Shown: positions 1-64,000 of the stretch, in pieces
Numbering within the stretch: position 1 is the stretch's first letter
How the letters are laid out: each line of letters opens with the position of its first letter
IMG/VR virus record: IMGVR_UViG_3300044701_003160
Span: 62,001-126,000 of that record
DNA: 64,000 nt
Reading direction: 5' to 3' (one strand)
Notes under the pieces: model-generated
Told to the model about the DNA's origin: nothing
What the model saw: the letters and a program-made list of their open reading frames with translations, nothing else
Database searches by the model: none
Position numbers and translations under genes: made by a program

Positions 1-817
1 CTGCTCCACGATCAGGTGTTACTATTATTTGATCACCTGGTTGATATCCAAATCCAGGATTATCAATATCTATATCTTCTATCTCAAGAATTACTGGATA
101 TATTGATGGTTGTATGGGTGGGATACTTGGTGGAATAAGTATGTCTTCTGGTTCTAATTCTGGAGTTACATTTGGTGGTACAACAACATAAGTTCCATCA
201 GGTTTTTGAATTAGACCCTGCTCTGGTCTTTTAATTACCCTACCACCACCACTATAACTGCCATCTGGAGCAGCAAGATATCCATCACCAGGTGCTTTAA
301 TTTTTATTCGAGTAACACTTCCATTACTTATTTCTGTTTGCAATTTACTTCCAGATCCCTTTCCAGACTGATCAACAAGTTGTGCGAAGGGTGGTGAGGT
401 ATAATTTTTTCCACCATTAACAATATCAAATCCAATAACTCCAGAAGAAACTGGACTTATAATTGTATTTGCCTGTACACCTAAACCTTCCCCACCAAAA
501 ATATTTAAAATTGGAGGTCCAGAGGGTTTTGCTCCTGTATCGCAAGGAGATGATGTTGCCAAATCGTTAGATGGAACTAAAGCATTAACTTGACTTATTG
601 TTAATTCTTGTTGAATCCTATTCTTATCTTGAAAATAAAAAAGTTGTGATGGATTTGCGGCCGCGATTTTATTTGCTTCACTTCTTGTCACATCATTTAC
701 TCTCATTTCATCAATATCATAAAAAGAAACTCTTATAGGATCATTTTTAAATCCATTAAATTCTTTTCTTTTTTTATCTTGACGATCTACAAATTCCTCT
801 CTAAGTAATTCTGTCAT
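1..817 (-). CDS. Partial baseplate hub-associated protein (likely C-terminal part of cyanophage gp5), runs off window edge
   Basis: Not in ORF track; manual translation from ATG at 817 (MTELLREEFVDRQ...) is open to base 1 and has Gly-rich motifs (DIVNGGKNYTSPP, IKAPGDGY, DIDNPGFGYQPGD); start overlaps upstream stop (ATGA). Confidence 0.6.
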   Translation of the reverse strand, partial: MTELLREEFVDRQDKKRKEFNGFKNDPIRVSFYDIDEMRVNDVTRSEANKIAAANPSQLFYFQDKNRIQQELTISQVNALVPSNDLATSSPCDTGAKPSGPPILNIFGGEGLGVQANTIISPVSSGVIGFDIVNGGKNYTSPPFAQLVDQSGKGSGSKLQTEISNGSVTRIKIKAPGDGYLAAPDGSYSGGGRVIKRPEQGLIQKPDGTYVVVPPNVTPELEPEDILIPPSIPPIQPSIYPVILEIEDIDIDNPGFGYQPGDQIIVTPDRGA

Positions 818-2187
818 TTGAAAGCAGTACTATAGTCTGGTTGATTTGAAGAACTTCCATTTCCAGATCCATAAGAGAATACTGGATTTGGTCCAATTAA
901 CTTATCAAAAGAAACCTGAGGATCTCCACCCTGAGAGAATGCTCCCGCCAAATTAATTTCTTGTTGTTGAGGACATGCTGCATCATCATCACATTTGAAA
1001 AAGTTAAGAATACCATTTGCAAAATCTAATGCATTAAATATAGAATCTATGGCACCAGTTACAAGACCAACACCCTGAGAAAATAATGCAATTGCAGTTT
1101 GTACTGCATTTGTAATTTGATCTAAAATACCAAAGTTATTTAATAAGTCAGATACAAAACTTTCAACAAAACAAAATGCAGTATCAATAAGTTTATCAAG
1201 TAAACCTGATAATATATTTCCAATTAAACCTGGAAGTTGTCTTACTAATTTATTAAACAAACAAGAAAGAAGATTGGTTCCTTCATTTATTTTCTTCATA
1301 AATTTTGGCATCTCACTTGGAAATAGAAAAGGCAATACCTTTTTTGCAGAATCGGAAACTACATTATAAGCATAACCACGAATACTATCAAATAAACTTT
1401 TTACATATCCTGTAATATCGCCAGTTGCAATATCTAAAACTTTCTGAATAAATTTTTCTCTATCAGGATCTCCACCACCAAAAAGTTCTGCAATCGTATC
1501 ATAATCTTTAATATCATTCAGTAGATTTTGAATTGTTGTTTGAATTCCCTTGAAAGGACTATTATCAGTTTTACAGGGACTTGCGAGTGGTGTTGGTTTT
1601 TTCCTATCAAGATCTTGTTCTGTCCAAGCTTGAACTGCACTGTCACTTAAATGAATTTTATCACCAATTGATTGAATTACTTTCCAATATTCTTGAGTTC
1701 CTATTAAATTGGTTGGGACAAATGCACCTCTTTCTGGTGTTCCTTCTTTATAAGTTTGATTAAAGAGTTGACCACCACCTATTTCACCTTTTGGTTGTTC
1801 TTTTGGAACATCATTATTGGAGTTAATTAATACTCCATCAATATAAGGCTCTTGTCCTGCCATTCCATCTAAGAACCATCCAGTTACAATCGTACCAGAA
1901 GAAAGTGCAGGAGTGTCATGAAATCCACCAAGACCAGAACCTGCAGTAACTGGCATAACCACATTTGCCATAGGCAACTGTTCGTCAGGAAGATCCTGAG
2001 TATTTGCAGAATGCAATCCAAAATATCTTATGCGATATCGATATCCCCATCCTTTTTGTTGTTCTGCTTCACTAAAAAGTTCGTCCTCAATATTTTCCTG
2101 CCAAGATACATCAGAAACTACTCTACCAAACCATCTTGGTACAGAAGAAACTGTATTTAAATCAAAATTTCCAGAATATTCACTCAT
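814..2187 (-). CDS. Baseplate hub gp5 N-terminal (OB-fold) portion
   Basis: WFGRVV...RYRIRYFGLH...LPDEQLPMANVVMPVT...G.IVTGWFLDG...PYIDG matches the T4 gp5 N-terminal pattern; baseplate context. Confidence 0.75.
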   Translation of the reverse strand: MSEYSGNFDLNTVSSVPRWFGRVVSDVSWQENIEDELFSEAEQQKGWGYRYRIRYFGLHSANTQDLPDEQLPMANVVMPVTAGSGLGGFHDTPALSSGTIVTGWFLDGMAGQEPYIDGVLINSNNDVPKEQPKGEIGGGQLFNQTYKEGTPERGAFVPTNLIGTQEYWKVIQSIGDKIHLSDSAVQAWTEQDLDRKKPTPLASPCKTDNSPFKGIQTTIQNLLNDIKDYDTIAELFGGGDPDREKFIQKVLDIATGDITGYVKSLFDSIRGYAYNVVSDSAKKVLPFLFPSEMPKFMKKINEGTNLLSCLFNKLVRQLPGLIGNILSGLLDKLIDTAFCFVESFVSDLLNNFGILDQITNAVQTAIALFSQGVGLVTGAIDSIFNALDFANGILNFFKCDDDAACPQQQEINLAGAFSQGGDPQVSFDKLIGPNPVFSYGSGNGSSSNQPDYSTAFK

Positions 2188-2402
2188 CAGTCATCATACA
2201 TACGGCATTCGAGAGCATCTGGATTTGAATCACAGTAGAGTTCCAAGGGAGTTGGATCGTGTTCATCATCAGGATGTCTTTCTTGATACTTTTTAAGAGC
2301 ATCGAGTTCATCTTCCAAATGACGCCGACGTTGGCTGTTTGTATTGGGACTATCTAATTCGTCCTTATCATTATTAATGTGCTGCTGAAGTGTCCTATCC
2401 AT
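2187..2402 (-). CDS. cp12: CP12 Calvin-cycle inhibitor
   Basis: C-terminal DPTPLELYCDSNPDALECRMYDD CP12 signature; ATG at 2402 preferred to GTG at 2411. Confidence 0.9.
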   Translation of the reverse strand: MDRTLQQHINNDKDELDSPNTNSQRRRHLEDELDALKKYQERHPDDEHDPTPLELYCDSNPDALECRMYDD

Positions 2403-2445
2403 TTGGAACACGATGTTAATTGTTATTATTTATTATCATTTATAC

Positions 2446-3759
2446 TTATTTTCTCCCAATTGATTCTCTTACAAGATTGAGTCTTGTATAACATCCATTT
2501 TTTGTTATATGATTACACAAATCTGCAATCATATAAACTCCACTTACTTTTTGACTTACAAGTTTTGTGGGATTACTAGAAATCTCTGGGAAATCACAGT
2601 AAACTAAATCTCCAGCACGAAGATCGAAGTCTCCTGGAATTGCGATTGAAAGTTTAGTAGAGAAAAGATTATTATATCTCATATAAGATTGTCTTAAAAT
2701 CTCATCATTATTATAGTTTATCTCTTTTGATTTTGGAAGTTGAGACTTTAAATCTTTTCCTTCAACCAAAGCACCTTGGTCATCAAATTTAAAAGATCTT
2801 CTTGATGTTTTATTTTGGATATCTAAGTCTTTTGCAATTACAGGTTGTTCTTTTCCACCAATATTATTTTCTTTAAATTGTTCTTTAGAATCAAAATCAT
2901 TCTTACGATATTTACTTTGATAAGTGTTTACTGCATTAAGTTCTGATTTTAATTGAGATCCTGTAGTTAATATATTTTTAAGATCCAAAGAACTCTCAAA
3001 GGAATATTGTAAAATTTTTGCATCATAAGTTGGTGGAATTTCTCCGATTATATTATTAAATATCAATCTCCTTTTTGGTTTTTGCTCAAACAGTTTATCA
3101 ATTGACTTGAATTTATATCCCTCATAAGTTTCATAAAAGAAAAATCCTGCAAGTTTTCCTTTTGAGTCTGCAACATCAGGTACAGATCTTGGTGCTAACC
3201 ATGCAGATTTATAAAAAGGTTTTTCAACATTCCCAATAAAACTTAGATTGTTTAGTGTAGTATCAATATCAATTTCTTTTTGTGTCTTTAAAACCTCTGT
3301 TAAAATTTTATTTACTGAATCGGATATTTTTCCATCATATCTTTTTTTAACCCGATATTCCACTAACTCATTATCAATTGCTTCCTTAGTGAAAAGATCG
3401 ACTGTAAATGTGACTTTGTTTGTTGTACTTACGGTTTGTCTTGGTTCTTTAATTCGCAAGTGCTTAGAACCAAGAAGTGAGAGTGTTTTATCATATCCAT
3501 CAGTCATCTTAAGTTCAACTTTTTCACCTACAGTAAGTTTAAGACCTTCCTCTTCAGTAACTGCAGAACCTTCTTCTTTTCGATATCCAGTATCTGCAAA
3601 TGTTGCATTAACTCTAATAGTAGGATCTAAAATACTCTCATAATAATTAAGTTCAACAATACCCCCCGACATATCAACTTTAGGTCTACCATAATTTGAA
3701 TAAAATTCAAATAAATCAATTTGGGCTTGGCCGCCTTGTGCTGCAATATTTGCTGGCAT
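2446..3759 (-). CDS. Putative baseplate hub protein (gp27-like)
   Basis: 437 aa, next to gp5; ELNYYESILDP..., FFFYETYEGYKFKS, IAIPGDFDLRAGD, SGVYMIADLCNHI resemble contractile-tail hub proteins. Confidence 0.5.
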   Translation of the reverse strand: MPANIAAQGGQAQIDLFEFYSNYGRPKVDMSGGIVELNYYESILDPTIRVNATFADTGYRKEEGSAVTEEEGLKLTVGEKVELKMTDGYDKTLSLLGSKHLRIKEPRQTVSTTNKVTFTVDLFTKEAIDNELVEYRVKKRYDGKISDSVNKILTEVLKTQKEIDIDTTLNNLSFIGNVEKPFYKSAWLAPRSVPDVADSKGKLAGFFFYETYEGYKFKSIDKLFEQKPKRRLIFNNIIGEIPPTYDAKILQYSFESSLDLKNILTTGSQLKSELNAVNTYQSKYRKNDFDSKEQFKENNIGGKEQPVIAKDLDIQNKTSRRSFKFDDQGALVEGKDLKSQLPKSKEINYNNDEILRQSYMRYNNLFSTKLSIAIPGDFDLRAGDLVYCDFPEISSNPTKLVSQKVSGVYMIADLCNHITKNGCYTRLNLVRESIGRK

Positions 3760-3760
3760 T

Positions 3761-6700
3761 TTATCCTCTACTTAAACTTAAATCAGGCATACTACTATTT
3801 ACTGGAATTGGAACTATCATCGGAAAGTCAATTGATTTTGAAGATGATGGTTTCTCAATATATTGAATCATTGGTTGAATTGCAATCATCATTCCAGATC
3901 CTGGAGTCTCATAAGAAGCAAATGAGTTTGGTATTGTGCGATTTGGTTTTGATGGTGCTATGAGACCACCATCTTGTAATTTTCCTTGTACTTGTATTCC
4001 ACTTTGTCTTAATTGTTCTGCTGTGGAAGGTCTACCCCCAATTTGTGTTGGTTTTTGTGGAGAATTTGATGCCTGACTTTGGGCACTATTATATCTTTGC
4101 TTTTCTTCTGGAGTCCACTTTTTAGCTTTCCATATTCCCTTTTCTATAATACCTTCTTTTCCTCCTTTCATAGCTAATTTATATGTTATCGATGGTTTAA
4201 CATTATCACCAAACAAGAAAGTTTTATCCGCTTTTGAATTTAAAGTTTGCCAATTGGATACCGTATTTCCATTAGGATCATCATATTCAAAGTGTAAATG
4301 TGAACCAGTTGACCCCCCTGTACTACCAACAGTTCCAATCACACTTCCTGCTTTTACTTTACTCCCAACACCAACTTTTCTATCAGATAAATGCGCGTAT
4401 ATTGATTTTGATCTATCAGAATGTTGAATCTCGATCAAGTTTCCATATCCACTAGTCATCGAACCATTAACCTCAGATCTAGTAACCACCCCATCTCTAG
4501 TAATAGTAATAGGAGTTCCATCCGGCATAGGATAATCATTTCCAGAATGCATTTTCCATTCACCAGTTATTGGATGTTTTCTATCACCCGCTTTAGAACC
4601 AAGTTTTGTACTTGGTAGTACTCCACCAGTAAAAGAAGAAGAACTTTCACCTTCTCTAAATTTTGCAGTTCCGTCAGGTGCTTTTGGAACCTTTGATAGA
4701 TATTCTCTATGCTTTTTGGGACCAGTACTACTTTGAATATATTCTGCAGGTCTTTCCCACTTTCTCATCCACCAGTCGGCAGCTTCTTCCGATGAAGAAA
4801 ACTTTTTAGAAAGATATTCTTGTCCAGGTTCTCCGGGTTCTTTTAAAGCATAATCTACTTGTGCCTTCCAATTTTTTTCCCAATCCGGAACTGCTCTCAA
4901 AAATGCTTCTTTTCTTCCCGCAGAAGAATATTGAAATAAACCAATTCCAGGTCCATCAGGTTGTTTTGCATCTACTCTGAATCCACTTTCTCTAAAAATA
5001 TTAGCCATAATTCCAAGTGCCTGAGCGTCACTCATTTTTTTCTCATTAATTAAATACTCATAAATTTCTTTCTGTATTCCTGATGGTGCATATCCACCAT
5101 ATTCTCCACCAGAAGTTCCAGTAAAACCATTACCAGGGCCCTGCATATCATCCTTAGTAGTGTCTTTCTTCAACATCAATTCTTTTTCAATACTCTGAAT
5201 TGCCTCATTAACTCTTTGATCAATTGTAGGACCAATAAGTTTTGCAAGTAAATCACCGGTACTCATATCTCCATAAGATCCTCTCAATTCTCTTGAAGGA
5301 ACTGTACCTCCTTCAGCAAATCCTCTGATTTGAGACATCAAGGAACTCATACTCTTATTTGTTCTTTGATTTGCAAGAGTATCTGCAACATAACCAATAC
5401 TATCAAAGAATGCCTTAAAAACTTTTTTATCTGGTTTTTGTCCTAACGCCATATCAATACCAGAACTCATCACACCAAGAATTCCTTTTGCAAGAGTTTC
5501 GTCAGACTTTAATGTACCCGACATTTTCTTGAGAGTATCAAAGGCAGTTAGATCCTTTTTTTCTCCATCAAATAAAGTTGATAACCAACCTCCAGAAGGT
5601 CTTGTATATTTCTTACTTTCATCTTGCGGTTTTGCATAAAATTCTTTTATTTTCTTTTCTCCACCAACATCTTTACCTGGTTGAGTTTTAGGTAGAGAAA
5701 CTCTTGGTGGTTTTTTTCTTGTTGGAGTAATTGATCTTCTTGATGGACCACCAACTGGTCTTCCACCTCTTGTAGTTCCACCACCTTGATATCTACGAAC
5801 AACTCTTCCTCCACCAGAAAACATCGGAAGCCAAGGAGCATAAGTTTCTTTTATTACCTTTCCAATATCACGAATCAAAAGTAAAATATCAATACCAATA
5901 CTGACTCCACCAAAAATAGCAGCAGCAGGAACACCAACTCCAGTTAATGCAAGAATCGCAGTAATCGTATCAAGGCCTGCAGATACTGATGCTAATGCTC
6001 CACCAATATTATCTCCCGATTTAAACCTTGCTGCTGCGTCAGCTGCTCCAACTGCTGCACCAAGACCAGGAACTGCCGCGCCAGCAAACTTACTTAAAGG
6101 ACCTTTAAGTTTTGCAAATGGTCCTTTGAATAAATTATTCCACCATCCAGGAACTTTACCACCTTTTCCAGTTGTTACTTTCGGTTTTCCTGTTGGTTTC
6201 TTTCCACCTCTACCTTCAGTTACTTTTGGTTTTCCTCCTTTTTTACCTTTCTGTGGTTCAGGTGCGCTTTTCTTTCTCCACTTATTATACTCGTCAACCG
6301 CAGCACCACCAATATCAGCAGCAAGAACACCTACAATAATCGAAGCATTTACAAAAGTATTAAATTGTTTTTCTAACTTATCAAATTCAGTTTGATAATT
6401 ACCACCTACTCCTGCCTTTGCGCTTGCGATGAATCCTAATGTTTTTTCTTTTAAGTCTCCACCAAACTTCACGAGACTCATAAACCCATCAAAGAGTTTA
6501 CCAAACAATCCTTCACCAAACTTATAAATTCCACCTACGATTTTTGCAAACCCTTCAAGTTTTGGTAGAAACTCAAGTATCTTTGGAAGCAACCATCCAA
6601 GAGCAGTAAAGAATAAAAATCTCTTTACACGATCAAGAAATCCTAAAGAAGGTGCAGATATTCCGGGAAGTCTTAATCCTTTTGATTGTGGTGTTTCTAG

Positions 6701-6958
6701 TTTCTTTTCTGCAGCATCAAAATCTTGTTTTTCTTTTTCTTTTCTTTTAACCTCTGCTTTCTTTTGAGATACAATTAAATCTGACTTTAAGAACTTTTCA
6801 ATATTAACTAACTTACCACCAACATCATTACTCTTAACTATTGCTACACTCTTTTTATTAATATTAATTGGAGAAATTAGTCCAGACTTTCCAACTTTTG
6901 TAATTGCCGTAGACTTTGCTGATGGAAGTAGTTTAGAAGGATTTGTAATTTTTGCCAT
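3761..6958 (-). CDS. Tape-measure-like virion protein with phage-tail-lysozyme and M23 peptidase domains
   Basis: AQALGIMANIFRESGF...GIGLFQYS (tail lysozyme); HSGNDY...GYGNLIEIQH...YAHLS...STGSHLHFE (M23); Ala/Gly-rich hydrophobic middle region. Confidence 0.7.
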   Translation of the reverse strand: MAKITNPSKLLPSAKSTAITKVGKSGLISPININKKSVAIVKSNDVGGKLVNIEKFLKSDLIVSQKKAEVKRKEKEKQDFDAAEKKLETPQSKGLRLPGISAPSLGFLDRVKRFLFFTALGWLLPKILEFLPKLEGFAKIVGGIYKFGEGLFGKLFDGFMSLVKFGGDLKEKTLGFIASAKAGVGGNYQTEFDKLEKQFNTFVNASIIVGVLAADIGGAAVDEYNKWRKKSAPEPQKGKKGGKPKVTEGRGGKKPTGKPKVTTGKGGKVPGWWNNLFKGPFAKLKGPLSKFAGAAVPGLGAAVGAADAAARFKSGDNIGGALASVSAGLDTITAILALTGVGVPAAAIFGGVSIGIDILLLIRDIGKVIKETYAPWLPMFSGGGRVVRRYQGGGTTRGGRPVGGPSRRSITPTRKKPPRVSLPKTQPGKDVGGEKKIKEFYAKPQDESKKYTRPSGGWLSTLFDGEKKDLTAFDTLKKMSGTLKSDETLAKGILGVMSSGIDMALGQKPDKKVFKAFFDSIGYVADTLANQRTNKSMSSLMSQIRGFAEGGTVPSRELRGSYGDMSTGDLLAKLIGPTIDQRVNEAIQSIEKELMLKKDTTKDDMQGPGNGFTGTSGGEYGGYAPSGIQKEIYEYLINEKKMSDAQALGIMANIFRESGFRVDAKQPDGPGIGLFQYSSAGRKEAFLRAVPDWEKNWKAQVDYALKEPGEPGQEYLSKKFSSSEEAADWWMRKWERPAEYIQSSTGPKKHREYLSKVPKAPDGTAKFREGESSSSFTGGVLPSTKLGSKAGDRKHPITGEWKMHSGNDYPMPDGTPITITRDGVVTRSEVNGSMTSGYGNLIEIQHSDRSKSIYAHLSDRKVGVGSKVKAGSVIGTVGSTGGSTGSHLHFEYDDPNGNTVSNWQTLNSKADKTFLFGDNVKPSITYKLAMKGGKEGIIEKGIWKAKKWTPEEKQRYNSAQSQASNSPQKPTQIGGRPSTAEQLRQSGIQVQGKLQDGGLIAPSKPNRTIPNSFASYETPGSGMMIAIQPMIQYIEKPSSSKSIDFPMIVPIPVNSSMPDLSLSRG

Positions 6959-6962
6959 CTAC

Positions 6963-9341
6963 TTATCCTCTCAGACCGTAGATTGATGCATACTCTGCTC
7001 TATTATTACTTGGAGCAACTGCAGAAAAATTAGGAACTTCAGATGCACCAGCAAGTCCTGCTGCTCTTGGTCTTGATGATCCACCTCCAGATGCAACCAT
7101 AGGTGGTAGAGTCATCATACCGTTCATTCCCGATCCACCAAAAGTTTTGTATGGAGTAATTGATCTATATCCTCTTCTTGCTGCTTCTGAATTTGGATCC
7201 AGTTTAGCCTGAATTAAATTTGCAATCTCAGATGCTCCTCTTTCAGTTGCTTGTTTAGTAAAAATATATTTGGATTCACCTGGTTGAACTGCAACATTAA
7301 TTAATTGTCTATCGGCTGTCGCTCCAGGAATATTCATTCCAGTATTTTCCTTAATTTCTCCACCTCGCATAAATGGAAGCATAGATGGCATAAAGTTAAG
7401 AGCAGTACCTAGTGTTTTCATTATGCCTAAAGATTTTTTCTTTGCTTTTGGTTTTGCAGGTGCTTCTAGGTTTAACGCGCCGGAGTTGAGTTTCTCTCTA
7501 TATTGATTGAACCTAGAAACTCTATCTTCATATCCATTAATTCCTTTTGGACTGGAAGCAGATGGATTGTTTATTGCTCTAGATGCAGAAAAAACATCAT
7601 TCCAATTATTACCAACTGCAGGTCTTACATTTTCTTTCCAATACATCACAGCAATTTTTGCAGCAATATCACTATTTGTTGCAAGATCTGGATTATTTAC
7701 CAAATCAATTCCCAATTTATCTCCATACTTTTTATAATTATAATCGTGAGTTAATTGGATATATCCTCTACCTTTGTATTTTTTTCCACCACTATAACTG
7801 CTACTTCCACCACCAAGTTCAGTACTCCACTTATATCCTCCAGTTTCGTGAGACATTTGAGATAAGAAAGATGCTAATTCTAATCCCTTTATTCCAGCAG
7901 AGTTGGCGGCTTTTATTAAAGGAAGATCTCCAAACTTGGAAGTTCCAGATAATGGTGATTTTGGTTTTCCTACCATTCCTCCAATATTAAATCTTGGTAT
8001 CATTCCGCCAAGATTAAATCCCCCACCAAATCCAGGAAATCTAAGATTACTCATATTCACGGATCCTGGTTTTCTTCCCGCAAGATATTGTGGTATGTTT
8101 AATGGTTGCCCAGTACGTCTATCAACATATCTTTGTCCAATATCTTGTTGATCTTTTTCTGTGAGAATTGCTTCTCCAGTTTTTGCAGCAATCAGAGTAT
8201 CGTCAGATCCAGCACCAGCAATTGGAACTCCTTGTGAGAAATCCATTCCACCATATGGATTAAATCCTCCCATTTTAAAACTAGGAATCATTCCCCCAAA
8301 ATTAAATTTTGGAACCCGAGTATCTTGTGCTTTATCTACAGATTTTTGTGCTTCATTAAGTTCTGGATTTGTTTTTGGAATTAATCCTGACTCTGGTGTT
8401 TCTTTATCTGTAAATAAATTTCCAATCTCTCTACTTACTAAAGGTGCTGCAGCAAGTGCTAAGAACGCAAGTTTTTTATTTTTTCTTATGAACCCAAATA
8501 TTTTTGGAATATTCATTCCAATCGCAATAATCATTCGGGTAACGCCTTTCAGCAGTCCACGAACTAATTTTCCAAAACCAGTTCCAAATAAAATATAAAG
8601 TCCAGCAAGTGCAGGCCAGTGATCCGATAAGAATTCTATAAAAGAATTAAACTTATTTTGATTTCCTTTATTACTCATCCACTCCATAAAGGAAGTAAAT
8701 CCTCTTCCTAGTAAAGTGAAAAATATGAATTTAAAAATACGATCAATAATTGCCTGAAAAGGTGAAAGTAATTTTTTAGTGGTGGATACTATTGTACCTA
8801 TTCCTTTTTTAAATCCTTCTAATGCAGATTCTTTTTTTCCTCTTCCTTCTGTTTCTTTATCTCTTCTTTCCTTATCAGATTGTTTCTGATCAAATTTAAA
8901 TTTAGAACTTAAAATAGTTAAAATTGAATCTAAAGTATTTTTAATACCATCAGTTTCAAAATTAGAAGATACTGATATTGCATTTGTGGTTGATGCAAGT
9001 TTTCCTTTCTGCGCTTTTATAATTGCTGCAGAAGATGGAAGTTTTTTTTGTCCGGGAATACTAGAAGTCTTAGTAAAACTAACTTTTGTTTTTGCTTTTT
9101 TAACCTTGAATCTAAGACCTTTATCTTTTAAGGTACGAACTCTTTTAAATTCATTTCTTAAAAGTTCATCTTCTTCTCTTGGAAGTTCCTTTCCCGCAAG
9201 TCTTGCTATCGCTAACTTCTTTTTAATAATATCGTGATATGTTTGATAATCTAATTCGACGCCAACATTTAATCCAAGTAACCTGAGAATTACTTCATCA
9301 ATTGATTCAGATTTTACTTTGTTACTTGGATTACTAACCAT
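6963..9341 (-). CDS. Tape-measure-like virion protein with GH19 (chitinase/lysozyme-like) domain
   Basis: FLSQMSHETGG...YKGRGYIQLTHDYNY...AVMYWK...NGYEDRVSRF is GH19; repeated FNxGG motifs. Confidence 0.7.
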   Translation of the reverse strand: MVSNPSNKVKSESIDEVILRLLGLNVGVELDYQTYHDIIKKKLAIARLAGKELPREEDELLRNEFKRVRTLKDKGLRFKVKKAKTKVSFTKTSSIPGQKKLPSSAAIIKAQKGKLASTTNAISVSSNFETDGIKNTLDSILTILSSKFKFDQKQSDKERRDKETEGRGKKESALEGFKKGIGTIVSTTKKLLSPFQAIIDRIFKFIFFTLLGRGFTSFMEWMSNKGNQNKFNSFIEFLSDHWPALAGLYILFGTGFGKLVRGLLKGVTRMIIAIGMNIPKIFGFIRKNKKLAFLALAAAPLVSREIGNLFTDKETPESGLIPKTNPELNEAQKSVDKAQDTRVPKFNFGGMIPSFKMGGFNPYGGMDFSQGVPIAGAGSDDTLIAAKTGEAILTEKDQQDIGQRYVDRRTGQPLNIPQYLAGRKPGSVNMSNLRFPGFGGGFNLGGMIPRFNIGGMVGKPKSPLSGTSKFGDLPLIKAANSAGIKGLELASFLSQMSHETGGYKWSTELGGGSSSYSGGKKYKGRGYIQLTHDYNYKKYGDKLGIDLVNNPDLATNSDIAAKIAVMYWKENVRPAVGNNWNDVFSASRAINNPSASSPKGINGYEDRVSRFNQYREKLNSGALNLEAPAKPKAKKKSLGIMKTLGTALNFMPSMLPFMRGGEIKENTGMNIPGATADRQLINVAVQPGESKYIFTKQATERGASEIANLIQAKLDPNSEAARRGYRSITPYKTFGGSGMNGMMTLPPMVASGGGSSRPRAAGLAGASEVPNFSAVAPSNNRAEYASIYGLRG

Positions 9342-9513
9342 TGGCTCTTTGCTGTGCCCGTTGTTCTTCTTCTTCCAGATGCTGTTTTAGTAAAATCACA
9401 TAAATGTCCCTTTCCCAAGGTATCATATTTTCAATCTCTGTTAATGAATATTTATGATACTGCATTAAGGAAAAATTTAACTTGAAGTAACTCTCCAAGT
9501 CCATATGACTCAT
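9334..9513 (-). CDS. Baseplate hub assembly catalyst gp51
   Basis: 59 aa, below track cutoff: MSHMDLESYFKLNFSLMQYHKYSLTEIENMIPWERDIYVILLKQHLEEE...; LMQYHKYSLTEIENMIPWER motif; follows gp26. Confidence 0.85.
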   Translation of the reverse strand: MSHMDLESYFKLNFSLMQYHKYSLTEIENMIPWERDIYVILLKQHLEEEEQRAQQRANG

Positions 9514-9515
9514 TC

Positions 9516-10235
9516 CTATGCGAAAAAACTTGATAACCCTTCTAGAACAACTTCACTTTCAACTTCTGTCTTTGGATTTTTAACTTTAATTGTATGAGAA
9601 AGTTTAGGCATCGTTTCAAAGAACTTTTCAATTTCTTTGAATTGTGATGAGTTCATTTGATCTAAAAACTCCATTAATTCTTTCTTAGTTACATCTGCTG
9701 CAACCCAGACTTCATCCTCAGTATAAATTTTATCTACACAAGAACCAATCAATTCAAATGATTGATCCATCGTACCATCAGCAGAAAGATCAAAGTTACT
9801 CTTAATAAACTGTTCTAATGATGGATACTTCATCTCCATCACGATTGAATCATCAAGTTTAATTCTATTATTATGTTCTGAATTTTTTTGAACTTGAATA
9901 TCATCTACAAGAATCTTAACAGGAACAGTAGTCTCTCCATCATCCGGACAGATGATATTCACTTCAATCTCTTCTCCAACTGACTTACCGCGAATGTTGA
10001 GAAAGAGATATTCAATATCAAAAGTAGGAAGAGACTCTACTTTAATTCCTTTAGTCTCAATACAATTTTTAATGACTGTTTTGATCGCGGTAGTAATCTG
10101 TTTGGTATCTTCAGATTCTAATGCAATCACTAATAGTTTTTCTTCTTTTACTAGAAAGGGTCTGTATTTGATTGTTTGTCCAGTTGAAGGCAACTCAAGT
10201 TCATAAGTTGGTGTAGAAATCTTAGGTAAAGGCAT
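9516..10235 (-). CDS. Baseplate hub subunit gp26
   Basis: MPLPKISTPTYELELPSTG..IKYRPFLVKEEK...FDIEYLFLNIRGKSVGE. Confidence 0.9.
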   Translation of the reverse strand: MPLPKISTPTYELELPSTGQTIKYRPFLVKEEKLLVIALESEDTKQITTAIKTVIKNCIETKGIKVESLPTFDIEYLFLNIRGKSVGEEIEVNIICPDDGETTVPVKILVDDIQVQKNSEHNNRIKLDDSIVMEMKYPSLEQFIKSNFDLSADGTMDQSFELIGSCVDKIYTEDEVWVAADVTKKELMEFLDQMNSSQFKEIEKFFETMPKLSHTIKVKNPKTEVESEVVLEGLSSFFA

Positions 10236-10268
10236 AATGTCCTATAGAAACTTCAGTATGTTTATTTA

Positions 10269-11078
10269 TCAGTCTATTTCAACGAATCCATCAGACCCAA
10301 CTGGAAGGCCAGAACCTCCCTCCGGTACATTAAAAAATCCATCAGATCCAACTGAAAGTCCACCCCCTCCGCCGGGAATATTAACGAATCCATCAGCGCC
10401 AATAGGAGGAATACCAGTTGCTGTTGTTTGTCCTGGTTGCATAGGTTTTTCAACTGCAACGGAGTTTCTTACATAACGAATAAAGGAAAATGAAACAGTG
10501 CATTTTAATAATTGAGAGGACTCATAAGAAACTGGTATTGAATTGATACTTAAAGGATACGCACGAATGAATTTATATTCTAATGCTGAACCAACATAAT
10601 CTCTCTCAAACTTTGTTATGTATAATGCATCAGTCTGATAATCATCTGGAAAATTTACACGATAAAAATAGTTTCTATTTTCCAAATCCTCTGCATTATT
10701 TTCACCGACACAATAAGAAATCCACCTTTCAAAAAAGTTTATAATTCCATAGTTTTTATCTACATAAAAAGTAAAATCAATGCGGTCGTCATACTGCCTT
10801 CTATATGCGGGTCTTTCCGTGACTCCAGTGTGATCATCAGTAATCTCATTTGTCATCAAAGAAGCACCAGGAAGTGATGCTTCAGAACAAGACAATTCAA
10901 TTAGTTCTTGATTTTTTCTTGCATTATAATCAGATCCAGGAAATCTTCCTTCACCCTGCTTAAGAAATGCTGCAGTGGCCGCTGGGGGTTGAAATCTACA
11001 AACATAATGAGAAGTTAATGCCGGTCTTAATAACTTCTGTTTTATCTCAAAGTTTTTAACTACAGTTGGTCCTGCCAT
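10269..11078 (-). CDS. Tail tube initiator / tube-like protein (gp54-like)
   Basis: LSCSEASLPG...YRRQYDDRIDFTFYVD...AYPLSINSIPVSY...CTVSFSF tube-fold motifs; Gly-rich repeated C-tail. Confidence 0.7.
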   Translation of the reverse strand: MAGPTVVKNFEIKQKLLRPALTSHYVCRFQPPAATAAFLKQGEGRFPGSDYNARKNQELIELSCSEASLPGASLMTNEITDDHTGVTERPAYRRQYDDRIDFTFYVDKNYGIINFFERWISYCVGENNAEDLENRNYFYRVNFPDDYQTDALYITKFERDYVGSALEYKFIRAYPLSINSIPVSYESSQLLKCTVSFSFIRYVRNSVAVEKPMQPGQTTATGIPPIGADGFVNIPGGGGGLSVGSDGFFNVPEGGSGLPVGSDGFVEID

Positions 11079-11117
11079 CTATAAATACTTTTACTGATAT
11101 ATTATGTATGCTGGAAA

Positions 11118-11561
11118 ATGGCAGAAAGTATTAAGAGTATATACAAACCATCTCATCCAGAAAAATATCAAGGTGATGCATCAAACATCATTTGCAGAAG
11201 TAGTTGGGAGAGACGCTTTTGTTATTATTGTGACCATAATCCAAGCATAGTATCTTGGGCATCGGAAGAATTTTGCATCTCTTACGTGTCTCCAGTTGAT
11301 AACCGAGTTCATAGATACTTTCCAGATTATCTTATTAAAGTAAAAGAGGAATCTGGAAGAATTAAGACTTATGTAATTGAAGTCAAACCTAAGAAACAAA
11401 CAGTTCCACCAAAGCAAAGATCAAGAGTGACGAAATCATACTTGCACGAATGTAAAACTTATGCAGTCAATCAAGCAAAGTGGAAAGCAGCACAAGAATG
11501 GTGTGCCGATAGAATGTTAGAGTTCAAAGTCATTACAGAAGATGAATTAGGTATCAAATAA
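11118..11561 (+). CDS. Head completion protein gp4 (nuclease-like)
   Basis: YKPSHPEKY.GD..NII.RSSWE...WASEE...YVSPVDNRVHRYFPD...IEVKP. Confidence 0.9.
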   Translation: MAESIKSIYKPSHPEKYQGDASNIICRSSWERRFCYYCDHNPSIVSWASEEFCISYVSPVDNRVHRYFPDYLIKVKEESGRIKTYVIEVKPKKQTVPPKQRSRVTKSYLHECKTYAVNQAKWKAAQEWCADRMLEFKVITEDELGIK

Positions 11562-11956
11562 TGGCAGAGGGTTTTGGGCAATACGCAGAAAAAGCATCAA
11601 CAACTATAAGAGTCAGAGAACTCAAAAGAAAAATTGCTCAAAGTGGAACCAGCGACCCAGAAGATTTAATGTTAATGATAATGGATGCATTAAAAGAAGA
11701 AGTATTATATCCAGAACCAGGAAAGTTTTATACATTCATTTATAACCCAAAGACACCAGAAATTGAATACGACCAACATCCTTTGATTGCTTGTACTGAA
11801 CTCCAGAAGTGGGGATTCAAAGCAATCAATTTTCATTGGAGAGAATCAAGGCAATATACCTGGGAAGAAGTTGCAGGAAAACTTCACGTCGTTAAGTATA
11901 ATGAGTTGGATGAGTTACTCTCTATACCTTATGCAAAATTCCGTCTAAATAAATAA
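11561..11956 (+). CDS. gp2-like DNA end protector
   Basis: PGKFYTFIYNPKTP...YDQHPLI...GFKAINFHW resembles gp2 core; follows gp4. Confidence 0.55.
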   Translation: MAEGFGQYAEKASTTIRVRELKRKIAQSGTSDPEDLMLMIMDALKEEVLYPEPGKFYTFIYNPKTPEIEYDQHPLIACTELQKWGFKAINFHWRESRQYTWEEVAGKLHVVKYNELDELLSIPYAKFRLNK

Positions 11957-12032
11957 AAACTCTCTCATAAATGTCTCATACTCTACAAACAATTGAGATG
12001 ATTATTCCTTCAGTAAATGGAGGAGAGTTCTG

Positions 12033-13448
12033 ATGTCTCAAAAAACAATAGAGAGTAATCAATCCGGTCCAAAATTACCAGGAGCAACAACTCCACTTTT
12101 TATAAAAACAAAGACTACATTTATTCCAGATGTAAATGGAAATCCAATCGCAAACACAACAAAAACAGAACTATTATATACTCCTAACGGAAGTCAATTT
12201 TTTGTAGCTGCAACTTCAACAAAAGGAGGAGCTGCAGGATCTTGGGAATTGAAAAAATATACACCTGCCGAAATATTTGAAACTGGTATCTCACAGTATG
12301 CACAACCTGATGGAACAATTCTAGGACCTACAGCAGCTATATCATTAAACACTTCTGGTGGAATAATGTATCAAGCTGCTCAAAATTCAATAAAGCAAGC
12401 GGCGACTTCCAATGGAATTGTCGGTGGATATCAAAAACCACTAGCAAGTAGTTTACAAAATACCGCCATTCCAGGTTCAAATCCTCAACCACAAGCACCT
12501 CAACAAGGTGGAGCAAATGGACCAGCACCAGCACAACCAGTATTACCGACACCAGGAGAAAGTGTAGGTGATTTAAAGACTATAGATGTTCCATTAGAAG
12601 CAGCACAATTATCCATAGCACCTACTTCAGGATTAAGATATCCGAAGGAAATGAAAACTGAGCAAGATAAAATTAAATTTCAAGCTGTTAAAATAAAACC
12701 AAGAGCAGCATCAGGTACGGGATCACAATTTTCATTTGGATCTCCTGAATATGATATTGTTGATGGACCAGTTTGCTTATCAATTCAATCTCCAATTAAT
12801 GATCAAAATTCTGTTGATTGGGGTCCAGACAGTGTAAGTGCAATTGATGCTGCAATATTTAATTTATCATATACTGCTATGGGTCCAGATGGAACACCTG
12901 GAGCAGATGTAGAAAGTCAAATTAAAAACGCATATAAAGAATTTATAACTCAAAGTGATAGAGTTAAAAGATATCTTGCAGGGCAAGCAGCAAGTCTTAA
13001 CAATGTTTTGGCGAGAACTGATAACGTTATTCTCAATCCAAACCTTGAACTTCTTTTCCAAGCACCTCAATTAAGACCTTTTACCTTTACTTTTAAAATG
13101 TCTGCGAGAAATCAACCAGAAGCAAATGATATCAAAAAAATTATCAAATACTTTAAATATCATATGGCGGTTAGAAAAGAGAAAGGAATTTTTCTAAGAG
13201 CTCCTCACGTTTTTACGATAAGATATTTGAAAGGTGAAACAGAAAATCATCCAGGAATTAATTTAATTAGTCCAAATCCTACAACAAAAGCTTGTGCTCT
13301 TACAAACTGTTCTGTTGATTACACTCCACTTGGATCTTATATGACTTATAATGATGGAACCATGGTTTCTTATACTTTAAATTTACAGTTTCAAGAAATC
13401 ACTCCAGTTTATGATACTGATTACGATGGTCATCCAATAGGTTACTAA
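12033..13448 (+). CDS. Baseplate tail-tube cap gp48
   Basis: LRYP..., NPNLELLFQAPQLRPFTFTFKM, CALTNCSVDYTP, LQFQEITP. Confidence 0.85.
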   Translation: MSQKTIESNQSGPKLPGATTPLFIKTKTTFIPDVNGNPIANTTKTELLYTPNGSQFFVAATSTKGGAAGSWELKKYTPAEIFETGISQYAQPDGTILGPTAAISLNTSGGIMYQAAQNSIKQAATSNGIVGGYQKPLASSLQNTAIPGSNPQPQAPQQGGANGPAPAQPVLPTPGESVGDLKTIDVPLEAAQLSIAPTSGLRYPKEMKTEQDKIKFQAVKIKPRAASGTGSQFSFGSPEYDIVDGPVCLSIQSPINDQNSVDWGPDSVSAIDAAIFNLSYTAMGPDGTPGADVESQIKNAYKEFITQSDRVKRYLAGQAASLNNVLARTDNVILNPNLELLFQAPQLRPFTFTFKMSARNQPEANDIKKIIKYFKYHMAVRKEKGIFLRAPHVFTIRYLKGETENHPGINLISPNPTTKACALTNCSVDYTPLGSYMTYNDGTMVSYTLNLQFQEITPVYDTDYDGHPIGY

Positions 13449-13449
13449 A

Positions 13450-14463
13450 ATGACTAAACCATACTTCAGACAAGTACCAAACTTTGATTATGTCTCCAGA
13501 AATCCAGGAGACAAATATATCTCTGAGTATATTCCAGTTAAAAATCTTTTTAAGCGTGGAAAGTTAAGAGAAGATATTTTTGGCGACTTAGCATTTTTTG
13601 AGAAGTATTCAATTATTGGTGACGAGAGACCTGATAATGTTGCTAATAAGTTTTATGAAGACTCCACATTAGATTGGGTAGTTCTTCTTTCTAACAACAT
13701 TTTGAATATTCAATCAGAGTGGCCTATGACTCAAGATACCTTTGATAAGGTGATGCTAGAAAAGTATGGTTCTTATGAAAACTTATATTCTGGGGTTCAT
13801 CATTATGAAACAGAAGAAATTAGGAATTCGTTGGGCATTACAGTTCTTAAAAATGGTTTGAGAATATCTCAAAATTGGAAGACTAATGGAAACTTTATAG
13901 AGACTATTAATTCAATTATTAACTCAATAGCAGCAACTCAAGATGGCGGAGTTACTCCGAGCAAAACTGTAAGTGTTTTTATGAGAGATAATATTCCAGC
14001 ATCTGTGGGAGATCAGATTACAATTGATGGAGTTTCTGAAAGAGAATATAACGGAAAACATATTATTACTGAAATATCTGGAAGTTATTTTACTTATGAA
14101 CTTCCAGATATTCCAAATATTCTTATTCCGGCAATTTCTACTTCTGGAAAAGAACAAGTTAATTATACATTATTGGAAAATTCTTTAATTAGCAGTCTCA
14201 CCAATCCACGATATTATGAATTCTGGGATGATGGTCTCGGATATTCTGTTCAGATTCCTTCAACTTCTTTTGTGAAACCAATAACAAATTATGAATATGA
14301 AAAGCAAATAGAAGAGGATAAGAGAAATATTTTTGTGCTCAAACCAAGATACTTAAATGTAGTGTTTAATGATATGGACGATATTATGCCATATAAAAAA
14401 GGGTCTCAACAATATGTGTCTGAGACCCTTAAGAGAGGAGATAATATTAGACTTTATACTTGA
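13450..14463 (+). CDS. Baseplate wedge gp53
   Basis: YFRQVPNF...KNLFKR...ERPDNVA.KFY.DS.LDWVVLLSNNI...EWP (LysM-like gp53 pattern). Confidence 0.85.
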   Translation: MTKPYFRQVPNFDYVSRNPGDKYISEYIPVKNLFKRGKLREDIFGDLAFFEKYSIIGDERPDNVANKFYEDSTLDWVVLLSNNILNIQSEWPMTQDTFDKVMLEKYGSYENLYSGVHHYETEEIRNSLGITVLKNGLRISQNWKTNGNFIETINSIINSIAATQDGGVTPSKTVSVFMRDNIPASVGDQITIDGVSEREYNGKHIITEISGSYFTYELPDIPNILIPAISTSGKEQVNYTLLENSLISSLTNPRYYEFWDDGLGYSVQIPSTSFVKPITNYEYEKQIEEDKRNIFVLKPRYLNVVFNDMDDIMPYKKGSQQYVSETLKRGDNIRLYT

Positions 14464-15417
14464 TCACTCTTCAGCCAATTTTTGGAAATATGAGAGTGCA
14501 TCATCTTCATCTTCATCATCCGAAGTGATCTTGGGAAGTGAAGGAGACTTGGAGCGATTGTAAGAATCCTCAAGTTCTTCCATTACTTTATCTTCACGAC
14601 TTACAGGTTTGCTGTAAGATTCATATTCATCTTCCTGCTCTACCACAGCACGAGACTGTGTGGGAGTTGTAGTACCACCCAGACCAAGAACCATATTCAT
14701 ACGACGCTCAAGATCTTCATAAGACTTGAATTGGTCAGGTGCAGTAATTGCAGATAGAGAATACTCTTTCTTCCACAGTGCTTCCAGAGCATCATCATCG
14801 TCCAGTAGAGGACCTACGCGATCAAATTCAGACTTATCATAATTCCAATAACCATCTTTCTTTACGATTTTGATTTTGAAATTAGCACCTTGCCAGAAGT
14901 CAAAAGGATTGATAGGATCTTCATCATCAAACTCTGGTTGCATAGCATTCAGAATCTTATCAAAGATTTTCTTACCATACTTAAAGAGAAATACTTTACC
15001 TTCGTTTGCAGGATTCGCAGGATCCTTTACGACGTAGATATTAGAATAGTAAGAAAGCTTACGCTTTTGCTTACGAACAGTTTCTTTATCTTTTTCGTTA
15101 CCACTATTCCAGAGACCACGATTGTACTCTGAAACAGGATCTTTCTGACCAATAGTAGTCAGAGAATTTTCAATAAACCACCCACCAGGACCTTGGAAAG
15201 CGTGAGAATACATCTTTACCCAAGGAAGTTCTTCACCATCAGGAGCGGGAAGAAAGCGAATAGTTGCAGAACCAACACCAGTTTTATCCATCTCTGGTTT
15301 CCAGAGACGATCATCAGCACCACTATTGGTGGTATTATTCATCTTCTCAACCTGTTTCACCAGTTTTTCAGTCAGTGAACCAAGAGAAGATTGTTTTTTA
15401 AGATTTTGAAAACTCAT
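14464..15417 (-). CDS. Single-stranded DNA-binding protein gp32
   Basis: DDRLWKPE.DK.G.GSATIRFLP...HAFQGPGGWFIENSLTT...NPFDFWQGANFKIKI; acidic tail. Confidence 0.95.
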   Translation of the reverse strand: MSFQNLKKQSSLGSLTEKLVKQVEKMNNTTNSGADDRLWKPEMDKTGVGSATIRFLPAPDGEELPWVKMYSHAFQGPGGWFIENSLTTIGQKDPVSEYNRGLWNSGNEKDKETVRKQKRKLSYYSNIYVVKDPANPANEGKVFLFKYGKKIFDKILNAMQPEFDDEDPINPFDFWQGANFKIKIVKKDGYWNYDKSEFDRVGPLLDDDDALEALWKKEYSLSAITAPDQFKSYEDLERRMNMVLGLGGTTTPTQSRAVVEQEDEYESYSKPVSREDKVMEELEDSYNRSKSPSLPKITSDDEDEDDALSYFQKLAEE

Positions 15418-15488
15418 TTAAATTACCTTTGATTAATTGGATTTGGCATTTGTGACTTTGCTTAATGGATCGTCCAGCCAAACTTATT

Positions 15489-15833
15489 CTACAGGTCGGA
15501 ACCAGTTTTGTCAATCTGTTCTTTCATCACTTCAAGCATCTTAGACATATTGTTAAGAATGATATTCATATCAGTTCCAGGAGGCATACCCATCATAATT
15601 GCAGAATGCATAATACGTTCCTTCATTTCAATTGCTTCAGGATCATCAGATAAACTCATTCTTGTATAAAGAACTTTTTGTTTATCTAAAAGACGCTCCA
15701 TTAATTCAACGTGTCTTATTCTTTCCTCTTTTTTCATAGAAGGAAACTTAAAGACACTCCCATAAACTTCTTCTTGAAGTTCAGAAATCTCAGCCATTTC
15801 TGCACGAACCATTTCAGAATCAAAGAAACTCAT
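15489..15833 (-). CDS. Conserved cyanobacterial/cyanophage protein (DUF1825-like)
   Basis: MSFFDSEMVRAEM...QKVLYTRMSLSDDPEA. Confidence 0.65.
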   Translation of the reverse strand: MSFFDSEMVRAEMAEISELQEEVYGSVFKFPSMKKEERIRHVELMERLLDKQKVLYTRMSLSDDPEAIEMKERIMHSAIMMGMPPGTDMNIILNNMSKMLEVMKEQIDKTGSDL

Positions 15834-16426
15834 TTCTCTCCCAGAATTACTTCTTTTAATATTTTTTTAAATTTAAATACGTCAATATTTAGAAAGGAAT
15901 TATACTTTCTTATTCTACGACTGACGGTTTCCCACACTGGATCTTGTAGTTTCTTATCAAAGTCTTTACTGAACATAAAGATTTTATCATAGATTACCAG
16001 AGTCTCTAAACTTACTTTACCAGTTAGAAACTTTTTAAGTAGTGGTGGGTGACCTTTAGAGCATTTAAAAACTTCATCAAACTTATTTTCTTCAAAGAGA
16101 GATTGTGATTCTTCCTTAAAAAGATAAGATAGTGATTGAATTTTTTTCTGCCAGTTCTGATATCTTTCTTCTCCATCCTTCATCACCTCACCAATCCAGA
16201 GTGTTTCTGGGTCTTGACAAGAAACAAAGTTTGCAACAAAGAAGTCTTCTACTTCTTTTTCATCTCTTTGTCTTGACATCTTCTCAAAGAAAAATCTATC
16301 CTTCCGTTTATAAAAAGATTGAAGACTCGCTCTGGTTTTTTTATTGTACTTATGATAGTCGTAAGAGTCTTTTGTAAAATGATTTTTTAATGCAAGATAA
16401 GTTTTATAGCAGTCAAATGGCATCAT
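15830..16426 (-). CDS. Helicase loader gp59
   Basis: FDCYKTYLALKNHFT..SYDYHKY...RKDRFFFEK...SLETLVI. Confidence 0.9.
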   Translation of the reverse strand: MMPFDCYKTYLALKNHFTKDSYDYHKYNKKTRASLQSFYKRKDRFFFEKMSRQRDEKEVEDFFVANFVSCQDPETLWIGEVMKDGEERYQNWQKKIQSLSYLFKEESQSLFEENKFDEVFKCSKGHPPLLKKFLTGKVSLETLVIYDKIFMFSKDFDKKLQDPVWETVSRRIRKYNSFLNIDVFKFKKILKEVILGEK

Positions 16427-16684
16427 TCAAAAAATTAATTTAGCACGGGAAGTTTTCTTAAGAAAATTGAGTTCCATCGCCTCATACTTAATTTTTTCTT
16501 TTAGTGGTTTTGAAATGAGTTTTGGAACTGATTCCAAATCAATATTGTTTTGCTCGCAGAAATAAATGATCGCATCAATATAATTCATTTCAATATTAAT
16601 TTGCACAAGATTTTCAATTTCTTGTGCAAATTTAGATGGACAGAAAAACTTATTTTCTAGTGCTTTCTCTAATTCATTCTCCAT
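16427..16684 (-). CDS. Late transcription co-activator gp33
   Basis: KFAQEIE.LV...NYIDAII.FCEQNNIDLESV.KLISKPLKEKIKYEA.ELNFL. Confidence 0.85.
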   Translation of the reverse strand: MENELEKALENKFFCPSKFAQEIENLVQINIEMNYIDAIIYFCEQNNIDLESVPKLISKPLKEKIKYEAMELNFLKKTSRAKLIF

Positions 16685-17354
16685 CTGGCCTAATATTGTG
16701 ATGTACAAATTCTTTAATGTAACGAACTAATAACTTAATATAATCCCCTTTGTTTCTTTTGTCAAATACTTTGACTTCTCCTCCAGGCGTTACCATAATT
16801 GTAATAAGTTTGACTGAAGGAATTTTTGTCAGTTCATAGTAAGCAGTAGCATAAAACATTTCCTGAACAAAGTAATTTTCAAGCCATTCTTCTGGTTTAA
16901 TTTTTTCAGAAGTTTTAAAGTCTATGACTGCAAGTTCTCCCTCGTATTCTCCAATACAATCAACTCTTCCAGCAAGTCCAAGATATTCAGAATAAAGAGT
17001 TCTTTCAATTGCGTGAATATTATTTATCTTATCAAGATAAGGTTTAGCGTGATGAAACATAATCTTTGTAATTGGTTGGTAGTTATTCCAATCCAATTCT
17101 TTGTTTTCCAAATAATCCTGACAGGCTTGGTGGAAATCAGTTCCTCTTGCAGTTGCTCTTTTAGTGATCCGATTTGCCTCTTCAAGACCTACTCTTTTTC
17201 TCCACTTAATAAAAATCTCACGATTATAAAACGAAGTCACAGAAGTAATTGAAGGCACCCACTGACCATTTGGAAGATTGTACAGTCGGATGCCGTTGGT
17301 TTCTTTCTTTTCTAATTCAAGATCACCCAAATAATTATGATGAATAAATGTCAT
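16674..17354 (-). CDS. PD-(D/E)XK exonuclease
   Basis: PSITSV...RGT.FH...IERTLYS...AGRVDCI...IDFKTS...Q..FYA.AY. Confidence 0.85.
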   Translation of the reverse strand: MTFIHHNYLGDLELEKKETNGIRLYNLPNGQWVPSITSVTSFYNREIFIKWRKRVGLEEANRITKRATARGTDFHQACQDYLENKELDWNNYQPITKIMFHHAKPYLDKINNIHAIERTLYSEYLGLAGRVDCIGEYEGELAVIDFKTSEKIKPEEWLENYFVQEMFYATAYYELTKIPSVKLITIMVTPGGEVKVFDKRNKGDYIKLLVRYIKEFVHHNIRPDGE

Positions 17355-18109
17355 AAACCACTTTCTATTTTTGCGAGAATATATTCTTTCACGAATCCAG
17401 AGCGAACAATATCTTCAACACCAAATTCAATAATATCAATTGAAGGCATATTACGAAGAATTTTCATAAAATCAACGATACCATTTTTTTCATTTGACTT
17501 AATCAAATCAGATTGAGTTGCGTCGCCACAGAACATAATTTTTGAGTTTTCACCTACACGAGTGATGATGGAATCTAACTCGTGGAAGTTAAGATTCTGA
17601 AATTCATCTACAATGACAATTGCATTATCCAGGGTAGTTCCACGAATAAAAGAAGTACTCCAAAAACTAATCGTTCCTTGAGTTTTCAGATTTCCATAGA
17701 GCATCTCAAAGTCAGCATCTGAAGGAAGTTGGAACATAAACTTTACCATATTCTTATAAGGAATTTGATAAAGACTTGATTTATCTTCGTGATCTCCTGG
17801 AAGAAATCCAATCTCACGAGTAGCAACAAGAGACCTTACAATATAAATTTTTTCATATGGCGACCTTTCATCGAGAACATCTTGAAGTGCATTATAGAGT
17901 GTGATAAAAGTTTTACCAGTACCTGCACATCCATAAGCAACGATGTTTTGATTTGACTCGTATGCTTTATAAAGTAATTCTTGATTGTCAGTAAGAGGTT
18001 CAATCTCTCTCATTAATTCGGAGTTAATTGGTTTCTTACGTTTTGCTTGTTTTGCGGTAAGACCAACTCCGATTGGTTGTTCATTCGTCGTTCTTTTTCT
18101 TCTTGCCAT
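17351..18109 (-). CDS. phoH: PhoH-family ATPase
   Basis: GCAGTGKT Walker A; IGFLPGD..DK; STSFIRGTT; VDEFQN; FCGDATQSDL. Confidence 0.95.
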   Translation of the reverse strand: MARRKRTTNEQPIGVGLTAKQAKRKKPINSELMREIEPLTDNQELLYKAYESNQNIVAYGCAGTGKTFITLYNALQDVLDERSPYEKIYIVRSLVATREIGFLPGDHEDKSSLYQIPYKNMVKFMFQLPSDADFEMLYGNLKTQGTISFWSTSFIRGTTLDNAIVIVDEFQNLNFHELDSIITRVGENSKIMFCGDATQSDLIKSNEKNGIVDFMKILRNMPSIDIIEFGVEDIVRSGFVKEYILAKIESGL

Positions 18110-18120
18110 ATAAAATTAAA

Positions 18121-18363
18121 TTAGATTTTTTTAACTTTTGAGCCAGGCATTTTTCCGGCACGATCTAGTACATCATTCCATCCTGGATGTTTGTTGGCAA
18201 GTTTATTTTGCCACTCTCCGAGTTCTCCTGGAGTTGCACATCCTTCACTCCAATCGCGTTTCCAATCCGGATTCTCAACATACCACTGAGTGATATCGTG
18301 AACACTCATTTCAACGACTTTCTTCTCGCCAGTTTCTTTATGAATAATTGGATAGATTGCCAA
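18121..18363 (-). CDS. Hypothetical protein
   Basis: 80-aa ORF preceded by late-promoter-like ATAAATA; co-directional. Confidence 0.7.
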   Translation of the reverse strand: MAIYPIIHKETGEKKVVEMSVHDITQWYVENPDWKRDWSEGCATPGELGEWQNKLANKHPGWNDVLDRAGKMPGSKVKKI

Positions 18364-18556
18364 AGTTATTTCTCCATAGTGTGTAAGGATATTTATTCGA
18401 GCGTGATAGACGGTGCATCATCACATTCAACACAGTCAATACATTCATCCATATCAGGATTACTCTTAAGAAATTCTTGAAACTTCTCTTCAGTTACAAA
18501 AACCTTAAAAATGTGACCAGTAAGATGGTCTTTAATGCAATAACTTTTCATAAAAC

Positions 18557-19312
18557 TCAGGGGCTAAGTCTTGCCTTATGTAGACGCTTCTCTTCATAAT
18601 AACTAAAGATCTCAGGAACCCACGCTTTCATTACAGGAACCATTCCTTCACAAAGTGCTTGAATCTCTACTTGAGCATCTAGTTTTGCTCTTAGGTCTAG
18701 GAAGTGTAGTGCAGCACGAAGAGAGAATGAGACTACAAAGTTCTGACGAATATTCTGGGGAAGATAATCACGAAGATGTTCTTCCGCCATACCACGCTTC
18801 TCATAGCCCTCTGCATACCTCTCAGATGCCGATAGACAGAACTTTAACTGCCTTTCGTAATCTTCCCTCGTCCATTCATACTTGTGCCCTTTACGGTCCA
18901 GGTAGAGACCTTCTGGACGCACATAATAAACCTCTTCTGGTTTCAGTTCACCCTTGGCAACCTTCAGTACACGACGACCGGTATAACGCTGAGATTGAAC
19001 ATCAAAACTTACACCAACACGATGAGTTCTTGCCTGAACAATTACGTTGTGAACAAATCCAACACAATCTAAAGTAATTGCAGGATGTTCTAGTGGACCC
19101 CAATGACCTCTCTCATTTGCAAGCAGTTGTTCAATGACCCATTTACCACAATCCTTTTCTCCAGGAGTCATTTTGGTATGAATGGGATCTTCCGAATAGT
19201 CATTCTTACCTGCTTGATAAACAAGAGTTTGGGGAAGTTGCGTCTGACGAATCATCACAACTTTCATATGTTGGTCTAATTCAAGAAGGTCTTTTGCTTT
19301 AATTGGTTTCAT
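18557..19312 (-). CDS. thyX: Flavin-dependent thymidylate synthase
   Basis: GHWGPLEH; QARTHRVGVSFDVQSQRY ThyX motif; LDLRAKLDAQ.EI. Confidence 0.95.
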   Translation of the reverse strand: MKPIKAKDLLELDQHMKVVMIRQTQLPQTLVYQAGKNDYSEDPIHTKMTPGEKDCGKWVIEQLLANERGHWGPLEHPAITLDCVGFVHNVIVQARTHRVGVSFDVQSQRYTGRRVLKVAKGELKPEEVYYVRPEGLYLDRKGHKYEWTREDYERQLKFCLSASERYAEGYEKRGMAEEHLRDYLPQNIRQNFVVSFSLRAALHFLDLRAKLDAQVEIQALCEGMVPVMKAWVPEIFSYYEEKRLHKARLSP

Positions 19313-19467
19313 CAATCCTCTTCCTCGTAAAATTCAATATCATCATCAACCAAATATGGAGCAACCTCCTCATAATTCAGAGACGGAGGTTCTTTTAGTT
19401 CTTCCTTTAAGGAACGAACAAGTAATTCCATATTATGAATAATCAGTTTTACTTTTTCTCGGTTCAT
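19312..19467 (-). CDS. Small acidic hypothetical protein (51 aa)
   Basis: MNREKVKLIIHNMELLVRSLKEEL...EEED; stop overlaps thyX start; promoter directly upstream. Confidence 0.65.
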   Translation of the reverse strand: MNREKVKLIIHNMELLVRSLKEELKEPPSLNYEEVAPYLVDDDIEFYEEED

Positions 19468-19488
19468 ATTATTATAATACTTATTAAT

Positions 19489-19527
19489 ATTTTACACAAA
19501 AAAAGGAAGGTTGTCAATCCTTCCTTT
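19489..19527 (-). terminator. Intrinsic terminator overlapping a sigma70 promoter
   Basis: GGAAGG-attgacaa-CCTTCC-T7; TTGACA(19512-19517)-N17-TAAAAT(19489-19494). Confidence 0.8.
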
Positions 19528-19532
19528 TGATT

Positions 19533-19634
19533 TTAGGCAACTTGGGGTTGCTTTGCCATATTCAATTGTGCGATATGAAGTAGTTTTTCTTTCTTATCTT
19601 TTTTCTTTAGATAACGAACAAAATAAGTATTCAT
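19533..19634 (-). CDS. Small basic peptide (33 aa)
   Basis: MNTYFVRYLKKKDKKEKLLHIAQLNMAKQPQVA; ATGA-coupled to upstream ORF. Confidence 0.55.
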   Translation of the reverse strand: MNTYFVRYLKKKDKKEKLLHIAQLNMAKQPQVA

Positions 19635-19765
19635 TTTTCTACCTCCTTCACAAACTTAACACCACGATAGGTTTCATTATATTGTTGAGGTTGTTGCTGG
19701 GCCTGCTGCTGCTGGCGGCGAATTTCGGTGTCATATTCAACACCACGATAAACGACTTTAGACAT
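19631..19765 (-). CDS. DUF4278-like small protein (44 aa)
   Basis: MSKVVYRGVEYD...QQQQAQQQPQQ...TYRGVKF: two YRGV motifs; AAGGAG RBS. Confidence 0.8.
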   Translation of the reverse strand: MSKVVYRGVEYDTEIRRQQQQAQQQPQQYNETYRGVKFVKEVEK

Positions 19766-19794
19766 TAGGGTTCTCCTTAGTTTTGAGTTAAAGA

Positions 19795-19893
19795 GCGTTC
19801 CTTCAGTCGGCGTTTGCGTTCGCTATTTGCGAATAGCGAATGAACGATCCGTTCCGCGTCGGCTTACTTCCGTCACATAATGTGATGAACGAT
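19795..19893 (-). ncRNA. Tandem glutamine riboswitch (glnA-type) candidate
   Basis: Two units each opening ATCGTTCA and closing GGAACG; first has GACGGAAGTA, second CCGACTGAAGGAACGC; hairpins TCACAT/ATGTGA and TTCGCTATT/AATAGCGAA; upstream of DUF4278. Confidence 0.75.
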
Positions 19894-19926
19894 ATTATTA
19901 TTTACCGGAAACTTTTGTATCTTTTG

Positions 19927-20253
19927 TTACCGTTCGATATAACTTAATGTATGATTGGTTGCAGATAACTGCTGAATGATTATATCACATCCAATCTTCG
20001 GTTGGCAATCGCCACAAGTATAAACATCTACCGCTGCTTTGCCCTCTTCAGGCCACGTATGAATGCTAATATGACTCTCTGAAAGTAAACATAAAACAGT
20101 AACTCCCTGAGGATCAAACTTTTTTGATATTGTTTGAACCACAGTAGCACCGCTTGCTGCTGCTGCGTTTTCTAATAAGTCTATAAGACAACGCTCGTCG
20201 TCCAAAAGGACAAACGAGCAACCGTACAGGTTTAAAAGATAATGCTTACCCAT
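19927..20253 (-). CDS. speD: S-adenosylmethionine decarboxylase proenzyme (pyruvoyl type)
   Basis: GKHYLLNLYGC; LSESHISIHTWPE.G.AAVDVYTCG. Confidence 0.9.
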   Translation of the reverse strand: MGKHYLLNLYGCSFVLLDDERCLIDLLENAAAASGATVVQTISKKFDPQGVTVLCLLSESHISIHTWPEEGKAAVDVYTCGDCQPKIGCDIIIQQLSATNHTLSYIER

Positions 20254-20459
20254 TAGTCTACAGAGTTTTCCTCTGCTTCTTTAATCAATTGACTGACATA
20301 ATTTTCAGTACCATCCATTGTCTTAACTGTAAACAAAGGAGACTTCATATACTTTTTAATTTTTTTATACTTCTTTAAAAGTTTATCAACTTCATTATCG
20401 TCAATTACAACTACTGCCTTACCATCTTTAAGTTTTTCGCCACCAAATCCTGCACTCAT
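20253..20459 (-). CDS. Hypothetical protein
   Basis: 68-aa ORF tightly packed in a co-directional run. Confidence 0.6.
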   Translation of the reverse strand: MSAGFGGEKLKDGKAVVVIDDNEVDKLLKKYKKIKKYMKSPLFTVKTMDGTENYVSQLIKEAEENSVD

Positions 20460-20761
20460 TTTCTTTTCTTTTTCTCTGGTTGTTTATATCCCCAAACTCT
20501 TGGGTTCGCTCTACCATATCCAAAATCAATTTTTTGAATTGCATCAGATCCGTATTGGTCGTAATACATATCAAAAATACGAACTCTTGATCCTCTTACA
20601 AGATCTATATGACTTTCCCCACATACAGTATACCAAATCAAATAGGCATCATTTGGGAATGAAGTATCCTTTGCCTTTTCAAGAGTAGTTTTTTCTAAGA
20701 GAACTTCACATCCATACTCGTGGGGCAGAACTTGTTTTTCTCTTTTTGAAGATTCTGCCAT
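20456..20761 (-). CDS. Hypothetical protein
   Basis: Likely ATG start MAESSKRE; overlapping stop/start with neighbours. Confidence 0.65.
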   Translation of the reverse strand: MAESSKREKQVLPHEYGCEVLLEKTTLEKAKDTSFPNDAYLIWYTVCGESHIDLVRGSRVRIFDMYYDQYGSDAIQKIDFGYGRANPRVWGYKQPEKKKRK

Positions 20762-20790
20762 TTTTTCTTTTTCTCCAACAACTACTGCCA

Positions 20791-21372
20791 TCAACGGTTA
20801 CCCCACTGAATATCAGAATATGCTTCCTTTACATTATCAAAAGATATCTTATATTTATCGGTTAGTTTCTTGTCTTTTGTAAGAATTAATACCTCTGCTT
20901 CTTTTGGATGAAGTCCTCTCAGAAGATTAATAAACATCATCTCTCTACGAATCGTTGTAAGACTATCGTTTCCACCTCTTACATAATGATAAAGATTTTG
21001 ATATTCTCTACGAAGTGATGTTTTACCTCTACCATCAAGATCTTGTCCTGTAGCTAATTCACCACCCTCTGCTTCCTTTCTCAGATTTTCAGAAAGAGTT
21101 CCAGAATAAACAGACTGTTCATCTGCATTTCCATAAGGAACATCTCCTTCAGGAAGAAGAGAGGATACTGATTCATCAAAGTTCCAAATAAAAATAGACT
21201 TCAGAGAATCGTGTTCATACGTTTTAAGGACTTCAATTTTTTTAGCATTACTTCTTTGTTTTGAAGCAAGCTCTAAGACCTCAAAAACAAATGGATTTGT
21301 TGGAAGAGTTTCAATCGGTTTTTCAATTGTTGTCTTTTTTGTCTTCGTCGTAGTCATAAATTTCAATTGCAA
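20791..21372 (-). CDS. Hypothetical T4-like protein
   Basis: 193-aa ORF (NPFVFEVLE...RREMMFINLLRGLHPKEAEVL) after CTAAATA late-type motif. Confidence 0.7.
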   Translation of the reverse strand: MQLKFMTTTKTKKTTIEKPIETLPTNPFVFEVLELASKQRSNAKKIEVLKTYEHDSLKSIFIWNFDESVSSLLPEGDVPYGNADEQSVYSGTLSENLRKEAEGGELATGQDLDGRGKTSLRREYQNLYHYVRGGNDSLTTIRREMMFINLLRGLHPKEAEVLILTKDKKLTDKYKISFDNVKEAYSDIQWGNR

Positions 21373-21402
21373 TATTATAGTTTAAGATATTTAGTGGTAT
21401 TT

Positions 21403-21627
21403 TTAATCCTCTTCTTCGTCTTCATCATCAAAGTATCCTTCCTCAAATCTAACAGAGACAACCTCATCAGGTATAATCTGTCCGTTCTCATCAAAGAATT
21501 CTGGATGTAAGTAAGGAGGTCTTGTTTCTAGCAAATGCCTATAAGTTAACCAACCAATTATACTTCCTACCATAAAAAAAAGCAACGTGAACATTACTGT
21601 GAATGCTATTACATATGCTGGTTCCAT
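21403..21627 (-). CDS. Small membrane protein
   Basis: N-terminal hydrophobic helix then HPEFFDENG and acidic tail. Confidence 0.7.
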   Translation of the reverse strand: MEPAYVIAFTVMFTLLFFMVGSIIGWLTYRHLLETRPPYLHPEFFDENGQIIPDEVVSVRFEEGYFDDEDEEED

Positions 21628-21645
21628 TTGTTTTCTCCAGAGAGT

Positions 21646-21870
21646 TTATTTTTTCTTAACGTCAAAGTGAAATTCAATAAAGAAATGAAACTCCCTTTGA
21701 AAGAGAGAAACCATTTTACCAAACTTCACTTGGAAAGTCTTTGGATTTAATGCTCTCTTCCTCCTATTGCGTAATAATAACTCAATTCCCCGATTAATTT
21801 CGGGTCCTGAGTTATTTAGTTTTCTTTTTTCGTCGTCCCCTTCTCTTATCATAGTTATACTTCCAGGCAT
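21646..21870 (-). CDS. Hypothetical protein (start uncertain)
   Basis: ORF track; fills gap between neighbours. Confidence 0.5.
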   Translation of the reverse strand: MPGSITMIREGDDEKRKLNNSGPEINRGIELLLRNRRKRALNPKTFQVKFGKMVSLFQREFHFFIEFHFDVKKK

Positions 21871-22171
21871 CTTCTAGGATGCAGTGCAAATAGTTTCGTA
21901 TTTTTCTTGCCTGAGGTTTTGGAATATGCCCATAGCCCTCACGAAGTTGTTTATGAATTTCGTCAGAACCACCTTCTAGATAATCATCAAGGTCCATTAT
22001 AAGACTACTGATTTCATTTGCAGTCTTACTTTCAATGAACTCCTCTACTTCAAATTTTCGTACACTCTTAATTTTCAGGTAATCGTAAAATTTTAACACA
22101 AACTGTCCATTAAAAGCAAGATCAATTGCTTTCTCTACATCAAAATAAACTTCGTGAAATGTACTTTCCAT
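21812..22171 (-). CDS. Hypothetical protein
   Basis: ATG at 22171 overlaps glutaredoxin stop (MESTFHEVYFDVEKAID...). Confidence 0.65.
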   Translation of the reverse strand: MESTFHEVYFDVEKAIDLAFNGQFVLKFYDYLKIKSVRKFEVEEFIESKTANEISSLIMDLDDYLEGGSDEIHKQLREGYGHIPKPQARKIRNYLHCILEDAWKYNYDKRRGRRKKKTK

Positions 22172-22410
22172 TAAACCAAATTTTGCTCCTTTAGATATTG
22201 AACCGTATCCATACAACCACCAAGATGTTCTTGATCATTTAAAATTACCTGAGGAAAGGTAGACCCTTCTCCAAACTCTGCATAGAATCCATCACGATCA
22301 AAGTTTTCCCCAAGAGTATAAACTACGTGTTCAAGATTTGCCAACTCTAACACTTGTTTGATTTTAGTGCAATAAGGGCAACCGTGTTTTGAATAAACTG
22401 TAAATTTCAT
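22171..22410 (-). CDS. Glutaredoxin (NrdC-like)
   Basis: CPYC active site; TFPQV; LGGC.D. Confidence 0.92.
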   Translation of the reverse strand: MKFTVYSKHGCPYCTKIKQVLELANLEHVVYTLGENFDRDGFYAEFGEGSTFPQVILNDQEHLGGCMDTVQYLKEQNLV

Positions 22411-22502
22411 AGTAGTATGAGTATTGGAATTAAAATTATGAGTATTGAAATTAGAAATCCCCCAGCCGTTTCTAGCAGGGGGCGAATACTGTAAGAGTCC
22501 AT
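22407..22502 (-). CDS. Small hydrophobic peptide (31 aa)
   Basis: MDSYSIRPLLETAGGFLISILIILIPILILL; stop overlaps glutaredoxin ATG (ATGA). Confidence 0.5.
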   Translation of the reverse strand: MDSYSIRPLLETAGGFLISILIILIPILILL

Positions 22503-22512
22503 CAATTAAATT

Positions 22513-22875
22513 TTATTGATATTTAGGGCGGTAGACGCTGTACTCAATATTATTAATCTGTTTTTGCCACTCAATAATATCAGACAATCTTTCTGTTGTA
22601 AAGAATGGTTGTTGTAAGTACCAATCATACCATTTTTGATGTCCCTTTGAGTGATTGCATTTTTTGCAAGCACATAAGACATTTGTAACCCTATCACTTC
22701 CACCTTTAGATCTTGGAACTATATGATCTAATGTAAGAACTTCATCACTCCCACAATATGCACATTCATAATTCCATCTTTCTTTAATTGATTGTCTCCA
22801 TTTTCGTCTTGCTTCTGAACTTGAGATCGCTTCAAGATTAAATAAAAGTTCTTCTGAAGTGGAGTAAAGTGGCAT
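22513..22875 (-). CDS. HNH endonuclease
   Basis: CAYCG...TLDHIVPRSKGGSD..TNVLCACKKCNHSKG. Confidence 0.9.
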   Translation of the reverse strand: MPLYSTSEELLFNLEAISSSEARRKWRQSIKERWNYECAYCGSDEVLTLDHIVPRSKGGSDRVTNVLCACKKCNHSKGHQKWYDWYLQQPFFTTERLSDIIEWQKQINNIEYSVYRPKYQ

Positions 22876-22919
22876 TCGTAAGATGCGTACCGCAAATATT
22901 TAGAGTTCCTTATGACTCA

Positions 22920-23192
22920 TCATACTTTAACAGGTTCTTGTTGTCCTTCTGGAAGTTTGATCTTATGGGGTTCCAATTGATTTACCTGACCAGCAGGCAA
23001 TCCAAGTTGTCCAGGGAGTTGCTTATCTGTTGTTGAGGTTACATTAATCACCTGATCCATTATAAAACGATGACGACTGTAAGAGCGATAATGAGGATCA
23101 AATCCAACCATCATTATCGCATCATTAATATCCGCACAATGGCAGATAACTTTTCCTGTTCGATTGTCTGTTACAACCCAATATTCATTCAT
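22920..23192 (-). CDS. Hypothetical protein
   Basis: 90-aa co-directional ORF. Confidence 0.65.
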   Translation of the reverse strand: MNEYWVVTDNRTGKVICHCADINDAIMMVGFDPHYRSYSRHRFIMDQVINVTSTTDKQLPGQLGLPAGQVNQLEPHKIKLPEGQQEPVKV

Positions 23193-23424
23193 TCTCAGGT
23201 GCCTTTGATGAAACTACAGGATTACGACTACGATTTTTGATAACAACAAATGCATCATTTTGATAAGTTACAGATCCAAAAGGTTTTGCCCACTTTGGAT
23301 TTGCATCGGGATGAGTTGCAGTTCCTGTAGCTGCAACTCCGCCAACTTCTACACGAATATCATCATCAATATTCCATCCCAAAGTTTCAATTGTAGTTGT
23401 GATTTGATTTAGTATATCGTCCAT
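23185..23424 (-). CDS. Hypothetical protein
   Basis: 79-aa ORF preceded by ATAAATA-like motif. Confidence 0.65.
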   Translation of the reverse strand: MDDILNQITTTIETLGWNIDDDIRVEVGGVAATGTATHPDANPKWAKPFGSVTYQNDAFVVIKNRSRNPVVSSKAPENE

Positions 23425-23460
23425 TATTTGTAGAAGTATTTCTATCAGTATAGAATACTT

Positions 23461-24822
23461 TTACTGACCTGTAAAGTCAAACCCACCAAGATCATCTGGA
23501 TAATCAGGAACTTGAAAATCAATCAGAGGTTCTGGAACATCTGGAATATTTACATCGTCAGTATTCTGTGGTTCATACTCAAACTCTGGTCTTCCTCCAC
23601 GATTATCATATTCATCGTTGAAAGAATGATCCTTCAAGAATTTATCTACAAGATCTCCAGTATTTGAACCTGGAGTTTGATCATTTTCAGCGTCATTATT
23701 AGGTCCTGAATTACCTGGAGCATCATCATCTCCGTTACCCCATCCATTATTTTGCCCTCTTTCAGGAACATCTCCTCCACCTCCTCCATTATCATTACCA
23801 TTTCCAGGAGTATTATTTTGTCCTGATCCATCGTTCTTTGAGTCGCCTGGTGGTTGATTAGTTTCTGGGTCTTGCCCATCTTGATGATTTCCTTTTCCTG
23901 GATTATCAGATGCTCCTGTTTCTCCATCCCAAGGCGAATTACCAACTTCCTTATCATTACCAGGATTTCCTTTACCAGGACCTTCAGGATCCTCTGGATC
24001 CTCTGGATCCTCTGGATCTTCAGGATCTTCGGGATCCTCAGGGTCTTCGGGATCCTCAGGGTCTTCAGGATCTTCGGGATCCTCAGGGTCTTCAGGGTCT
24101 TCGGGATCCTCAGGGTCTTCAGGGTCTTCAGGGTCTTCGGGATCCTCTGGATCTTCAGGATCCTCAGGGTCTTCGGGATCAACAGGAGGATCAACAGGAG
24201 GATCAACAGGTGGGTCTACTGGAGGATCAACAGGAGGATCAACAGGAGGATCAACAGGTGGGTCTACTGGAGGATCAACAGGAGGATCAACAGGTGGGTC
24301 TACTGGAGGATCAACAGGTGGGTCTACTGGAGGATCAACAGGAGGATCAACAGGTGGGTCTACTGGAGGATCAACAGGAGGATCTACAGGAGGATCTACA
24401 GGAGGATCAACAGGAGGATCTACAATTTCTTCTTCATCAACAGGATTATCAGTACTGTTGAAACTGTTGTTAGTAATATTGTTAGTGTTAGGTAAAGAAT
24501 CCAGAGAAGCATTATTGATTGCTGATAATGGAATTGAATTTGATACTCTAGTTCTAGCAGTATCATTATCACCAAGAACAGGAACATCACCCGAACCACC
24601 AAAGACCTCATTAAAATTTGCATCTTCTAATTGAGGATTTGTGACCTGAACCTGGCCAACATTAATTGGTTCAACTTCTTCTATCGGAGTTTCAGCAAGA
24701 ACATCAGGAACTTGCGTATATCCTTCTGGATTTCTGAGTGCTGCACTAGGATCGTGTGGAGTTGAATCCTGTGACTGTTGATTTGTTCGTTGAGTTTCCT
24801 CAAGTTGCAGTTGTTCTTCCAT
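23461..24822 (-). CDS. Acidic low-complexity repeat protein
   Basis: 453 aa with 20x DPPV then 22x DPE followed by a Gly/Asn/Asp-rich domain. Confidence 0.75.
   Translation of the reverse strand: MEEQLQLEETQRTNQQSQDSTPHDPSAALRNPEGYTQVPDVLAETPIEEVEPINVGQVQVTNPQLEDANFNEVFGGSGDVPVLGDNDTARTRVSNSIPLSAINNASLDSLPNTNNITNNSFNSTDNPVDEEEIVDPPVDPPVDPPVDPPVDPPVDPPVDPPVDPPVDPPVDPPVDPPVDPPVDPPVDPPVDPPVDPPVDPPVDPPVDPPVDPPVDPEDPEDPEDPEDPEDPEDPEDPEDPEDPEDPEDPEDPEDPEDPEDPEDPEDPEDPEDPEDPEDPEGPGKGNPGNDKEVGNSPWDGETGASDNPGKGNHQDGQDPETNQPPGDSKNDGSGQNNTPGNGNDNGGGGGDVPERGQNNGWGNGDDDAPGNSGPNNDAENDQTPGSNTGDLVDKFLKDHSFNDEYDNRGGRPEFEYEPQNTDDVNIPDVPEPLIDFQVPDYPDDLGGFDFTGQ
23983..24420 (-). repeat. Coding tandem repeats: 20x12 bp (DPPV) then 22x9 bp (DPE)
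   Basis: 24181-24420 and 23983-24180; synonymous variants among units. Confidence 0.95.
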
Positions 24823-24852
24823 AATAATTTGACTCTGATATGATAAAGATAT

Positions 24853-24975
24853 TTAGTTATTATATGACTTTTTAGACTGTGATGGTGGTTTGTAATTCTT
24901 TGCAGGTCTATAGAGATTAGGCCAGGTATCTCTGAGGATCTCTGCGATTTTATGAGGCGTTGTGGAGGATATCAT
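24853..24975 (-). CDS. Small hypothetical protein (40 aa)
   Basis: MISSTTPHKIAEILRDTWPNLYRP...; ATGA-coupled. Confidence 0.55.
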   Translation of the reverse strand: MISSTTPHKIAEILRDTWPNLYRPAKNYKPPSQSKKSYNN

Positions 24976-25046
24976 AGGTCTTGTGATATAGAAATAATAA
25001 ACATAAAAATACCGAATGCTATGAATGCTGCGAGTAATGTGAGCAT
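24972..25046 (-). CDS. Small hydrophobic peptide (24 aa)
   Basis: MLTLLAAFIAFGIFMFIISISQDL. Confidence 0.45.
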   Translation of the reverse strand: MLTLLAAFIAFGIFMFIISISQDL

Positions 25047-25594
25047 TTGAGATTTTCTACGAGTGTTTGGAGTTCTTGTAGGGAAGCGTCGTTTTTGAGT
25101 GTGTTGGCTCTATTGCTTATGACCCACACATTACCTTTTATGTATCCTTTTTCTGGAATGATTTTATCTAATGAAGGACTATTTGGATGATAACCTTTTT
25201 TAGGTTGTATCTCAATAGGAATACCAAGTAAAGGGCAAGTTTCGGGAATGACTATATCAATAAGTTCCAGATTGAATGGAATATTATTTTGCTTTGCTCT
25301 ACTTTTTGCTCTGGTCAAAATTCTATATTCAACTGATTTTGATACTGCGTTGGGGTCAAATCTTTCACGATTTTTGGCGTTTACTATTTCTTTACGAATA
25401 CATCCACAAGATTGAGTTCTACCATTTAACAATCCCTCTCTTCTTGTTGAAGTTGTATTTCCACCGCAAGAACAAGAGCACTCGCATAGAATATATTTTT
25501 TATTACTATATTCTCTTAAAACAGTCAGTCTCCCAAAAGTTTTTCCAACTAATCCTCCGCAAGGAATTGATTTTTTATTTAATCCCATATTCAT
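25019..25594 (-). CDS. Free-standing HNH-type homing endonuclease
   Basis: GKTFGRLTVL...CECSCG...SCGC N-domain; PSLDKIIPEKGYIKGNVWVISNRAN.LK nuclease motif; just downstream of psbD. Confidence 0.75.
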   Translation of the reverse strand: MNMGLNKKSIPCGGLVGKTFGRLTVLREYSNKKYILCECSCSCGGNTTSTRREGLLNGRTQSCGCIRKEIVNAKNRERFDPNAVSKSVEYRILTRAKSRAKQNNIPFNLELIDIVIPETCPLLGIPIEIQPKKGYHPNSPSLDKIIPEKGYIKGNVWVISNRANTLKNDASLQELQTLVENLKCSHYSQHS

Positions 25595-25649
25595 TTAACA
25601 CTCTATTATTATTTATATAATATCATAGTTGGGGTCATAAGTCAATAAA

Positions 25650-25677
25650 AAGACCCCGAAGGGTCTTTGCGTTTCCG
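25650..25677 (-). terminator. psbD terminator, followed by TTGACT-N17-TATTAT promoter and TATAAATA
   Basis: AAGACCC-TTCG-GGGTCTT-TTT on the minus strand. Confidence 0.8.
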
Positions 25678-25695
25678 CAGGGTATTATATTTTTA

Positions 25696-26757
25696 TCACA
25701 AGGCGTTCCCACGAGGGAGAACTTCATCTGGAAAGACAAATCGTTCCCCAGGTTGATCAACTGGAGCCATCCATGCCCTTAATCCCTCATTAAGAAGTAT
25801 ATTTTTTGTGTAAAATGTCTCAAATTCTGGATCTTCTGCTGCTCTAATTTCCTGAGATACAAAGTCGTAAGCACGGAGGTTAAGAGCAAGACCGATGATG
25901 CCGATAGAAGAAGTCCAGAGACCCATAACTGGAACGAAAAGCATAAAAAAGTGCAACCAACGCTTGTTACTAAAGGCAATACCGAAAATCTGAGACCAGA
26001 ATCTGTTAGCAGTAACCATTGAATAGGTCTCTTCCTCTTGTGTTGGTTCAAATGCCTTGAATGTGTTTGCTTGTTCACTGTCTTCAAATAGAGTGTTTTC
26101 TACAGTTGCTCCGTGAATGGCACAGAGCAGTGCTCCACCCAGTATACCAGCAACTCCCATCATATGGAAGGGGTTGAGGGTCCAGTTGTGGAAACCCTGA
26201 AGGAACAGAAGGAACCTGAAGATTGCTGCCACTCCAAAAGAGGGAGCAAAGAACCAACTGGATTGACCCAGTGGATACATCAGGAATACAGAAACGAATA
26301 CTGCAATAGGACCAGAGAATGCGATTGCGTTGTAGGGTCTAATCCCTACTAAACGAGCAATCTCAAACTGACGAAGCATAAAACCGATTAGAGCGAAAGC
26401 CCCGTGGAGCGCCACAAAAGGCCAGAGTCCCCCAAGTTGGCACCACCTGACGAAATCCCCTTGAGCCTCAGGACCCCAGAGAAGCATAAGAGAATGACCC
26501 ATAGAATCTGCTGGAGTAGAAACTGCCACAGTAAGAAAGTTTGCACCCTCCAGATAGGAACTTGCCAACCCGTGAGTGTACCAACTCGTAACGAAAGTTG
26601 TCCCAGTAAGCCAACCACCAAGAGCAAGATAAGCAGTGGGAAAAAGAAGAAGTCCAGACCAGCCAACAAAAACGAAACGATCTCTCTTAAGCCAGTCGTC
26701 CAAGACATCAAACCACCCCCTTTGTTGAATAGGTTTTGAAAGTGTAGATGAAACCAT
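25696..26757 (-). CDS. psbD: Photosystem II D2 protein
   Basis: Full length 353 aa: [13 protein letters not shown]...[14 protein letters not shown]...EVLPRGNAL. Confidence 0.99.
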
Positions 26758-26783
26758 AGCCTCCTCATTGATTTATCATATTT

Positions 26784-26812
26784 ATGTTAACAGTTCTTAA
26801 CAAAGAAGTCAA
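26784..26812 (-). promoter_or_regulatory. psbD sigma70-type promoter
   Basis: TTGACT(26807-26812)-N17-TAACAT(26784-26789); GAGGAGG RBS downstream. Confidence 0.7.
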
Positions 26813-26818
26813 TGAGTA

Positions 26819-27343
26819 TTAGTGCTTATGCTTTTGTAGGTATCTAACTGCGTTGCTTAATGTATCTAAGTTGTCTCCAACCAATCCTAGCATTCTGTTG
26901 CAGTTGCTACAAAGCAATCCACGAACCTTTCCTGTCTTATGGTCGTGGTCCACATAAAGGTTATTACTATCCTTTCTACCATTTGTATTTGGATTAAAAC
27001 AAATAACACAAACTTCATTTTGTTCTTGTAGAAGGTTTTTATATTGCTCTAATCCAAAATCTTCACCATAAGTATATTTCAACATATAGTCTTTCTTATC
27101 GTCATAAGAAGGTCTCTTATCTTTATAGTCTTTACTATAACACTCTTTACACCTCTTATGACCTTTATAATATTCTGAAATAAGTTTTTCTACACCACAC
27201 TTGTTGCAGACGATATGAGTTTTACTCGCCCAGTTTTCTGCATAAGTTTTTTCTTCACATCTTATACACCTTCTACGACCTTCTCTAAAATCAGAGACAG
27301 AAAGTTCTTTGTTGCAACTTCTACAAATCTTCGTGGTTCTCAT
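26819..27343 (-). CDS. Endonuclease VII-like free-standing homing endonuclease (F-CphI-like)
   Basis: CVIC...LYVDHDHKTGKVRGLLCSNCNRMLG; two N-terminal CxxC repeats; between psbA and psbD. Confidence 0.85.
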   Translation of the reverse strand: MRTTKICRSCNKELSVSDFREGRRRCIRCEEKTYAENWASKTHIVCNKCGVEKLISEYYKGHKRCKECYSKDYKDKRPSYDDKKDYMLKYTYGEDFGLEQYKNLLQEQNEVCVICFNPNTNGRKDSNNLYVDHDHKTGKVRGLLCSNCNRMLGLVGDNLDTLSNAVRYLQKHKH

Positions 27344-27386
27344 TATGGTATTTAAACTTTTAACTATTTATAAAATATTAAACTCC

Positions 27387-27424
27387 ATTATAACACAAAA
27401 AAAGAGACCCGTAAAGGGTCTCTA
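27387..27424 (-). terminator. psbA terminator overlapping a promoter
   Basis: GAGACCC-tttac-GGGTCTC-T7; TTTACG-N17-TATAAT. Confidence 0.75.
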
Positions 27425-27430
27425 ATTTTA

Positions 27431-28947
27431 TCAACCGATTGAAGGAGCAGTGAGAGCAACTGGTGTTGCTTCTGCTGCTGCAAGGTCAAGTGGGAAGTTG
27501 TGCTTACAGTTTGGACTATATCTTCACCATACTCTTTATGAGGTTAGGTGTCGGACGCTATTGGTGTATTACATCTCACGCTTGAGAAACCACCTAGTCT
27601 CTGAACCTTCCAATCAAGTTCGTGATTGGCTTGGCTGCTGATTGCCCGTTAGGGTTTCCAGCAATTCATCCGAAGTTTATCTTACCTTTTCAGATAAGAG
27701 CGCCCACAAATCGAGCGTTGCGTTCATGCATGACTTCCATTCCAAGTCCTGCACGATTTAGGACATCTGCCCAAGTGTTAATAACTTTACCTTGACTATC
27801 AACGATAGACTGGTTGAAGTTGAAACCGTTGCACTGAACCCATAAGTTTACCATTCTTATGGAGTGGACTATATCTTCATCCATTTAGGATGTTGGGCGC
27901 TATTGGTGTATTACATCTCACGCTTGAGAAACCACCTAGTCTCTGAACCTTTCCAAGAAGCGTCTTGGACTTGGCTGCTGATTACCCAATATGGAGGGCT
28001 TCCAGCAATTCACCCAATGTTTACCGTCAAATTGCTAGGACGGGACCCCGACGATTGAGGTTAAATGCCATCGTAGAAACACCAAGAGCAGTGAACCAGA
28101 TGCCTACAACAGGCCAGGCAGCCAGGAAGAAGTGCAGTGAACGGGAGTTATTAAAGGAAGCATATTGAAAAATAAGGCGTCCAAAATACCCGTGAGCAGC
28201 AACGATGTTGTAGGTCTCTTCTTCTTGACCGAACTTATATCCGTAGTTCTGTGACTCATTCTCAGTAGTTTCACGAACCAGTGAAGAAGTCACCAGTGAA
28301 CCGTGCATAGCACTGAAGAGTGAACCACCGAACACACCAGCAACTCCAAGCATGTGGAAGGGGTGCATCAGGATATTGTGTTCTGCTTGGAAGACAAGCA
28401 TATAGTTAAACGTACCAGAGATACCAAGAGGCATCGCATCAGAGAAAGAACCTTGACCGAAAGGATAAACCAGGAATACGGCAGAAGCAGCAGCAACAGG
28501 TGCGCTGTAAGCAACACAGATCCAAGGACGCATACCTAGACGGTAAGAGAGTTCCCATTCACGTCCCATATAAGCATAGATGCCGATGAGGAAGTGAAAT
28601 ACAACGAGTTGGAAAGGTCCACCGTTATAAAGCCATTCATCAAGAGAAGCAGCTTCCCAGATAGGATAGAAGTGAAGTCCGATAGCATTAGAAGAAGGAA
28701 CAACGGCACCAGAGATGATGTTGTTTCCGTACATTAGAGAACCAGCAACTGGTTCACGAATGCCGTCGATGTCCACTGGGGGAGCACCAACGAAAGCGAT
28801 AATGAAGCAAGTCGTAGCAGCAAGCAGGCAAGGAATCATCAGGACTCCGAACCAACCAACATACAGACGATTGTTAGTGGAAGTAACCCACTCACAGAAT
28901 TGGTTCCAGGTATTTGTGGAACGTTGTTGAGCAATTGTAGCAGTCAT
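27431..28947 (-). CDS. psbA: Photosystem II D1 protein, three exons (28058-28947, 27714-27831, 27431-27502)
   Basis: Joined exons give 1080 nt = 359 aa + stop, restoring ...[12 protein letters not shown]...[14 protein letters not shown]... Confidence 0.97.
27503..27713 (-). mobile_element. Group I intron 2 of psbA (211 nt, no ORF), after codon A336
   Basis: 5' exon ends in U, intron ends in G; core elements TCAGAGACTA and AAGATATAGTCC; guide UUUGUGGGCG pairs exon 2 end and exon 3 start (CACAA). Confidence 0.93.
27832..28057 (-). mobile_element. Group I intron 1 of psbA (226 nt, no ORF), within codon L297
   Basis: Exon ...AACCU / intron ...CAGUG / exon CAACGG restores frame; core AGAGACTA and AAGATATAGTCC; guide GGGGU pairs ACCU. 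Confidence 0.9.
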
Positions 28948-28949
28948 TT

Positions 28950-29070
28950 GTTTTAAAAGGGTAAGTATGATTCAGGGGGACTGAATGGTTACAAGTATTC
29001 CCACGACACCCTCCATCGTGGGTATGAGGGATGCTTTACTTCTCGTGATCCCGGTTGGAGAAGATTCCGT
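28950..29070 (-). ncRNA. Structured psbA 5' leader (PhotoRC-II-like RNA motif)
   Basis: Hairpins CTTCTC/GAGAAG, CCCACGA/TCGTGGG and ATTCAG/CTGAAT between promoter and psbA ATG; family name from recall. Confidence 0.6.
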
Positions 29071-29112
29071 AGGTAAGAAATTGTTACATTCCTTAACCCC
29101 GTGTATGTATAT

Positions 29113-29141
29113 ATAATAGCACTGTCAGGAAATGCTGTCAA
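29113..29141 (-). promoter_or_regulatory. psbA sigma70-type promoter
   Basis: TTGACA(29136-29141)-N17-TATTAT(29113-29118). Confidence 0.8.
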
Positions 29142-29183
29142 TAGGTCCAATTACCTAGGTGGCACAAGATAAATAAGAACCTT

Positions 29184-30434
29184 TTAGTAAATCTCTCTCC
29201 ATCTCATAGATACTCCAACATTACTAGGATCTGTTCCAATATTACTTACACGAACTGAAAAGATTTCTGAGTCTGTCGAATCAAAATTTTGTGTTAGATA
29301 ATTCTTTTTAGATGTTGGGCCTGATTGGGCAACAGTAGTTGTTGCTGATGGTTTTGTTACATTTTGACTGTCTCCTGCAGCATAACCACCCATAAAATCT
29401 TCAAAATATGTGGTGCTAATTCCAGTAGCACTTTCATTAAATTCAACAACAGATTCTGTATTTTCAGAAACCCAAGTTCCTGTCGTATTAATTCCAGTTG
29501 AACTTCGTAATTTTACAACTTCATATTTTACATTTGCCCCACTACTAAACACAGAGACATCTTCAAGTTTTACTGTTGCTCTATTTGGATATCCCTTAAA
29601 TGAATTCTTAAGTCTAATTGCAATAATTGGAACTGTAGTGCCTACACCAACAGTTCTAAGATTTGTTGTATGTGAAAATTCTCTTCCTGCCTCTGTATAT
29701 CCACCTTCACTCATTACACTAGAACAAATTTGAATAAAAGAACCTCCAGCACCTACTTGTGTTCCTACATTTCTAACCTCACATCTTACTGGAAGATTTG
29801 GATTAGACATATAAACTGTTGGGATATGATTTGAATTATAAAATTCGTGACAAACAACATTCTTACCATCGATTGAAAATCCGCAACGAACTCTACCAAC
29901 ACCTAACCATTCAAAGTCAGTAAAGAACAATTGAGTTTTGGTAATATCTAATGTAAATCCAGAAGGGTCTTGTCCTGTTAATCTATCTTTGTTCCATTGA
30001 GACTGAGTAACTCTTCTATCTGAAGCAATTCCAGTTACATAAGACCTAATTACGAAACTTAAAGTTCCATCTGGTGCTTGCTCAAAGAAAATTCCATCCC
30101 TATCATCAAAGTATCCAGTTCTCTTATAGACATTTTGCTGTGCCGTACCAAAATTAAATGTTGAGAAAATCAATTGAGATTTACCAGGCATATAATGATG
30201 ATATCTCTTTGTCTGGTGAATAGTATATCCATCAGTACTGATACCAGAACTTAAAATTGCTGCAGCTTGATTTACATCAAAAGTTACAGTTGCGCCAGTA
30301 CCTACCTTTACATCTATAAAGTCTGGGTCAATAGAATAAAGGTGCTTATAATCTCCAAGAGTAAATGGTTCTGATACCCTTAATCTTCCAAAAGCGTCAT
30401 CTCCGGGTTTCCACGGATCATATAAGTGTGACAT
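29184..30434 (-). CDS. Putative virion structural protein (beta-rich)
   Basis: DAFGRLRVSEP..., YHHYMPGKSQ, WLGVGRVRCGF; Thr/Ser/Gly-rich. Confidence 0.55.
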   Translation of the reverse strand: MSHLYDPWKPGDDAFGRLRVSEPFTLGDYKHLYSIDPDFIDVKVGTGATVTFDVNQAAAILSSGISTDGYTIHQTKRYHHYMPGKSQLIFSTFNFGTAQQNVYKRTGYFDDRDGIFFEQAPDGTLSFVIRSYVTGIASDRRVTQSQWNKDRLTGQDPSGFTLDITKTQLFFTDFEWLGVGRVRCGFSIDGKNVVCHEFYNSNHIPTVYMSNPNLPVRCEVRNVGTQVGAGGSFIQICSSVMSEGGYTEAGREFSHTTNLRTVGVGTTVPIIAIRLKNSFKGYPNRATVKLEDVSVFSSGANVKYEVVKLRSSTGINTTGTWVSENTESVVEFNESATGISTTYFEDFMGGYAAGDSQNVTKPSATTTVAQSGPTSKKNYLTQNFDSTDSEIFSVRVSNIGTDPSNVGVSMRWREIY

Positions 30435-31267
30435 TAGACTACCCTCCAACCATTTCTATAAACAAAAGTAAGTGACCCATAATCATAAGCAATAATTGCT
30501 CTGTCTCTACCATCAATAGTATCAGAACCAGATGGGAGAATTGTGATATATCTATTAACTCCTCTGGATGCTTCTCCAAGTTCATCTTTTACTATGTAGG
30601 TCTTTCCATCCTTCCTTGGTGTTGGAAGAGTGATTGTAACTGCTCCTGCATAATTAACACCAATATAATAATCTTGTGGAGTTATTGTATACGATGAAGT
30701 GGTGATATATGTAAGAGGCATATCCATATATGCCAGATTTGTCTCACCACCTCCACCTAATGTGGAAAGTTGTTGCTGTATTCTATTGAGAAACAGATTG
30801 TAATGTTTCTGTAAATCTTCAATTGTTGCAAACTTCTGATCTAAAGGAGCTAATGGATCTTGTTGAACTTTAGCATCCGATGGTTCTGCAAGAAGACCTA
30901 AAGATTTTTCTATAAGTGTAAGTTCTTTAGGTTTTTCTGAAGATTCTTCTACTATATTATCTACAATTTCCTGAACTTCTTCAATAACTTCTTCTACAAT
31001 TTCTTGTACTTCTTCTATTGGTTTTTCTTTTACTTTATCAGAATACAACCAATTCTCAAATGATTCTAAAGTTTTTTGCTCTTTCTTTTTTTGAATCTTA
31101 TTTTTTTTCTTTAGTGTCGTTACTTCTTCAAATACATTACTTAAATTCAAATCTCCAACAATAGAAGTAAATTCATCCTTCTGTCTTTTTTTCTCAGAAT
31201 TAACCAAAGAAAAAAAATCAGAAAGATTTAAACTATCTTCTATGTCTATAGGTTTCTTAAATTCCAC
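30434..31267 (-). CDS. Putative tail-fibre-associated protein
   Basis: Acidic coiled-coil N-half; C-terminal YYIGVNYAGAVTITLP...TYIVKDE.G...ITI..SGSDTIDG fibre-type module. Confidence 0.55.
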   Translation of the reverse strand: MEFKKPIDIEDSLNLSDFFSLVNSEKKRQKDEFTSIVGDLNLSNVFEEVTTLKKKNKIQKKKEQKTLESFENWLYSDKVKEKPIEEVQEIVEEVIEEVQEIVDNIVEESSEKPKELTLIEKSLGLLAEPSDAKVQQDPLAPLDQKFATIEDLQKHYNLFLNRIQQQLSTLGGGGETNLAYMDMPLTYITTSSYTITPQDYYIGVNYAGAVTITLPTPRKDGKTYIVKDELGEASRGVNRYITILPSGSDTIDGRDRAIIAYDYGSLTFVYRNGWRVV

Positions 31268-31339
31268 TTATAAACTATTAGCATTTCCTATGATAATATT
31301 TATTATATCATAAATATTTCGGTATCACAAAAACCTCAG

Positions 31340-31453
31340 ATGTCTAAGTCAGCAAACAAGGGTAAGAAGGGATCTGCTGGCGGGAAGCAGTCGAAACAAA
31401 ATTCTGGTAATGCGACTGCAAAGAAAGCCAAAAATGGTGGTAAGAAAAAGTGA
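31340..31453 (+). CDS. Small Lys/Gly-rich basic protein (37 aa)
   Basis: MSKSANKGKKGSAGGKQSKQNSGNATAKKAKNGGKKK; ATAAATA upstream. Confidence 0.6.
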   Translation: MSKSANKGKKGSAGGKQSKQNSGNATAKKAKNGGKKK

Positions 31454-31459
31454 GGATGT

Positions 31460-31651
31460 ATGCCACGAGAATGGAATACTCCAAATCGTGAGCCTTGGAA
31501 CGCACCGATACATAATATCCTAAAAGCAATAGACAATCACACTCACGAGTATTTTAAGAGTGGTGATATTTGGCATCTTGAAAAAGCAGATATGTTAAGA
31601 CAATACTTGCACGAATTAAAAACTTGGATTCATAAGACTGAAGGAAGATGA
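31460..31651 (+). CDS. Hypothetical protein
   Basis: 63-aa ORF with GAGG RBS. Confidence 0.65.
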   Translation: MPREWNTPNREPWNAPIHNILKAIDNHTHEYFKSGDIWHLEKADMLRQYLHELKTWIHKTEGR

Positions 31652-32064
31652 TTGAGATCTTGGAAGGCATTAGTATTTTAATTTCTATTGGAAACTCTCT
31701 GAAAGATCTTAAAGATAAATTCTTTAACTCAGAGAGAAGAAAAGAAATATCAGAATGGTTATATGAAATTGGAAGCGTTGTTGAAGACATAGCAATCTCT
31801 TTAGATAAGGGAGAATATCCTCATCAAACTTGTGCGAGAATGGGATATATTGCAGAAACTTTTTCTGATGTTGTTGGAGATGCAATCACCTCAAAGGAAG
31901 AAGAAAAACTAAAATACCTATTATATTCCTCAGTAAATATTGAAAAAACATTTGGAGAATATATGTCTCTTGAAGGATTTGATAAGACTACATATATTCA
32001 AGAACTCTATTCAATATCAGGTTCAATTTTGGGTATTGCAGACACATTAAAATATAAAAAATGA
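31648..32064 (+). CDS. Hypothetical protein
   Basis: 138 aa, ATGA-coupled. Confidence 0.65.
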   Translation: MIEILEGISILISIGNSLKDLKDKFFNSERRKEISEWLYEIGSVVEDIAISLDKGEYPHQTCARMGYIAETFSDVVGDAITSKEEEKLKYLLYSSVNIEKTFGEYMSLEGFDKTTYIQELYSISGSILGIADTLKYKK

Positions 32065-32210
32065 TTCACGATTTTCCTTGGGGAGTAGTAATTATACTTG
32101 GTAGTGGATTGATATTTACTGCTTGGATAATTTACTACATATTAAGAGTAGCATATCTGGAGATGAAAGATGTATCAGTACAAAATCAAGAAGATCAACA
32201 GAGTCATTGA
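32061..32210 (+). CDS. Small membrane protein (49 aa)
   Basis: MIHDFPWGVVIILGSGLIFTAWIIYYILRVAYLE...; ATGA-coupled. Confidence 0.55.
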   Translation: MIHDFPWGVVIILGSGLIFTAWIIYYILRVAYLEMKDVSVQNQEDQQSH

Positions 32211-32508
32211 TGGCGACACAGTTGATCTTGATATTGATTTAGGATTTTGGATTACTGTATCATATAAAGTCAGATTAAAGGATATTGATGCTGCTGAAAC
32301 TAGAACAAAAGATCTAGCAGAAAAAGCAGAAGGTCTAGCAGCAAAAGCATGGCTAGAAAAAGAACTCTCCCGTGAGGGAGAGTGGATTATTGAAACGACA
32401 AAAGAGGACAAGTATGGAAGAATACTTGGAACTCTTTATCTTGTTGGCGATCCTGTCACAGTTAATGAAAGAATGTTGAATGAAGGAATCGCAAAACCTT
32501 ATGTGTAA
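32170..32508 (+). CDS. Thermonuclease (SNase-like) protein
   Basis: RVIDGDTVDLDIDLGF...VRL..IDAAE.R...DKYGRILG...LNEG.A. Confidence 0.85.
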   Translation: MYQYKIKKINRVIDGDTVDLDIDLGFWITVSYKVRLKDIDAAETRTKDLAEKAEGLAAKAWLEKELSREGEWIIETTKEDKYGRILGTLYLVGDPVTVNERMLNEGIAKPYV

Positions 32509-32672
32509 TGAGAAAGAAACTTCTTCCCATTCTCATTCTTCTGAGACTTCTAATAAATGATGGTCTCTTTATGGAAAACCGAAGGACTCAACCTAAACCT
32601 CAACCACCAGAAGTTCGTGCTGCTATTCGTAGAACTTGGAAAAGAGGTAGGAAGTTATTTACGACTCCATAA
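32508..32672 (+). CDS. Small hypothetical protein (54 aa)
   Basis: MRKKLLPILILLRLLINDG...; start overlaps upstream stop. Confidence 0.45.
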   Translation: MRKKLLPILILLRLLINDGLFMENRRTQPKPQPPEVRAAIRRTWKRGRKLFTTP

Positions 32673-33128
32673 AGTACCTTCAGCAACTCTTCTTCTCAAT
32701 AACCCTTTTTCTACTTTAGTTCCAGGATTACGATAAAGTTCTAATGCCCCCGGAACTTTAGACCATTCTTTATTTCTAAGGACTTTTGTTATGGTATTAA
32801 AATTGGGATTCCCATAAAAATCAGCCCCAAGATTATAAGCAAAAGAAAGAAGTGCTCCTTGTTGATTCTCATTCATTTCGTTCCAATAAGGGATTTTTCG
32901 AAGTGAAGGAAGAAACCGATTTTCAAGATCAAATAGCAATAACCTATTTGCATATTCTTGAGTGATTATTTTTCCCATCTTAAAAGCAGATCCATCAAAA
33001 TCCTTCGTACTTCCCCATCCTACTGTGATTGGAAGTTTTCCAGTTAGTGGATCTGGATATGAGTGTAAATGACATCCTTCAAATTCTTTAATTAGAAAGA
33101 CACCACTTTGAGGAATTTGTGATGTCAT
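32655..33128 (-). CDS. GH24 lysozyme (endolysin)
   Basis: IKEFEGC.L.SYPDP..G..PITVGWGST...ALLSFAYNLG...GLLRRR.AE. Confidence 0.9.
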   Translation of the reverse strand: MTSQIPQSGVFLIKEFEGCHLHSYPDPLTGKLPITVGWGSTKDFDGSAFKMGKIITQEYANRLLLFDLENRFLPSLRKIPYWNEMNENQQGALLSFAYNLGADFYGNPNFNTITKVLRNKEWSKVPGALELYRNPGTKVEKGLLRRRVAEGTLWSRK

Positions 33129-33130
33129 TT

Positions 33131-33835
33131 CTACTTTTTTGCGTAAAAAATTCTACCCCAACCAGTCTTATCCTTATTATTTTCTAACCAACGATACTGA
33201 AGATCGGAACGCTTATAAACCGCACCTTTACCGTTAGTTACTGCACCTGTATATCCATCGTTCAAAGATCCATAGGGGTCATTAATAATATAATCTGTTC
33301 CTTTTTTACCAATTACTACACACATGTGACCGCCAGTAGGAGCAGATAAAGTACCGCGATGAAGAATCCCGATAACAACGGGTCTCCCAGCGGCAAGCTC
33401 ACGATCAAGATCAGCGAAACCAAGATTATACTTAAACTCAGACTTAATTCCATAATCAACAAGAACTTTTGTCTGAACTGAGTGATCAGTCGTATCTCCT
33501 GTTGCGAGAACTTTCTTAAGATAGGCATCGTCGCCCTTTGCTCCTGGAAGTGTTCCTGGTTTGAAGTACTCAAGACACATTGCACAAGAAGAAGAATTGC
33601 AAGTTCTATCTGGTTGAGTATAGTTATCTACCTGAGGAAAATAAGGAACGTTCAGAATTCCTGGTTGGGCTGGGGGTTCTTGTTTGGTTCTGTAGATACT
33701 AACCCAAGTACTGGAGTCATCCATTAACTCGGGTACTTTTGCAAGTAAATCTTTTTCAAGTTGCTCTACTGATGCAACGTGATTTGGATTCTTAGGATCG
33801 TAATGTAAAAAGAAATTGTGAAGATCAATTTGCAT
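33131..33835 (-). CDS. Peptidase C39-like protein
   Basis: LNVPYFPQ.DN...RTCNSSSCAM...GGHM.VVIG...IINDPYG. Confidence 0.8.
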   Translation of the reverse strand: MQIDLHNFFLHYDPKNPNHVASVEQLEKDLLAKVPELMDDSSTWVSIYRTKQEPPAQPGILNVPYFPQVDNYTQPDRTCNSSSCAMCLEYFKPGTLPGAKGDDAYLKKVLATGDTTDHSVQTKVLVDYGIKSEFKYNLGFADLDRELAAGRPVVIGILHRGTLSAPTGGHMCVVIGKKGTDYIINDPYGSLNDGYTGAVTNGKGAVYKRSDLQYRWLENNKDKTGWGRIFYAKK

Positions 33836-33865
33836 ACTTATACTCCTCCAAGATTATCTTATTTA

Positions 33866-34027
33866 TTAACGAGCATACTCATTAATCTTATCGAGTACCA
33901 TATTCAGGTACTGATCTGCAAGCGATTTGGGATCTGAGGTATAACCAATATGTTCGTTTTGTAGTTTCTGCTTTAACTTTAAGACTTGACATTTCATCTC
34001 ATCTTTTGTTAATTGTCCCCTTGGCAT
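33866..34027 (-). CDS. Small hypothetical protein (53 aa)
   Basis: MPRGQLTKDEMKCQVLKLKQKL...; CTAAATA upstream. Confidence 0.55.
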   Translation of the reverse strand: MPRGQLTKDEMKCQVLKLKQKLQNEHIGYTSDPKSLADQYLNMVLDKINEYAR

Positions 34028-34088
34028 TATACTAAAAAACTCTGATTCTTTATTTAGAAACAGAGTTTAAGTATTATTGCTTATTATA

Positions 34089-34616
34089 TCAAACTGGTGT
34101 GGTTTCCCTCACAGTTGATTTTACATATTCTAGAACTGCTTCTGGTGTTGATTCCTCATAAGGATCAGTCGGAGCATTATCTTGCCTTCCTGTTTCCTCA
34201 AAGAGTTTCTCAATAATCCCATTATCTACCACAGCAGCATATCTCCAAGAACGCTCACCAAAACCAAGATTGGTCTTGGCAACGAGTTGACCCATAGAAC
34301 GAGTGAAGTAAGCGTTGCCATCAGGAATTAGTTGTACGTTTTGAATGTTTTGATCTTGTGCCCAAGCATTCATCGTAAAAGCGTCATTAACAGAAATGCA
34401 GTAAATAGCATCGATGCCAAGGTCCCTGAATGTTCCATAGTTCTCCTCAAATCCTGGAAGTTGATATGCACTACAAGTGGGAGTAAACGCACCGGGAAGT
34501 GAGAAAATTACTACACGCTTGTTGTTAAAGAGTTCGGCAGAAGTACGAGTTACGAATTCACCTGCCTCACGGAAAATAAATTCTACTTGAGGAATTTGAT
34601 AACCTTCTCTACGCAT
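34089..34616 (-). CDS. Type II peroxiredoxin
   Basis: VVIFSLPGAFTPTCS...CISVNDAF.M.AW...PDGN..FT...RSWRYA. Confidence 0.92.
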   Translation of the reverse strand: MRREGYQIPQVEFIFREAGEFVTRTSAELFNNKRVVIFSLPGAFTPTCSAYQLPGFEENYGTFRDLGIDAIYCISVNDAFTMNAWAQDQNIQNVQLIPDGNAYFTRSMGQLVAKTNLGFGERSWRYAAVVDNGIIEKLFEETGRQDNAPTDPYEESTPEAVLEYVKSTVRETTPV

Positions 34617-34627
34617 AATACCCTCCA

Positions 34628-34738
34628 TCAGAATACGCCAGGAATAATTTGTCCAGTCAGTGCATAAGCACCCATAGCAGCGACGACACCAATCATCGCA
34701 AACCAACCATTAATACGCTCAGCCTTTTCGTTAAACAT
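34628..34738 (-). CDS. hli: High-light-inducible protein (36 aa)
   Basis: MFNEKAERINGWFAMIGVVAAMGAYALTGQIIPGVF: AExxNGxxAMIG motif; missed by ORF track. Confidence 0.9.
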   Translation of the reverse strand: MFNEKAERINGWFAMIGVVAAMGAYALTGQIIPGVF

Positions 34739-34749
34739 TGTTTTTTTCC

Positions 34750-34836
34750 TCAATAAGTTTCAGAAAGTTGATTGACAGAATGTGCAAGAAGCACGAAAAA
34801 AGAAATACTAGTTACAGTAAAAATGAGTTCGCTCAT
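34750..34836 (-). CDS. Small hydrophobic peptide (28 aa) between hli genes
   Basis: MSELIFTVTSISFFVLLAHSVNQLSETY; start overlaps upstream stop. Confidence 0.5.
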   Translation of the reverse strand: MSELIFTVTSISFFVLLAHSVNQLSETY

Positions 34837-35045
34837 TAGATCACACCAAAGAAGAGGTGGCCTGTGAGTGCATAAGAAATAATTGCTGCAACGAATCCCA
34901 GCATCGCAGTACGGCCATTCAGTCGCTCTGCTCTTTCAGCATAAGTCTCAAGTGCATAACGCTCAGCATCAGTCTGAGAGATATACATCTGAGGTTCTTT
35001 GGCAAACATATTCTGCTGCCCACGCTCATTTGTTGTAACGGTCAT
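34836..35045 (-). CDS. hli: High-light-inducible protein
   Basis: AERLNGRTAMLGF; TTNERGQQNMFAKEP N-terminus. Confidence 0.93.
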   Translation of the reverse strand: MTVTTNERGQQNMFAKEPQMYISQTDAERYALETYAERAERLNGRTAMLGFVAAIISYALTGHLFFGVI

Positions 35046-35072
35046 TTTAGTTTTATTAAGAACTGTAACAAT

Positions 35073-35110
35073 ATTATATAGGAAAAATAAAGGGGCGTCA
35101 AGCCCCTTAT
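35073..35110 (-). terminator. pstS terminator overlapping hli promoter
   Basis: AAGGGGC-ttgac-GCCCCTT-T-rich; TTGACG-N17-TATAAT. Confidence 0.8.
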
Positions 35111-35118
35111 GTAAGAAT

Positions 35119-36084
35119 TTACTGACCGATACGCTTCACGGCAAGTCGTGATTTATTAAGAATGCTACCTGCAAGAGGAACATAACCCAAATCATCAGCA
35201 ATCATTTGTGCCTTTGCACTCAGAGCATAGTTGAGTGCCTGTTGAATATCACCTGCTTTCCTAGCACTATTACCAGTCTTATAGGCAAGAACCCAAGTCA
35301 GAGTGGAGATAGGATATGCACCAGAGGCAGAAGGATTGGGATTTTCACCAGCAAGATTTGCATCCAGTTTAATGGAGTTAAGAGCAATAGCACCAGACTT
35401 AGCAGTAGGAAGAACAAACTGCCCTGCCTTATTTTGAAGAGCAGCAACTTGCAGTTTGTTCGACTTCACAAATCCAGTATTTACATAACCAATTGAACCA
35501 GCAGTTTGGCGAATTGTTCCAGAGACACCTTCGTTTCCTTTACCACCAAGACCAACGGGCCAATTGACGGACTTACCTACACCAGGTTTCCAACCACCAA
35601 AAGCATCCAGAGAGTTAGTGAATGCAAAAGTAGTTCCAGAACCATCAGAACGATGAACAACAGTCATAGGACCTGCAGCACATCCAACTTGCTTCCAATC
35701 ACGGATACGACCTGAGAAAATATCCACAGTTTGCTTCTGAGTGAGTTTCAGAGAGCATCCTGCTTTGTTATAGGCAATCGCAATCGTTCCACCCACCATA
35801 GGGATTTGAACGACACCACGCTTCACTTTAGATGCCTCTTTTGACGAGATAGGTTCGTCAGTTGCTCCGAAGTCAACTGTACCCGCAACGAATTGACGGA
35901 CACCAGCACCAGAACCAACCGACTGGTAGTTTACACGATTTCCAGATGATTGTGCATAATCTTGGAACCAACGCTGATAGAGAGGTGCAGGAAAGGTTGC
36001 ACCAGCACCATTAATAGGGGGTCCGGCAATTGCCGCAACAGGAGCAGCAACTAGACCAGCAGCAATAAGGTTTTTAAGTTTCAT
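35119..36084 (-). CDS. pstS: Phosphate-binding protein
   Basis: GAGATFPAPLY..W; YQSVGSGAG..QF; HRSDGSGTT; GKGNEGV; YPISTLTW. Confidence 0.95.
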   Translation of the reverse strand: MKLKNLIAAGLVAAPVAAIAGPPINGAGATFPAPLYQRWFQDYAQSSGNRVNYQSVGSGAGVRQFVAGTVDFGATDEPISSKEASKVKRGVVQIPMVGGTIAIAYNKAGCSLKLTQKQTVDIFSGRIRDWKQVGCAAGPMTVVHRSDGSGTTFAFTNSLDAFGGWKPGVGKSVNWPVGLGGKGNEGVSGTIRQTAGSIGYVNTGFVKSNKLQVAALQNKAGQFVLPTAKSGAIALNSIKLDANLAGENPNPSASGAYPISTLTWVLAYKTGNSARKAGDIQQALNYALSAKAQMIADDLGYVPLAGSILNKSRLAVKRIGQ

Positions 36085-36143
36085 AAAAATTTGTTTAGAA
36101 GTGAAATAGACTTCTTAGAAATCATAAGAGAAGATGAAAAATA

Positions 36144-36176
36144 AGTCCACTAAGATTTGGTTAAGAAGTTCATAAC
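36144..36176 (-). promoter_or_regulatory. Pho-box-like direct repeats upstream of pstS
   Basis: GTTATGA / CTTAACC / CTTAGTG at an 11-bp period. Confidence 0.55.
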
Positions 36177-36179
36177 ATA

Positions 36180-36208
36180 AAAAAGCACCCAAAGAATGGG
36201 TGCTTTCA
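36180..36208 (-). terminator. Porin terminator
   Basis: AAAGCACCCA-ttctt-TGGGTGCTTT-TTT. Confidence 0.8.
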
Positions 36209-36228
36209 CTCAGATTATGAGTAATTTA

Positions 36229-37710
36229 TCAGAAGGTGAACTTGGTCTGAACCACTCCACCCCAGGAAGATTCACCTCGGAACCTTTGGTCGTTGCTCAC
36301 ATAGAAGAGAGCAGGAGTGATGCTGATGTTATCAGATACACGATACTTATAGAAGATTTCAAGCATCGTGGCATCATCACCAATGAATTCAGAATTACCA
36401 GGTTGACCAACGGCAACACCAGCGGTATTACCTTGAGCAAATACATCAGACCACTGAAGTCCAACGAACCAAGAATCAGAATCGGTAGCACCAGTCTTAG
36501 AACCGTCACCACTTACACCATTGTAACCATAACCAGCTGAGATAGAAGGAACAAACCCACTCTCAGAAGGTTGCCAGTAAGCATTCAGAGCAACGCTATT
36601 GCTTTCCTGACCAGCAGCAAGGGCACCAGAACCGCCTCCAAGGGCATTAAAGGTACGAACACGACTGCCTTCAGTACCATAACGGTAAGCAACAGCAGCA
36701 CCCCACTGAGGAGCACGATAGCCAACCTGAGCAAGGAGGTTGATTCCAGAATCAGAGTTGAATGCACCTGTCTGAGAACTGTCACCATCTTGGGAAACAT
36801 AATTCAGACCAGCAACAAATCCACCTTGACCTTTCTTGGTGGGTTGCTTCCACTGAGCACCAACACCAGCACCAGTTGCCTTGTTATAAACACCAGAGGC
36901 ACCGCCAAGTTGGAAGAAGTCCAGGATTTCCGACTTATAAGCAGAAGGAACCCAAGCCATTTCCGTGTTACGAACCAGAGGACCAGCAGTCAGAGTTACA
37001 CTCTTACTAACTGGGAACTGATAGTAAAGACGGTCAATTGTAACCTGATCAGCAAGGGATTCTGCCTTATCAAGTTTGAACAGAGAAGAACTGGAACCAA
37101 AAGGATCGCTACTGAAGTTACCGGAACGCAGACGAGTGCGGAGCAGGTCCTTACCAGTGAACGAGGTATCAAAGTTCAGACGAACATCATAATTAAATGC
37201 AGTATTACCCACATCGACACCTTTGTTAGTTTCAAGACCAGGAACTCCACCAAGAACAAAGTTTACCTCACCCTTGAGTTTAGTTGTGGTGGAGAATTGT
37301 GTTGCTTCCAAGTTTCCAACACGATTTTCCAGACCATCAACACGACCCTTGAGTACGGCAAGTTCACTCTTGAATTCGTCCAGCAGTTTCCGAAGTTCAT
37401 CTGTAGTTTCAGTTACACGATCCAAGCAAGCATTCAGAAGAGCAGCTGCTTCATAACGGGTCATTGCCTGGCCACCAACAAAAGTGCCATTAGGATAACC
37501 AGCAACGCAACCATAACGCTCTACAAGATTGCTGAGTGCCTGATATGCCCAATCAGAAGGTTGAACATCAGTAAATTGTGTAATGCTAGTAACCTGGGCA
37601 GCAGAGGCATACTTGTTGACATCCTCAATATTGAGTTCTGCAGCATTCACCGCAGGAGCAACAAGACCCAGTGCAACAGGCACGAGCATCAGTTGTTTGA
37701 GAAAATTCAT
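36229..37710 (-). CDS. Cyanobacterial Som-type outer-membrane porin (SLH + carbohydrate-selective porin barrel)
   Basis: Signal peptide; SLH motif FTDVQPSDWAYQAL..LVERYGCVAGYPNGTF...TRYEAAA; coiled coil; FSTTTKL.GE; terminal ...TKFTF. Confidence 0.93.
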   Translation of the reverse strand: MNFLKQLMLVPVALGLVAPAVNAAELNIEDVNKYASAAQVTSITQFTDVQPSDWAYQALSNLVERYGCVAGYPNGTFVGGQAMTRYEAAALLNACLDRVTETTDELRKLLDEFKSELAVLKGRVDGLENRVGNLEATQFSTTTKLKGEVNFVLGGVPGLETNKGVDVGNTAFNYDVRLNFDTSFTGKDLLRTRLRSGNFSSDPFGSSSSLFKLDKAESLADQVTIDRLYYQFPVSKSVTLTAGPLVRNTEMAWVPSAYKSEILDFFQLGGASGVYNKATGAGVGAQWKQPTKKGQGGFVAGLNYVSQDGDSSQTGAFNSDSGINLLAQVGYRAPQWGAAVAYRYGTEGSRVRTFNALGGGSGALAAGQESNSVALNAYWQPSESGFVPSISAGYGYNGVSGDGSKTGATDSDSWFVGLQWSDVFAQGNTAGVAVGQPGNSEFIGDDATMLEIFYKYRVSDNISITPALFYVSNDQRFRGESSWGGVVQTKFTF

Positions 37711-37773
37711 AAATGTGTTTTTTTGTTAAACGACAAGTGTTAAGAATTATAACTAATTCTCAACAACGTATTT

Positions 37774-37802
37774 AGTATAGTCGGTAACTTCAGTCTTGTC
37801 AA
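37774..37802 (-). promoter_or_regulatory. Porin sigma70-type promoter
   Basis: TTGACA-N17-TATACT. Confidence 0.75.
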
Positions 37803-38593
37803 GTGCTTTGTTGAGAAGATGATTCCGATACTCTACCAAGGTATGGATTATACTCTGTAATTTGATCTATTGTCAATTCAGAACCTTTTTGAGACCAGAA
37901 CCCAAGTATTGCATCGTGACTATTTTTATGAAAAACATCTATATGTTCAGGATGAATTGAAGAACCAAGTTCAATCTTATAAAGGAATAACGGAGTTGCA
38001 TAAGTTACTCCTGAATTGTAAATCAAATCATCAGCAACTGGTCTTGGTTTAACTCCATTATCCAGTTTATACTTATCTCCACGAATATGATTCCTAATAA
38101 GTTTTTCTGCATGATGCCTAGTAATTACATAACAAGCAGTTGAAAAATCATTTACAAATCTTGTATGAACTGGAACATGAATATCTCCAGTACAAATGAT
38201 TGCAAGTTGAATTACATCCCAAGCATAAGGAGCTCTTGCAATAAAATCCTGCCAAGCAAAATTCCAATATCTTGCAATATCAATATTGCAATCATCTTCC
38301 ATAATAATTGCATAAGGACTATCAGAAGTCTCATACCAGTATTTGATTGCCTTAAGATGAGATGTTACACAACCAATTTCACCAGAGCTCATCATATCAG
38401 GATACTTACCTTTGATAATACCACTTAGATCATCTTCACGACCATCATATGCAGAGATACGTGTATAATTTTCAAGTTCCCAATACTTAAATTGATCCTC
38501 CATATATTGTTTTCTTTCTGGTTGTCCGTCCAGATTGAGATAATATATTGGACCAAAGTTTTTAAGTTTATATACTGATTTATTTTTATCCAT
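37799..38593 (-). CDS. Glycosyltransferase family 25-like
   Basis: YYLNLD...ER...RISAYDG...GEIGC..SHL.A...IMEDD. Confidence 0.85.
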   Translation of the reverse strand: MDKNKSVYKLKNFGPIYYLNLDGQPERKQYMEDQFKYWELENYTRISAYDGREDDLSGIIKGKYPDMMSSGEIGCVTSHLKAIKYWYETSDSPYAIIMEDDCNIDIARYWNFAWQDFIARAPYAWDVIQLAIICTGDIHVPVHTRFVNDFSTACYVITRHHAEKLIRNHIRGDKYKLDNGVKPRPVADDLIYNSGVTYATPLFLYKIELGSSIHPEHIDVFHKNSHDAILGFWSQKGSELTIDQITEYNPYLGRVSESSSQQST

Positions 38594-39530
38594 CGATAAC
38601 TTGCTGAATATTTGGCAGATAGTAATTTTCTAACATTCTACACCATTCAAACTCTTTTGCATAGTTAATAATTTCTTGACGATTGTTTATGGAATATTTT
38701 CTATTTTCAGATATAACATTTTCTACAAATTTTATATCATTAATTTTTTCTTCAGGTATAACACTAATAAATTTATTATTTAAATCCAAATTAGCAGTTG
38801 CCCATTCACTTACAACAACACCAAGGCCCGCAGAAAATGCTTCAAGACAAACTAATGGATGTGCCTCACCATCAGAAAGTAAGATAAGATTTGCATATTG
38901 AGTTAATTTTTTATGAACATCATCTTTAGACCATTCGCCAAGATAATTTTTTTTAACATCAAATCTAGCGTCAGCAATATTTCCAGCATACCAAACAGAT
39001 TCAATATCCTGAAAAAGAAATTGACGTTTTCTATAATCTATTTTTGCAAGATAGATTGATCTATCAGGATAAGTTGGTTTATCGGTTATTTCAAATAATT
39101 TACAGTTAACTCCATTTGGATTTAAATAGAGTCTTTCATCTGGAATATCAGCAAGGTCTTTATAAATTTTATTAATTCCTACAGACAACCCAAAGACATT
39201 TGGTTTAATTCTAGAGAAATGATCAAATACTCTTTCCTTATAACCACCCATTAATTCGGGTCGTTCAATATAAGCAAAGTGCGTAGTGACTGCACAAGGA
39301 TACTGAATAAATTCATAGATTGGAACCCAATCATCATAATTAATATGAACAAAATCAGGACGAAATTGGTTAATCATATTGATAATTTGATAGGGATCAC
39401 CAATATTAATAATTTGAACTTCATGACCCATTTCTTCTAAGGTCATTTTCATATCCCAAATTAAACTTTCAACAGCACCCCACCCAATTGGAGGAATAGG
39501 AAGTGCTGGTCCAATAATACTAATTCGCAT
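38586..39530 (-). CDS. GT-B (GT4-like) glycosyltransferase
   Basis: PIPPIGWGAVES; PNGV; SDGEAHPLVCLEAFSAGLGVV. Confidence 0.8.
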   Translation of the reverse strand: MRISIIGPALPIPPIGWGAVESLIWDMKMTLEEMGHEVQIINIGDPYQIINMINQFRPDFVHINYDDWVPIYEFIQYPCAVTTHFAYIERPELMGGYKERVFDHFSRIKPNVFGLSVGINKIYKDLADIPDERLYLNPNGVNCKLFEITDKPTYPDRSIYLAKIDYRKRQFLFQDIESVWYAGNIADARFDVKKNYLGEWSKDDVHKKLTQYANLILLSDGEAHPLVCLEAFSAGLGVVVSEWATANLDLNNKFISVIPEEKINDIKFVENVISENRKYSINNRQEIINYAKEFEWCRMLENYYLPNIQQVIDG

Positions 39531-40497
39531 TTGCTTCTAATTTTTCAATATTTTCAGCATATAATTTTACAAGACTTTCCCAAGAAAAATTATCAATTGC
39601 AAATTCACGAATTTCATCTCTCATACTCACAGATATCTCACGATTTTCTTTAATCTTTTCCTCAACATAAGAAATATCTTCAAGTTTATCATCAGGAATT
39701 ACTGTTACAAATGGTAACCCTTCTGGGAGATCATGTGCAGCATATTTTGAAATTACCACACCTAGTCCATTTACCATTGCTTCTTTCACAACCAAAGGCG
39801 TTCCATTTTCTCCATCAGAAAGAAGAACGAGATTACCATAATCAGTAAAATGTTCTCTCTTATATTCGTCACTCCATTCTCCAAGATAATTAATACTTGG
39901 GTCAAATGCGGTGGCACCAGTATTTTGCCCGACATAATCAATCGAATCAATTGATTGATACAACCATTGTTTTTTTCTATGATAAATTTGACCCAAATAC
40001 AGAGAACGATCTGGTTTTACTGCATCGGTTCGATAAGTAAATCTCTTATGATTTGCACCATTTTCAGAAAGAAGTAATCTACTTTCATCAGCACCTGCGT
40101 TTTTAAATGTATTAAAATCTTTTTTGGAGATGCAGAAGATATAATATTTTTTATTATTAATAATCCAATCAAAAGTGCGATCATAACCATCGCGGCGGTG
40201 CATATGTGGTTGATCAATATATGGATAATGACTACTAATAGCTAATTTTGAAATATTAGTTTCTTCGGATATCATATCCATAATTGGATGGAATACATCA
40301 TAATGAAGATGAGCGAATTCATAATTATCTTCATTCAAATATTTAATAATTTCATCCCAATTAGGAGTATTAATAATAGTACCTTCATGACCCAACTCAT
40401 CAAGTTCTAGTGCATAGTCCCAAATTAAACTTTCGACAGCACCCCAACCATCAGGAGGAATAGGCATAATCCCAGGGCCAATCAACGCTAATTTCAT
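39520..40497 (-). CDS. GT-B (GT4-like) glycosyltransferase, paralog of neighbour
   Basis: PIPPDGWGAVES; ENGTPLVVKEAMVNGLGVV; FSWE. Confidence 0.8.
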   Translation of the reverse strand: MKLALIGPGIMPIPPDGWGAVESLIWDYALELDELGHEGTIINTPNWDEIIKYLNEDNYEFAHLHYDVFHPIMDMISEETNISKLAISSHYPYIDQPHMHRRDGYDRTFDWIINNKKYYIFCISKKDFNTFKNAGADESRLLLSENGANHKRFTYRTDAVKPDRSLYLGQIYHRKKQWLYQSIDSIDYVGQNTGATAFDPSINYLGEWSDEYKREHFTDYGNLVLLSDGENGTPLVVKEAMVNGLGVVISKYAAHDLPEGLPFVTVIPDDKLEDISYVEEKIKENREISVSMRDEIREFAIDNFSWESLVKLYAENIEKLEANAN

Positions 40498-41270
40498 CAG
40501 TAAAGCTCCTTATACGCATGAACAAGTGCAAAGTCAGTATTACGAAAATTTGGAGTTTTCCAAACTTCTGTTAAATTGGTATTAATTGAATATTCTTTAC
40601 CCAAAATAAAATATACAATTTGCATATACAAGTCTAACCAACCAAATCTATAATCAAGAAATTTTAAAATATAATCAAAATCATAATCAATAAAATCATA
40701 AATTGTATGATAATTATCAAGAAATGTATTGATATTGTATATACTACCACCACCAGCACCATACCAGTCCACGTTAGGATTGGCATTGTATTTTGCTTTA
40801 ATATACTGAAGTAGACTTGGTTCTATTTTATTTCCTGGAACATCAAATCCTGCACATTCCCAAGTAGGATCAATCTTAACCTCTTTTTGAGTTAAAACAT
40901 CATCTTCCATCATAATCATATGACTTCCTCCCTGAGATTTCACATATCTTGCTGCTTCTCTAAACATATGAATCCAATGAAGACTCTCATCTTTAGTAAA
41001 TCCATAAACTCCTGATGGGTGTCCAGAATTTCTACGTCCAATTCTCATATAAGAATGAACGTAATTACAATTATATTTTTCAGCAAGATCAGAATAATCT
41101 ACTCCACCATCACAACAAATAGTATATGGTTCATTCGGATGAAATTTTCTAAATTCTTGAAGAATAAATTCTGTAGCTCTCTTATTTTCATAGACGGTAT
41201 GAAAACAACCAAATTTTGTACTCATGAATCTTTCAAATAATGTGGATGAATGTCGTCGCGATATAACCAA
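40497..41270 (-). CDS. Putative GT-A glycosyltransferase
   Basis: ICCDGG...MMEDDV; in glycan cluster. Confidence 0.55.
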   Translation of the reverse strand: MVISRRHSSTLFERFMSTKFGCFHTVYENKRATEFILQEFRKFHPNEPYTICCDGGVDYSDLAEKYNCNYVHSYMRIGRRNSGHPSGVYGFTKDESLHWIHMFREAARYVKSQGGSHMIMMEDDVLTQKEVKIDPTWECAGFDVPGNKIEPSLLQYIKAKYNANPNVDWYGAGGGSIYNINTFLDNYHTIYDFIDYDFDYILKFLDYRFGWLDLYMQIVYFILGKEYSINTNLTEVWKTPNFRNTDFALVHAYKELY

Positions 41271-41986
41271 AACCAGTGAGGTTCTCCTGGTGGAGTAGGT
41301 TGTACATCAGGTATCATATCTTTGAAGTCGTAACTAAAAGGTGGATTATAAAAACTAAAAACAGATGGGTCTTTCATACCTATCCATTTTTCAAAATTCA
41401 TTCTTTCAATAGGCCCAAAGTCTTGCGATTCTCTTTGAAATGCCTGTTTAGTTGGATGTTGAAGGGTTGAAATATAATCTGCTCTTGCCCACCAAAAATT
41501 GCCACTCATATGTGGCCATGGATCTAGGCAATAATTAACTCCAGATACTTGATAGTGATCTAGTTTATCTAGATTTTCTTTCCATTTGTCAATACAACCC
41601 CACTCCATGAGGTGTCTCCAACTATTTATTGCCCTCACTTTACGATCAGAGTAATGATCTCGCACACCACACATATGACTAATACCTTTAGTGTGAAAGT
41701 ACATTACCTTATGGGCCCGATCATTTACACAATCTTCATAAAGATGCTTAAGTGTAAATCCTTCATACTCATCATCATTGTCCCTACAATCAATGATATC
41801 AATCCAGTCATACAAAGAAACAAATTGTTTAATCCTAGAAGCTTGTGGTCCATTGATAGCACATTTTATGGTTGCAATATCAGTTAACCCACTTCTATAA
41901 AGTCTTTTTATTTGCTCATCAATTAAAATTTTCCACAAGTCAGTATCCGCAGGAGACCAAATGTGATAATAAATATTAACTCTCAT
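41222..41986 (-). CDS. Putative glycan-modifying protein
   Basis: YEGFTL...MYFHTKG...HMSGNFWWARADYI...EKWIG; in glycan cluster. Confidence 0.5.
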   Translation of the reverse strand: MRVNIYYHIWSPADTDLWKILIDEQIKRLYRSGLTDIATIKCAINGPQASRIKQFVSLYDWIDIIDCRDNDDEYEGFTLKHLYEDCVNDRAHKVMYFHTKGISHMCGVRDHYSDRKVRAINSWRHLMEWGCIDKWKENLDKLDHYQVSGVNYCLDPWPHMSGNFWWARADYISTLQHPTKQAFQRESQDFGPIERMNFEKWIGMKDPSVFSFYNPPFSYDFKDMIPDVQPTPPGEPHWFWLYRDDIHPHYLKDS

Positions 41987-41987
41987 A

Positions 41988-42719
41988 TTACCATTGATTA
42001 TTGTCTAGTGATTTATTGTCCTTAGCAAGATGAACCATTTTTTTCTCAAAATTACAATACTGCTCAAATAACTGAGGATATGCAAAAGAAGGGGACAAAG
42101 TATGTACTTCATCTTTATGAGATAAAAACCAACGATTCATATAACTCTCTTCATAATATCTCGCTTGAATACTTTTGTCAAGATCATCCTTAGTCCATTT
42201 ATCTATTTGCTCCATCATATCAAATATTGCAGGAACTTTTCCTCCCCACAAACATCCTTGATAGTACACAGACATATTCATAATATCTTCATCAATACAA
42301 GAGTTGGACAGTGGATTTACGTCGAAAGATCCTGGATATTGATTGTGGGGAGGGAATTCAAGAAAGTGACAAGGATGATGAACTCCAAAATATTTTTTTG
42401 TATCATCAAAAAATTCAGAGTAATTTATATCACACCAAGCATAAAGATCTGCATCAACAGAAATTAACCAGTCATAACCAACTACTTTATTCTTTAACTT
42501 TAACATTTCTTCAAAAGTTTTATGATAGGTAGTCGGAAATCCATAATGAGGTATTTCTATTTTGACTATATTGTCAGGTGATCCTTCCAAATCACCATCA
42601 GTAAAAACAAAATAAGTTTTCTCAATATCAGGTACAAAATAAGTTTCAAGTCTTTCATACCATTTAGGAAGAAACTCAATATATTTTTGTGTGCCCCAAA
42701 AAGTTACTGCAATTTTCAT
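41988..42719 (-). CDS. Glycosyltransferase family 6
   Basis: KIAV...KY..F...YFVFTD...VDAD...VHHP...YYQG.LWGG...EESYMN. Confidence 0.85.
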   Translation of the reverse strand: MKIAVTFWGTQKYIEFLPKWYERLETYFVPDIEKTYFVFTDGDLEGSPDNIVKIEIPHYGFPTTYHKTFEEMLKLKNKVVGYDWLISVDADLYAWCDINYSEFFDDTKKYFGVHHPCHFLEFPPHNQYPGSFDVNPLSNSCIDEDIMNMSVYYQGCLWGGKVPAIFDMMEQIDKWTKDDLDKSIQARYYEESYMNRWFLSHKDEVHTLSPSFAYPQLFEQYCNFEKKMVHLAKDNKSLDNNQW

Positions 42720-43501
42720 TTTAAAATATGCTGTGGTTGCCAATCAAAATACTTTCTAACTTTAGAATTTTCAATATGCAAATATGTTTTTTCTGCCTTT
42801 TGATTCAGTTTAAGGTTTAATGTGCCACGTTTTGACACAATATCTATTATATCAAGAATAGTTATACTTTGCCTTCCAACCAAAAATAATTCATGTTGCT
42901 TATTTAAATCAGTAGATACTACCTTGAATAAAAGATTAACAAAATCATCAATATGAACTAGATCTATTCTTGTTTTGAGATTTGCAAAAATTTCCACAAT
43001 TTGATTGGTATTCACAGAGTTTAAAAGTTTATCAACTAATCCATTAACTCTATCTTTTTTTACCTTTGCTCCCCAAATATTCGATGTCCTAAGAACAACT
43101 GTATTGCAACTAAGTTCTTTTAACATATTTTCAACATGCAACTTACATTCACCATATAAAGAATGTGGAGAGGGCTCAAATTCTTCAAATACTGTTCTTT
43201 CCTTCCCAAGATGCAAATCTCCAGCAGATGAAACAAAAATTATTTTTCCATTTGGATTTTTATTTACGTAGTAATCAAATAGAGTTTTACTATTTGACAC
43301 ATCATTTTTTATAACTTTTTGAAATTCATCATAATTATTTCTAGTAGTAGAAGACCAGGCAAGATGAATTAAACAAGATTCTTCATGACAATCAAAAATA
43401 TCAGAAACTTCATCTCGATAAGAAATTGTCGTAACTTTTTTATCACAAAGTTCCAAAAATCTACTACCAATTAATCCACTAGAGCCACTAAGATATATCA
43501 T
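42716..43501 (-). CDS. NAD-dependent epimerase/dehydratase
   Basis: GSSGLIG; IHLAW; FVSSAG; YGECK. Confidence 0.85.
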   Translation of the reverse strand: MIYLSGSSGLIGSRFLELCDKKVTTISYRDEVSDIFDCHEESCLIHLAWSSTTRNNYDEFQKVIKNDVSNSKTLFDYYVNKNPNGKIIFVSSAGDLHLGKERTVFEEFEPSPHSLYGECKLHVENMLKELSCNTVVLRTSNIWGAKVKKDRVNGLVDKLLNSVNTNQIVEIFANLKTRIDLVHIDDFVNLLFKVVSTDLNKQHELFLVGRQSITILDIIDIVSKRGTLNLKLNQKAEKTYLHIENSKVRKYFDWQPQHILK

Positions 43502-44319
43502 TTAATTATTATCCATTCTTTTGGAATTAAATCAGACGTATCTAAATGTGCATTATTTTTCCCAAACCATTTTTGGGGGTCAGGAGCACAAACCGTTTTA
43601 TTAATACTTTTAGATAACCAAGCACCCCACCAAGAAAAAGTGGAGTTTGCAATAATAAAGTCAGTACACAAATTCATTAAACAAAGATCAGTATAACTAT
43701 CGTTTCCTTCCGATACAAGAAACCTGTCAGATTCAAATAAAGATTGTTCTTTACACCATTCAGGATCATCCGAAAAGATAATCACAATTCTATCATTATC
43801 AAACTTTTGTAGAGCGGCATCATAATAATCAAGACCAAGATTTGTGTGATTTGCAGAATTAATTAAAAAATCTCCACGACGAACGTGAAGTGCAATTGGT
43901 CTATCAACTTCACTCATTTTATGTTTACAAAGAAATGAGATTTCGTTTTTGAATGTAAAATCTTGGCGGATTTCATCTTCAATATGCTTGAAGTATTTTT
44001 CTGTTTGAAAATATCCTTGAAGATTAACCCAATCTGGACAATCATCAAAAAGTTTTTTGTCAAAATTAAAATTATCTTCAACAATAGTTGGTCTATCTTG
44101 GTCTATTACTTGAATGTTTAATTGAGTAACATTTGACATTAAAAATGTATCAAAAAGTTCAATTCTAAGTTTATTCTCAAAACTATCAATAACAACTTCA
44201 TTATGATAAGGAATACAAAAATTATATCCTCTATTTTTAGCAATTCCGCGAAGAGAGGCATATTGGAACATTTGATTTCCAAGTTGACCCATTTTTCCCA
44301 AATAATTAAATCCTATCAT
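43498..44319 (-). CDS. Alpha-1,2-fucosyltransferase (GT11)
   Basis: GQLGNQMFQYA; GYFQTEKYF; HVRRGD; IFSDDP; IANSTFSWWGAWL. Confidence 0.92.
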   Translation of the reverse strand: MIGFNYLGKMGQLGNQMFQYASLRGIAKNRGYNFCIPYHNEVVIDSFENKLRIELFDTFLMSNVTQLNIQVIDQDRPTIVEDNFNFDKKLFDDCPDWVNLQGYFQTEKYFKHIEDEIRQDFTFKNEISFLCKHKMSEVDRPIALHVRRGDFLINSANHTNLGLDYYDAALQKFDNDRIVIIFSDDPEWCKEQSLFESDRFLVSEGNDSYTDLCLMNLCTDFIIANSTFSWWGAWLSKSINKTVCAPDPQKWFGKNNAHLDTSDLIPKEWIIIK

Positions 44320-44331
44320 TTTAAATAATAA

Positions 44332-45099
44332 TTATAAATTTCTAACATACTCTCGTATTGGACTATTGTAATTATACTCCACTCGGTGAATTATGTAAAT
44401 CTCTTCCTTAGATTGATTGCCAAAATATAAATGGCATAGAGAACTAATATTCCCGTCTAAAAATTTTTTAATTTCATCAAAATTTTGATAGTTATTGCAA
44501 GAAGAGTTTGTTGGATAATTTTTTATTTTTTTTGCAAATTTTAAAATACAAGAAGGTATTACAACTTCTTCAGGAACCCAACCAGTATTATTATATAAAT
44601 TATTATCATTTTGGATGAAATCAAACATTTTCATAGAAACATTTTTACTACAAGTTAGACCTTCAACTAAATTTTTAACAACGCCTTTAGGAAATTTGGA
44701 TGTAGAATTTTCTATGATTGGAGTAGATTCCCAATGAAATTCGTGCAAACTAATAAATCCATCAGCATCTTTTAAATATTCTTCAATGCCACGTTTAATA
44801 AAAAGCATTTGTGAATAAAAAATCATATGATAGTCAAATTTAATTTTTAGATCATTAACAACATAATTAAAGTTTGAGCAAAGAGGGTGGATAAAACTAC
44901 CACCCTTATATGTAAAAAATCTTTCTGGATTTATATAAACATTTTCTATATTTGAAAATCTGTCTTGATCAAAATCTTCAAATACTTTACTCACATGTAA
45001 GCAAATTACAGGATTTTTAACAAATTTTTTGATGTTAAAAATCATATCCTCCACTATATTATTATCAGTATGAACTAAACAATTAAAAAATATTTTCAT
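44332..45099 (-). CDS. Hypothetical glycan-cluster protein
   Basis: 255-aa AT-rich co-directional ORF. Confidence 0.55.
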   Translation of the reverse strand: MKIFFNCLVHTDNNIVEDMIFNIKKFVKNPVICLHVSKVFEDFDQDRFSNIENVYINPERFFTYKGGSFIHPLCSNFNYVVNDLKIKFDYHMIFYSQMLFIKRGIEEYLKDADGFISLHEFHWESTPIIENSTSKFPKGVVKNLVEGLTCSKNVSMKMFDFIQNDNNLYNNTGWVPEEVVIPSCILKFAKKIKNYPTNSSCNNYQNFDEIKKFLDGNISSLCHLYFGNQSKEEIYIIHRVEYNYNSPIREYVRNL

Positions 45100-45115
45100 A
45101 CAAAATTGTCAGATA

Positions 45116-45769
45116 TCAAATATTAAATTTTTCCTTAATTTCTTCTATAAGATCAGAATTATTTGATGCAACACCAAGCCCAGCAGAATTTGTAAAATTG
45201 ACTTTAGGAACTTCTAATTGAGAAAAGAAAACTCCAACACCATCAGGATTTGAAATAGTATCGTGAAAAATAATTACACCATTTTCTTTCAGGAATGGTG
45301 ACCAAGTATCACAATCATTTTTACAATTTTCATAATCATGAAGTCCATCAATATGTAAAAGATCTATTTCTTTATCCCACTCTTTTGCAACATCATCAAA
45401 ATAACCTTTAATAATTTCAAGATTATCTAACTTTAATTTATTCTTAACATCCAACACAAATTGATAGTCTTCATCTATCCTAATACCATGCTTTGTATTA
45501 TCAAAACAATCAATACCATAAACTTTCCCTTTATTGTTTAGAGACATTAAGAATGAAGAATATCCATAATCAACTCCAAGTTCAACCGTAACTTGAGGAT
45601 CAATTTTTTCAATCAACCAAGATACAAATTCGTTGTGACTCTTTGGAGGAACATTCCATGCGGATGGAATTGCACCCAAAATTTCACTCACATTATCATC
45701 ATCAAGGGAAAGAACATATTCTCTCCAATTATCTCTTTTATTTTCACACCAAGAAAAATTTTCAATCAT
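45116..45769 (-). CDS. Class I SAM-dependent methyltransferase
   Basis: VELGVDYGYS; GIDCF; IDLLHIDGLHDYE...D...W; IFHD. Confidence 0.88.
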   Translation of the reverse strand: MIENFSWCENKRDNWREYVLSLDDDNVSEILGAIPSAWNVPPKSHNEFVSWLIEKIDPQVTVELGVDYGYSSFLMSLNNKGKVYGIDCFDNTKHGIRIDEDYQFVLDVKNKLKLDNLEIIKGYFDDVAKEWDKEIDLLHIDGLHDYENCKNDCDTWSPFLKENGVIIFHDTISNPDGVGVFFSQLEVPKVNFTNSAGLGVASNNSDLIEEIKEKFNI

Positions 45770-46805
45770 TTATTTGCTCCTTAATCCAATTGTAAGTTTT
45801 TTTAATACCTTCTTCAAGACTCTGAGAATAATCCCAACCAAGTTCTTTGCGAATCAAATCATTATTAGAATTACGCCCACGAACACCGAGAGGTCCCTCA
45901 ATATGATTCTTTTCTACTTGTTTGTTAGCAACTTTAGCAGTAGTATCTACAAGTTGATTGATAGTGACCATTTCTTCTGACCCAATATTTATTGGTCCAA
46001 TAAAATCTGAATCCATCATTCTACGGGTTGCTTCGATACATTCGTCAATATACAAGAAGGAACGAGTTTGTAAACCATCTCCCCACACATCGATGGTTCC
46101 ACCTTCCTCTGGAAGATATGCGACTTTACGGCAGATTGCAGCTGGAGATTTTTCTCTTCCACCTTCCCAGGTTCCTTCGGGTCCAAAGATATTATGATAC
46201 CTAACAACCCGAACAGGGATCCCGTAATTACGATGATAAGCGAAAAACAATCGTTCTGAAAAGAGTTTCTCCCATCCATATTCACTATCGGGTGCTGCGG
46301 GATATGCGGATTCTTCACGACAATCAGGATTATCAGGATCTAATTGATTGTGTTCTGGATACATACAAGCAGAACTGGAGTAAAAGATTTTGGTCTTGTT
46401 GACTTCTTTAAAGTCATTCAGTTGTCGCTGTGCCTCAAGAACATTCAGATTAATGGTTGCAGAGTTGTGCATGATGTCTGCATCATTCACACCAGTAAAA
46501 ACGAATCCTGCACCACCCATATCAGCAGCAAACTGATAGATCTCATCAAAAGTATCAATATATCTGGATGGAACAAAATTATAGAAGTTTTGATAAGGAC
46601 CTTTATATTGAAGAACTCTTTCTACAAAGTTAGCATCACGAAGATCTCCAAGAACAAATTCATGTGCTTGGCTCATAGAAAATTCAGGATACTTAAGATC
46701 AACACCACGAACCCAGTATCCTTCGGATCGCAGTCGTTTTACCATATGACTACCAATAAATCCACCAGCACCAAGAACAAGTGCTGTTTTTTTATACTCA
46801 CTCAT
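45762..46805 (-). CDS. NAD-dependent epimerase, GDP-mannose 3,5-epimerase-like
   Basis: GAGGFIG; FAADMGGAGF; YSSSACMYP; YGWEK; KSPAAICRK; WGDG.QTRSF. Confidence 0.88.
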   Translation of the reverse strand: MSEYKKTALVLGAGGFIGSHMVKRLRSEGYWVRGVDLKYPEFSMSQAHEFVLGDLRDANFVERVLQYKGPYQNFYNFVPSRYIDTFDEIYQFAADMGGAGFVFTGVNDADIMHNSATINLNVLEAQRQLNDFKEVNKTKIFYSSSACMYPEHNQLDPDNPDCREESAYPAAPDSEYGWEKLFSERLFFAYHRNYGIPVRVVRYHNIFGPEGTWEGGREKSPAAICRKVAYLPEEGGTIDVWGDGLQTRSFLYIDECIEATRRMMDSDFIGPINIGSEEMVTINQLVDTTAKVANKQVEKNHIEGPLGVRGRNSNNDLIRKELGWDYSQSLEEGIKKTYNWIKEQIND

Positions 46806-46839
46806 AGTTTATTTTCTAAGTTCATTTATATAGTATAGA

Positions 46840-47658
46840 TCAAGTAGATAATATTTGCAATCCCTTTTCGATAGTCATCTCATATGAAAAATTAAAATCT
46901 TTTAATTTTTTATTATTCAAAGTCATGTTTTTAACTTGAATGAATTTTTGATTGTCTGGGAATGCAACATCAATTATTTTACTTTGACTTCCAGTTAATT
47001 CTTTTGCAGTTTCAATAAGTTCACGAAAAGTGAAAGAAGTGCCAGAGGCAATGTTGTAAATCTCATTTACATTACCTTTATCCAAAACTACCTTAATTGC
47101 TCTACAAATATCCTCAACATACATATAATCTTTTAAAAAATTACCACCATCATAAAGTTGAATATCTTTATTTTGTTTGAGAAGATTAATCATGTATCCA
47201 AGAACATTCTTACCTAAAGAAACTGTTTTATCTAATCCATAAACATTCCCAATCCTTAGAATCCTATACTTAACTCCAAAAGTTTCACAAAAAGATATTA
47301 ACAGTTGTTCAGCACATCGTTTGGTGATGGAATAAAACCCAGTAGGATTGCAACAGTCCGTTTCTTTGGCATCTATGACATCATTACCATAAACAAATCC
47401 AGAACTGATAAAATTAAAGACAATATCTTTACTCTTACAATTTTTAAGGACATCAACAAACAAACTCAAGTTAGTATCAATATCAATATGTAAGTCTTTA
47501 AAAACACTTTGATTTGTTGTTGTGCTAATGAAATAAAGAACTTGTTGAGTTTCAAAGTTTCTACTTTCCTTTGGAACTAACACCACATCTTTTGGATAAA
47601 GATTACAGAAAGTCCCACCAATAAATCCTGTTCCACCAAAGACTGATATCTTATTCAT
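46840..47658 (-). CDS. NAD-dependent epimerase/dehydratase
   Basis: GGTGFIG; FISSGFVYG; YSITK; RIGNVYG. Confidence 0.88.
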   Translation of the reverse strand: MNKISVFGGTGFIGGTFCNLYPKDVVLVPKESRNFETQQVLYFISTTTNQSVFKDLHIDIDTNLSLFVDVLKNCKSKDIVFNFISSGFVYGNDVIDAKETDCCNPTGFYSITKRCAEQLLISFCETFGVKYRILRIGNVYGLDKTVSLGKNVLGYMINLLKQNKDIQLYDGGNFLKDYMYVEDICRAIKVVLDKGNVNEIYNIASGTSFTFRELIETAKELTGSQSKIIDVAFPDNQKFIQVKNMTLNNKKLKDFNFSYEMTIEKGLQILST

Positions 47659-48190
47659 ACTTCTCACATTCTTCAAATGAAAGACCTTTCATATCTTTCT
47701 CAGACATAATAGGGTCAAAATAATTTCCCCAGTTGATATTCAAGTCTGGGTCATTCCACATTAAAGTTCTTTCGTGTTCTTTGTATTGATAATCAGTAAC
47801 CTTATAAAGAACCTCTACTCTTTCGGTCAGAGCTTTAAATCCGTGAGCGAATCCTGGGGGAACCCACAATTCAAGTTCTCCTGGGGAAAGTTTGTAAGCA
47901 GTCCATTGTCCGAATGTAGGAGAACTTTTGCGAAGATCAACAATCACATCATAAATTTCTCCAACCAAACAACGGACAATTTTACCCTGAGGATGTTGAA
48001 TCTGATAATGAAGACCTCTTACAACATTCTTTACAGATACTGAATGACAATCCTGAACGAACTTATATGGTCCGATGATTTTTTCAATCTCACGAAGATT
48101 GAAAGACTCTGTAAAAGAACCTCTGTTGTCACAAAAAATATTTGTAGTAATTAAATATGCGTCTTTTAGTTTAGTTCCAATTGCGTTCAT
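47651..48190 (-). CDS. rfbC: dTDP-4-dehydrorhamnose 3,5-epimerase
   Basis: DNRGSFTE; FVQD.HS.S...VRGLHYQ; VDLRK.SPTFGQW; PPGFAHGF. Confidence 0.93.
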   Translation of the reverse strand: MNAIGTKLKDAYLITTNIFCDNRGSFTESFNLREIEKIIGPYKFVQDCHSVSVKNVVRGLHYQIQHPQGKIVRCLVGEIYDVIVDLRKSSPTFGQWTAYKLSPGELELWVPPGFAHGFKALTERVEVLYKVTDYQYKEHERTLMWNDPDLNINWGNYFDPIMSEKDMKGLSFEECEKYE

Positions 48191-49097
48191 ACCAGTTAAT
48201 CGTGTGTTCTAATCCTTGTTCTATAGTAAATCGTGGAGACCATCCTAATTCTTGGCGAATCTTAGTAATATCTGTAGAGTATCTACGGTCGTGCCCTGGC
48301 CTATCATTTACATATTTTATCATACTTTCATCCATATTCATATGACCTAAAATCATATGGACTAGGTTAATATTCTCAATTTCACACTCTCCACCAATAT
48401 TATACTTCTCCCCCACTCTACCGTTCATCCAGACCTGACACAATGCCTCACAGTGGTCTTGAACGTATAGCCAATCACGAACTTGTTTTCCATCGCCATA
48501 AACAGGAACTTTCTTACCTTGCTTGAGATTTGTGATTGCTTTAGGAATCATCTTCTCCACGAACTGCCTAGGTCCGTAGTTGTTAGAGCAGTTTGTAATT
48601 ATTGCTGGAAATCCATACGTGTTGTGATATGCCATTACAAAGTGGTCTGATGCTGCCTTAGAAGCAGAGTATGGGTTGCGTGGAGCATAGTTAGAGTTCT
48701 CTGTAAATTTTCCCTCTTCTATAGACCCATAGATTTCATCAGTAGAGATATGAATAAACTTTTCTACTGCATACTTCAAAGATAGATTTAATAGATTAAC
48801 AGTTCCCGAAATGTTTGTATGAATAAAAGGTGAACAATCTTCTATTGAATTATCCACATGACTTTCTGCAGCCAAGTGAAAAACTACATTTGGTCTATGT
48901 TTTTTAAATATAAAATCACAATTATATTGATCTACAATATCAGTTGTATAAAACTTTACTTGATCGGGAATATTGTTCCAATCAGCAGCATAAGTCAATT
49001 TGTCGATACAAATTACTTCTTCATCAAATGTTTTTACTAAATGATGAAGTAAATTACTACCAATAAATCCTGCACCACCTGTTACTAGAATAGTCAT
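48171..49097 (-). CDS. rfbB: dTDP-glucose 4,6-dehydratase
   Basis: TGGAGFIGS; HLAAESHVD; HISTDE.YG; PYSASKA; NCSNNYGP; DRPGHDRRY. Confidence 0.93.
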   Translation of the reverse strand: MTILVTGGAGFIGSNLLHHLVKTFDEEVICIDKLTYAADWNNIPDQVKFYTTDIVDQYNCDFIFKKHRPNVVFHLAAESHVDNSIEDCSPFIHTNISGTVNLLNLSLKYAVEKFIHISTDEIYGSIEEGKFTENSNYAPRNPYSASKAASDHFVMAYHNTYGFPAIITNCSNNYGPRQFVEKMIPKAITNLKQGKKVPVYGDGKQVRDWLYVQDHCEALCQVWMNGRVGEKYNIGGECEIENINLVHMILGHMNMDESMIKYVNDRPGHDRRYSTDITKIRQELGWSPRFTIEQGLEHTINWYERNWN

Positions 49098-49109
49098 ATT
49101 ATTTTAACT

Positions 49110-49958
49110 TCACATCATATTTTTTAATTGAGAGAATACTTTAGATATTCCCTCTTGTATATTAGTTTTGGGTTGCCACCATTTAATTATAAATGTATCT
49201 GGTCGATTTCTTTTGTCTAACTGAACAGTATCCTTTTCTTCTGATGGAACTACTTTTACACCATGTTTGCCGATTAAATTAAATTGACCCACAATAATTG
49301 AAGCAACATCAATAATCTTAGTTGAATTAAAACTTGTAATGTGAAGTTTATCTTCTGGACGAAACTCATTATAGTTTAACATAATTGTTTCTAATGCCTC
49401 GCAACAATCTTCAGCATATAAAAACTCTCTTTCTTCTTGACCATCAGTAAGCATATCAATTACGCCAGTCTCAAAACCTTTTTTAATAAAATCACTAATT
49501 ACGTGAGACTTTTCTAGATCACTCTCAATTCCATAAACATTCCAGAAATGAACAGTAAGACCTTGAAGGGTTTGGGTATAAAGTTCTCCTACTCGTTTCA
49601 TTACACCATAAGGAGAATAACTCATATTACTCATTTGAGATGAAGCAAACACGAATTTCTTTTTATACTTCTCAAGTAGTTCAAAAACATTCACCATCAA
49701 TCTTGCATTATTATTAATAAAGTCAAATGTGTGTTGATATTTTTTAAGGTAGCGAGATCCACCAACATCAAATGCAAGGAAGAATACAAAATCTGCATCC
49801 TCAATTACTTTATTAAGCTCCAGATTAGGAATAATTCTCATATCCTGATGTTCACCGTTTAAAATATCAAACTCATGAACTTGATGATTTTTATTGCGAA
49901 AATATTCAGTTAGATATTTTCCTATTTGTCCCGATGACCCTAAAATAGTAATCTTCAT
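49110..49958 (-). CDS. NAD-dependent epimerase/dehydratase
   Basis: GSSGQIG; FASSQMS; YGVMK; GQEEREFLYAED. Confidence 0.85.
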   Translation of the reverse strand: MKITILGSSGQIGKYLTEYFRNKNHQVHEFDILNGEHQDMRIIPNLELNKVIEDADFVFFLAFDVGGSRYLKKYQHTFDFINNNARLMVNVFELLEKYKKKFVFASSQMSNMSYSPYGVMKRVGELYTQTLQGLTVHFWNVYGIESDLEKSHVISDFIKKGFETGVIDMLTDGQEEREFLYAEDCCEALETIMLNYNEFRPEDKLHITSFNSTKIIDVASIIVGQFNLIGKHGVKVVPSEEKDTVQLDKRNRPDTFIIKWWQPKTNIQEGISKVFSQLKNMM

Positions 49959-49981
49959 TTATTGAAAGTATTCTCAATATT

Positions 49982-50020
49982 ATTATACAAAAAAAGTAGA
50001 GTTTAGTCAACTCTACTTTT
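49982..50020 (-). terminator. Terminator/promoter cassette heading the glycan operon
   Basis: GTAGAG-ttgactaaa-CTCTAC-T7; TTGACT-N17-TATAAT. Confidence 0.85.
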
Positions 50021-50077
50021 AGATTACACTAATTTTCTAAAAACTACGCGGTAGTAAGTGCCAAGTAACTAGTATAG

Positions 50078-50590
50078 TCACAATTGATCATTTTTAAGTA
50101 AATATTTTTCCAATAATTCTGGAGAATATTGTTGAGGAGTTTCGATAATTTGTTTTTGTTCTCTTTTTTCTTTTTCTAAAAGATAAACACGATTTCGAAT
50201 TTCTGTTGAAGAATATTGGTGCCTTCGCAAATGATAATAAATTTGAATTCCATTATCAATACAATACTGTTTTCCAGTTACTTCGATATGGCGATATTCT
50301 TCACTTAAGAAACGAATGTGAAATGTTTGTGTCTGAATTAAATTTAACAAATCTGCTTCAGTTTCATACACTAAAATTTCATCAACATATTTACATCCTT
50401 GCAGTTGTACATAGCGTTCATAAGCAGACTGCACTGGTTTATTTTTAATTCCGGGTCGGTCTATCGTAGGATCTATTTGAAGTGCGACTTTCAGATAATC
50501 ACATAGTTCCCTTTCCATTCTAAGCATAGTTACATGCCCAGCATGAAATAAATCAAATGAGCTACAATTAAATCCTATTTTCATATACAA
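50078..50590 (-). CDS. Cytidylyltransferase (TagD / glycerol-3-phosphate CT-like)
   Basis: SSFDLFHAGH (HxGH); ER...L..CKYVDE; YSSTEIR. Confidence 0.88.
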   Translation of the reverse strand: MYMKIGFNCSSFDLFHAGHVTMLRMERELCDYLKVALQIDPTIDRPGIKNKPVQSAYERYVQLQGCKYVDEILVYETEADLLNLIQTQTFHIRFLSEEYRHIEVTGKQYCIDNGIQIYYHLRRHQYSSTEIRNRVYLLEKEKREQKQIIETPQQYSPELLEKYLLKNDQL

Positions 50591-50604
50591 GATGTTTTCA
50601 TACT

Positions 50605-50643
50605 ATTATACAAAAAAAGGAGAGTTTAGTCAACTCTCCTTTA
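50605..50643 (-). terminator. Second near-identical terminator/promoter cassette
   Basis: GGAGAG-ttgactaaa-CTCTCC-T7; TTGACT-N17-TATAAT. Confidence 0.85.
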
Positions 50644-50649
50644 GGGTCT

Positions 50650-50842
50650 TTTAGGCTCGCCACCAATTCTTTGACTGGAAATTGGAAACCAGGCGGGAGT
50701 AAGATCCCATCCGCACCACCAATCCTTGAGAGAGATTGGAAACTCATAATAGGGTCATATTGACTCCACCAGTACTTTTAGAGTCTCTCCGTGACTAAAG
50801 GGGTTCATCACCGACCAGGGCTAGTTTTAAGTCATACCGGGA
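50650..50842 (-). ncRNA. Structured ~190-nt RNA (manA/wcaG-type cyanophage motif candidate)
   Basis: No ORF; hairpins CCAATC/GATTGG, GCGG/CCGC, CCAATT/AATTGG; UGGUG and UGGCG motifs; lies between tRNA region and glycan genes. Confidence 0.6.
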
Positions 50843-51103
50843 CTATTCTTCATCTTCCTCACCATCATCTTTAATGTAACAAGGAACTGTATCTGGATCC
50901 AACCAACGGGCATATTGATGGTCCTCCATAGCAGTCAGACACTGCATTTGATTATCAAAGAGATAGATGTCATTCCATCTTTTTGTATATTCATTTTTCT
51001 TTTGAAGACGGTAATCAGGTTTACCGTTAAGTTCAATAATACCAACCTCAACAAATCGGTATTCTTCACGCTCCAAAAGAACTTTGGGAAGTTGAGTATT
51101 CAT
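50843..51103 (-). CDS. Hypothetical protein
   Basis: 86-aa ORF. Confidence 0.65.
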   Translation of the reverse strand: MNTQLPKVLLEREEYRFVEVGIIELNGKPDYRLQKKNEYTKRWNDIYLFDNQMQCLTAMEDHQYARWLDPDTVPCYIKDDGEEDEE

Positions 51104-51318
51104 TATGCAACTTCTACAGTTTCCAAATCAGCAGAGACATATTCCATAAGAATCTCATAGTCATCAAGAGGATCACCAGAGAATACTACACCTTCGTTCT
51201 CATAATAGCGGCGGACTTTTTTGTAAAGTTTCGGATTCTTTACATCAAGATAGAAATCACCATTCGCAGCAGAACGAAGAGTTTGAACGTCTTTCTTAAA
51301 TTTAGTAGTCAGAGTCAT
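51103..51318 (-). CDS. Hypothetical protein
   Basis: Likely start MTLTTKFKKD; stop overlaps next start. Confidence 0.65.
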   Translation of the reverse strand: MTLTTKFKKDVQTLRSAANGDFYLDVKNPKLYKKVRRYYENEGVVFSGDPLDDYEILMEYVSADLETVEVA

Positions 51319-51394
51319 TTTTTTGTTTGTTGACCTTGTAATTATAAAGGGTTGAAGTTTGAAAGTCAAGAGAGACACTTTGAGAAGTGTCTGA

Positions 51395-51467
51395 TGCTCC
51401 TTGCGTGGATCGAACACGCCTCAGGCGAATTATGAGTTCGCTGCATTCACCAGATTGCTAAAGGAGC
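51395..51467 (-). tRNA. tRNA with CAT anticodon (Ile2 or Met)
   Basis: GCTCCTT/AAGGAGC acceptor; GCGAA-CTCATAA-TTCGC; GTTCGAT T-loop; no encoded CCA. Confidence 0.88.
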
Positions 51468-51468
51468 G

Positions 51469-51882
51469 TTATTCATTTAATTGTCGTCTTTGTTTATGAT
51501 ACCCAACTTTTTTATTTAAAGTTTTATAAGTATCTGTTAAAGTATGACAATTAGGACACAAAACTCTTAAATTTTCTTTGTATCCATTTTCTCTTGATCC
51601 ATCTATGTGATCTATTTCAAGATAGATAATACCGTTTGTTGGATTTGGTTTTCCCCATCCACATTCGGAACACTTATATCCTGCCTCTTCAAGCATAAAT
51701 CTTCTAACAAAATCACTTGGTCTTCCATCTCTAACTTTGCCAGTTATTTTTTTAGATAACCAATCAGATATATTTTGTTTATAATAATCTTCTTGTTGGC
51801 ATTTATTAGAGCAGTAAATACCTTTTCCTTGTGAAGGAGAATACTTAAAGTTTTTTTTGCAGTTTTTACAAGTTCCTATCAT
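51469..51882 (-). CDS. HNH endonuclease
   Basis: CxxC...YCSNKC; CSECG...EIDHIDG...N.KENLRVLCPNCH. Confidence 0.9.
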   Translation of the reverse strand: MIGTCKNCKKNFKYSPSQGKGIYCSNKCQQEDYYKQNISDWLSKKITGKVRDGRPSDFVRRFMLEEAGYKCSECGWGKPNPTNGIIYLEIDHIDGSRENGYKENLRVLCPNCHTLTDTYKTLNKKVGYHKQRRQLNE

Positions 51883-51936
51883 CGATGTTAGACCACTCTA
51901 CACTTTTATTTATACTCTAAGTGTAGTTTAGAGTAA

Positions 51937-52024
51937 TACGAGTGCCTGGATTCGAACCAGGTCAAAGCCGCTAATCTGGCGGAAAGAGTTTATAAGACTC
52001 CTCTGACTACCAAGTCTCACTCGC
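51937..52024 (-). tRNA. tRNA-Ile(TAT) with long variable arm
   Basis: GCGAGTG/CACTCGT; GGAGT-CTTATAA-ACTCT; variable hairpin CCGC/GCGG; 88 nt. Confidence 0.8.
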
Positions 52025-52063
52025 ATAAAACCAAATCTATAATAGCGGATCTGGAACGCTTCG

Positions 52064-52291
52064 TCAAGACCCTTCTTCGTGATCGGTATGAATTTTGACT
52101 ATCTCCTCAAAATCCACATTTGACTCTTCACATATACTAACCACATCTTTATAAGGAACCATTACAGCATTTCCGTGTTTGCTAGTAATAAGAAATGATT
52201 CACCATTCTCAACTCTATTCATTAGAGCATCAAAGTCTGATTGAAATTCTTCGATTGTAAATGATTGAAGTTGGTTTAGTTCTTGATTCAT
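52064..52291 (-). CDS. Phd/YefM antitoxin-like protein
   Basis: FTIEEFQSDFDALMNRVENGESFLIT.KHGNAVMVPY fits the Phd N-terminal pattern. Confidence 0.55.
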   Translation of the reverse strand: MNQELNQLQSFTIEEFQSDFDALMNRVENGESFLITSKHGNAVMVPYKDVVSICEESNVDFEEIVKIHTDHEEGS

Positions 52292-52314
52292 TTTTATAAT
52301 ATAAAGATTATAAG

Positions 52315-52388
52315 TCGGGACGATAGGATTTGAACCTACGGCCTGACGCTCCCAAAGCGCCTGCTCTACCAAACTGAGCTACGTCCCG
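52315..52388 (-). tRNA. tRNA-Pro(TGG)
   Basis: CGGGACG/CGTCCCG; anticodon loop TTTGGGA. Confidence 0.95.
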
Positions 52389-52412
52389 ATTTCTTTGTGT
52401 ATCCTATCAGGT

Positions 52413-52571
52413 TTATCGAACCCTGTCAACCACCTGAAGAACACCGTGAGCATAAAAGAAAAGGAGTACTGAACCGATTGTTGCTGATATTATTGTAGCA
52501 GTTTTATTGTGCCTGTCAATGGCTTTTGCAACTGACTGGTCGATCATTTCTTGAACTTCTTCAGGTGTCAT
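52413..52571 (-). CDS. Small membrane protein (52 aa)
   Basis: MTPEEVQEMIDQSVAKAIDRHNK...IGSVLLFFYAHGVL. Confidence 0.55.
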   Translation of the reverse strand: MTPEEVQEMIDQSVAKAIDRHNKTATIISATIGSVLLFFYAHGVLQVVDRVR

Positions 52572-52716
52572 TTTTATTACCAAGAAATTTTGCCAGAGGA
52601 TCTCTTTTTGTTCTAATTATTTCACACGCTCTTTTATAAAACATATTATCAGTATTACCTGATGATTCAAACGTTTCCTTTATTTTAACCCAATTTTGGT
52701 ATGTGTGATCATCCAT
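52561..52716 (-). CDS. Small hypothetical protein (51 aa)
   Basis: MDDHTYQNWVKIKETFESSGNTDNMFYKRACEI... Confidence 0.6.
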   Translation of the reverse strand: MDDHTYQNWVKIKETFESSGNTDNMFYKRACEIIRTKRDPLAKFLGNKNDT

Positions 52717-52803
52717 TTGGGATCTATACGTTATTATTACTAATTTAGTTTAATTAACAATCTTATTTTGTCAAGTATGTGTGGATATCATCATAATTTT
52801 AAA

Positions 52804-52888
52804 CGGTGAGGAAAGGATTCGAACCTTCGGATGCTTTCACATCGACTGTTTTCAAGACAGTTGCCTTAAACCACTCGGCCACCTCACC
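52804..52888 (-). tRNA. tRNA-Ser(TGA)
   Basis: GGTGAGG/CCTCACC; ACTGT-CTTGAAA-ACAGT; long variable arm. Confidence 0.95.
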
Positions 52889-53243
52889 ATATTATTTCCA
52901 ATAAACCAGCGTGTATTTTACGATGACACGGAGAACAGAGCATATAACATTTATCTATTTCTGTTTGGATTGTCTCCCATTTGTATCCTTTTCCCGCTAA
53001 GTAAGAAACTTCCTTTTTCTTATTTTCTGCCTCAATATGATGAAAATCAAAACAACAGGGAGGATGGTAATCTCCACAAGCATCACAACAACCTTTTTCA
53101 AGTTTTAATTGATTTAGTTTTTCAACCATCAACTTTTTATTATTATATTCTCTTTGGTATTTAATTTTTTTAAATTCTCCAGATTGTTTTTGAGCCCAAA
53201 GACGTTGTGCTTCTTTTTGCTTTTCTTTATCTTTATAAGGCAT
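52884..53243 (-). CDS. HNH endonuclease
   Basis: CDACG..HPPCCFDFHH...EIDKCYMLCSPCHRKIH; stop overlaps tRNA-Ser 5' end. Confidence 0.85.
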   Translation of the reverse strand: MPYKDKEKQKEAQRLWAQKQSGEFKKIKYQREYNNKKLMVEKLNQLKLEKGCCDACGDYHPPCCFDFHHIEAENKKKEVSYLAGKGYKWETIQTEIDKCYMLCSPCHRKIHAGLLEIIW

Positions 53244-53284
53244 ATCATTTAAAAGGTTCTAATTTATTTATAAAAAATTAGAAC

Positions 53285-53536
53285 TTAACGGACTTCGAAA
53301 TCAAGACGCCTCACTTTTCTTTGGCGTCTTTGTTCTTGCCAGGCAATATCCTGGGAGGTTAACACGTTTGTTTTTGGTGTTTCCTTTAATGAGTTTAGCA
53401 TTACAATACGGGATAAGTCAACTGCCGAAATCTTATCTCCTCTAATTGTTGCCATATTGGGACATCCACAACTAATAGTTTTTGAAGAGTGCCCCACTAA
53501 TTCTTTACTGCAATCTTTGCATCTTATTGATATCAT
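53285..53536 (-). CDS. Hypothetical Zn-ribbon protein
   Basis: CKDC...CGCPN. Confidence 0.65.
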   Translation of the reverse strand: MISIRCKDCSKELVGHSSKTISCGCPNMATIRGDKISAVDLSRIVMLNSLKETPKTNVLTSQDIAWQEQRRQRKVRRLDFEVR

Positions 53537-53551
53537 TTTTTGTTACCGTAA

Positions 53552-53986
53552 TCACTGTAAATGTGCTCTTAATTGCCAAACAAATTTTCCGTGAGATTCC
53601 ATCAAATCTTGAACTAGATTGGCAGTTGCATAAGATTTTTGAGTTTCAGACTCTTCCGAAATTTCACCCATTAACTCACAAAATTTAGTATTGTTATCCA
53701 AAAGTTCTTGAAGCATCTCTTTTGCTCCCGTAGAACTTGTTGCTTCTTTGATTTGAGTTACTTCAAGCATTCTTGAAAGAGAACTTAAAGGTTTTACATT
53801 TAAGTATCTCATATGTTCGGAGAGCCTGTCAATCTCTTCAAACATCGTTTCATATTGTCCACCAAACAGTTGATGAAGTTGAGTAAAGTCTTCACCTACA
53901 ACATTCCAGTGAAATGCCCAGGTTTTATGGAACAAAACAAAAAGTGATGACTGAGCATCACTGAGTAATTTATAAAGTTTTTCCAT
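53552..53986 (-). CDS. dps: Dps/ferritin-like DNA-protection protein
   Basis: KTWAFHWNVVG.DF.QLH.LF..QY...EIDRLSEH ferroxidase pattern. Confidence 0.9.
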   Translation of the reverse strand: MEKLYKLLSDAQSSLFVLFHKTWAFHWNVVGEDFTQLHQLFGGQYETMFEEIDRLSEHMRYLNVKPLSSLSRMLEVTQIKEATSSTGAKEMLQELLDNNTKFCELMGEISEESETQKSYATANLVQDLMESHGKFVWQLRAHLQ

Positions 53987-54014
53987 TATACTTTTTTTCA
54001 AGTATTTATGCAAA

Positions 54015-54087
54015 TGGGAGCAGAGGGATTCGAACCCCCGACATTCTGCGTGTAAAGCAGACGCTGCTACCGCTGAGCTATGCTCCC
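54015..54087 (-). tRNA. tRNA-Val(TAC)
   Basis: GGGAGCA/TGCTCCC; TCTGC-TTTACAC-GCAGA. Confidence 0.95.
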
Positions 54088-54090
54088 TTG

Positions 54091-54162
54091 TCCTCTGTCT
54101 GGGAATCGAACCCAGTATCCGTGTGTGTTGTCCACCCGTCCTTACCAATAGACTACCAGAGG
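54091..54162 (-). ncRNA. tRNA-like element with non-canonical anticodon arm
   Basis: CCTCTG/CAGAGG acceptor, GTCT..TGGTAA..GGAC D-arm, CTGGG-TTCGATT-CCCAG T-arm; anticodon arm GGTGG-ACAACAC-ACACG lacks U33 and pairs poorly. Confidence 0.7.
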
Positions 54163-54164
54163 TA

Positions 54165-54236
54165 CTCCACAACCTGGATTCGAACCAGGGACCAATCGAT
54201 TAACAGTCGATGGCTCTACCGCTGAGCTATTGTGGA
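54165..54236 (-). tRNA. tRNA-Asn(GTT)
   Basis: TCCACAA/TTGTGGA; ATCGA-CTGTTAA-TCGAT. Confidence 0.95.
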
Positions 54237-54244
54237 ATGTTCTA

Positions 54245-54448
54245 CTACTTAGAACTTACAAAATCATTAATCGTTTCTGCTTGCTTAAGAACATCCTGTA
54301 GAGTTGGAAACTCTGGATAATCCATCTTCACAGTATTTGAAGAATTTAGATTCCAATAACGAGCAGTATCCATTTCAGTACTGAACTGATCATTTAGCAT
54401 ATTATATGCTTGCTTGAAGATTTCAAAACGAAGTTCGTAAGGTGTCAT
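54245..54448 (-). CDS. Hypothetical protein
   Basis: MTPYELRFEIFKQA...AETINDFVS; GGAG RBS. Confidence 0.7.
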   Translation of the reverse strand: MTPYELRFEIFKQAYNMLNDQFSTEMDTARYWNLNSSNTVKMDYPEFPTLQDVLKQAETINDFVSSK

Positions 54449-54495
54449 TTATTTACTCCCGTGTGTTTGTGTGTTTAAAGAACCTGAAGGTTCAG

Positions 54496-54566
54496 AGCGA
54501 GTGACGGGGATCGAACCCGTGACAAGAGCTTGGAAGGCTCGCATGTTACCGCTACACCACACTCGC
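54496..54566 (-). tRNA. tRNA-Gly(TCC)
   Basis: GCGAGTG/CACTCGC; anticodon loop CTTCCAA; own promoter TTGACA-N17-TATGAT (54576-54604). Confidence 0.95.
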
Positions 54567-54605
54567 AATAAGACAATCATAAGGTATAAAACCCAGATTG
54601 TCAAG

Positions 54606-54687
54606 TGCCCAAAAGAGGACTTGAACCTCCACAGATAAATCTACAGGAACCTAAACCCTGCGCGTCTACCAATTCCGCCATTTGGGC
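54606..54687 (-). tRNA. tRNA-Leu(TAG)
   Basis: GCCCAAA/TTTGGGC; CAGGG-TTTAGGT-TCCTG; variable arm. Confidence 0.93.
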
Positions 54688-54690
54688 GGA

Positions 54691-54763
54691 TGGAGAATAG
54701 GAGACTCGAACTCCTGACACCCGCCTTGCAAAGGCCGCGCTCTACCAACTGAGCTAATTCCCC
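54691..54763 (-). tRNA. tRNA-Ala(TGC)
   Basis: GGGGAAT/ATTCTCC with G3:U70; loop TTTGCAA. Confidence 0.93.
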
Positions 54764-54840
54764 AAGATGGAGTAAGTGTGATATACCTCATAAGGATATA
54801 ACAGTGACTTACCCTCTATCACTTTTATATATTACACCAG

Positions 54841-55392
54841 TTATTCGATGGTGTCAAGTCTTAATTTAGAGTGTATCTCTCTGTGACAATTAGAACAAAC
54901 ACATATACATTTGTCAAGTTCCTTTTTTTGGTCTTCCCATTTTCGTATTTTAATGTTACCAAAGTTTTTATCTTTTTGTGATGGGTCTATATGATGAAAC
55001 TCTAAAGCATCGATACACTTATCATATCCGCACCTCTCACATTTTCCACCTTTATAATCAACTGCTCTTTTTTTATTATTTTGCCACCTTTCTACAGAAT
55101 ATTTGTTGTGGCATTTTTTACAATTTGCTTGCCATATTTTTTTACTTTCACGCCAATATCCAGTTTTTTCTGTCAAAAGAACTTTACATTTAGAGCAATT
55201 TTGAATTGGTTTACCATCTACTTTTAAAATTGGATTTAAAATATATCCATCTTTAAATGTTTTATGTTTTGTTTTTAATTGATATTTGTCTAACCAATAC
55301 CTAACAGTGGTTTTTCCTTTACTTTCAAGTTTAGATATTTGTGAGGTTGACATTCCATCTTCAATATATTCTATTAATTTTTGTTTATCCAT
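54841..55392 (-). CDS. HNH endonuclease with N-terminal HTH
   Basis: YKGGKCERCGY.KC..ALEFHH.DP...ELDKC..VCSNCHREIH; contains TTGACA-N17-TAATAT promoter (54829-54857) for downstream tRNAs. Confidence 0.9.
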   Translation of the reverse strand: MDKQKLIEYIEDGMSTSQISKLESKGKTTVRYWLDKYQLKTKHKTFKDGYILNPILKVDGKPIQNCSKCKVLLTEKTGYWRESKKIWQANCKKCHNKYSVERWQNNKKRAVDYKGGKCERCGYDKCIDALEFHHIDPSQKDKNFGNIKIRKWEDQKKELDKCICVCSNCHREIHSKLRLDTIE

Positions 55393-55438
55393 TAGTCCAA
55401 AGGAAATATATTATTATTTATACAATTGAACTATTTAA

Positions 55439-55511
55439 CAGGCGTACCTGGATTTGAACCAGGGATAAGGCTTTAGAAGAGCCGTGTGATAATCCACTTC
55501 ACCATACGCCC
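55439..55511 (-). tRNA. tRNA-Arg(TCT)
   Basis: GGGCGTA/TACGCCT; GGCT-CTTCTAA-AGCC. Confidence 0.92.
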
Positions 55512-55624
55512 ATAAGGAACCTCCCTGTTTGTGCATCGTTGAGAGGCATAGGAGGTGTGGGATTTATGAGAAGTTTGGACCTCCTCCACCCGTGAAACTA
55601 CTATAAGGCATCAGAGCACTAAAG

Positions 55625-55813
55625 TCAACCCTTTGCTTCCTTACGTGCTGCCTTTTCTTCGGTAATCTCGGTTCTACGTGCCTTGACTAGTTTGGCGACC
55701 TCTTGAAGTGCCTTACGGGCCCGAGTACCTGCAGCATTGTTACCAGCAATAAATTTTTCGTCTTCTACTTTCCACGCTTCAACAGCACTCAGTAGTTCTT
55801 GTGATACAGACAT
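55625..55813 (-). CDS. Hc1-family histone-like protein
   Basis: EKF..GN.AAGTRARKAL.E..KL.K..R resembles Hc1-like DNA-binding proteins. Confidence 0.7.
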   Translation of the reverse strand: MSVSQELLSAVEAWKVEDEKFIAGNNAAGTRARKALQEVAKLVKARRTEITEEKAARKEAKG

Positions 55814-55856
55814 AATAATCTCCAAAATAAAATAGGATATGTTTATATATGCAAAC

Positions 55857-56336
55857 TTACTCTAAGGGCGTTTCACGAGGGTCTGGAGCAACCCAAGCAC
55901 CACGAATACCCATAGTACCGTCAGGAAACTCATAATAAATTGCATTCTCTACAATCAACTTCTGGAGTTTATCATATTTGTCTTTATTGATTTCTTCTAG
56001 AATGTTCTTGTTTTTCATATTGATAACTCTGTTTTTTTCTTCTTGAAGTTCATAATTTCTTATTGCACTATCAACTTCTGTTTGTATCTTTTGTTTGAGT
56101 AGTTCTGAATCATTATTAATTTGTTCGTTTAATTCATTATCAATATCGTCAATGATACTATCGGGCAAATCCCATTTGATAAGTTTTCTCAACTCATTAT
56201 AATACTTTAAAACATCTTGTTTTGTTATTCCACACTTAGTAGTCAAAAACGCAAGTGAGGATGCTATCAAAATAGCAATCAAAGAACGCTTTGGAGTTAG
56301 TCTTACTTTAAATGAGAACTCAGGAATTCCTTTCAT
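55857..56336 (-). CDS. Hypothetical protein with N-terminal membrane anchor
   Basis: LIAILIASSLAFL then acidic coiled coil. Confidence 0.65.
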   Translation of the reverse strand: MKGIPEFSFKVRLTPKRSLIAILIASSLAFLTTKCGITKQDVLKYYNELRKLIKWDLPDSIIDDIDNELNEQINNDSELLKQKIQTEVDSAIRNYELQEEKNRVINMKNKNILEEINKDKYDKLQKLIVENAIYYEFPDGTMGIRGAWVAPDPRETPLE

Positions 56337-56613
56337 AATCCTTAATTGATTTGTCTAAAACTCTTTCTATTCGATATCTTATGAGTTCATCATCTTGAAT
56401 AATATAATCATTTAATACGTCTATTCCAAGTTTTAGTTGAATGATGTCTACTAAATTAAAAACTTGTTTCTTTTTAACTCCAGGAACCATAGAAATCAAA
56501 TCTATAGAACCTTTAAGTAAAAGGCCCAACTTTACATAGTGAAAAATATCATATCGTTTTCTTCCATATTGAAACTCATACTTGTCCTTCCCAGAAGTCA
56601 TCGATAGCATCAT
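56320..56613 (-). CDS. Hypothetical protein
   Basis: 97-aa ORF, overlapping neighbours. Confidence 0.55.
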   Translation of the reverse strand: MMLSMTSGKDKYEFQYGRKRYDIFHYVKLGLLLKGSIDLISMVPGVKKKQVFNLVDIIQLKLGIDVLNDYIIQDDELIRYRIERVLDKSIKDYERNS

Positions 56614-56896
56614 CCAACATCTTATTAGTATCTATATTCTTTTTCGGTTCTCGTAGTTTCTTTGTATCAAAAGTCAAAGTTGGAGTTACAGACCCATCAT
56701 TCTCTACTTTCACCTTTGCCCCAAATGGAGTTCCTTTTGGTTGTATCTCTACAGAATTATGAGAGTTTAATTTAATATCGCCAATATCAGTCTTTACTTT
56801 TAAATATCCTGCCTTTGCGGCAATATCAACAATATCTTCTGGTTCTTCTGGAAGATTATCTATGGACATAAAAAAGGGGAGTATAGAACTCCCCAA
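56576..56896 (-). CDS. Hypothetical protein (start uncertain)
   Basis: Likely start MSIDNLPEE just after a terminator hairpin. Confidence 0.55.
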   Translation of the reverse strand: MGSSILPFFMSIDNLPEEPEDIVDIAAKAGYLKVKTDIGDIKLNSHNSVEIQPKGTPFGAKVKVENDGSVTPTLTFDTKKLREPKKNIDTNKMLDDAIDDFWEGQV

Positions 56897-56919
56897 TATT
56901 TATTTAATTGTATGTATTC

Positions 56920-57561
56920 TCAAACTTCAGTAAGAACCATTTTATTTGCATAACCATAAGCAAAGTCAGTTCTTGCTCCGTGATGACCCCAACGAATCCA
57001 CTTTCTAGCAAGTCGCATATAATCAGTAATAGACTTACCAGGTGTTTTCATCTGGGTTTCAATCATCTTCCAATCACCTTCGTGCAGCATATAGTCAAGT
57101 TGTGCATCCAGTGAGGAAGGATTAGCACCAATACGAGCAGCATGTCTTCCTAGTCCATAAAAACGAGGAGCATTAGTCCATTGGATAAGACCATACCCCC
57201 CACCACAGTTAGGATAGGAAGTTCTAGCACCACCTTCACAGATATTGGGAGTGAAGGTAGATTCTTGTCGGATATTGCCCATAATGGTTGCTAGGGCGTT
57301 TTTGTCAGTGATTCCTCGTTTCTGTAAGAATTCCAGAGTACGGGACTCATTAGTATTACATCCTTTACAAACTAATCGTTTTACTTTAGGTTTCTCGGGA
57401 ACAACCTCTTTGGTCTCTGTCTCTTGAGTAGGACCTTCAGGAACAATTGCAAATGGTTGTTGTACTGAAGATGTTGCCATACTCGGTGTTGGCAGTGTTG
57501 CCGCTGATGTTGCAACCGCACCTAAAAGAGCTACGGTTACATTTGTTAGGTTTTTAAGCAT
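56920..57561 (-). CDS. Exported phage-tail-lysozyme-family cell-wall hydrolase
   Basis: Signal peptide, Pro/Thr linker, ALATIMGNIRQES...GYGLIQWT...LDAQLDY. Confidence 0.8.
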   Translation of the reverse strand: MLKNLTNVTVALLGAVATSAATLPTPSMATSSVQQPFAIVPEGPTQETETKEVVPEKPKVKRLVCKGCNTNESRTLEFLQKRGITDKNALATIMGNIRQESTFTPNICEGGARTSYPNCGGGYGLIQWTNAPRFYGLGRHAARIGANPSSLDAQLDYMLHEGDWKMIETQMKTPGKSITDYMRLARKWIRWGHHGARTDFAYGYANKMVLTEV

Positions 57562-57692
57562 TTAGTTAAATTGAATTCGGCATCCGTATAGAAAGGGGGT
57601 CCACCCTCTTCTCAAAGGGCACTTTCCACGGCTCTAGGTGTCACGATCAAAATCTCATAACAAAAAACCCTGCTCATAACAGGGATTTTTAC

Positions 57693-57721
57693 ATTATAAG
57701 TTATTATTTAGAATTTGTCAA
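57693..57721 (-). promoter_or_regulatory. Sigma70 promoter upstream of lysozyme leader
   Basis: TTGACA(57716-57721)-N17-TATAAT(57693-57698). Confidence 0.8.
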
Positions 57722-57730
57722 GGAATCGGG

Positions 57731-57949
57731 TTACCGAATATCCAGTTCTTCCTCATCAGTCCATCCTTGTTCTTCTAAACAAAGATAATCAAGTTCTTCG
57801 GTTCCATCAGGAATATTAATCCACTCATCAAACTCTGCAGCAAGGGCTTTGGCATTTTTGTGACGATCTGCATCGTGAAGTAATTGAATTTTTTCAATTG
57901 CCCAATCTCTAACTTGTGCTACGGGTTCACTTTCAATCTGAGTTTCCAT
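57731..57949 (-). CDS. Hypothetical acidic protein
   Basis: Likely start METQIESEP; overlaps upstream stop. Confidence 0.6.
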   Translation of the reverse strand: METQIESEPVAQVRDWAIEKIQLLHDADRHKNAKALAAEFDEWINIPDGTEELDYLCLEEQGWTDEEELDIR

Positions 57950-58370
57950 AGTAATCTTTTCTGAAGTATCTGGAGAGGACGTTTGAATTATAGAAGGCTG
58001 GGACTCCGTTGTCAAGAGATTCTGTGAGGACATTATTGAGGAAGAGTTGTCTTGTCTCCTCATAGTTTGTTTTGCCCTTTGTTTTATGTAATGATATGAT
58101 AGTTCGACTAAAATTTTCTCTGCCAATTTTGTCAATGTCTTCTTTAAGTTCCGGACAAGACCCATAATAGTTTTTCCAATCAGATTCAGATTTTACTTTT
58201 CTTTTTTTCCCTTTAGGAGTTCTAAACTGCCAAAAATACTTCCTACCAACATATCTCCTACCATTAAGATTATTCTTGATAAGATAAACAAAACCAAAAT
58301 AATCTTGAATATCACCAGACTCAAAAGGTTTATCATTATAATACCACGGATTAGTATAACTGCAACTCAT
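57933..58370 (-). CDS. GIY-YIG-like (Seg-type) protein
   Basis: FGFVYLIKN..NGRRYVGRK...ESDWKNYYGS...E. Confidence 0.7.
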   Translation of the reverse strand: MSCSYTNPWYYNDKPFESGDIQDYFGFVYLIKNNLNGRRYVGRKYFWQFRTPKGKKRKVKSESDWKNYYGSCPELKEDIDKIGRENFSRTIISLHKTKGKTNYEETRQLFLNNVLTESLDNGVPAFYNSNVLSRYFRKDYYGNSD

Positions 58371-58406
58371 TCATATAACCCATTACCCTTTGAGGGTATT
58401 TATAAG

Positions 58407-58556
58407 TTATTCTTTTGTTCCCAACCATTCCTTACAGTAGTCATAATCACCAAACATAAATTCATCACATTCTGCAGCATCTTTGTATGCATTTAGAATT
58501 GCTTGTTCGCACCATTCATCATAATTGGAATCCTGCGAAAGTATTTTTGGTAACAT
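58407..58556 (-). CDS. Small acidic protein (49 aa)
   Basis: MLPKILSQDSNYDEWCEQAILNAYK...; overlaps nrdB 3' end. Confidence 0.5.
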   Translation of the reverse strand: MLPKILSQDSNYDEWCEQAILNAYKDAAECDEFMFGDYDYCKEWLGTKE

Positions 58557-59697
58557 CTTGTTTAATGCCTCCAACTACATAACTCTCAACTTCCGTTTCT
58601 TGTGGGGCTACCTGAAGTCCTTTAGAAGAAATCCAGTGCTGAGTCCAGGGAAGTGGATTATTGTTTGCCGAAATATCATACTGAGGTTTAAGACCAATTG
58701 CTTTTAGTCTGCGATTTGCAATCCATTCAACATACTGCTGAAGAAGTTTATCATTAAGTCCAATCATACTACCATCTTTGAACAGGTAATCTGCCCAACG
58801 CTTTTCTTCATTTACAGCACGATCAAACATTTTATATGTCCACTCTTCTTCTTCCTTCATAATTTTTTGCATTTCAGGATCATCACCATCCCTCCACTTA
58901 TTCAGAATGTTCTGAGTAAGTGCTAAGTGTTGATTTTCGTCTCTTGCGATGAGACTAATGATTTTAGCTGATCCTTCCATAAGCTTAAGTTCACCAAAGG
59001 CGAAACTGCAAGCAAAACTAACGTAGAAGCGAATACCTTCAAGAATATTAACGTTTGCGATTGCTCTGTAGAGTTTTCGTTTGACATCGTTGAGATTTTC
59101 CTTTGCGTTTGTGACTCCTTCAAGTCTGTACATCCAATCATTAGAAGTACCATAATTTTGTGCTGAATTAATGAAGTCATCATAAGACTCTGTAACGCTC
59201 TTAGCACGTTCCAGAATACGCTCATCGTGAATGATAGTATCAAACACCTCAGAAGGATCTGAGTAAATGTTTTTAATGATATAGGTATAAGAACGGGAAT
59301 GAATCATCTCCATAAATCCCCATACTTCCATACACGCTTCCAGTTCTGGAAGAGAGCAATAAGGAATAAATGCCATTCCAGGGCCGCGACCCTGAATGGA
59401 ATCTAGCATAATTTGGTATTTTAAATTAGAAGTATAAATGTGCTTTTGTTCGGGACGAAGAGTTTGATAATCTCCACGATCTTTTTGAAGAGACACTTCT
59501 TCAGGTCTCCAAAAATAACCTAATTGTTGAGTTGTGAGTTTATCAAAAACTGGGTATTTGTACGAATCATATCTTTGAATTCCAAGAGGTTTTCCAAAAA
59601 ACATTGGTTGTTTTTTAGTATCAACTTTTTCTGTATTAAATACTGTCATTCCTTTGATTTGTGTTTGATCTTCGGTTGAAGAAACCTTAAACTGCAT
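58519..59697 (-). CDS. nrdB: Ribonucleotide reductase class Ia beta subunit
   Basis: FWRPEEV; EMIHSRSY; LEGIRFYVSF; IARDENQH; APQETE..SY. Confidence 0.97.
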   Translation of the reverse strand: MQFKVSSTEDQTQIKGMTVFNTEKVDTKKQPMFFGKPLGIQRYDSYKYPVFDKLTTQQLGYFWRPEEVSLQKDRGDYQTLRPEQKHIYTSNLKYQIMLDSIQGRGPGMAFIPYCSLPELEACMEVWGFMEMIHSRSYTYIIKNIYSDPSEVFDTIIHDERILERAKSVTESYDDFINSAQNYGTSNDWMYRLEGVTNAKENLNDVKRKLYRAIANVNILEGIRFYVSFACSFAFGELKLMEGSAKIISLIARDENQHLALTQNILNKWRDGDDPEMQKIMKEEEEWTYKMFDRAVNEEKRWADYLFKDGSMIGLNDKLLQQYVEWIANRRLKAIGLKPQYDISANNNPLPWTQHWISSKGLQVAPQETEVESYVVGGIKQDVTKNTFAGFQL

Positions 59698-59747
59698 ACT
59701 CGCCTCTCTTCACTAGATTATTTAACATTAAAATTATTTGGGATTTC

Positions 59748-62048
59748 TCAGATGGAACAACTGTCACAAGAACCTTCATCAGCACCAGAAAGTTCGCCAA
59801 GAAGCGATTGAAGATCTTGTTTTGGTTCTTCTACTACCTCATCAGTTTTAATATCATAAGTGTTTTGGTAGTAGGAAGTTTTCCAACCATACTTATATGT
59901 GGTAAGAAAATCTTGCGCCATTACGCTAACAGGAACTTCATTATCGGCATAATTCTCTGGGTTATACGACCAGTTTCCAGAAATCGCTTGATCGAAGAAT
60001 TTTTGCATAACAGCAACAATATTGATATAACCACGATTGCTAGGCATATCCCAAAGCAACGTATAGTTGTTCTTAAGAGTATGATACTGGGGTACAATTT
60101 GCTTAAGAGGACCTTTCTTCGACTTTTTAATGGACAAGTACCCACGAGGAGGTTCGATTCCATTGGTTGCATTTGACACAACGGAACTGCTCTCCGAAGG
60201 CATCTGTGCGGACAGTGTTGAGTGCCTGAGACCGTGAGCCAAGATGGATGTTCTAAGTGATTCCCAATCATGCTGTAATTGTACCGAAGAGATTTCGTCT
60301 ACGTCTTTTTTATATGTGTCAATAGGAAGAATGCCATCAGCATACTTGGTGCGACCAAAGTATTCACAATGTCCCTTTTCCTTTGCAAGTTGATTAGATG
60401 CTTTCAAAAGATAATACTGAAATGCTTCAGAAAGTCCATGAACTGCATCCCACGCATCTTGAGAATCATAATTGAATCCAAGTTTGGCAAGGTAATGAGC
60501 AAGACCAATAAATCCCACTCCAAGGGATCTACGTGCCTTTGTAGCGACCTCTGCTGCAAGCACAGGATACTTCTGATAGTCAATCAGTTCTTCAAGGCCA
60601 CGAACTGAAAGATCGCAAAGTTCTTCAAGTTCTTCATCAGATTTTACTTTACCAACATTAATTGCAGAGAGAATACACAGAGCAATCTCACCAGTCGTAT
60701 CATCAATATGTTGAAGTGGATAAGTTGGAAGAGTAATTTCTTGGCAAAGATTACTCATTTCAACCTTATCCTTAAACGAACTATGAGAATTGCAGTGGTC
60801 AATATTCATGATATAGATACGACCCGTTTCAGCACGTTCTTTGAGGAGATTAAGAATAAGTTCTTGCGCCTTGATAGTTTTCTTCGAAATGGACGAATTG
60901 TTCTCATATTCAACGTATAGATCGTCAAACTTGTCTGTTCCGAAAGAATCATAAAGTCCAGGTACATCGTGCGGAGAGAACAGAGTGATCTCGCCGTCCT
61001 GAATAAATCTTTCGTAGAAGAGTTTACTGATTTGAATGCTATAGTCAAGTTTTCTAACACGATTGTCTTCCGTTCCTTTATTATTTTTGAGTACAAGAAT
61101 GTCCTCTATTTCTTGGTGCCAGATAGGAAAGTGAACTGTAGCAGAACCACCTCTGATGCCGTTCTGAGTGCAGCATCGGACAGTTGCCTCAAACTTCTTA
61201 AGGAAGGGGACAACGCCTGTGTGTTGTACCTCTCCACCTCTGATTTTAGAGTTGATACCACGAATTCTGCCTGCATTGATGCCGATTCCAGCCCTCTGTG
61301 CAACATACCTGCCAATAGCCATATCACTGCTAAAGATACTATCGAGGGTGTCATCAACATCAACGAGAACACAAGATGCAAATTGACGAAGTGGGGTTCT
61401 AACACCTGCCATGATGGGTGTTGGAATGTTGATTTTGTGCTTGCTGATTGCGTCATAGTACCTCTTAACATATGACATACGGGTTTCCTTTGGATACTCT
61501 GCAAAGATAGTCAGAGCAATCATCATATACATGAACTGGGGAGTTTCATATACTCCACCACCACTCCTATCCTGAACCAGATATTTATCAACTACTTGAC
61601 GAAGACCTGCGTAAGTGAAGAGATAGTCACGATCATGATCTATAAAACTATTTGCTTTGTCAATTTCTTCCTTTGAATACTTATTGAAAATATCATTATC
61701 ATAAACTTCTTGATTTACACACACATAAATGTGTTGCTCAAGATGTGGAAGTTCCTTCATTTTTCCATAAAGTTGCTTACGAACTGCAAAAAGAAGCAGC
61801 CTGGCAGCAACAAATTGATAATTAGGGTGCTCCAAATCAATTAGGTCACTTGCACTACGGATTAGAATTTCTTGAATCTCTTGTGTAGAAATTCCATTAT
61901 AAAACTGAATACCAGAGGTCATCTCAACTTGACTTGCAGAGACGCCTGCAAGACCCCTACACGCCTCTTCAACCATTACGTGCATCTTATCAAGGTCAAG
62001 AGACTCAATTGATCCATTTCTCTTGACTACTTTGGTTCCGTTACTCAT
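59748..62048 (-). CDS. nrdA: Ribonucleotide reductase class Ia alpha subunit
   Basis: ATP cone; PTPIMAG; SCVL; SNLCQEI; QMPSESSS; C-terminal CDSC; no intein visible. Confidence 0.97.
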   Translation of the reverse strand: MSNGTKVVKRNGSIESLDLDKMHVMVEEACRGLAGVSASQVEMTSGIQFYNGISTQEIQEILIRSASDLIDLEHPNYQFVAARLLLFAVRKQLYGKMKELPHLEQHIYVCVNQEVYDNDIFNKYSKEEIDKANSFIDHDRDYLFTYAGLRQVVDKYLVQDRSGGGVYETPQFMYMMIALTIFAEYPKETRMSYVKRYYDAISKHKINIPTPIMAGVRTPLRQFASCVLVDVDDTLDSIFSSDMAIGRYVAQRAGIGINAGRIRGINSKIRGGEVQHTGVVPFLKKFEATVRCCTQNGIRGGSATVHFPIWHQEIEDILVLKNNKGTEDNRVRKLDYSIQISKLFYERFIQDGEITLFSPHDVPGLYDSFGTDKFDDLYVEYENNSSISKKTIKAQELILNLLKERAETGRIYIMNIDHCNSHSSFKDKVEMSNLCQEITLPTYPLQHIDDTTGEIALCILSAINVGKVKSDEELEELCDLSVRGLEELIDYQKYPVLAAEVATKARRSLGVGFIGLAHYLAKLGFNYDSQDAWDAVHGLSEAFQYYLLKASNQLAKEKGHCEYFGRTKYADGILPIDTYKKDVDEISSVQLQHDWESLRTSILAHGLRHSTLSAQMPSESSSVVSNATNGIEPPRGYLSIKKSKKGPLKQIVPQYHTLKNNYTLLWDMPSNRGYINIVAVMQKFFDQAISGNWSYNPENYADNEVPVSVMAQDFLTTYKYGWKTSYYQNTYDIKTDEVVEEPKQDLQSLLGELSGADEGSCDSCSI

Positions 62049-63019
62049 ATTTTTTTCCAGGTGGTAAATTTAAGTTTTGCTTCTAATCCAGAATAAGTAT
62101 TTAATTCTATCACAGACTGAACGTCTAGTCCAGATAATATCATCTCATTAATATCCTTTTCTTTTATTGCTGAAGGCCAGATAACGACCTTTTCTCCCCT
62201 ATCAATAACTCTGGAGATTCTTGAGTGGATTTCTGCATTACGTGGTTCGTTATCGTATATCCAAACAGGATCGCTAATGCCCCACTTAGCAACATCACCA
62301 TCTGCACCACATAAAGCAATTGAATTGGAGATAAATGTAGAGTCAAAGGGACCTTCTGTGATGTACACAGTTTGACCTTTTTTGACTTCATCAAGACCAT
62401 AGATTTTTGGGGCATCGTCATCAAGCATCACAGTAATATATTTAATCTTGTTTGGACCAAGTGCTCTTCCTTGAAATCCGACTAGAGTATTTTGATAGAA
62501 CAAAGGAATAATAATCCTTGGTTCATCTCTTTCCGTACTGTCGAATGTTTTTTTGAGAGAGTTGGTCCACTCCTTAAATTTATTGGCGTAATAGAATTTA
62601 TAAGGATTTAAATTTCTATTTTCCAAATATTCTTTTGCATCAAGATTTTCTGATGCTTTTGGTAAATTTAATTTTGGTTTAAATTTTGGAGATTCAAATT
62701 TAAATACTGGTTCCCCTACAGCAAAATTCCTTCCAGTATTTCCTTCTTTAAATTTCTCAAAAGTATATTGTTTATGAATCGTAGTATCTATTTGCTTGAG
62801 AAAATTATTGAAGGATATATTAATTCCACAATTATGGCACTTAAAATTTGTATTGTTTTTGACTTGATACAAATATCCCCTTGCCTTATTTTTATTACTT
62901 TGAGAGTCGCCACAAATTGGACAGCGAAAATTATAAAGATTATTCTTTACCTTCTTAAACTTCTTAAAGCGAGAAGATATCAAATTGATGTACTTTACAT
63001 CAACAAAGTCCATAAACAA
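62045..63019 (-). CDS. DNA primase gp61
   Basis: FRCPICGDS...CHNC Zn finger; GFQGRAL; YITEGPFD; DNEPRN.EI. Confidence 0.95.
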   Translation of the reverse strand: MFMDFVDVKYINLISSRFKKFKKVKNNLYNFRCPICGDSQSNKNKARGYLYQVKNNTNFKCHNCGINISFNNFLKQIDTTIHKQYTFEKFKEGNTGRNFAVGEPVFKFESPKFKPKLNLPKASENLDAKEYLENRNLNPYKFYYANKFKEWTNSLKKTFDSTERDEPRIIIPLFYQNTLVGFQGRALGPNKIKYITVMLDDDAPKIYGLDEVKKGQTVYITEGPFDSTFISNSIALCGADGDVAKWGISDPVWIYDNEPRNAEIHSRISRVIDRGEKVVIWPSAIKEKDINEMILSGLDVQSVIELNTYSGLEAKLKFTTWKKI

Positions 63020-63048
63020 ACATTAATCTGTTGATCTATTCTACCAGA

Positions 63049-63162
63049 CTACCGCGTTTTGTCAAGACAGAGGGACGTTATTATTCCAGTCCACTTGATG
63101 ACAGAATTTGTTGTTTTTTGTAGTGAGTAAAGCGTAATCTTTTTTTGAGTTTTCATTGGCAT
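63049..63162 (-). CDS. Small hypothetical peptide (37 aa) carrying the primase promoter
   Basis: MPMKTQKKITLYSLQKTTNSVIKWTG...; internal TTGACA-N16-TAGAAT. Confidence 0.4.
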   Translation of the reverse strand: MPMKTQKKITLYSLQKTTNSVIKWTGIITSLCLDKTR

Positions 63163-63178
63163 AAAAGCCAACACTCAA

Positions 63179-63592
63179 TTATTTAGTTTTTTCTACTTGT
63201 ACTTCTGATACGTCCGGAGTTAAGAAATCAACAACAATATGAGATTGTGAAAATGCAAAACTACATACTGCAAAAATACCAACTACAATCCAACGAAATT
63301 TAACAAATTCTTCTAATTTATTCTCTATTTTTTCTATTCTTTCTGATACTACTTCGTGCTGATCTTTATTCTCAAGTCTCAGTTCTTCAATTACCCTACT
63401 AATATAATCGTCAGATTTATGACACTGTTCAATTCTTTCTTCGTGAACTGCAAGCATTTTACTAATATTCTGATTTGTTTTCCCCATTAACTGTATTGCT
63501 TCGTCAATCTTCCTCATCATAATTTCATATGCAGAAAGTCTTTCTTCCAACACAGCAATTTTAGTATCTGCGGATGCATTTGGATTAAACAT
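63179..63592 (-). CDS. Coiled-coil protein with C-terminal membrane helix
   Basis: KIAVLEERL...LAVHEERI...FRWIVVGIFAVCSFA. Confidence 0.65.
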   Translation of the reverse strand: MFNPNASADTKIAVLEERLSAYEIMMRKIDEAIQLMGKTNQNISKMLAVHEERIEQCHKSDDYISRVIEELRLENKDQHEVVSERIEKIENKLEEFVKFRWIVVGIFAVCSFAFSQSHIVVDFLTPDVSEVQVEKTK

Positions 63593-63660
63593 TTTGGTTA
63601 TAGTTATTGATTTTTTACTACTATTAAACTAATCAATAACCCAAGTAGTATTGGAATTAT

Positions 63661-63888
63661 TTATTTATCTATTGATTTCACCCATTTCCTATAAGGGGGT
63701 GAAAGTCTTCTAAAATCTACCGTTCCATCCTTCTTCTTCTTTCCCAACAAAGGATCAAACCCTGCGGTAGGCCCTTTAGGGTCAGAGGCACCAGTAAATC
63801 CACCAGTACCTACAACCATTCCCTCTTCTTTCAGATTTCTATAATTACGAAATGCCTCAATAATTTTATCAATCTTCTTCTTTTCCAT
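63661..63888 (-). CDS. Hypothetical protein
   Basis: 75-aa ORF with EEGM..GTGGF...AGFDPLLG. Confidence 0.6.
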   Translation of the reverse strand: MEKKKIDKIIEAFRNYRNLKEEGMVVGTGGFTGASDPKGPTAGFDPLLGKKKKDGTVDFRRLSPPYRKWVKSIDK

Positions 63889-64000
63889 TGTAGATTTTGT
63901 ATAGTTCTTCTAGACAATAAAGATCAACTTGTATATTGTGAATACCAGATTTTGGATACTCAGGAAGTCTGTTGAGAAAAATAACAAAACTTTTCATAGA
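63869..64000 (-). CDS. Partial hypothetical protein at window edge
   Basis: Open frame ...KSFVIFLNRLPEYP...LYKIYNGKEED*. Confidence 0.5.
   Translation of the reverse strand, partial: SMKSFVIFLNRLPEYPKSGIHNIQVDLYCLEELYKIYNGKEED

What the first reader, a model, noticed from the sequence alone, without database searches (positions are those of the whole stretch)
3761..9341. Two paralogous tape-measure-like proteins carrying three different peptidoglycan hydrolases
Seen: both have a charged helix ending in LE, then DR(V/I)xxF(L/I)FFTxLG and GG-containing motifs. One carries GH19; the other carries tail lysozyme plus M23. They lie between gp51 and the hub gene, where T4 has gp27-29, while the gp5 ORF seen here shows no lysozyme motif. 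Inference: a heteromeric tape measure or ejected complex supplies wall-degrading activity for thick cyanobacterial peptidoglycan, with swappable enzyme cassettes.
Basis: partly seen in the sequence, partly recalled or inferred. Interest (0 to 1): 0.6.

Follow-up and report, generated by a model that had tools for sequence, protein, structure and literature searches.

The report
Paired tape-measure-like cyanophage tail proteins
Two neighbouring genes of an uncultured T4-like cyanophage encode related virion proteins that most likely act as the tail's missing tape measure and injection proteins, and they carry interchangeable cell-wall-cutting enzymes that T4 keeps on its tail spike.

Summary
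Window 6963-9341(-) encodes protein A (792 aa, GH19). Window 3761-6958(-) encodes protein B (1065 aa, phi29-gp13-like lysozyme plus M23 peptidase), with catalytic motifs present. Their N-terminal modules are homologous (BLASTP E 4e-7; profile-profile E 6.7e-17). They lie in a tight gp26 / gp51 / A / B / gp27-like hub / CP12 / gp5 block of a complete 219 kb T4-like cyanomyovirus. The gp5 region has no lysozyme domain, and a separate small GH24 lysozyme sits elsewhere in the window.

The pair is present in every related locus I recovered that is long enough to show it (420+420 to 1565+1456 aa). Evidence for a tape-measure role:
- A-family proteins carry a motif that outside cyanophages hits only annotated tape measure proteins.
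- The genome has no gp29 or other recognisable tape measure.
- Orthologs were found in virions by mass spectrometry in two isolates.
- In S-CREM2 (418 nm tail) A and B are 630-720 aa longer than in its 129-138 nm-tailed relatives, while three other giant structural proteins keep their size.

Enzyme cassettes are very diverse but occur in a minority of orthologs.

Not shown: that A and B bind each other, that both set tail length, or any link to thick cyanobacterial walls. Verdict: a new variant of a known kind (tape measures carrying wall hydrolases), so far annotated as hypothetical proteins or endolysins.

The parts
9516..10235 (-). gp26-like baseplate hub assembly protein (239 aa); first gene of the tight hub block
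   Evidence: PF12322 E 1.9e-76, phrog_150; BLASTP to T4 gp26 E 1e-7, to T4 gp51 only 0.016
9334..9513 (-). gp51-like hub assembly catalyst (59 aa, C-terminal part of T4 gp51); overlaps the start of A by 8 nt
   Evidence: phrog_634 E 6.1e-29; ORF list; the short cyanophage gp51 is noted in PMC3037559
6963..9341 (-). Protein A, 792 aa: tape-measure-like virion protein with a GH19 cassette
   Evidence: (phrog_35029)
9102..9314 (-). A residues 10-80: confident small helical N-terminal domain that B lacks; no family
   Evidence: AlphaFold pLDDT 86-96; the BLASTP alignment with B starts at A residue 99
8676..8984 (-). A residues 120-222: module shared with B (charged helix, E-x-x-L-E at 171-175, then the hydrophobic D-x-I-x-x-F-I...L-G helix)
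   Evidence: hhalign E 6.7e-17; near-invariant columns; one continuous predicted helix 128-223
8415..8675 (-). A residues 223-309: further hydrophobic or amphipathic helices
   Evidence: helices 225-309; orthologs carry 0-7 TM-like segments here
8142..8324 (-). A residues 340-400: short F-x-x-G-G-x-I-P repeats and a divergent copy 1 of the tape-measure motif (core at 380-392)
   Evidence: profile of the motif hits TMPs
7467..7934 (-). A residues 470-625: GH19 glycoside hydrolase cassette, inserted between the two motif copies
   Evidence: Pfam; Foldseek GH19 hits including phage endolysins; catalytic motifs
7227..7379 (-). A residues 655-705: copy 2 of the tape-measure motif (core at 676-693)
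   Evidence: alignment A3; closest to the second copies in loci L007, L010 and L050
3761..6958 (-). Protein B, 1065 aa: paralogous tape-measure-like virion protein with a lysozyme + M23 cassette
   Evidence: (phrog_35997)
6566..6868 (-). B residues 31-131: module shared with A (E-x-x-L-E at 84-88, invariant)
6008..6265 (-). B residues 232-317: Lys/Gly/Pro-rich, predicted disordered linker
   Evidence: pLDDT 25-34, no secondary structure
5822..6007 (-). B residues 318-379: Gly/Ala-rich hydrophobic helices (membrane-insertion candidates)
   Evidence: hydropathy peaks up to 2.06; helices 321-379
5159..5731 (-). B residues 410-600: confidently folded helical domain with no recognised family
   Evidence: pLDDT up to 95; no Pfam hit; Atlas search gave no lead
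4679..5086 (-). B residues 625-760: PF18013 'phage tail lysozyme' domain
   Evidence: Pfam E 6.9e-20; matches the phi29 gp13 N-terminal domain (3csr, Z 5.9)
4259..4576 (-). B residues 795-900: M23 zinc endopeptidase domain
   Evidence: Pfam E 2e-25; PDB sequence hits E 2e-23; Z 12-15; metal ligands present
2446..3759 (-). gp27-like baseplate hub or 'tail protein' (437 aa); starts 1 nt after the stop of B
   Evidence: phrog_350 E 2.7e-75; 302 phage records, nearly all cyanophages
2187..2411 (-). CP12 auxiliary metabolic gene inserted between the hub and gp5
   Evidence: PF02672 E 4.4e-15; same position in S-SCSM1 and S-SM2
814..2187 (-). gp5-like central spike N-terminal part (457 aa) without a lysozyme domain
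   Evidence: phrog_1922 E 3e-48, no Pfam hit; the next ORF also has no Pfam hit
32655..33128 (-). Stand-alone GH24 phage lysozyme (157 aa): candidate lysis endolysin, separate from A and B
   Evidence: PF00959 E 6e-21; only hit for this family in the genome

Best explanation
A and B are a conserved, anciently duplicated pair of tail-lumen proteins of T4-like cyanophages. They take the place of T4 gp29, the tape measure and DNA-channel protein.

Proposed mechanism (inferred, not shown):
- They are made from the tightly packed hub operon gp26-gp51-A-B-gp27-like.
- They are built into the hub and the tail tube polymerises around them, so their length helps set tail length.
- On contraction they are expelled through the opened hub.
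- Their hydrolase cassettes then cut peptidoglycan locally. In this phage these are GH19 on A and a phi29-gp13-like lysozyme plus M23 endopeptidase on B.
- Their Gly/Ala-rich hydrophobic helices insert into the cytoplasmic membrane to make the DNA conduit.

Shown here: the domain content, the paralogy, the synteny, the tape-measure motif, virion presence in orthologs, and elongation in a long-tailed relative.
Inferred: the location in the lumen, the ruler function of both proteins, ejection, and the order of events.
For: 1. Synteny. The pair sits between gp51 and the gp27-like hub in this window and in every related locus that is long enough: 36 complete pairs plus the isolates B3, S-SCSM1, P-SSM2, S-SM2, P-TIM68, S-CREM2, S-H34, S-N03 and S-PM2.
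2. No other ruler. T4 gp29, phrog_1283 and PF10145 find nothing in the complete 219 kb genome. By established knowledge, every long-tailed phage needs a tape measure.
3. Tape-measure signature. The ~45-residue motif of A orthologs (core D-T-V-P-A-M-L-T-P-G-E-F-V) matches, outside cyanophages, only features annotated as tape measure protein in Gordonia, Mycobacterium, Clavibacter, Achromobacter and Microcystis phages. It also matches the solved TMP of mycobacteriophage Douge (8zdo, E 1.5e-11, two copies), weakly matches lambda gpH, and matches at least 10 TMP PHROG families. Enzyme-free 420-aa orthologs of both A and B hit TMP PHROGs.
4. Virion presence. S-SCSM1 ORF213/214 and S-CREM2 ORF208/209 (73 and 71 unique peptides) were detected by mass spectrometry.
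5. Length scaling. S-CREM2 (418 nm tail) has A/B of 1565/1456 aa, against 936/735 and 933/722 aa in S-H34 (129 nm) and S-N03 (138 nm), with the same Pfam enzymes. Its other giant structural proteins have like-sized orthologs: ORF122 in both relatives (1937 vs 1954 aa in S-H34), ORF124 in both (2668 vs 2479 and 2490), and ORF130 in S-H34 only (1640 vs 1795). The extra length of B is at least 26 tandem 13-residue repeats.
6. A and B lengths co-vary across 41 phages (r 0.76).
7. Hydrophobic segments occur as in T4 gp29. T4 gp29 was recently reported to form the membrane channel.
8. A separate GH24 lysozyme exists for lysis, and gp5 lacks one.
Against: - No detectable homology to T4 gp29.
- The window's own two motif copies are divergent and alone hit no TMP family.
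- Only the N-terminal 200-300 residues are predicted as long helices. Much of both proteins is low-confidence or disordered.
- The length arithmetic is not that of a simple helical ruler. S-CREM2's extra ~285 nm would need about 1900 helical residues, but A and B gain only 629 and 721. Each alone would need 0.40-0.45 nm per residue, which is impossible; the sum would need 0.21 nm per residue.
- The length correlation is not corrected for phylogeny.
- Virion evidence is from orthologs, not this uncultured phage, and mass spectrometry does not say tail or head. The S-CREM2 authors proposed capsid encapsidation.
- Folded enzyme domains must somehow fit a tube lumen about 4 nm wide.
- A-B binding is unsupported.
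Confidence: 0.62

Rival explanations
1. Only one of the two proteins is the true ruler, most likely A, which carries the tape-measure motif. B is a hub- or tip-associated lysin and pilot protein that shares just an N-terminal anchoring module. It would be functionally nearer to T4 gp28 plus the gp5 lysozyme, or to phi29 gp13.
For: - In the A/B clade of this window the motif is found in A only.
- Homology between A and B is limited to about 100 columns.
- B carries the phi29-gp13-like cassette typical of tail-tip enzymes.
- The enzyme-free B ortholog also hits a 'tail associated lysin' PHROG.
Against: - In cluster C phages B also has the motif near its C-terminus (S-CREM2 B 1345; A/B BLAST E 4.6e-12).
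- B lengthens even more than A in the long-tailed S-CREM2, by tandem repeats.
- The enzyme-free B ortholog hits TMP PHROGs (phrog_167 E 1.4e-7).
- A and B lengths co-vary.
Confidence: 0.22
2. A and B are head-packaged ejection proteins, comparable to podovirus internal proteins or T4 Alt, that leave with the DNA. They are not tail-lumen rulers. The conserved E-x-x-L-E would then be a maturation or targeting signal.
For: - The S-CREM2 authors suggested encapsidation.
- M23-bearing internal proteins exist in cyanopodophage A4 (9k2v).
- The S-PM2 ortholog of A carries an ADP-ribosyltransferase domain, as does the head-packaged T4 Alt.
- E-x-x-L-E is invariant.
Against: - The genes sit inside the hub assembly block, not the head module.
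- The motif is specific to tape measures.
- Length tracks tail length, with similar reported capsid sizes (96 vs 97-98 nm).
- The phage would be left with no tape measure at all.
- L is at P2, not P3, so the site does not fit the T4 L/I-x-E protease rule (my own knowledge of T4 gp21 specificity).
Confidence: 0.1
3. They are ordinary endolysins for lysis from within, as several GenBank records annotate them.
For: Annotations 'endolysin', 'chitinase' and 'lysozyme' in S-CREM2, S-H34, S-N03 and S-SCSM1; the catalytic domains have their catalytic motifs.
Against: - Most orthologs have no hydrolase domain.
- The proteins are 420-1565 aa with hydrophobic helices and repeats.
- They are abundant in purified virions.
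- They are encoded in the hub block.
- The genome has a separate 157-aa GH24 lysozyme next to a C39-like peptidase.
Confidence: 0.03

Closest known systems
Siphophage tape measure proteins with embedded wall hydrolases (mycobacteriophage TM4-type TMPs with Rpf/M23 motifs, T5 Pb2, staphylococcal phage TMPs; recalled from the literature), and the solved TMP of mycobacteriophage Douge (8zdo)
   Same: - Long tail-module protein next to the hub gene.
- Hydrophobic segments.
- Internal peptidoglycan hydrolase domains.
- The shared G-G-x-V-P-G...D-x-V-P-A-x-L-x-x-G-E-F-V motif, which occurs in two copies in Douge gp16.
- Length related to tail length.
   Different: - Here the host virus is a T4-like contractile-tailed phage.
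- There are two paralogous genes instead of one.
- Only the N-terminal third is clearly helical.
- The enzymes are optional and extremely varied between close relatives.
T4 gp29 (tape measure, hub subunit and membrane channel), with gp27, gp28 and gp5
   Same: - Same genomic neighbourhood (gp26/gp51 ... gp27) and the same virus lineage.
- A hydrophobic segment in mid-protein.
- Expected role in hub nucleation, tube length and DNA channel formation.
   Different: - No detectable sequence similarity.
- T4 has one gene of 590 aa and puts its lysozyme on gp5. Here gp5 has none, and two proteins of 792 and 1065 aa carry three hydrolase domains.
- The gene order differs: A and B precede the gp27-like gene.
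phi29 gp13 tail-tip cell-wall-degrading enzyme
   Same: The same two-domain cassette as B residues 625-900: an N-terminal PF18013 lysozyme-like domain followed by an M23 endopeptidase (3csq aligned across 624-920, Z 9.2 but rmsd 19.7 A, so the two domains match separately).
   Different: gp13 is a free-standing 365-aa tail-tip protein of a podophage. Here the cassette is embedded in a 1065-aa protein with a paralogous N-terminal module and membrane-type helices.
Anabaena myophage A-1(L) hub gp15
   Same: A cyanobacterial myophage that carries several wall hydrolase domains (lysozyme, endoglucanase, M23-type peptidase) in the central tail device rather than on a T4-type gp5.
   Different: In A-1(L) the enzymes are domains of the hub protein, and a single separate 689-aa TMP (gp13) fills the 104.5 nm tail. 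Here the hub is enzyme-free and the TMP-like pair carries them.

Membership tests
Tape measure protein (functional class) | Encoded in the tail module directly beside the hub or distal-tail genes | tested here: met
   gp26-gp51-A-B-gp27-like-gp5, with gaps of 1-4 nt or overlaps; conserved in all related loci examined
Tape measure protein (functional class) | Sequence similarity to established TMP families | tested here: met
   The motif profile hits 8zdo TMP at E 1.5e-11. tblastn hits outside cyanophages are all annotated TMPs. At least 10 TMP PHROGs are hit. Caveat: this is motif-level only, and the window's own copies are divergent.
Tape measure protein (functional class) | Protein length scales with tail length | tested here: inconclusive
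   Qualitatively yes: S-CREM2, 418 nm, 1565/1456 aa against S-H34, 129 nm, 936/735 aa, with other giant proteins unchanged. Quantitatively it does not fit 0.15 nm per residue for either chain. Only four isolates with tail lengths were compared.
Tape measure protein (functional class) | Virion component | tested here: met
   Mass spectrometry of the orthologs in S-SCSM1 and S-CREM2; not available for this uncultured phage
Tape measure protein (functional class) | Long helical or coiled-coil stretches and hydrophobic membrane-type segments | tested here: inconclusive
   A helices 128-309, B helices 46-231 and 321-379, with hydrophobic peaks; but more than half of each model is low-confidence or disordered
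Tape measure protein (functional class) | Occupies the tail-tube lumen; mutants change or abolish tail length | not testable with these tools
   Needs cryo-EM and genetics
T4 gp29 family (phrog_1283) | Detectable sequence homology to gp29 | tested here: not met
   No PHROG hit; hhalign probability below 2%; no match in the genome
Glycoside hydrolase family 19 | Pfam score above cut-off, two catalytic Glu residues and the GRG-x-IQ-[LI]-[ST] signature, GH19 fold | tested here: met
   52.1 bits against a cut-off of 25.5; E499, E508 and signature at 524; Foldseek GH19 probability 1.00. The local model is of modest quality.
Peptidase M23 (LytM type) | H-x3-D and H-x-H zinc motifs, M23 fold | tested here: met
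   89.2 bits against a cut-off of 28.7; H804, D808, H887, H889; Z up to 15.1
PF18013 phage tail lysozyme (phi29 gp13 N-domain) | Pfam score above cut-off; lysozyme-like fold with a catalytic Glu | tested here: met
   72.1 bits against a cut-off of 28.2; 3csr Z 5.9 over 627-767; Glu657 present. Catalysis was not assayed.

The most novel reading that the evidence does not exclude
T4-like cyanophages measure their tails with a two-component ruler. Two paralogous proteins together span the tube, in series or interleaved, partly through extended low-complexity or tandem-repeat segments rather than alpha-helix. The same two scaffolds act as modular delivery vehicles whose slots accept any wall hydrolase, and even cytoplasm-directed effectors such as the ADP-ribosyltransferase domain seen in S-PM2. 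Tail length and entry chemistry could then both evolve by cassette and repeat exchange in one of the ocean's most abundant virus groups.
Probability: 0.25. Interest if true: 0.75.

Novelty: new variant of a known kind. Interest (0 to 1): 0.55.

Why it matters
T4-like cyanomyoviruses are among the most abundant viruses in the ocean. In the records and papers I examined, their tape measure had not been named. The two genes are filed as hypothetical proteins, 'endolysins', 'chitinase' or 'non-structural virion-associated proteins', and their PHROG families have no function.

Assigning them as a paralogous tape-measure and ejection pair would:
- fill a hole in the T4-core comparison (gp27, gp28 and gp29 have no annotated counterparts in the records examined);
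- explain why cyanophage gp5 lacks lysozyme;
- give a direct, testable handle on tail-length control, through the repeat-expanded S-CREM2 proteins;
- identify a hypervariable entry-enzyme locus that may matter for host range and for annotating metagenomes.

Tried and rejected
- Megablast of the region against 50,697 phage records found nothing; the phage is only distantly related to isolates.
- hhalign of both ortholog profiles against T4 gp29, PHROG scans, and searches of the whole genome for gp29, phrog_1283 and PF10145 found no similarity. I therefore do not call A or B gp29 homologs.
- Complex prediction of A 120-310 with B 30-232 gave no verdict (score 0.00). This is neither for nor against binding.
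- ESM Atlas search with B 405-605 gave no usable lead.
- A scan for the T4 late-promoter motif found 7 sites against 6.7 expected, none in front of the block, so no claim on timing is made.
- tblastn with the minimal 420-aa A ortholog found only 14 cyanophage records. The family is too divergent for simple searches.
- I considered S-CREM2 ORF124 (2668 aa, which would fit 418 nm at 0.157 nm per residue) as a rival ruler. I rejected it because S-H34 and S-N03 have 2479 and 2490-aa orthologs with short tails. ORF122 has a like-sized S-H34 ortholog and a split open frame in S-N03; ORF130 matched S-H34 only, not S-N03. ORF85 (4971 aa fibre) could not be searched because of the size limit.
- I looked for the P-SSM2 tail length in PMC1079782; it is not given.
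- I considered the E-x-x-L-E as a T4-type prohead protease site. It does not fit L/I-x-E, so it is left unexplained.
- The reads tools and the large protein searches were not used. They were not needed for the claims made.

Full report
**What is there.** The window is positions 62001-126000 of a complete 219 kb IMG/VR virus. On hub-protein identity it is a T4-like cyanomyovirus (Kyanoviridae). Its nearest isolates are Synechococcus phages B3 and B23, at about 50% amino-acid identity. There is no nucleotide-level match to any deposited phage.

On the minus strand the genes run in this order:
- a tube-like protein (11078-10269);
- gp26-like (10235-9516);
- a 59-aa gp51-like ORF (9513-9334);
- protein A (9341-6963, 792 aa);
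- protein B (6958-3761, 1065 aa);
- a gp27-like hub (3759-2446);
- CP12 (2411-2187);
- gp5-like (2187-814).

From gp26 to the hub the genes are separated by 1-4 nt or overlap, so the layout looks like one translationally coupled hub-assembly block.

**Checking the observation.** All three enzyme calls hold above Pfam's curated cut-offs: GH19 in A, and PF18013 'phage tail lysozyme' plus M23 in B. The catalytic signatures are present. Structure predictions with ortholog alignments give matching folds. A matches GH19 chitinases and phage GH19 endolysins. B matches M23 at Z up to 15. The two-domain phi29 tail enzyme gp13 aligns across residues 624-920, so B's cassette has the gp13 architecture.

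The N-terminal resemblance between A and B is significant pairwise (E 4e-7). It is strong between family profiles (probability 98.8%, E 6.7e-17 over 100 columns). It covers a charged helix with a near-invariant E-x-x-L-E and the following hydrophobic helix.

gp5 has no lysozyme domain. The only GH24 lysozyme in the genome is a separate 157-aa gene at 32655-33128, next to a C39-like peptidase. The real gp51-like gene is the 59-aa ORF, which matches the C-terminal part of T4 gp51. That agrees with the known truncation of cyanophage gp51 (PMC3037559).

**The pair is a family feature.** I used gp26 to fetch 80 related loci and added nine isolates. Every locus that is long enough has the same two large genes between gp51 and the hub gene. 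There are 36 complete pairs, sized from 420+420 to 982+1074 aa, and 1565+1456 aa in S-CREM2. In P-SSM2 they are the clusters T4-GC 13 and 14.

**Enzyme cassettes across orthologs.** Pfam scans give the following.
- 53 A orthologs: GH19 (3), GH24 (2), SleB-like Hydrolase_2 (2), PF18013, glucosaminidase, SLT and DPBB (1 each).
- 32 B orthologs: PF18013 (6), M23 (4), glucosaminidase (2), DPBB, SLT_3, Hydrolase_2 and SLT (1 each).
- Isolates add VanY in S-SCSM1 B, and an ADP-ribosyltransferase domain plus PF18013 in S-PM2 A.

So 'swappable cassettes' is correct. But the enzymes are accessory: most orthologs, including the smallest, have none. The conserved core is the N-terminal module, hydrophobic Gly/Ala-rich helices and C-terminal motifs.

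**Why tape measure.**
1. The complete genome has no gp29, phrog_1283 or PhageMin_Tail match. A contractile tail needs a ruler.
2. Many A orthologs contain a well-conserved ~45-residue motif. Outside cyanophages a 70-residue piece containing it matches only genes annotated as tape measure protein. These are 88 Gordonia, 6 Mycobacterium, Clavibacter, Achromobacter and Microcystis Mic1 records, among others.
3. A profile of the motif hits the solved TMP of mycobacteriophage Douge (8zdo) at E 1.5e-11, in two copies. It hits lambda gpH (8iyk) and another TMP (8vjh) weakly. It also hits at least ten TMP PHROGs.
4. Enzyme-free 420-aa orthologs of both A and B hit TMP PHROGs on their own.
5. The window's A has two divergent copies of the motif flanking the GH19 cassette.
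6. The motif's structural role is unknown. Only residues 1658-1699 of the Douge TMP are resolved.
7. Orthologs are virion proteins by mass spectrometry: S-SCSM1 ORF213/214 (PMC9602691) and S-CREM2 ORF208/209, with 73 and 71 unique peptides (PMC10665884). Those authors treated them as non-structural lysis proteins.

**A natural experiment.** S-CREM2 has a 418 nm tail. Its cluster-C relatives S-H34 and S-N03 have 129 and 138 nm tails.
- A and B are 1565/1456 aa in S-CREM2, against 936/735 and 933/722 aa, with the same Pfam enzymes: GH19 in A and GH24 in B.
- Three other giant structural proteins of S-CREM2 have like-sized orthologs in the short-tailed S-H34: ORF122, 1937 vs 1954 aa; ORF124, 2668 vs 2479 aa (2490 in S-N03); ORF130, 1640 vs 1795 aa, with no match in S-N03.
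- The extra length in B is at least 26 tandem 13-residue repeats. In A it includes a ~220-residue Ser/Thr/Asn-rich tract.
- Across 41 phages the A and B lengths co-vary (r 0.76; not corrected for phylogeny).

**What does not fit neatly.** There is no similarity to T4 gp29. Only the first 200-300 residues are predicted as long helices. The S-CREM2 arithmetic excludes a simple helical ruler:
- The extra ~285 nm is matched by only +629 and +721 residues.
- That is 0.40-0.45 nm per residue for either chain alone, which is physically impossible.
- It is 0.21 nm per residue for both chains in series.

If A and B are the ruler, they probably act together and partly in extended conformation. That is inference only. 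The complex prediction for the N-terminal modules gave no verdict. Mass spectrometry cannot distinguish tail from head. The 'thick cyanobacterial wall' rationale is untested. The hub family and the motif also occur in Pelagibacter phage records, which I did not follow up.

**Comparison with known systems.** This works like siphophage TMPs that carry wall hydrolases, and like T4 gp29 as a ruler and channel. The enzyme cassette of B is that of phi29 gp13. The Anabaena myophage A-1(L) solves the same problem differently, with enzymes on the hub and a single TMP. The differences here are a T4-type myovirus, two paralogous carriers, no lysozyme on gp5, and extreme cassette turnover. My literature searches found no paper calling these proteins tape measures.

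**Verdict.** This is a new variant of a known kind, of moderate interest.

Noticed in passing
window 32655-33835 (-): A stand-alone GH24 phage lysozyme (157 aa) lies directly downstream of a 234-aa Peptidase_C39_2-like protein. This is a possible two-enzyme lysis pair, separate from the virion hydrolases.
   Followed up: partly
window 5159-5731 (-), B residues 410-600: A confidently predicted helical domain (pLDDT up to 95) with no Pfam family and no Atlas lead. It might be a further enzyme or a hub-binding domain.
   Followed up: partly
window 9102-9314 (-), A residues 10-80: A small, confident helical N-terminal domain present in A but absent from B. In S-PM2 the equivalent N-terminal slot holds an ADP-ribosyltransferase domain (L107:1066-4566, residues 66-218; PF01129, 25.1 bits against a cut-off of 22.3).
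   Followed up: partly
A residues 171-175 and B residues 84-88 (window about 8817-8831 and 6695-6709): E-x-x-L-E is invariant or nearly invariant in both families across all orthologs. It does not fit the T4 prohead-protease L/I-x-E rule, and its role (processing site or assembly contact) is unexplained.
   Followed up: no
L088:9727-14097 (S-CREM2 gp209) and L088:5026-9723 (gp208): gp209 holds at least 26 tandem 13-residue F-Q-Q-S-M-G-S-V-A-P-x-G-G repeats (residues 773-1296). gp208 holds a ~220-residue Ser/Thr/Asn-rich tract (529-750). Both are in the cyanomyovirus with the longest known tail.
   Followed up: partly
window 9334-10235 (-): T4 gp26 and gp51 fall in the same PHROG (phrog_150). 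Here the 239-aa protein is gp26-like, and only a 59-aa remnant corresponds to the C-terminus of T4 gp51.
   Followed up: yes
window 2187-2411 (-): A CP12 auxiliary metabolic gene is wedged between the hub and gp5 genes inside the structural block, as in S-SCSM1 and S-SM2.
   Followed up: yes
window 2-2187 (-) and genome 61744-62817: The gp5-like ORF is only 457 aa and matches just the first half of the gp5 PHROG. A 357-aa ORF with no family overlaps its stop by 4 nt. Relatives have a single ORF of 560-920 aa here, so gp5 may be split in this phage.
   Followed up: partly
L107:11280-12374 (S-PM2): S-PM2 has a gene annotated 'base plate lysozyme' right after gp5, so some relatives keep yet another hydrolase in this block.
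   Followed up: no

What the first reader, a model, noticed from the sequence alone, without database searches (positions are those of the whole stretch)
19489..50643. Recurrent fused terminator-promoter cassette (-35 box in the terminator loop, U-tract as spacer)
Seen five times on the minus strand with 17-bp spacing: 19489-19527 (TTGACA/TAAAAT), 27387-27424 (TTTACG/TATAAT), 35073-35110 (TTGACG/TATAAT), 49982-50020 and 50605-50643 (TTGACT/TATAAT). The stems differ in sequence but keep the geometry. Inference: a ~40-bp insulator that ends the upstream transcript and restarts host-polymerase transcription, making accessory modules portable.
Basis: partly seen in the sequence, partly recalled or inferred. 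Interest (0 to 1): 0.65.

Follow-up and report, generated by a model that had tools for sequence, protein, structure and literature searches.

The report
Fused terminator-promoter cassettes in a cyanophage
Five short intergenic elements in this T4-like cyanophage each nest a host-type promoter inside a transcription terminator; the design is real and conserved in related phages, but it is the cyanophage version of the "PeSL" cassettes already known from other T4-like phages.

Summary
All five sites exist as described. Each is a GC-rich hairpin (-12 to -16.5 kcal/mol) whose loop carries TTGAC-like letters. A T6-7 run follows, then a TATAAT-like box exactly 17 nt after the -35. All lie on the coding strand between genes.

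This is not chance. My detector finds 6 in the genome against 0.7 per shuffled genome, and 90 in 1.54 Mb of related phage contigs against 2 after shuffling.

Matching positions in relatives keep the geometry while the stems change by compensatory substitutions. Best reading: an intrinsic terminator fused to a sigma-70-type early promoter. It ends the upstream transcript, and the new transcript starts past the hairpin.

The cassettes sit beside accessory genes:
- psbA to a homing endonuclease
- pstS to hli
- small ORFs downstream of speD to ORF51/thyX
- wcaG RNA to sugar genes

They also coincide with homology breakpoints. Sites 4 and 5 are a 43-nt direct repeat around one cytidylyltransferase gene.

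The kind is known: PeSLs (Arbiol 2010; Comeau 2014), including a subclass whose stem-loop overlaps the -35. New here are the fixed geometry in cyanomyoviruses, parallel terminator/late-promoter fusions, and a conserved terminator plus promoter after the wcaG "riboswitch candidate". No transcript data exist, so function is inferred.

The parts
19489..19528 (-). Site 1. Hairpin 19501-19528 (10 pairs, loop ATTGACAA), T7, -35 TTGACA 19512-19517, -10 TAAAAT 19489-19494. Lies between small ORFs downstream of speD and ORF51+thyX.
   Evidence: -12.5 kcal/mol, z -3.1. Neighbouring genes. Matching cassettes with different stems lie upstream of ORF51 homologues in IMG/VR contigs.
27387..27423 (-). Site 2. 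Hairpin 27403-27423 (8 pairs, loop TTTAC), T7, -35 TTTACG, TGT-extended -10 TATAAT 27387-27392. It is the terminator of psbA and the promoter of a 174-aa endonuclease VII-type homing endonuclease, followed by psbD.
   Evidence: -16.5 kcal/mol, z -6.1. psbA C-terminus and its two group I introns. Endonuclease_7 and Photo_RC domains. psbA 3' ends in 65 unique relatives nearly all show a terminator, and a subset carry a -35 in the loop.
27365..27372 (-). TATAAATA (T4-type late-promoter consensus), 15 nt downstream of the site 2 -10 box. The homing-endonuclease gene would then have both an early and a late start.
   Evidence: Read directly. The same TATAAT ... ATAAATAG arrangement appears in relatives (L218, L243, L247, L248, L255).
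35073..35110 (-). Site 3. Hairpin 35090-35108 (7 pairs, loop TTGAC), T-rich run, -35 TTGACG, -10 TATAAT 35073-35078. Lies between pstS and two hli genes plus a peroxiredoxin.
   Evidence: -12.0 kcal/mol, z -3.6. The same design follows pstS in dozens of contigs, and the hairpin type tracks the downstream gene. The hli-type cassette also lies upstream of hli03 in S-SM2 and in S-SKS1, in other contexts.
49982..50020 (-). Site 4. Hairpin 49992-50020 (12 pairs, loop GACTA), T7, -35 TTGACT, -10 TATAAT. Lies between the tagD-like ORF170 and a 282-aa NAD epimerase. It is the lower copy of a 43-nt direct repeat (49977-50019).
   Evidence: -13.8 kcal/mol, z -5.3. Pfam.
50605..50642 (-). Site 5. Hairpin 50616-50642 (11 pairs, loop GACTA), T7, -35 TTGACT, -10 TATAAT. 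It lies 6 nt after the wcaG RNA and upstream of ORF170. It is the upper copy of the direct repeat (50600-50642; 93% identical, and the two stem differences compensate each other).
   Evidence: -15.1 kcal/mol, z -4.9. Conserved in S-SRM01, S-SM2 and S-SKS1 and in 42 of 55 unique wcaG loci. Stem covariation.
50649..50747 (-). wcaG RNA (Rfam RF01761), ended by the site 5 hairpin.
   Evidence: 98.1 bits against a gathering score of 42, full length.
50078..50590 (-). ORF170, a cytidylyltransferase (tagD-like), bracketed by the two cassette copies.
   Evidence: Pfam CTP_transf_like. Repeat spacing 623 nt. In ten relatives the same gene is followed by an overlapping rmlB-type start, not by a cassette.
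50041..50081 (-). Junction scar. About 18 nt match the start of the rmlB-type gene that follows tagD in relatives (about 50064-50081). Then comes a decayed piece resembling the 3' half of wcaG (50041-50058), directly upstream of site 4.
   Evidence: Local alignment 15/18, reached by 11 of 1000 shuffles. The Rfam model does not detect it, so this part is tentative.
25617..25668 (-). Unfused tandem version after psbD: a terminator (AAAGACCC-TTCG-GGGTCTTT) followed by TTGACT-17-TATTAT starting 6 nt after the stem.
35119..37710 (-). Porin (OprB/SLH) plus pstS block, whose downstream edge is site 3. It sits in a different genomic place in close relatives.
   Evidence: Pfam. BLAST of relatives L126, L127 and L137 against the window: homology ends at 35125-35127 in all three, and in L137 it starts at 37711.

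Best explanation
Each site is a composite regulatory cassette: a Rho-independent terminator fused with a sigma-70 (cyanobacterial SigA)-type early promoter.

On RNA made from upstream, the GC-rich hairpin plus U-tract ends the transcript. On DNA, the same 40 bp hold the promoter. The loop supplies the -35, the 3' arm and the T-run form the 17-nt spacer, and the -10 follows the T-run. The A-rich 5' arm lies where UP-like AT-rich DNA sits in T4-type early promoters.

Transcripts started here begin about 7 nt past the -10, so they lack the hairpin and are not terminated by it. The element therefore resets transcription between neighbouring same-strand genes. The downstream gene gets its own early expression level, insulated from its neighbour.

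These downstream genes are mostly accessory: a homing endonuclease with psbD, hli, thyX and sugar genes.

Shown here: the sequence anatomy, its non-random frequency, stem covariation, and conservation of the boxes and spacing. Inferred: actual termination, actual initiation by host polymerase, and early timing.

A second, less certain layer is that the unit (cassette plus gene, or wcaG plus cassette) behaves as a module in genome shuffling, as proposed for PeSLs.
For: - Anatomy and energies.
- Enrichment: 6 against 0.7 per shuffled genome. 90 hits (66 unique, 56 of them at exactly 17 nt) in 1.54 Mb of related contigs against 2 after shuffling.
- Six of 24 strong coding-strand terminators are fused.
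- Covariation at the wcaG site across 37 sequences: 92% of cells paired, and 51 double-sided changes against 14.7 in shuffles (0 of 500 reach it). Sliding the partner columns drops pairing to 36-72%.
- Of 55 unique wcaG loci, 42 keep the hairpin, T-run and -10. TATAAT is exact in 36 of them and the spacing is 17 nt in 39. There are 35 different stem arms and more than 20 different downstream gene starts.
- The same design follows pstS, psbA and speD, or precedes ORF51, in relatives with other stems. It also occurs in the cultured phages S-SM2, S-SKS1 and S-SRM01.
- Modularity: after pstS the hairpin type follows the downstream gene. Homology to three relatives ends at the pstS stop, and to L081 and L137 just past site 5. 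Metagenome contigs diverge at 50605 and 50653. A 43-nt direct repeat surrounds ORF170.
- Precedent: PeSL promoter and terminator activities were shown experimentally in RB49/phi1 (PMC2839356).
Against: - No transcript ends or starts could be examined, because no RNA run holds this phage.
- The -35 is weak at site 2 (TTTACG). In most wcaG loci it is TTGCAT, only 3/6. Many psbA terminators in relatives have a plain TTCG loop with only a -10 behind them. The -35 may therefore be dispensable, or the promoter weak.
- Sites 1-3 share no sequence beyond the boxes, so homologous recombination between them is unlikely.
- The listed joints in the metagenome contigs show no form lacking ORF170.
- Breakpoints at gene ends are also expected from faster intergenic divergence alone.
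Confidence: 0.75

Rival explanations
1. Compaction only. Terminators and promoters are independent elements that overlap because intergenic space is minimal. The nested geometry is simply the only way to overlap them. The cassettes play no part in moving genes.
For: Stems at sites 1-3 are unrelated in sequence. An unfused tandem version exists after psbD. The T-run is also fused to late promoters, which suggests general economy. No deletion form between sites 4 and 5 was listed.
Against: The cassette co-travels with hli and with the MSLISQRD-type gene into different neighbourhoods. wcaG plus cassette is kept while more than 20 different genes follow it. Homology breaks at sites 3 and 5. The pstS downstream junction varies more (hli in 36 of 76) than the porin-pstS junction (kept in 51 of 64). 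There is a 43-nt repeat around ORF170 and a scar upstream of site 4.
Confidence: 0.35
2. At site 5 the hairpin is the expression platform of a wcaG riboswitch that controls the sugar genes by termination, and the promoter-like boxes behind it are not used.
For: The hairpin starts 6 nt after the wcaG motif. It accompanies the motif in 49 of 55 unique loci. wcaG was proposed as a cis-regulatory riboswitch candidate (PMC2864571).
Against: TATAAT is exact in 36 of 42 loci and always 17 nt from TTG, while the DNA after it is unrelated (alignment). The terminator 5' arm pairs with its own aptamer no better than with aptamers of other loci (-8.26 against -8.09 kcal/mol, p = 0.23), so there is no covarying antiterminator. 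The same geometry occurs at four sites without any wcaG.
Confidence: 0.12
3. The hairpins are not terminators. They would be mRNA 3'-end stabilisers or processing sites, or DNA palindromes bound by a regulator over the -35.
For: A palindrome centred on the -35 could be an operator. Hairpins also protect 3' ends.
Against: The arms covary freely in sequence while only complementarity is kept, which argues for nucleic-acid structure and against a protein site. Every hairpin is followed at once by T6-7, the defining mark of intrinsic terminators. Stabilising the 3' end is part of what a terminator hairpin does, so that is not a true alternative.
Confidence: 0.07
4. Chance matches in AT-rich intergenic DNA.
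For: Single promoter-like matches are no commoner than in shuffles.
Against: The composite pattern is about 9 times (genome) and 45 times (related loci) more frequent than in shuffles, and it is conserved at matching positions.
Confidence: 0.01

Closest known systems
PeSLs (promoter-early stem-loops) of T4-like phages RB49/phi1, PST/T4 and nt-1/KVP40 (Arbiol et al. 2010, PMC2839356; Comeau et al. 2014, PMC4122927)
   Same: Both are small intergenic composites of a sigma-70-type early promoter with N17 spacing and a stem-loop that terminates upstream transcription. Both sit beside variable or accessory genes of a T4-like genome and near indels and replacements. One of the five described subclasses has the stem-loop overlapping the -35. 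The nt-1 stems (A3-4 G3 - loop - C3 T3-4) look like the ones here.
   Different: - Here the geometry is fixed: -35 in the loop and U-tract as spacer. In RB49/phi1 the stem-loop position varies, and in PST and nt-1 it lies just upstream of the promoter.
- Copies within this genome are mostly unrelated in sequence; only sites 4 and 5 are alike. PeSLs are described as conserved over about 100 bp.
- There are few per genome (6-7).
- No Shine-Dalgarno block is present.
- The cassette can be tied to a structured RNA (wcaG).
- The only cyanophage paper in the held library that mentions PeSLs found few in S-PM2 (PMC4503421).
Morons of lambdoid phages (promoter-gene-terminator units)
   Same: An accessory gene carries its own transcription signals and is insulated from its neighbours. 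This comparison comes from the discussion in PMC2839356.
   Different: Morons have a separate promoter and terminator at the two ends of the gene, and are often on the opposite strand. Here one 40-bp element does both jobs at the 5' side, on the same strand as the flanking genes.
wcaG RNA motif, a riboswitch candidate (Weinberg et al. 2010, PMC2864571; Rfam RF01761)
   Same: Site 5 lies directly 3' of a full-length wcaG RNA upstream of sugar-nucleotide genes, the gene association described for the motif.
   Different: The main text of that paper mentions no conserved terminator or promoter behind the motif. Here 76% of unique loci have both. This separates the RNA from the genes it was assumed to control in cis.

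Membership tests
PeSL (promoter-early stem-loop cassette) | Sigma-70-like -35 and -10 boxes with about 17-nt spacing | tested here: met
   10-11 of 12 consensus letters and a 17-nt spacer at all five sites.
PeSL (promoter-early stem-loop cassette) | Stable stem-loop within or next to the promoter, able to terminate upstream transcription | tested here: met
   Hairpins of -12 to -16.5 kcal/mol followed by T6-7; covariation. Termination itself was not assayed.
PeSL (promoter-early stem-loop cassette) | Intergenic position between same-strand ORFs, from the upstream stop to the downstream start codon | tested here: met
   All five lie between a minus-strand stop (or RNA end) and an ATG 14-44 nt past the -10.
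PeSL (promoter-early stem-loop cassette) | [quoted passage not shown] | tested here: inconclusive
   The 5' arms begin with A2-4 runs (AAAAGG, AAAGG, AAGG, AGAG) and the flanks are AT-rich. No quantitative test was made.
PeSL (promoter-early stem-loop cassette) | Preferential location in hyperplastic regions, beside variable or accessory genes | tested here: met
   Five of the six detected lie within 32 kb rich in auxiliary genes: psbA/psbD, hli, pstS, thyX, speD, sugar genes and tRNAs. No formal map of core against variable genes was made.
PeSL (promoter-early stem-loop cassette) | Copies within one genome similar enough, over tens of bases, to recombine with each other | tested here: not met
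   Only sites 4 and 5 are alike (43 nt, 93%). Sites 1, 2 and 3 share only the hexamers and the T-run.
PeSL (promoter-early stem-loop cassette) | Association with insertions, deletions or replacements between close relatives | tested here: met
   Homology to L126, L127 and L137 ends at the pstS stop, and homology to L081 and L137 ends just past site 5. Contigs diverge at 50605 and 50653. Different genes follow one conserved cassette. ORF170 is bracketed by repeats, with a scar.
PeSL (promoter-early stem-loop cassette) | Mini-circle formation, and measured promoter and terminator activity | not testable with these tools
   Needs inverse PCR and reporter assays, as in PMC2839356.
Rho-independent (intrinsic) terminator | GC-rich stem, short loop, then a U-tract directly after; RNA 3' ends in the tract | tested here: met
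   Structure and tract are met. 3' ends are not testable, because there are no RNA runs.
wcaG riboswitch expression platform (site 5 only) | Mutually exclusive pairing between the aptamer and the terminator stem that covaries with it | tested here: not met
   Own-locus duplex energy is -8.26 against -8.09 kcal/mol for swapped loci, p = 0.23, n = 40. This does not exclude a generic G-rich/C-rich alternative pairing.

The most novel reading that the evidence does not exclude
The nesting may be more than economy. In cyanomyoviruses the terminator's release point (the U-tract) lies inside the next promoter, at about -25 to -14. Polymerase freed from the upstream transcript could then be handed directly to the downstream promoter, coupling termination to re-initiation. 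The same 40-bp unit, with its gene or with the wcaG RNA, would be the joint at which auxiliary metabolic gene modules are exchanged between phages. A corollary is that wcaG is a terminated, stand-alone or 3'-end RNA, and not a 5'-UTR riboswitch of the sugar genes.
Probability: 0.15. Interest if true: 0.7.

Novelty: new member of a known kind. Interest (0 to 1): 0.42.

Why it matters
It extends the PeSL idea to the ecologically dominant T4-like cyanophages. Auxiliary metabolic genes (psbA, hli, pstS, sugar genes) are known to be patchily distributed there, but the joints of exchange are not defined.

It gives a simple, searchable signature for early transcription units and module borders in cyanophage genomes and metagenomes.

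It also raises a concrete doubt about how the orphan wcaG riboswitch candidate works. In three quarters of loci a conserved terminator and promoter stand between the RNA and the genes it is thought to regulate.

For synthetic biology, a 40-bp stop-and-restart part that has been conserved across many cyanophage genomes, presumably under selection, is a ready candidate insulator for cyanobacteria.

Tried and rejected
- **Transcript evidence.** The one run search found only DNA metagenomes, mostly freshwater, and no RNA run. Start and end mapping was therefore impossible.
- **Laying contigs of four runs on 47501-53500.** This showed contig breaks and divergence at the cassette and at wcaG. No joint listed among the 15 best removes ORF170; 26 further joints were not shown.
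- **Rfam search of the stretch upstream of site 4.** At E up to 10 it gave no wcaG hit. The "decayed wcaG half" therefore rests only on a 15/18 local match with p of about 0.01.
- **Megablast against phage records.** It found no close relative. Relatives had to be reached through distant BLAST, a wcaG word and flanking proteins.
- **The Syn9 transcriptome paper (Doron 2016).** It is not in the held library. What I recall of its early-promoter motif is memory only and is not used as evidence.
- **Pattern TTKAC..T5..TAWWAT in three cultured genomes.** Two of the eight hits (L370, L371) have no hairpin and were discarded.
- **Antiterminator test for wcaG.** Negative.
- **Not used.** Protein-structure, complex and large protein searches were not used, because the question does not rest on any protein.

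Full report
**What the window is.** The window is bases 62001-126000 of a single 219,018-bp contig with 35.7% G+C. Nearly all genes are on the minus strand. Gene content marks a T4-like cyanomyovirus: psbA, psbD, hli, pstS, thyX, speD, a tRNA cluster and nucleotide-sugar genes. It has only distant nucleotide relatives among deposited phages. The runs that hold most of the queried stretch (0.83-0.86 of its words) are freshwater metagenomes.

**Check of the observation.** All five sites are present as described.
- Each has a GC-rich stem of 7-12 pairs and a 5-8 nt loop holding TTGAC-like letters.
- The 3' arm runs into T6-7, with an interrupted T-run at site 3. A TATAAT-like box starts exactly 17 nt after the -35 hexamer.
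- Folding gives -12.0 to -16.5 kcal/mol, with z-scores of -3.1 to -6.1.
- All lie on the coding strand between genes. The next ATG is 14-44 nt past the -10.

**Is it more than chance?** Single promoter-like matches are not enriched, but the composite is.
- A detector that demands -35-in-loop, T-run and -10 finds 6 on the minus strand. One weak 9/12 hit falls on the plus strand. The mean is 0.7 in 30 dinucleotide-shuffled genomes, both strands together.
- The sixth site is at genome 3855-3826. A seventh has a longer, branched loop at genome 138827-138800.
- Of 24 strong intrinsic terminators on the coding strand, 6 carry the fused early promoter. One has an early promoter just behind it (25617-25668). 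Three run straight into TATAAATA.

**Surroundings of each site.**
- Site 1 follows small ORFs downstream of speD and precedes a 51-aa ORF and thyX.
- Site 2 is the terminator of psbA. The psbA gene here is split by two group I introns and preceded by a PhotoRC-II RNA. The promoter half of site 2 serves an endonuclease VII-type free-standing homing endonuclease and then psbD. A TATAAATA box lies 15 nt past the -10.
- Site 3 lies between pstS and two hli genes plus a peroxiredoxin.
- Site 5 begins 6 nt after a full-length wcaG RNA (98 bits) and precedes a tagD-like cytidylyltransferase, ORF170.
- Site 4 follows that gene and precedes an NAD epimerase.

**Conservation.**
- The wcaG-plus-site-5 unit aligns with S-SRM01, S-SM2 and S-SKS1. 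In each it stands directly upstream of a different first sugar gene.
- A 14-nt wcaG word fetched 120 viral contigs. Of 55 unique true wcaG loci, 42 have the hairpin, T-run and a -10 of at least 5/6. Within those 42, TATAAT is exact in 36 and the distance from TTG to the -10 is 17 nt in 39. There are 35 different 5' arms and more than 20 different downstream gene starts.
- On an independent MAFFT alignment of 37 such cassettes, 92% of cells pair. Five pairs show compensatory changes, with 51 double-changed cells against 14.7 in shuffles (0 of 500 reach it). Sliding the partner column drops pairing to 36-72%.
- After pstS, dozens of contigs carry the same design, and the hairpin type follows the downstream gene. 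hli has a GGGGC-TTGAC-GCCCC type with CCTATATAAT. A gene starting MSLISQRD has a GGGGGG-TTGACAA-CCCCCC type with TGTATTAT. A gene starting MKINLWYC has a third type.
- The hli-type cassette recurs upstream of hli03 in S-SM2 behind an unrelated gene. It also occurs in S-SKS1, upstream of an unannotated 79-aa ORF with the same N-terminus (MTVTT...).
- psbA is followed by a strong terminator in nearly all of 65 unique relatives. A subset put TTGACA, TTTACA or TTGCAA in the loop. Others keep a TTCG loop with only a -10, or a late box, behind it.
- Site 1 has counterparts with other stems upstream of ORF51 homologues. In one relative the speD stop codon lies inside the -35.
- Over 1.54 Mb of these loci the detector finds 90 cassettes, 66 of them unique and 56 of those at 17 nt. 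After shuffling it finds 2.

**Mechanism.** Three features mark RNA structure followed by a U-tract, that is an intrinsic terminator, and not a protein-binding palindrome. The arms vary freely, complementarity is kept, and the T-run is invariant. The invariant spacing and the -10, with unrelated sequence after them, mark a promoter.

The two functions act on different molecules and do not conflict. Transcripts from upstream contain the hairpin. Transcripts from the fused promoter start beyond it. This is inference from sequence, because no RNA data exist for this phage. Both activities were measured for PeSLs of RB49/phi1 (PMC2839356).

**Modularity.**
- Three relatives share 80-90% DNA identity over the pstS region up to the pstS stop (window 35125-35127). 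In L137 the shared block starts at 37711, the porin start. They then continue with other cassettes and genes. In L127/L081 and L137 this block lies next to or within the tRNA region, and their homology around wcaG ends at 50566, just past site 5.
- Metagenome contigs diverge at 50605 and 50653. Summed depth jumps from about 90 to about 1700 there, which shows that many co-occurring phages share wcaG plus cassette but not what follows.
- The pstS downstream junction is hli in 36 of 76 loci. The porin-pstS junction is kept in 51 of 64.
- Sites 4 and 5 are a 43-nt direct repeat, 93% identical and 623 nt apart. The two stem differences compensate each other.
- In ten relatives tagD is followed by an overlapping rmlB-type start. 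The window keeps only about 18 nt of that start, then a weak trace of the wcaG 3' half, then site 4 (not confirmed by Rfam).

These facts fit cassette-bounded exchange, but they do not prove that recombination occurs in the cassettes. Sites 1-3 are too unlike each other to recombine with one another.

**Comparison with what is known.** The kind is known: PeSLs, composite promoter-terminator motifs of T4-like phages. Five positional subclasses are described, one of which overlaps the -35, and a role in modular shuffling has been proposed.
- In the held library PeSLs are mentioned for a cyanophage only once, to say they are sparse in S-PM2.
- Sullivan et al. 2010 noted promoters and terminators flanking pstS, with "no single regulatory solution".

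I file the finding as a new member of that kind. One defining feature is not met: the copies within this genome are not similar to each other. The stereotyped nesting is its own mark.

**wcaG.** The motif was proposed as a cis-acting riboswitch candidate for the downstream genes. A conserved terminator and promoter between it and those genes, together with the lack of any covarying antiterminator, suggest another reading. It may be a discrete terminated RNA, or the end of the upstream transcript; the nearest strong upstream promoter is at 51341-51369. This is a lead, not a conclusion.

**Verdict.** The mechanism is well supported by comparative sequence evidence but is untested at the RNA level.

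Noticed in passing
G000:C1 minus strand, near 155541-155515, 132725-132695 and 127110-127080 (outside the window); also loci L229, L246, L270, L150: Strong terminators run straight into TATAAATA, the T4-type late promoter, 6-7 nt after the last G/C of the stem. This holds for 3 of 24 strong terminators, although the whole minus strand has only 16 TATAAATA. Eleven unique examples occur in related contigs. The T-run seems to be shared with late promoters as well.
   Followed up: partly
window 50649-50747 and 50748-50842 (-); loci L004-L123: The wcaG RNA is followed by a terminator and a TATAAT box in 42 of 55 unique loci. It is often preceded by one to three related units (hairpin, then TAAAA.., then CTGGTGGAGTCA..GACCC or CCTGGTCGGGATGG..). 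The real RNA may therefore be longer and multi-domain, and may not be a 5'-UTR switch.
   Followed up: partly
window 27430-29076 (-): psbA is interrupted by two group I introns (27840-28067 and 27491-27723) and preceded by a PhotoRC-II RNA (28987-29076). A free-standing endonuclease VII-type homing endonuclease gene (26819-27343) lies between psbA and psbD, as in S-PM2.
   Followed up: partly
window 35119-37710 (-): An OprB/SLH porin gene and pstS form one block with a plain terminator between them (36181-36207). In relatives L127 and L137 the same block lies next to or inside the tRNA cluster region, so a whole phosphate-uptake module has moved.
   Followed up: partly
L333:about 2290-2340 (+), upstream of its thyX match: In this relative the TGA stop codon of speD lies inside the TTGAC of the -35 in the loop, and the 5' arm of the hairpin is coding sequence. 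This is extreme overlap of coding, terminator and promoter signals.
   Followed up: no
window 55519-55555 (-): Rfam abiF RNA match (44.9 bits against a gathering score of 37) at the edge of the tRNA cluster.
   Followed up: no
G000:C1:138800-138850 (-); S-SM2 121633-121683; S-SRM01 157811-157861: A conserved variant cassette downstream of hsp20. A long-range stem (GAGGAG/CTCCTC type) encloses an inner hairpin (CTGG..CCAG), with TTGAC next to the 3' arm, then T7 and TATAAT.
   Followed up: partly
window 51341-51400 (-): A hairpin without a T-run (AGACACTT..AAGTGTCT) sits directly upstream of a TTGACT-17-TATAAT promoter. That promoter would drive two small ORFs and the wcaG RNA.
   Followed up: no
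window 50501-52900: In four metagenome runs (labelled freshwater), summed contig depth over wcaG, the small ORFs and the tRNAs is 10-40 times that of the flanking sugar genes. This stretch is therefore shared by many co-occurring phages.
   Followed up: no

What the first reader, a model, noticed from the sequence alone, without database searches (positions are those of the whole stretch)
19533..19893. Tandem glutamine-riboswitch-like leader over a DUF4278 peptide and a second coupled peptide
Seen: two aptamer-like units (ATCGTTCA...GGAACG) with different P2 hairpins precede a 44-aa Gln-rich YRGV protein, which is ATGA-coupled to a 33-aa basic peptide. Neither ORF is in the track. Known: glnA-type glutamine riboswitches occur in tandem and are linked to DUF4278 and glutamine-synthetase-inactivating-factor genes in cyanobacteria. 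Inference: the phage senses host nitrogen status and may modulate glutamine synthetase; the poly-Gln tract could add translational Gln sensing.
Basis: partly seen in the sequence, partly recalled or inferred. Interest (0 to 1): 0.7.

Follow-up and report, generated by a model that had tools for sequence, protein, structure and literature searches.

The report
Nested double glutamine riboswitch in cyanophage
A freshwater cyanophage carries a glutamine-sensing RNA switch ahead of two tiny coupled genes; the switch class is known, but its two "tandem" units seem to be one sensor folded inside the other, which the papers I could read do not describe.

Summary
On the minus strand, 19893-19792 holds two units that match Rfam glutamine riboswitch RF01739 at 36.1 and 33.1 bits (cutoff 35). 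They are followed by an SD, a 44-aa DUF4278-type peptide (ORF A), an ATGA-coupled 33-aa basic peptide (ORF B) and a terminator. Glutamine riboswitches in cyanophages, their tandem occurrence and their link to DUF4278 genes are already published, so the basic finding is a new member of a known kind. Comparison with 127 related leaders gave three further results. (1) The units are probably nested, not sequential. The first CGUUC pairs with the last GAACG to form a canonical aptamer. The middle GAACG-GAU-CGUUC hairpin forms a second, permuted module where stem P3 normally sits. Support comes from the closing tertiary pairs, the split loop-E halves, a covarying 2-bp P3 base and P1 compensations, but independent evolutionary events are few. 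(2) The base that closes the outer aptamer (C19795) is also the first base of a conserved anti-SD, which implies a glutamine-ON translational switch. (3) ORF B belongs to a conserved, unnamed peptide family that is sometimes fused to ORF A. The idea that the phage inhibits glutamine synthetase remains untested, and the poly-Gln sensing idea has no support.

The parts
19917..19930 (-). GTA-N8-TAC palindrome (consensus of the NtcA nitrogen-regulator site). It lies 39 nt upstream of the aptamer and overlaps the speD stop codon.
   Evidence: One search lists the site; the same palindrome lies within 90 nt upstream of 92 of 119 related leaders (about 3 expected from shuffles). Binding by NtcA is inferred, not tested.
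19887..19891 (-). Outer P1, 5' strand (CGUUC). A6 follows at 19886.
   Evidence: In the nested model it pairs with 19800-19796. Position 5/55 covaries between the first and last strands in L199, L382 and L398 and (CG 63, GC 1, UA 1).
19873..19885 (-). Hairpin P1a-1 (UCACA-UUA-UGUGA)
   Evidence: Predicted in the MFE fold. All four outer pairs covary across relatives (helix 2).
19870..19872 (-). C21-G22-x23 strand of the outer aptamer. x23 = G19870 is the tertiary partner of C19795 (pair A).
   Evidence: Pair A is Watson-Crick in 127 of 127 unique leaders (C:G 76, G:C 51) and 65 of 65 in alignment A1. The pairing role is taken from G23:C60 of the solved glutamine-I aptamer (PMC6212724, PMC6698751).
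19865..19868 (-). AGUA half of the loop-E motif. It is present only in unit 1.
   Evidence: Invariant in alignment A1. Loop E in the glutamine-I junction is described in PMC12510878.
19863..19864 (-). P3-base 5' strand (AG), pairing with CU at 19806-19805
   Evidence: helix 4. First pair: AU 46, GC 11, CG 5, GU 1, unpaired 2. Second pair: GC 65.
19842..19855 (-). Inner P1-like hairpin: G54' at 19855, GAACG (19854-19850), triloop G19849-A-U, CGUUC (19846-19842). G19849 is x60', the partner of C19816 (pair B).
   Evidence: Predicted in the MFE fold. Pair B across relatives is C:G 75, G:C 19, U:A 5, U:G 4, G:U 2, with 22 mismatches. My scan patterns fixed the two strand sequences.
19819..19840 (-). 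Hairpin P1a-2 (UUCGCUAU-UCGCAA-AUAGCGAA)
   Evidence: MFE fold. Covariation, helix 7. In 42 relatives this hairpin carries a 138-199-nt insertion holding an ORF.
19816..19818 (-). C21'-G22'-x23' strand of the inner module (x23' = C19816)
19796..19806 (-). P3-base 3' strand CU (19806-19805), GAA half of loop E (19804-19802), G54 (19801), outer P1 3' strand GAACG (19800-19796)
   Evidence: GAA before GGAACG occurs only in unit 2.
19789..19795 (-). x60 = C19795 (closes the outer aptamer with G19870), which is also the first base of the anti-SD CUCUUUA
   Evidence: The MFE fold pairs 19795-19789 with 19779-19773. The tail is CUCUUUAA in 44 of 51 leaders of this class, and x60 and the SD are paired in 48 of 50 folds.
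19773..19779 (-). Shine-Dalgarno region UAAGGAG of ORF A, 7 nt before the AUG
19631..19765 (-). ORF A: 44 aa, DUF4278-type, two YRGV motifs flanking a Gln-rich linker
   Evidence: Alignment A3 has invariant Y6 R7 G8 Y11 R34 G35.
19533..19634 (-). ORF B: 33-aa basic peptide with an ATGA overlap and its own SD (AAGGAGG, 19648-19642)
   Evidence: The same overlap occurs in 43 unique leaders. Conserved core N-x-L-x-h-I-K/R...K...L..AQL. It is fused to the YRG peptide in S-CREM1 and L046.
19501..19528 (-). Intrinsic-terminator-like hairpin (10 bp) followed by a U run, 4 nt after the ORF B stop

Best explanation
The element is the 5' leader of a two-peptide operon in a freshwater T4-like cyanophage, and it is a glutamine riboswitch that turns translation on when host glutamine is high.

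Proposed structure. The two repeat units do not fold as side-by-side aptamers. The first CGUUC (19891-19887) pairs with the last GAACG (19800-19796). Together with the AGUA/GAA loop E, this forms one canonical glutamine-I aptamer, closed by the tertiary pair G19870:C19795. A second aptamer-like module occupies the place where stem P3 normally sits. It consists of the middle GAACG-GAU-CGUUC hairpin, hairpin P1a-2 and a CGC strand, and it is closed by C19816:G19849. This inner module is a circular permutation of the same core.

Proposed switch. C19795 is also the first base of the anti-SD CUCUUUA, which pairs with the Shine-Dalgarno of ORF A. Ligand-driven closure of the outer aptamer would therefore compete with the anti-SD helix and free the ribosome-binding site. 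ORF A is then translated, and ORF B follows through the ATGA overlap and its own SD. A terminator ends the unit.

What is shown here: family membership, the helices, the covariation of the tertiary pairs, and conservation of the anti-SD and of both peptides.

What is inferred: glutamine binding (by homology), ON polarity (by analogy with Synechocystis gifB), two-ligand cooperativity, and what the peptides do. My best guess for the peptides is modulation of host nitrogen assimilation.
For: - Family: RF01739 hits at 36.1 and 33.1 bits. Related leaders reach the cutoff. S-CREM1 already has 'riboswitch glnA' annotated at the homologous site.
- Nesting, closing pairs: pair A is Watson-Crick in 127 of 127 leaders with both polarities. 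When unit 1's x60 is C, unit 2's x23 is G in 19 of 20. The rare configurations C/C;G/G, G/C;G/C and C/A;U/G all fit the cross-unit pairs.
- Nesting, pair counts: the nested structure has 98.9% of cells paired. The sequential model's closing pairs form in 49% and 48%.
- Nesting, other features: AGUA is only in unit 1 and GAA only in unit 2. The P3 base covaries (AU 46, GC 11, CG 5). The first and last P1 strands compensate while the middle strands stay canonical, in L199 (G:C), L382 and L398 (U:A).
- Nesting, outside support: the S-CREM1 authors' Infernal run gave one 99-nt hit of 44 bits spanning both units.
- Switch: the MFE fold shows both hairpins, the inner hairpin and a 7-bp anti-SD:SD helix starting at x60. 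This platform is conserved in 48 of 50 leaders of the class. The same mechanism was proposed for gifB, where glutamine raises expression (PMC6212724).
- Operon: ATGA overlap in 43 unique leaders, natural ORF A-ORF B fusions and a terminator.
- Transcription hint: lake metatranscriptome contigs cover the leader, one of them identical over 19787-19872.
Against: - On a tree with the focal columns masked, pair A changes state only about twice. Pair B gives 4-5 independent contrasts (about 3 concordant, 0 discordant), which is not significant.
- Pair B is mismatched (C.A, C.U and others) in 22 of 127 leaders, so the inner module may not always close.
- My collection scans fixed the two middle P1 strands, so their invariance is partly by construction. 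Two scans were deliberately enriched for rare variants.
- P1 compensation rests on three sequences (two or three events).
- Because the four P1 strands are identical in most leaders, both registers may form, perhaps as part of the switch.
- No binding, structure-probing or reporter data exist for this RNA.
- No clear promoter lies directly upstream in the window.
- The peptides' function is unknown.
- I could not read Ames & Breaker 2011 or Ren 2015, which might already discuss the tandem form.
Confidence: 0.65

Rival explanations
1. Two independent, sequential glutamine-I aptamers ('pseudo-cooperative' tandem, as tandem glutamine riboswitches are classed in the literature). Each closes its own P1 and its own closing pair, and only the 3' unit talks to the SD.
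For: - Each unit on its own matches RF01739 end to end.
- Sherlock 2022 lists 157 glutamine doublets as pseudo-cooperative.
- In the commonest class (C/G;C/G) both readings pair equally well.
- The Rfam glutamine-II model aligns unit 1 of some relatives in the sequential register.
Against: - In the window, unit 1 would have G.G and unit 2 C.C at the closing pair.
- Across alignment A1 the intra-unit closing pairs form in only 49% and 48% of sequences.
- Each unit lacks one half of loop E.
- The units are 3 nt apart, leaving no room for a separate expression platform.
- L199, L382 and L398 would carry P1 mismatches.
Confidence: 0.12
2. Nested fold, but only the outer aptamer binds glutamine. 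The inner hairpin module is a structural replacement for P3, or a decoy that offers alternative P1 partners, so the switch has one ligand site.
For: - Pair B is mismatched in 22 of 127 leaders.
- The inner module has no loop E.
- Its P1-like helix is closed by a tight 3-nt loop.
- The MFE fold forms it without any ligand.
Against: - The inner module keeps every base that contacts glutamine in the solved structures (C1:G59, G2:C58, G22; PMC6698751).
- It also keeps a covarying closing pair (C:G, G:C, U:A), which a purely structural stem would not need.
Confidence: 0.2
3. The apparent cross-unit covariation is a lineage effect. A few clades happen to differ at these positions, and the RNA's real tertiary pairs are something else.
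For: - Pair A changes state only about twice on the tree.
- The independent-contrast tests are not significant.
- The sequences come from pattern scans, two of which were deliberately enriched.
Against: - Several unrelated features point to the same topology: pair A, pair B, the P3 base, P1 position 5/55 and the loop-E halves.
- In the conserved cores, x23 of unit 1 and x60 of unit 2 are the only systematic differences between the two big classes, and they are complementary.
- The prediction 'x60 of unit 1 = C implies x23 of unit 2 = G' was made before scan 39 and held in 19 of 20.
Confidence: 0.1

Closest known systems
Glutamine-I (glnA RNA) riboswitch, Rfam RF01739; gifB leader of Synechocystis sp. 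PCC 6803
   Same: - Same conserved core: CGUUCA, hairpin, CGG-AAGUA ... GAAGGAACGC.
- A one-base-pair pseudoknot G23:C60.
- A loop E in the junction.
- x60 and the following bases act as the anti-SD, giving ON translational control.
- The downstream gene is of DUF4278 type.
   Different: - The P3 position holds a complete second, permuted aptamer-like module in place of a short stem.
- The host is a phage.
- The regulated product is a 44-aa peptide that lacks the IF7-like GS-binding part of IF17, plus a second peptide.
Glutamine-II (Downstream-peptide) riboswitch, RF01704
   Same: - Same ligand-pocket bases.
- The inner module has the glutamine-II polarity of the closing pair (C...G).
- Like glutamine-II, the inner module lacks a loop E.
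- Glutamine-II also regulates short DUF4278 peptides in marine picocyanobacteria.
- Its core can assemble from two pieces and forms domain-swapped dimers in crystals (PMC6698751).
   Different: - The window has no glutamine-II P2 helix.
- The window scores only 15.1 bits against a 33-bit cutoff.
Tandem glycine riboswitch (two aptamers, one expression platform, inter-aptamer contacts)
   Same: Two homologous ligand-binding modules for the same amino acid share a single expression platform and are physically coupled.
   Different: - The glycine aptamers are sequential and dock through A-minor contacts.
- Here one module is nested inside the other, and the strands of the two P1 helices interleave.
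Annotated cyanophage glnA riboswitches (e.g. S-CREM1, OP535465; S-PM2 p190/p191 locus)
   Same: - Homologous leader: S-CREM1 is 87.8% identical over 156 nt and S-PM2 is 81.6% identical over 170 nt.
- S-PM2 has the same synteny (speD, leader, two small ORFs, thymidylate synthase).
   Different: - S-CREM1 has ORF A and ORF B fused into one 48-aa protein.
- S-PM2's closing pairs are C/G;C/G, whereas the window's are G/G;C/C.

Membership tests
Glutamine-I riboswitch (RF01739) | Covariance-model score at or above the gathering cutoff (35 bits) | tested here: met
   - Unit 1 scores 36.1 bits on the virus record.
- Unit 2 scores 33.1 bits, just under the cutoff.
- The default scan of the 64-kb window reported neither.
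- The homologous S-CREM1 leader scored 44 bits as one hit in its authors' run.
Glutamine-I riboswitch (RF01739) | P1 (CGUUC/GAACG) and a covarying hairpin next to it | tested here: met
   Both hairpins covary strongly (helices 2 and 7). P1 is conserved, with rare compensations.
Glutamine-I riboswitch (RF01739) | Long-range closing pair G23:C60 | tested here: met
   It is met only across the units: G19870:C19795 in the window, and 127 of 127 in relatives. It is not met within either unit of the window (G.G and C.C).
Glutamine-I riboswitch (RF01739) | Loop E formed by AGUA and GAA in the junction | tested here: met
   Both halves are present and invariant, but they are split between unit 1 (AGUA) and unit 2 (GAA).
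Glutamine-I riboswitch (RF01739) | Selective binding of L-glutamine and ligand-dependent gene control | not testable with these tools
   This needs in-line probing or ITC, and a reporter assay.
Independent ('pseudo-cooperative') tandem riboswitch | Each aptamer is structurally complete and has its own expression platform | tested here: not met
   Only 3 nt lie between the units. Each unit lacks one loop-E half and a within-unit closing pair.
DUF4278 (PF14105) / IF17-like proteins | Pfam score at or above the gathering cutoff (25.3 bits) | tested here: inconclusive
   The window's ORF A scores 20.1 bits, E 8.5e-4. All 25 aligned relatives match at E below 0.01, the best at 1e-6.
Glutamine synthetase inactivating factors IF7/IF17 | IF7-like C-terminal region with the conserved arginines that bind GS | tested here: not met
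   - No similarity for ORF A or ORF B in Pfam, NCBIfam, PDB sequences or the atlas.
- DUF4278 covers only the N-terminal part of IF17, which is dispensable for inhibition.
- I made no direct alignment to IF7 or IF17 sequences.

The most novel reading that the evidence does not exclude
The abundant 'tandem' glutamine riboswitches of cyanomyoviruses are a single interlocked two-site sensor. A canonical glutamine-I aptamer carries a circularly permuted second aptamer in place of P3, so that two ligand-dependent closing pairs must form before the anti-SD is released. In many relatives the variable hairpins of this sensor carry translated ORFs of 50-67 codons. Their start codon lies in the hairpin stem and their stop codon lies inside the conserved aptamer core, so translation and aptamer folding would exclude each other.
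Probability: 0.5. Interest if true: 0.75.

Novelty: new variant of a known kind. Interest (0 to 1): 0.6.

Why it matters
Glutamine riboswitches are the main RNA sensor of nitrogen status in cyanobacteria, and a large share of them occur as doublets that reviews treat as independent units. If the phage doublets are really one aptamer nested in another, they would be a new natural way to build a two-site, probably cooperative, sensor from one fold. They would also be a natural example of a circularly permuted aptamer. That would change how tandem hits of this family should be annotated, modelled and engineered.

It would also show that cyanophages wire a host metabolite signal (glutamine), probably together with an NtcA-type site, to a conserved pair of tiny peptides of unknown function. 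Those peptides are then good candidates for factors that manipulate host nitrogen metabolism.

Tried and rejected
- **Default Rfam scan** of the whole window at gathering scores found no glutamine hit. Permissive and genome-wide searches were needed.
- **Glutamine-II model:** 15.1 bits in the window, so not a member.
- **My first regex parser** mis-parsed unit 2 whenever its loop contains CGCAAAUA. It was replaced by a stem-aware parser. My automatic detection of the first strand was unreliable, and only the manually checked cases (L199, L382, L398) are used.
- **Loose or empty scans:**
  - Scan 50 returned only random hits.
  - Scan 51 returned one false hit.
  - Scan 54 (position 56 variants) and scan 95 (x23 = A/U) returned nothing.
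  - Most of the 14 metagenome hits were mis-parses of the hairpin or random.
- **First idea, 'swapped closing pairs between sequential aptamers':** superseded by the nested model once the loop-E halves, the P3 base and the P1 compensation were seen.
- **ORF B:** no hit in Pfam, NCBIfam, PHROGs, PDB sequences or the protein atlas. It is too short for the search for homologous proteins.
- **Complex prediction:** ORF A plus ORF B alone gave no verdict (score 0.01), which counts neither for nor against binding.
- **Papers not held:** Ames & Breaker 2011 and Ren 2015.
- **Genome-collection scan:** only short MAG or single-cell contigs that look phage-derived. The pattern was specific to the phage form, so it says nothing about cellular doublets.

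Full report
**1. What is there**

The window is part of a complete 219,018-bp virus record from fresh water (window = bases 62001-126000). It is a T4-like cyanomyovirus. Its nearest isolates at this locus are Synechococcus phages S-SRM01, S-CREM1, DSL-LC02/03 and S-PM2.

All features of the finding lie on the minus strand. In order:
- speD (S-adenosylmethionine decarboxylase), 20253-19927
- the leader, 19893-19766
- ORF A, 19765-19631
- ORF B, 19634-19533
- a terminator-like hairpin with a U run, 19528-19501
- a 51-aa acidic ORF, 19467-19312
- thyX, 19315-18557

S-PM2 and S-SRM01 share this order, including two small overlapping ORFs behind the leader.

**2. Checking the observation**

Both units match Rfam RF01739, the glutamine riboswitch:
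- On the 601-nt stretch: 33.1 bits for 19848-19792 and 26.2 bits for 19893-19850.
- On the whole virus record: 36.1 bits, over the 35-bit cutoff, for 19893-19846, and 33.1 bits for the second unit. The genome holds no further copy.
- The default scan of the 64-kb window missed both.

Homologous leaders in ten phage records also hit RF01739, and three pass the cutoff. GenBank already annotates 'riboswitch glnA' at the homologous place in S-CREM1.

ORF A is a weak DUF4278 match (20.1 bits, cutoff 25.3) and a clear phrog_5049 match (E 8.7e-14). All 25 aligned relatives hit DUF4278.

**3. What is already known**

- Weinberg 2010 described glnA RNAs, their tandem occurrence and their link to PMT1479-type genes.
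- Klaehn 2018 showed that the aptamer in the gifB leader is an ON riboswitch. They found that glutamine riboswitches sit mainly before DUF4278 genes, and proposed that C60 and its neighbours form an anti-SD that is melted when G23:C60 forms.
- The S-CREM1 paper lists glnA among known cyanophage RNAs.
- Sherlock 2022 counted 157 glutamine doublets and classed them as pseudo-cooperative, that is, independent riboswitches.

**4. The units are probably nested, not sequential**

The starting point was the closing pair. The solved structures give it as G23:C60 in glutamine-I and C19:G41 in glutamine-II. In the window, unit 1 reads CGG...GAACG-G and unit 2 reads CGC...GAACG-C. Neither unit can close on itself, but each could close with the other.

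I collected related leaders from IMG/VR with a junction pattern. I then ran two scans aimed at rare variants, so that predictions could be tested.

Results in 127 unique leaders:

| Pair | Result |
|---|---|
| Pair A (x23 of unit 1 : base after unit 2's P1) | Watson-Crick in all 127 (C:G 76, G:C 51) |
| Pair B (x23 of unit 2 : base after unit 1's P1) | C:G 75, G:C 19, U:A 5, U:G 4, G:U 2, mismatched 22 |
| Within-unit pairing | Works in only 68 of 127 for each unit |

Where unit 1's x60 is C, unit 2's x23 is G in 19 of 20.

Three further features show that the P1 strands themselves are nested:
- **Loop E is split.** It needs AGUA and GAA. AGUA occurs only in unit 1 and GAA only in unit 2.
- **A P3 base closes the middle.** The two bases after AGUA pair with the two bases before GAA, and the first of these pairs covaries (AU 46, GC 11, CG 5).
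- **The first and last P1 strands compensate.** Three sequences with canonical middle strands carry compensating changes: L199 (CGUUG...CAACG), L382 and L398 (CGUUU...AAACG). Sequential pairing would give mismatches in all three.

On a 65-sequence alignment the nested structure has 98.9% of cells paired. The sequential structure's two closing pairs form in 49.2% and 47.7% of sequences.

The outer part therefore reads exactly like the canonical consensus (CGUUCA, hairpin, CGG-AAGUA, [P3], GAAGGAACGC). The P3 position is taken by a permuted copy of the same core: GGAACG-x60'-AU-CGUUCA, hairpin, CG-x23'.

Two Infernal results agree with this. The S-CREM1 authors' run aligned the whole 99-nt doublet as one 44-bit hit. 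In S-B68 the Rfam hit spans 125 nt.

**5. Caveats on nesting**

- On a tree built with the four focal columns masked, pair A changes state only about twice. Pair B gives 4-5 independent contrasts, about 3 concordant and 0 discordant, which is not significant. The case rests on several different features agreeing, not on the raw counts.
- My scans fixed the two middle strands, and two of the scans were enriched for rare states.
- No A or U occurs at x23 of unit 1 in IMG/VR.
- I could not read Ames & Breaker 2011 or Ren 2015. The papers I could read describe only the single aptamer or call the doublets independent.

**6. Expression platform**

The unconstrained fold of 19900-19755 contains both hairpins, the inner GAACG-GAU-CGUUC hairpin, and a 7-bp helix between CUCUUUA (19795-19789) and UAAGGAG (19779-19773). 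The first base of that anti-SD is C19795, the partner of G19870.

In the 51 unique leaders with x60 = C, the tail is CUCUUUAA in 44. In 48 of 50 folds, x60 and the SD core are paired.

This is the arrangement proposed for gifB, so a glutamine-ON translational switch is the most likely logic. Leaders with x60 = G have different tails, and I did not work out their logic.

**7. The peptides**

ORF A relatives keep Y6 R7 G8 Y11 R34 G35. The Gln-rich linker is confined to the clade that contains the window. Marine relatives have an unrelated linker, so the linker is not needed for the riboswitch-peptide unit.

ORF B is a real gene family:
- It has an ATGA overlap in 43 unique leaders.
- It has a conserved basic core, N-x-L-x-h-I-K/R...K...K/R-L..AQL, at only 17-39% identity between subtypes.
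- It has its own SD.
- It is fused to the YRG peptide in S-CREM1 and L046.
- It stands alone behind the riboswitch in L110, L136 and L218.

ORF B has no match in Pfam, NCBIfam, PHROGs, PDB sequences or the atlas.

DUF4278 corresponds to the N-terminal part of IF17. That part stabilises the protein but is dispensable for inhibiting glutamine synthetase. Inhibition of GS by these peptides is therefore only a hypothesis.

**8. Transcription**

Most relatives have a sigma-70-like promoter that would start the RNA at the first aptamer bases (66 of 119). They also have a GTA-N8-TAC palindrome further upstream (92 of 119, about 3 expected).

The window has the palindrome at 19930-19917 but no clear promoter directly upstream. 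A promoter-like site inside speD (20008-19979) or read-through from speD are the candidates.

Lake metatranscriptome contigs cover 19717-19874 only, and one is identical over 19787-19872. This hints at transcription of this or closely related leaders, but it is not proof.

**9. Verdict**

- The feature is a known riboswitch class in a known kind of host.
- The nested architecture, the conserved second peptide and the ORF-bearing hairpins of relatives appear to be undescribed and are testable.

Noticed in passing
L001:1371-1538, L004:1581-1733 and 40 further IMG/VR loci (e.g. L120, L026, L036): In 42 unique related leaders the second hairpin (P1a-2) carries a 138-199-nt insertion with an ORF of 49-66 codons (ME[AT]LILTCLQAQ...KECKIDAKAD or MFHLAVIA...CDWDAKAD). 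The AUG lies in the 5' strand of a covarying 5-8-bp stem. In nearly all, the stop codon lies 13 nt after the CGC, inside the conserved GAC-UGA-AGGAACG. Translation of this ORF and folding of the aptamer should exclude each other.
   Followed up: partly
L401 (minus strand, about 2490-3000 of the reverse complement): Both variable hairpins carry ORFs here. The first hairpin has a 220-nt insertion with a 67-codon ORF that starts at the stem AUG, and the second has the MEALILTCLQAQ-type ORF. The aptamer core is therefore split into three pieces over about 500 nt. L386, L387 and L392 may be similar.
   Followed up: partly
window 19917-19930, and upstream of 92 of 119 related leaders: A GTA-N8-TAC palindrome (NtcA-site consensus) is strongly enriched upstream of these riboswitches (92 of 119 against about 3 in shuffles), mostly 58-59 nt before the aptamer and 39 nt before it in the window. 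In the whole window the motif occurs 16 times against 8.7 expected.
   Followed up: partly
window 19489-19517 (minus strand): A near-consensus sigma-70-like promoter (TTGACA, 17 nt, TAAAAT) overlaps the terminator hairpin after ORF B. It could drive the next gene, the 51-aa acidic ORF at 19467-19312 (phrog_878), which is a conserved neighbour in relatives.
   Followed up: no
window 27491-27723 and 27840-28067 (minus strand): Two group I introns lie about 120 nt apart (77.6 and 84.8 bits), downstream of a PhotoRC-II RNA at 28987-29076. This suggests a photosystem gene interrupted twice.
   Followed up: no
window 50649-50747; 55519-55555; 51395-55512 (minus strand): A wcaG RNA (98.1 bits), an abiF RNA (44.9 bits) directly beside tRNA-Arg, and a cluster of 11 tRNA genes with no tRNA-Gln among them.
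   Followed up: no
L002:1610-1756 (S-CREM1) and L046: These are natural fusions of the N-terminal YRG motif of ORF A with an ORF B-like C-terminus. phrog_545 matches the ORF B-like part at profile positions 2-24 and a YRG segment at 25-40, so that family may hold the two parts in the opposite order.
   Followed up: partly
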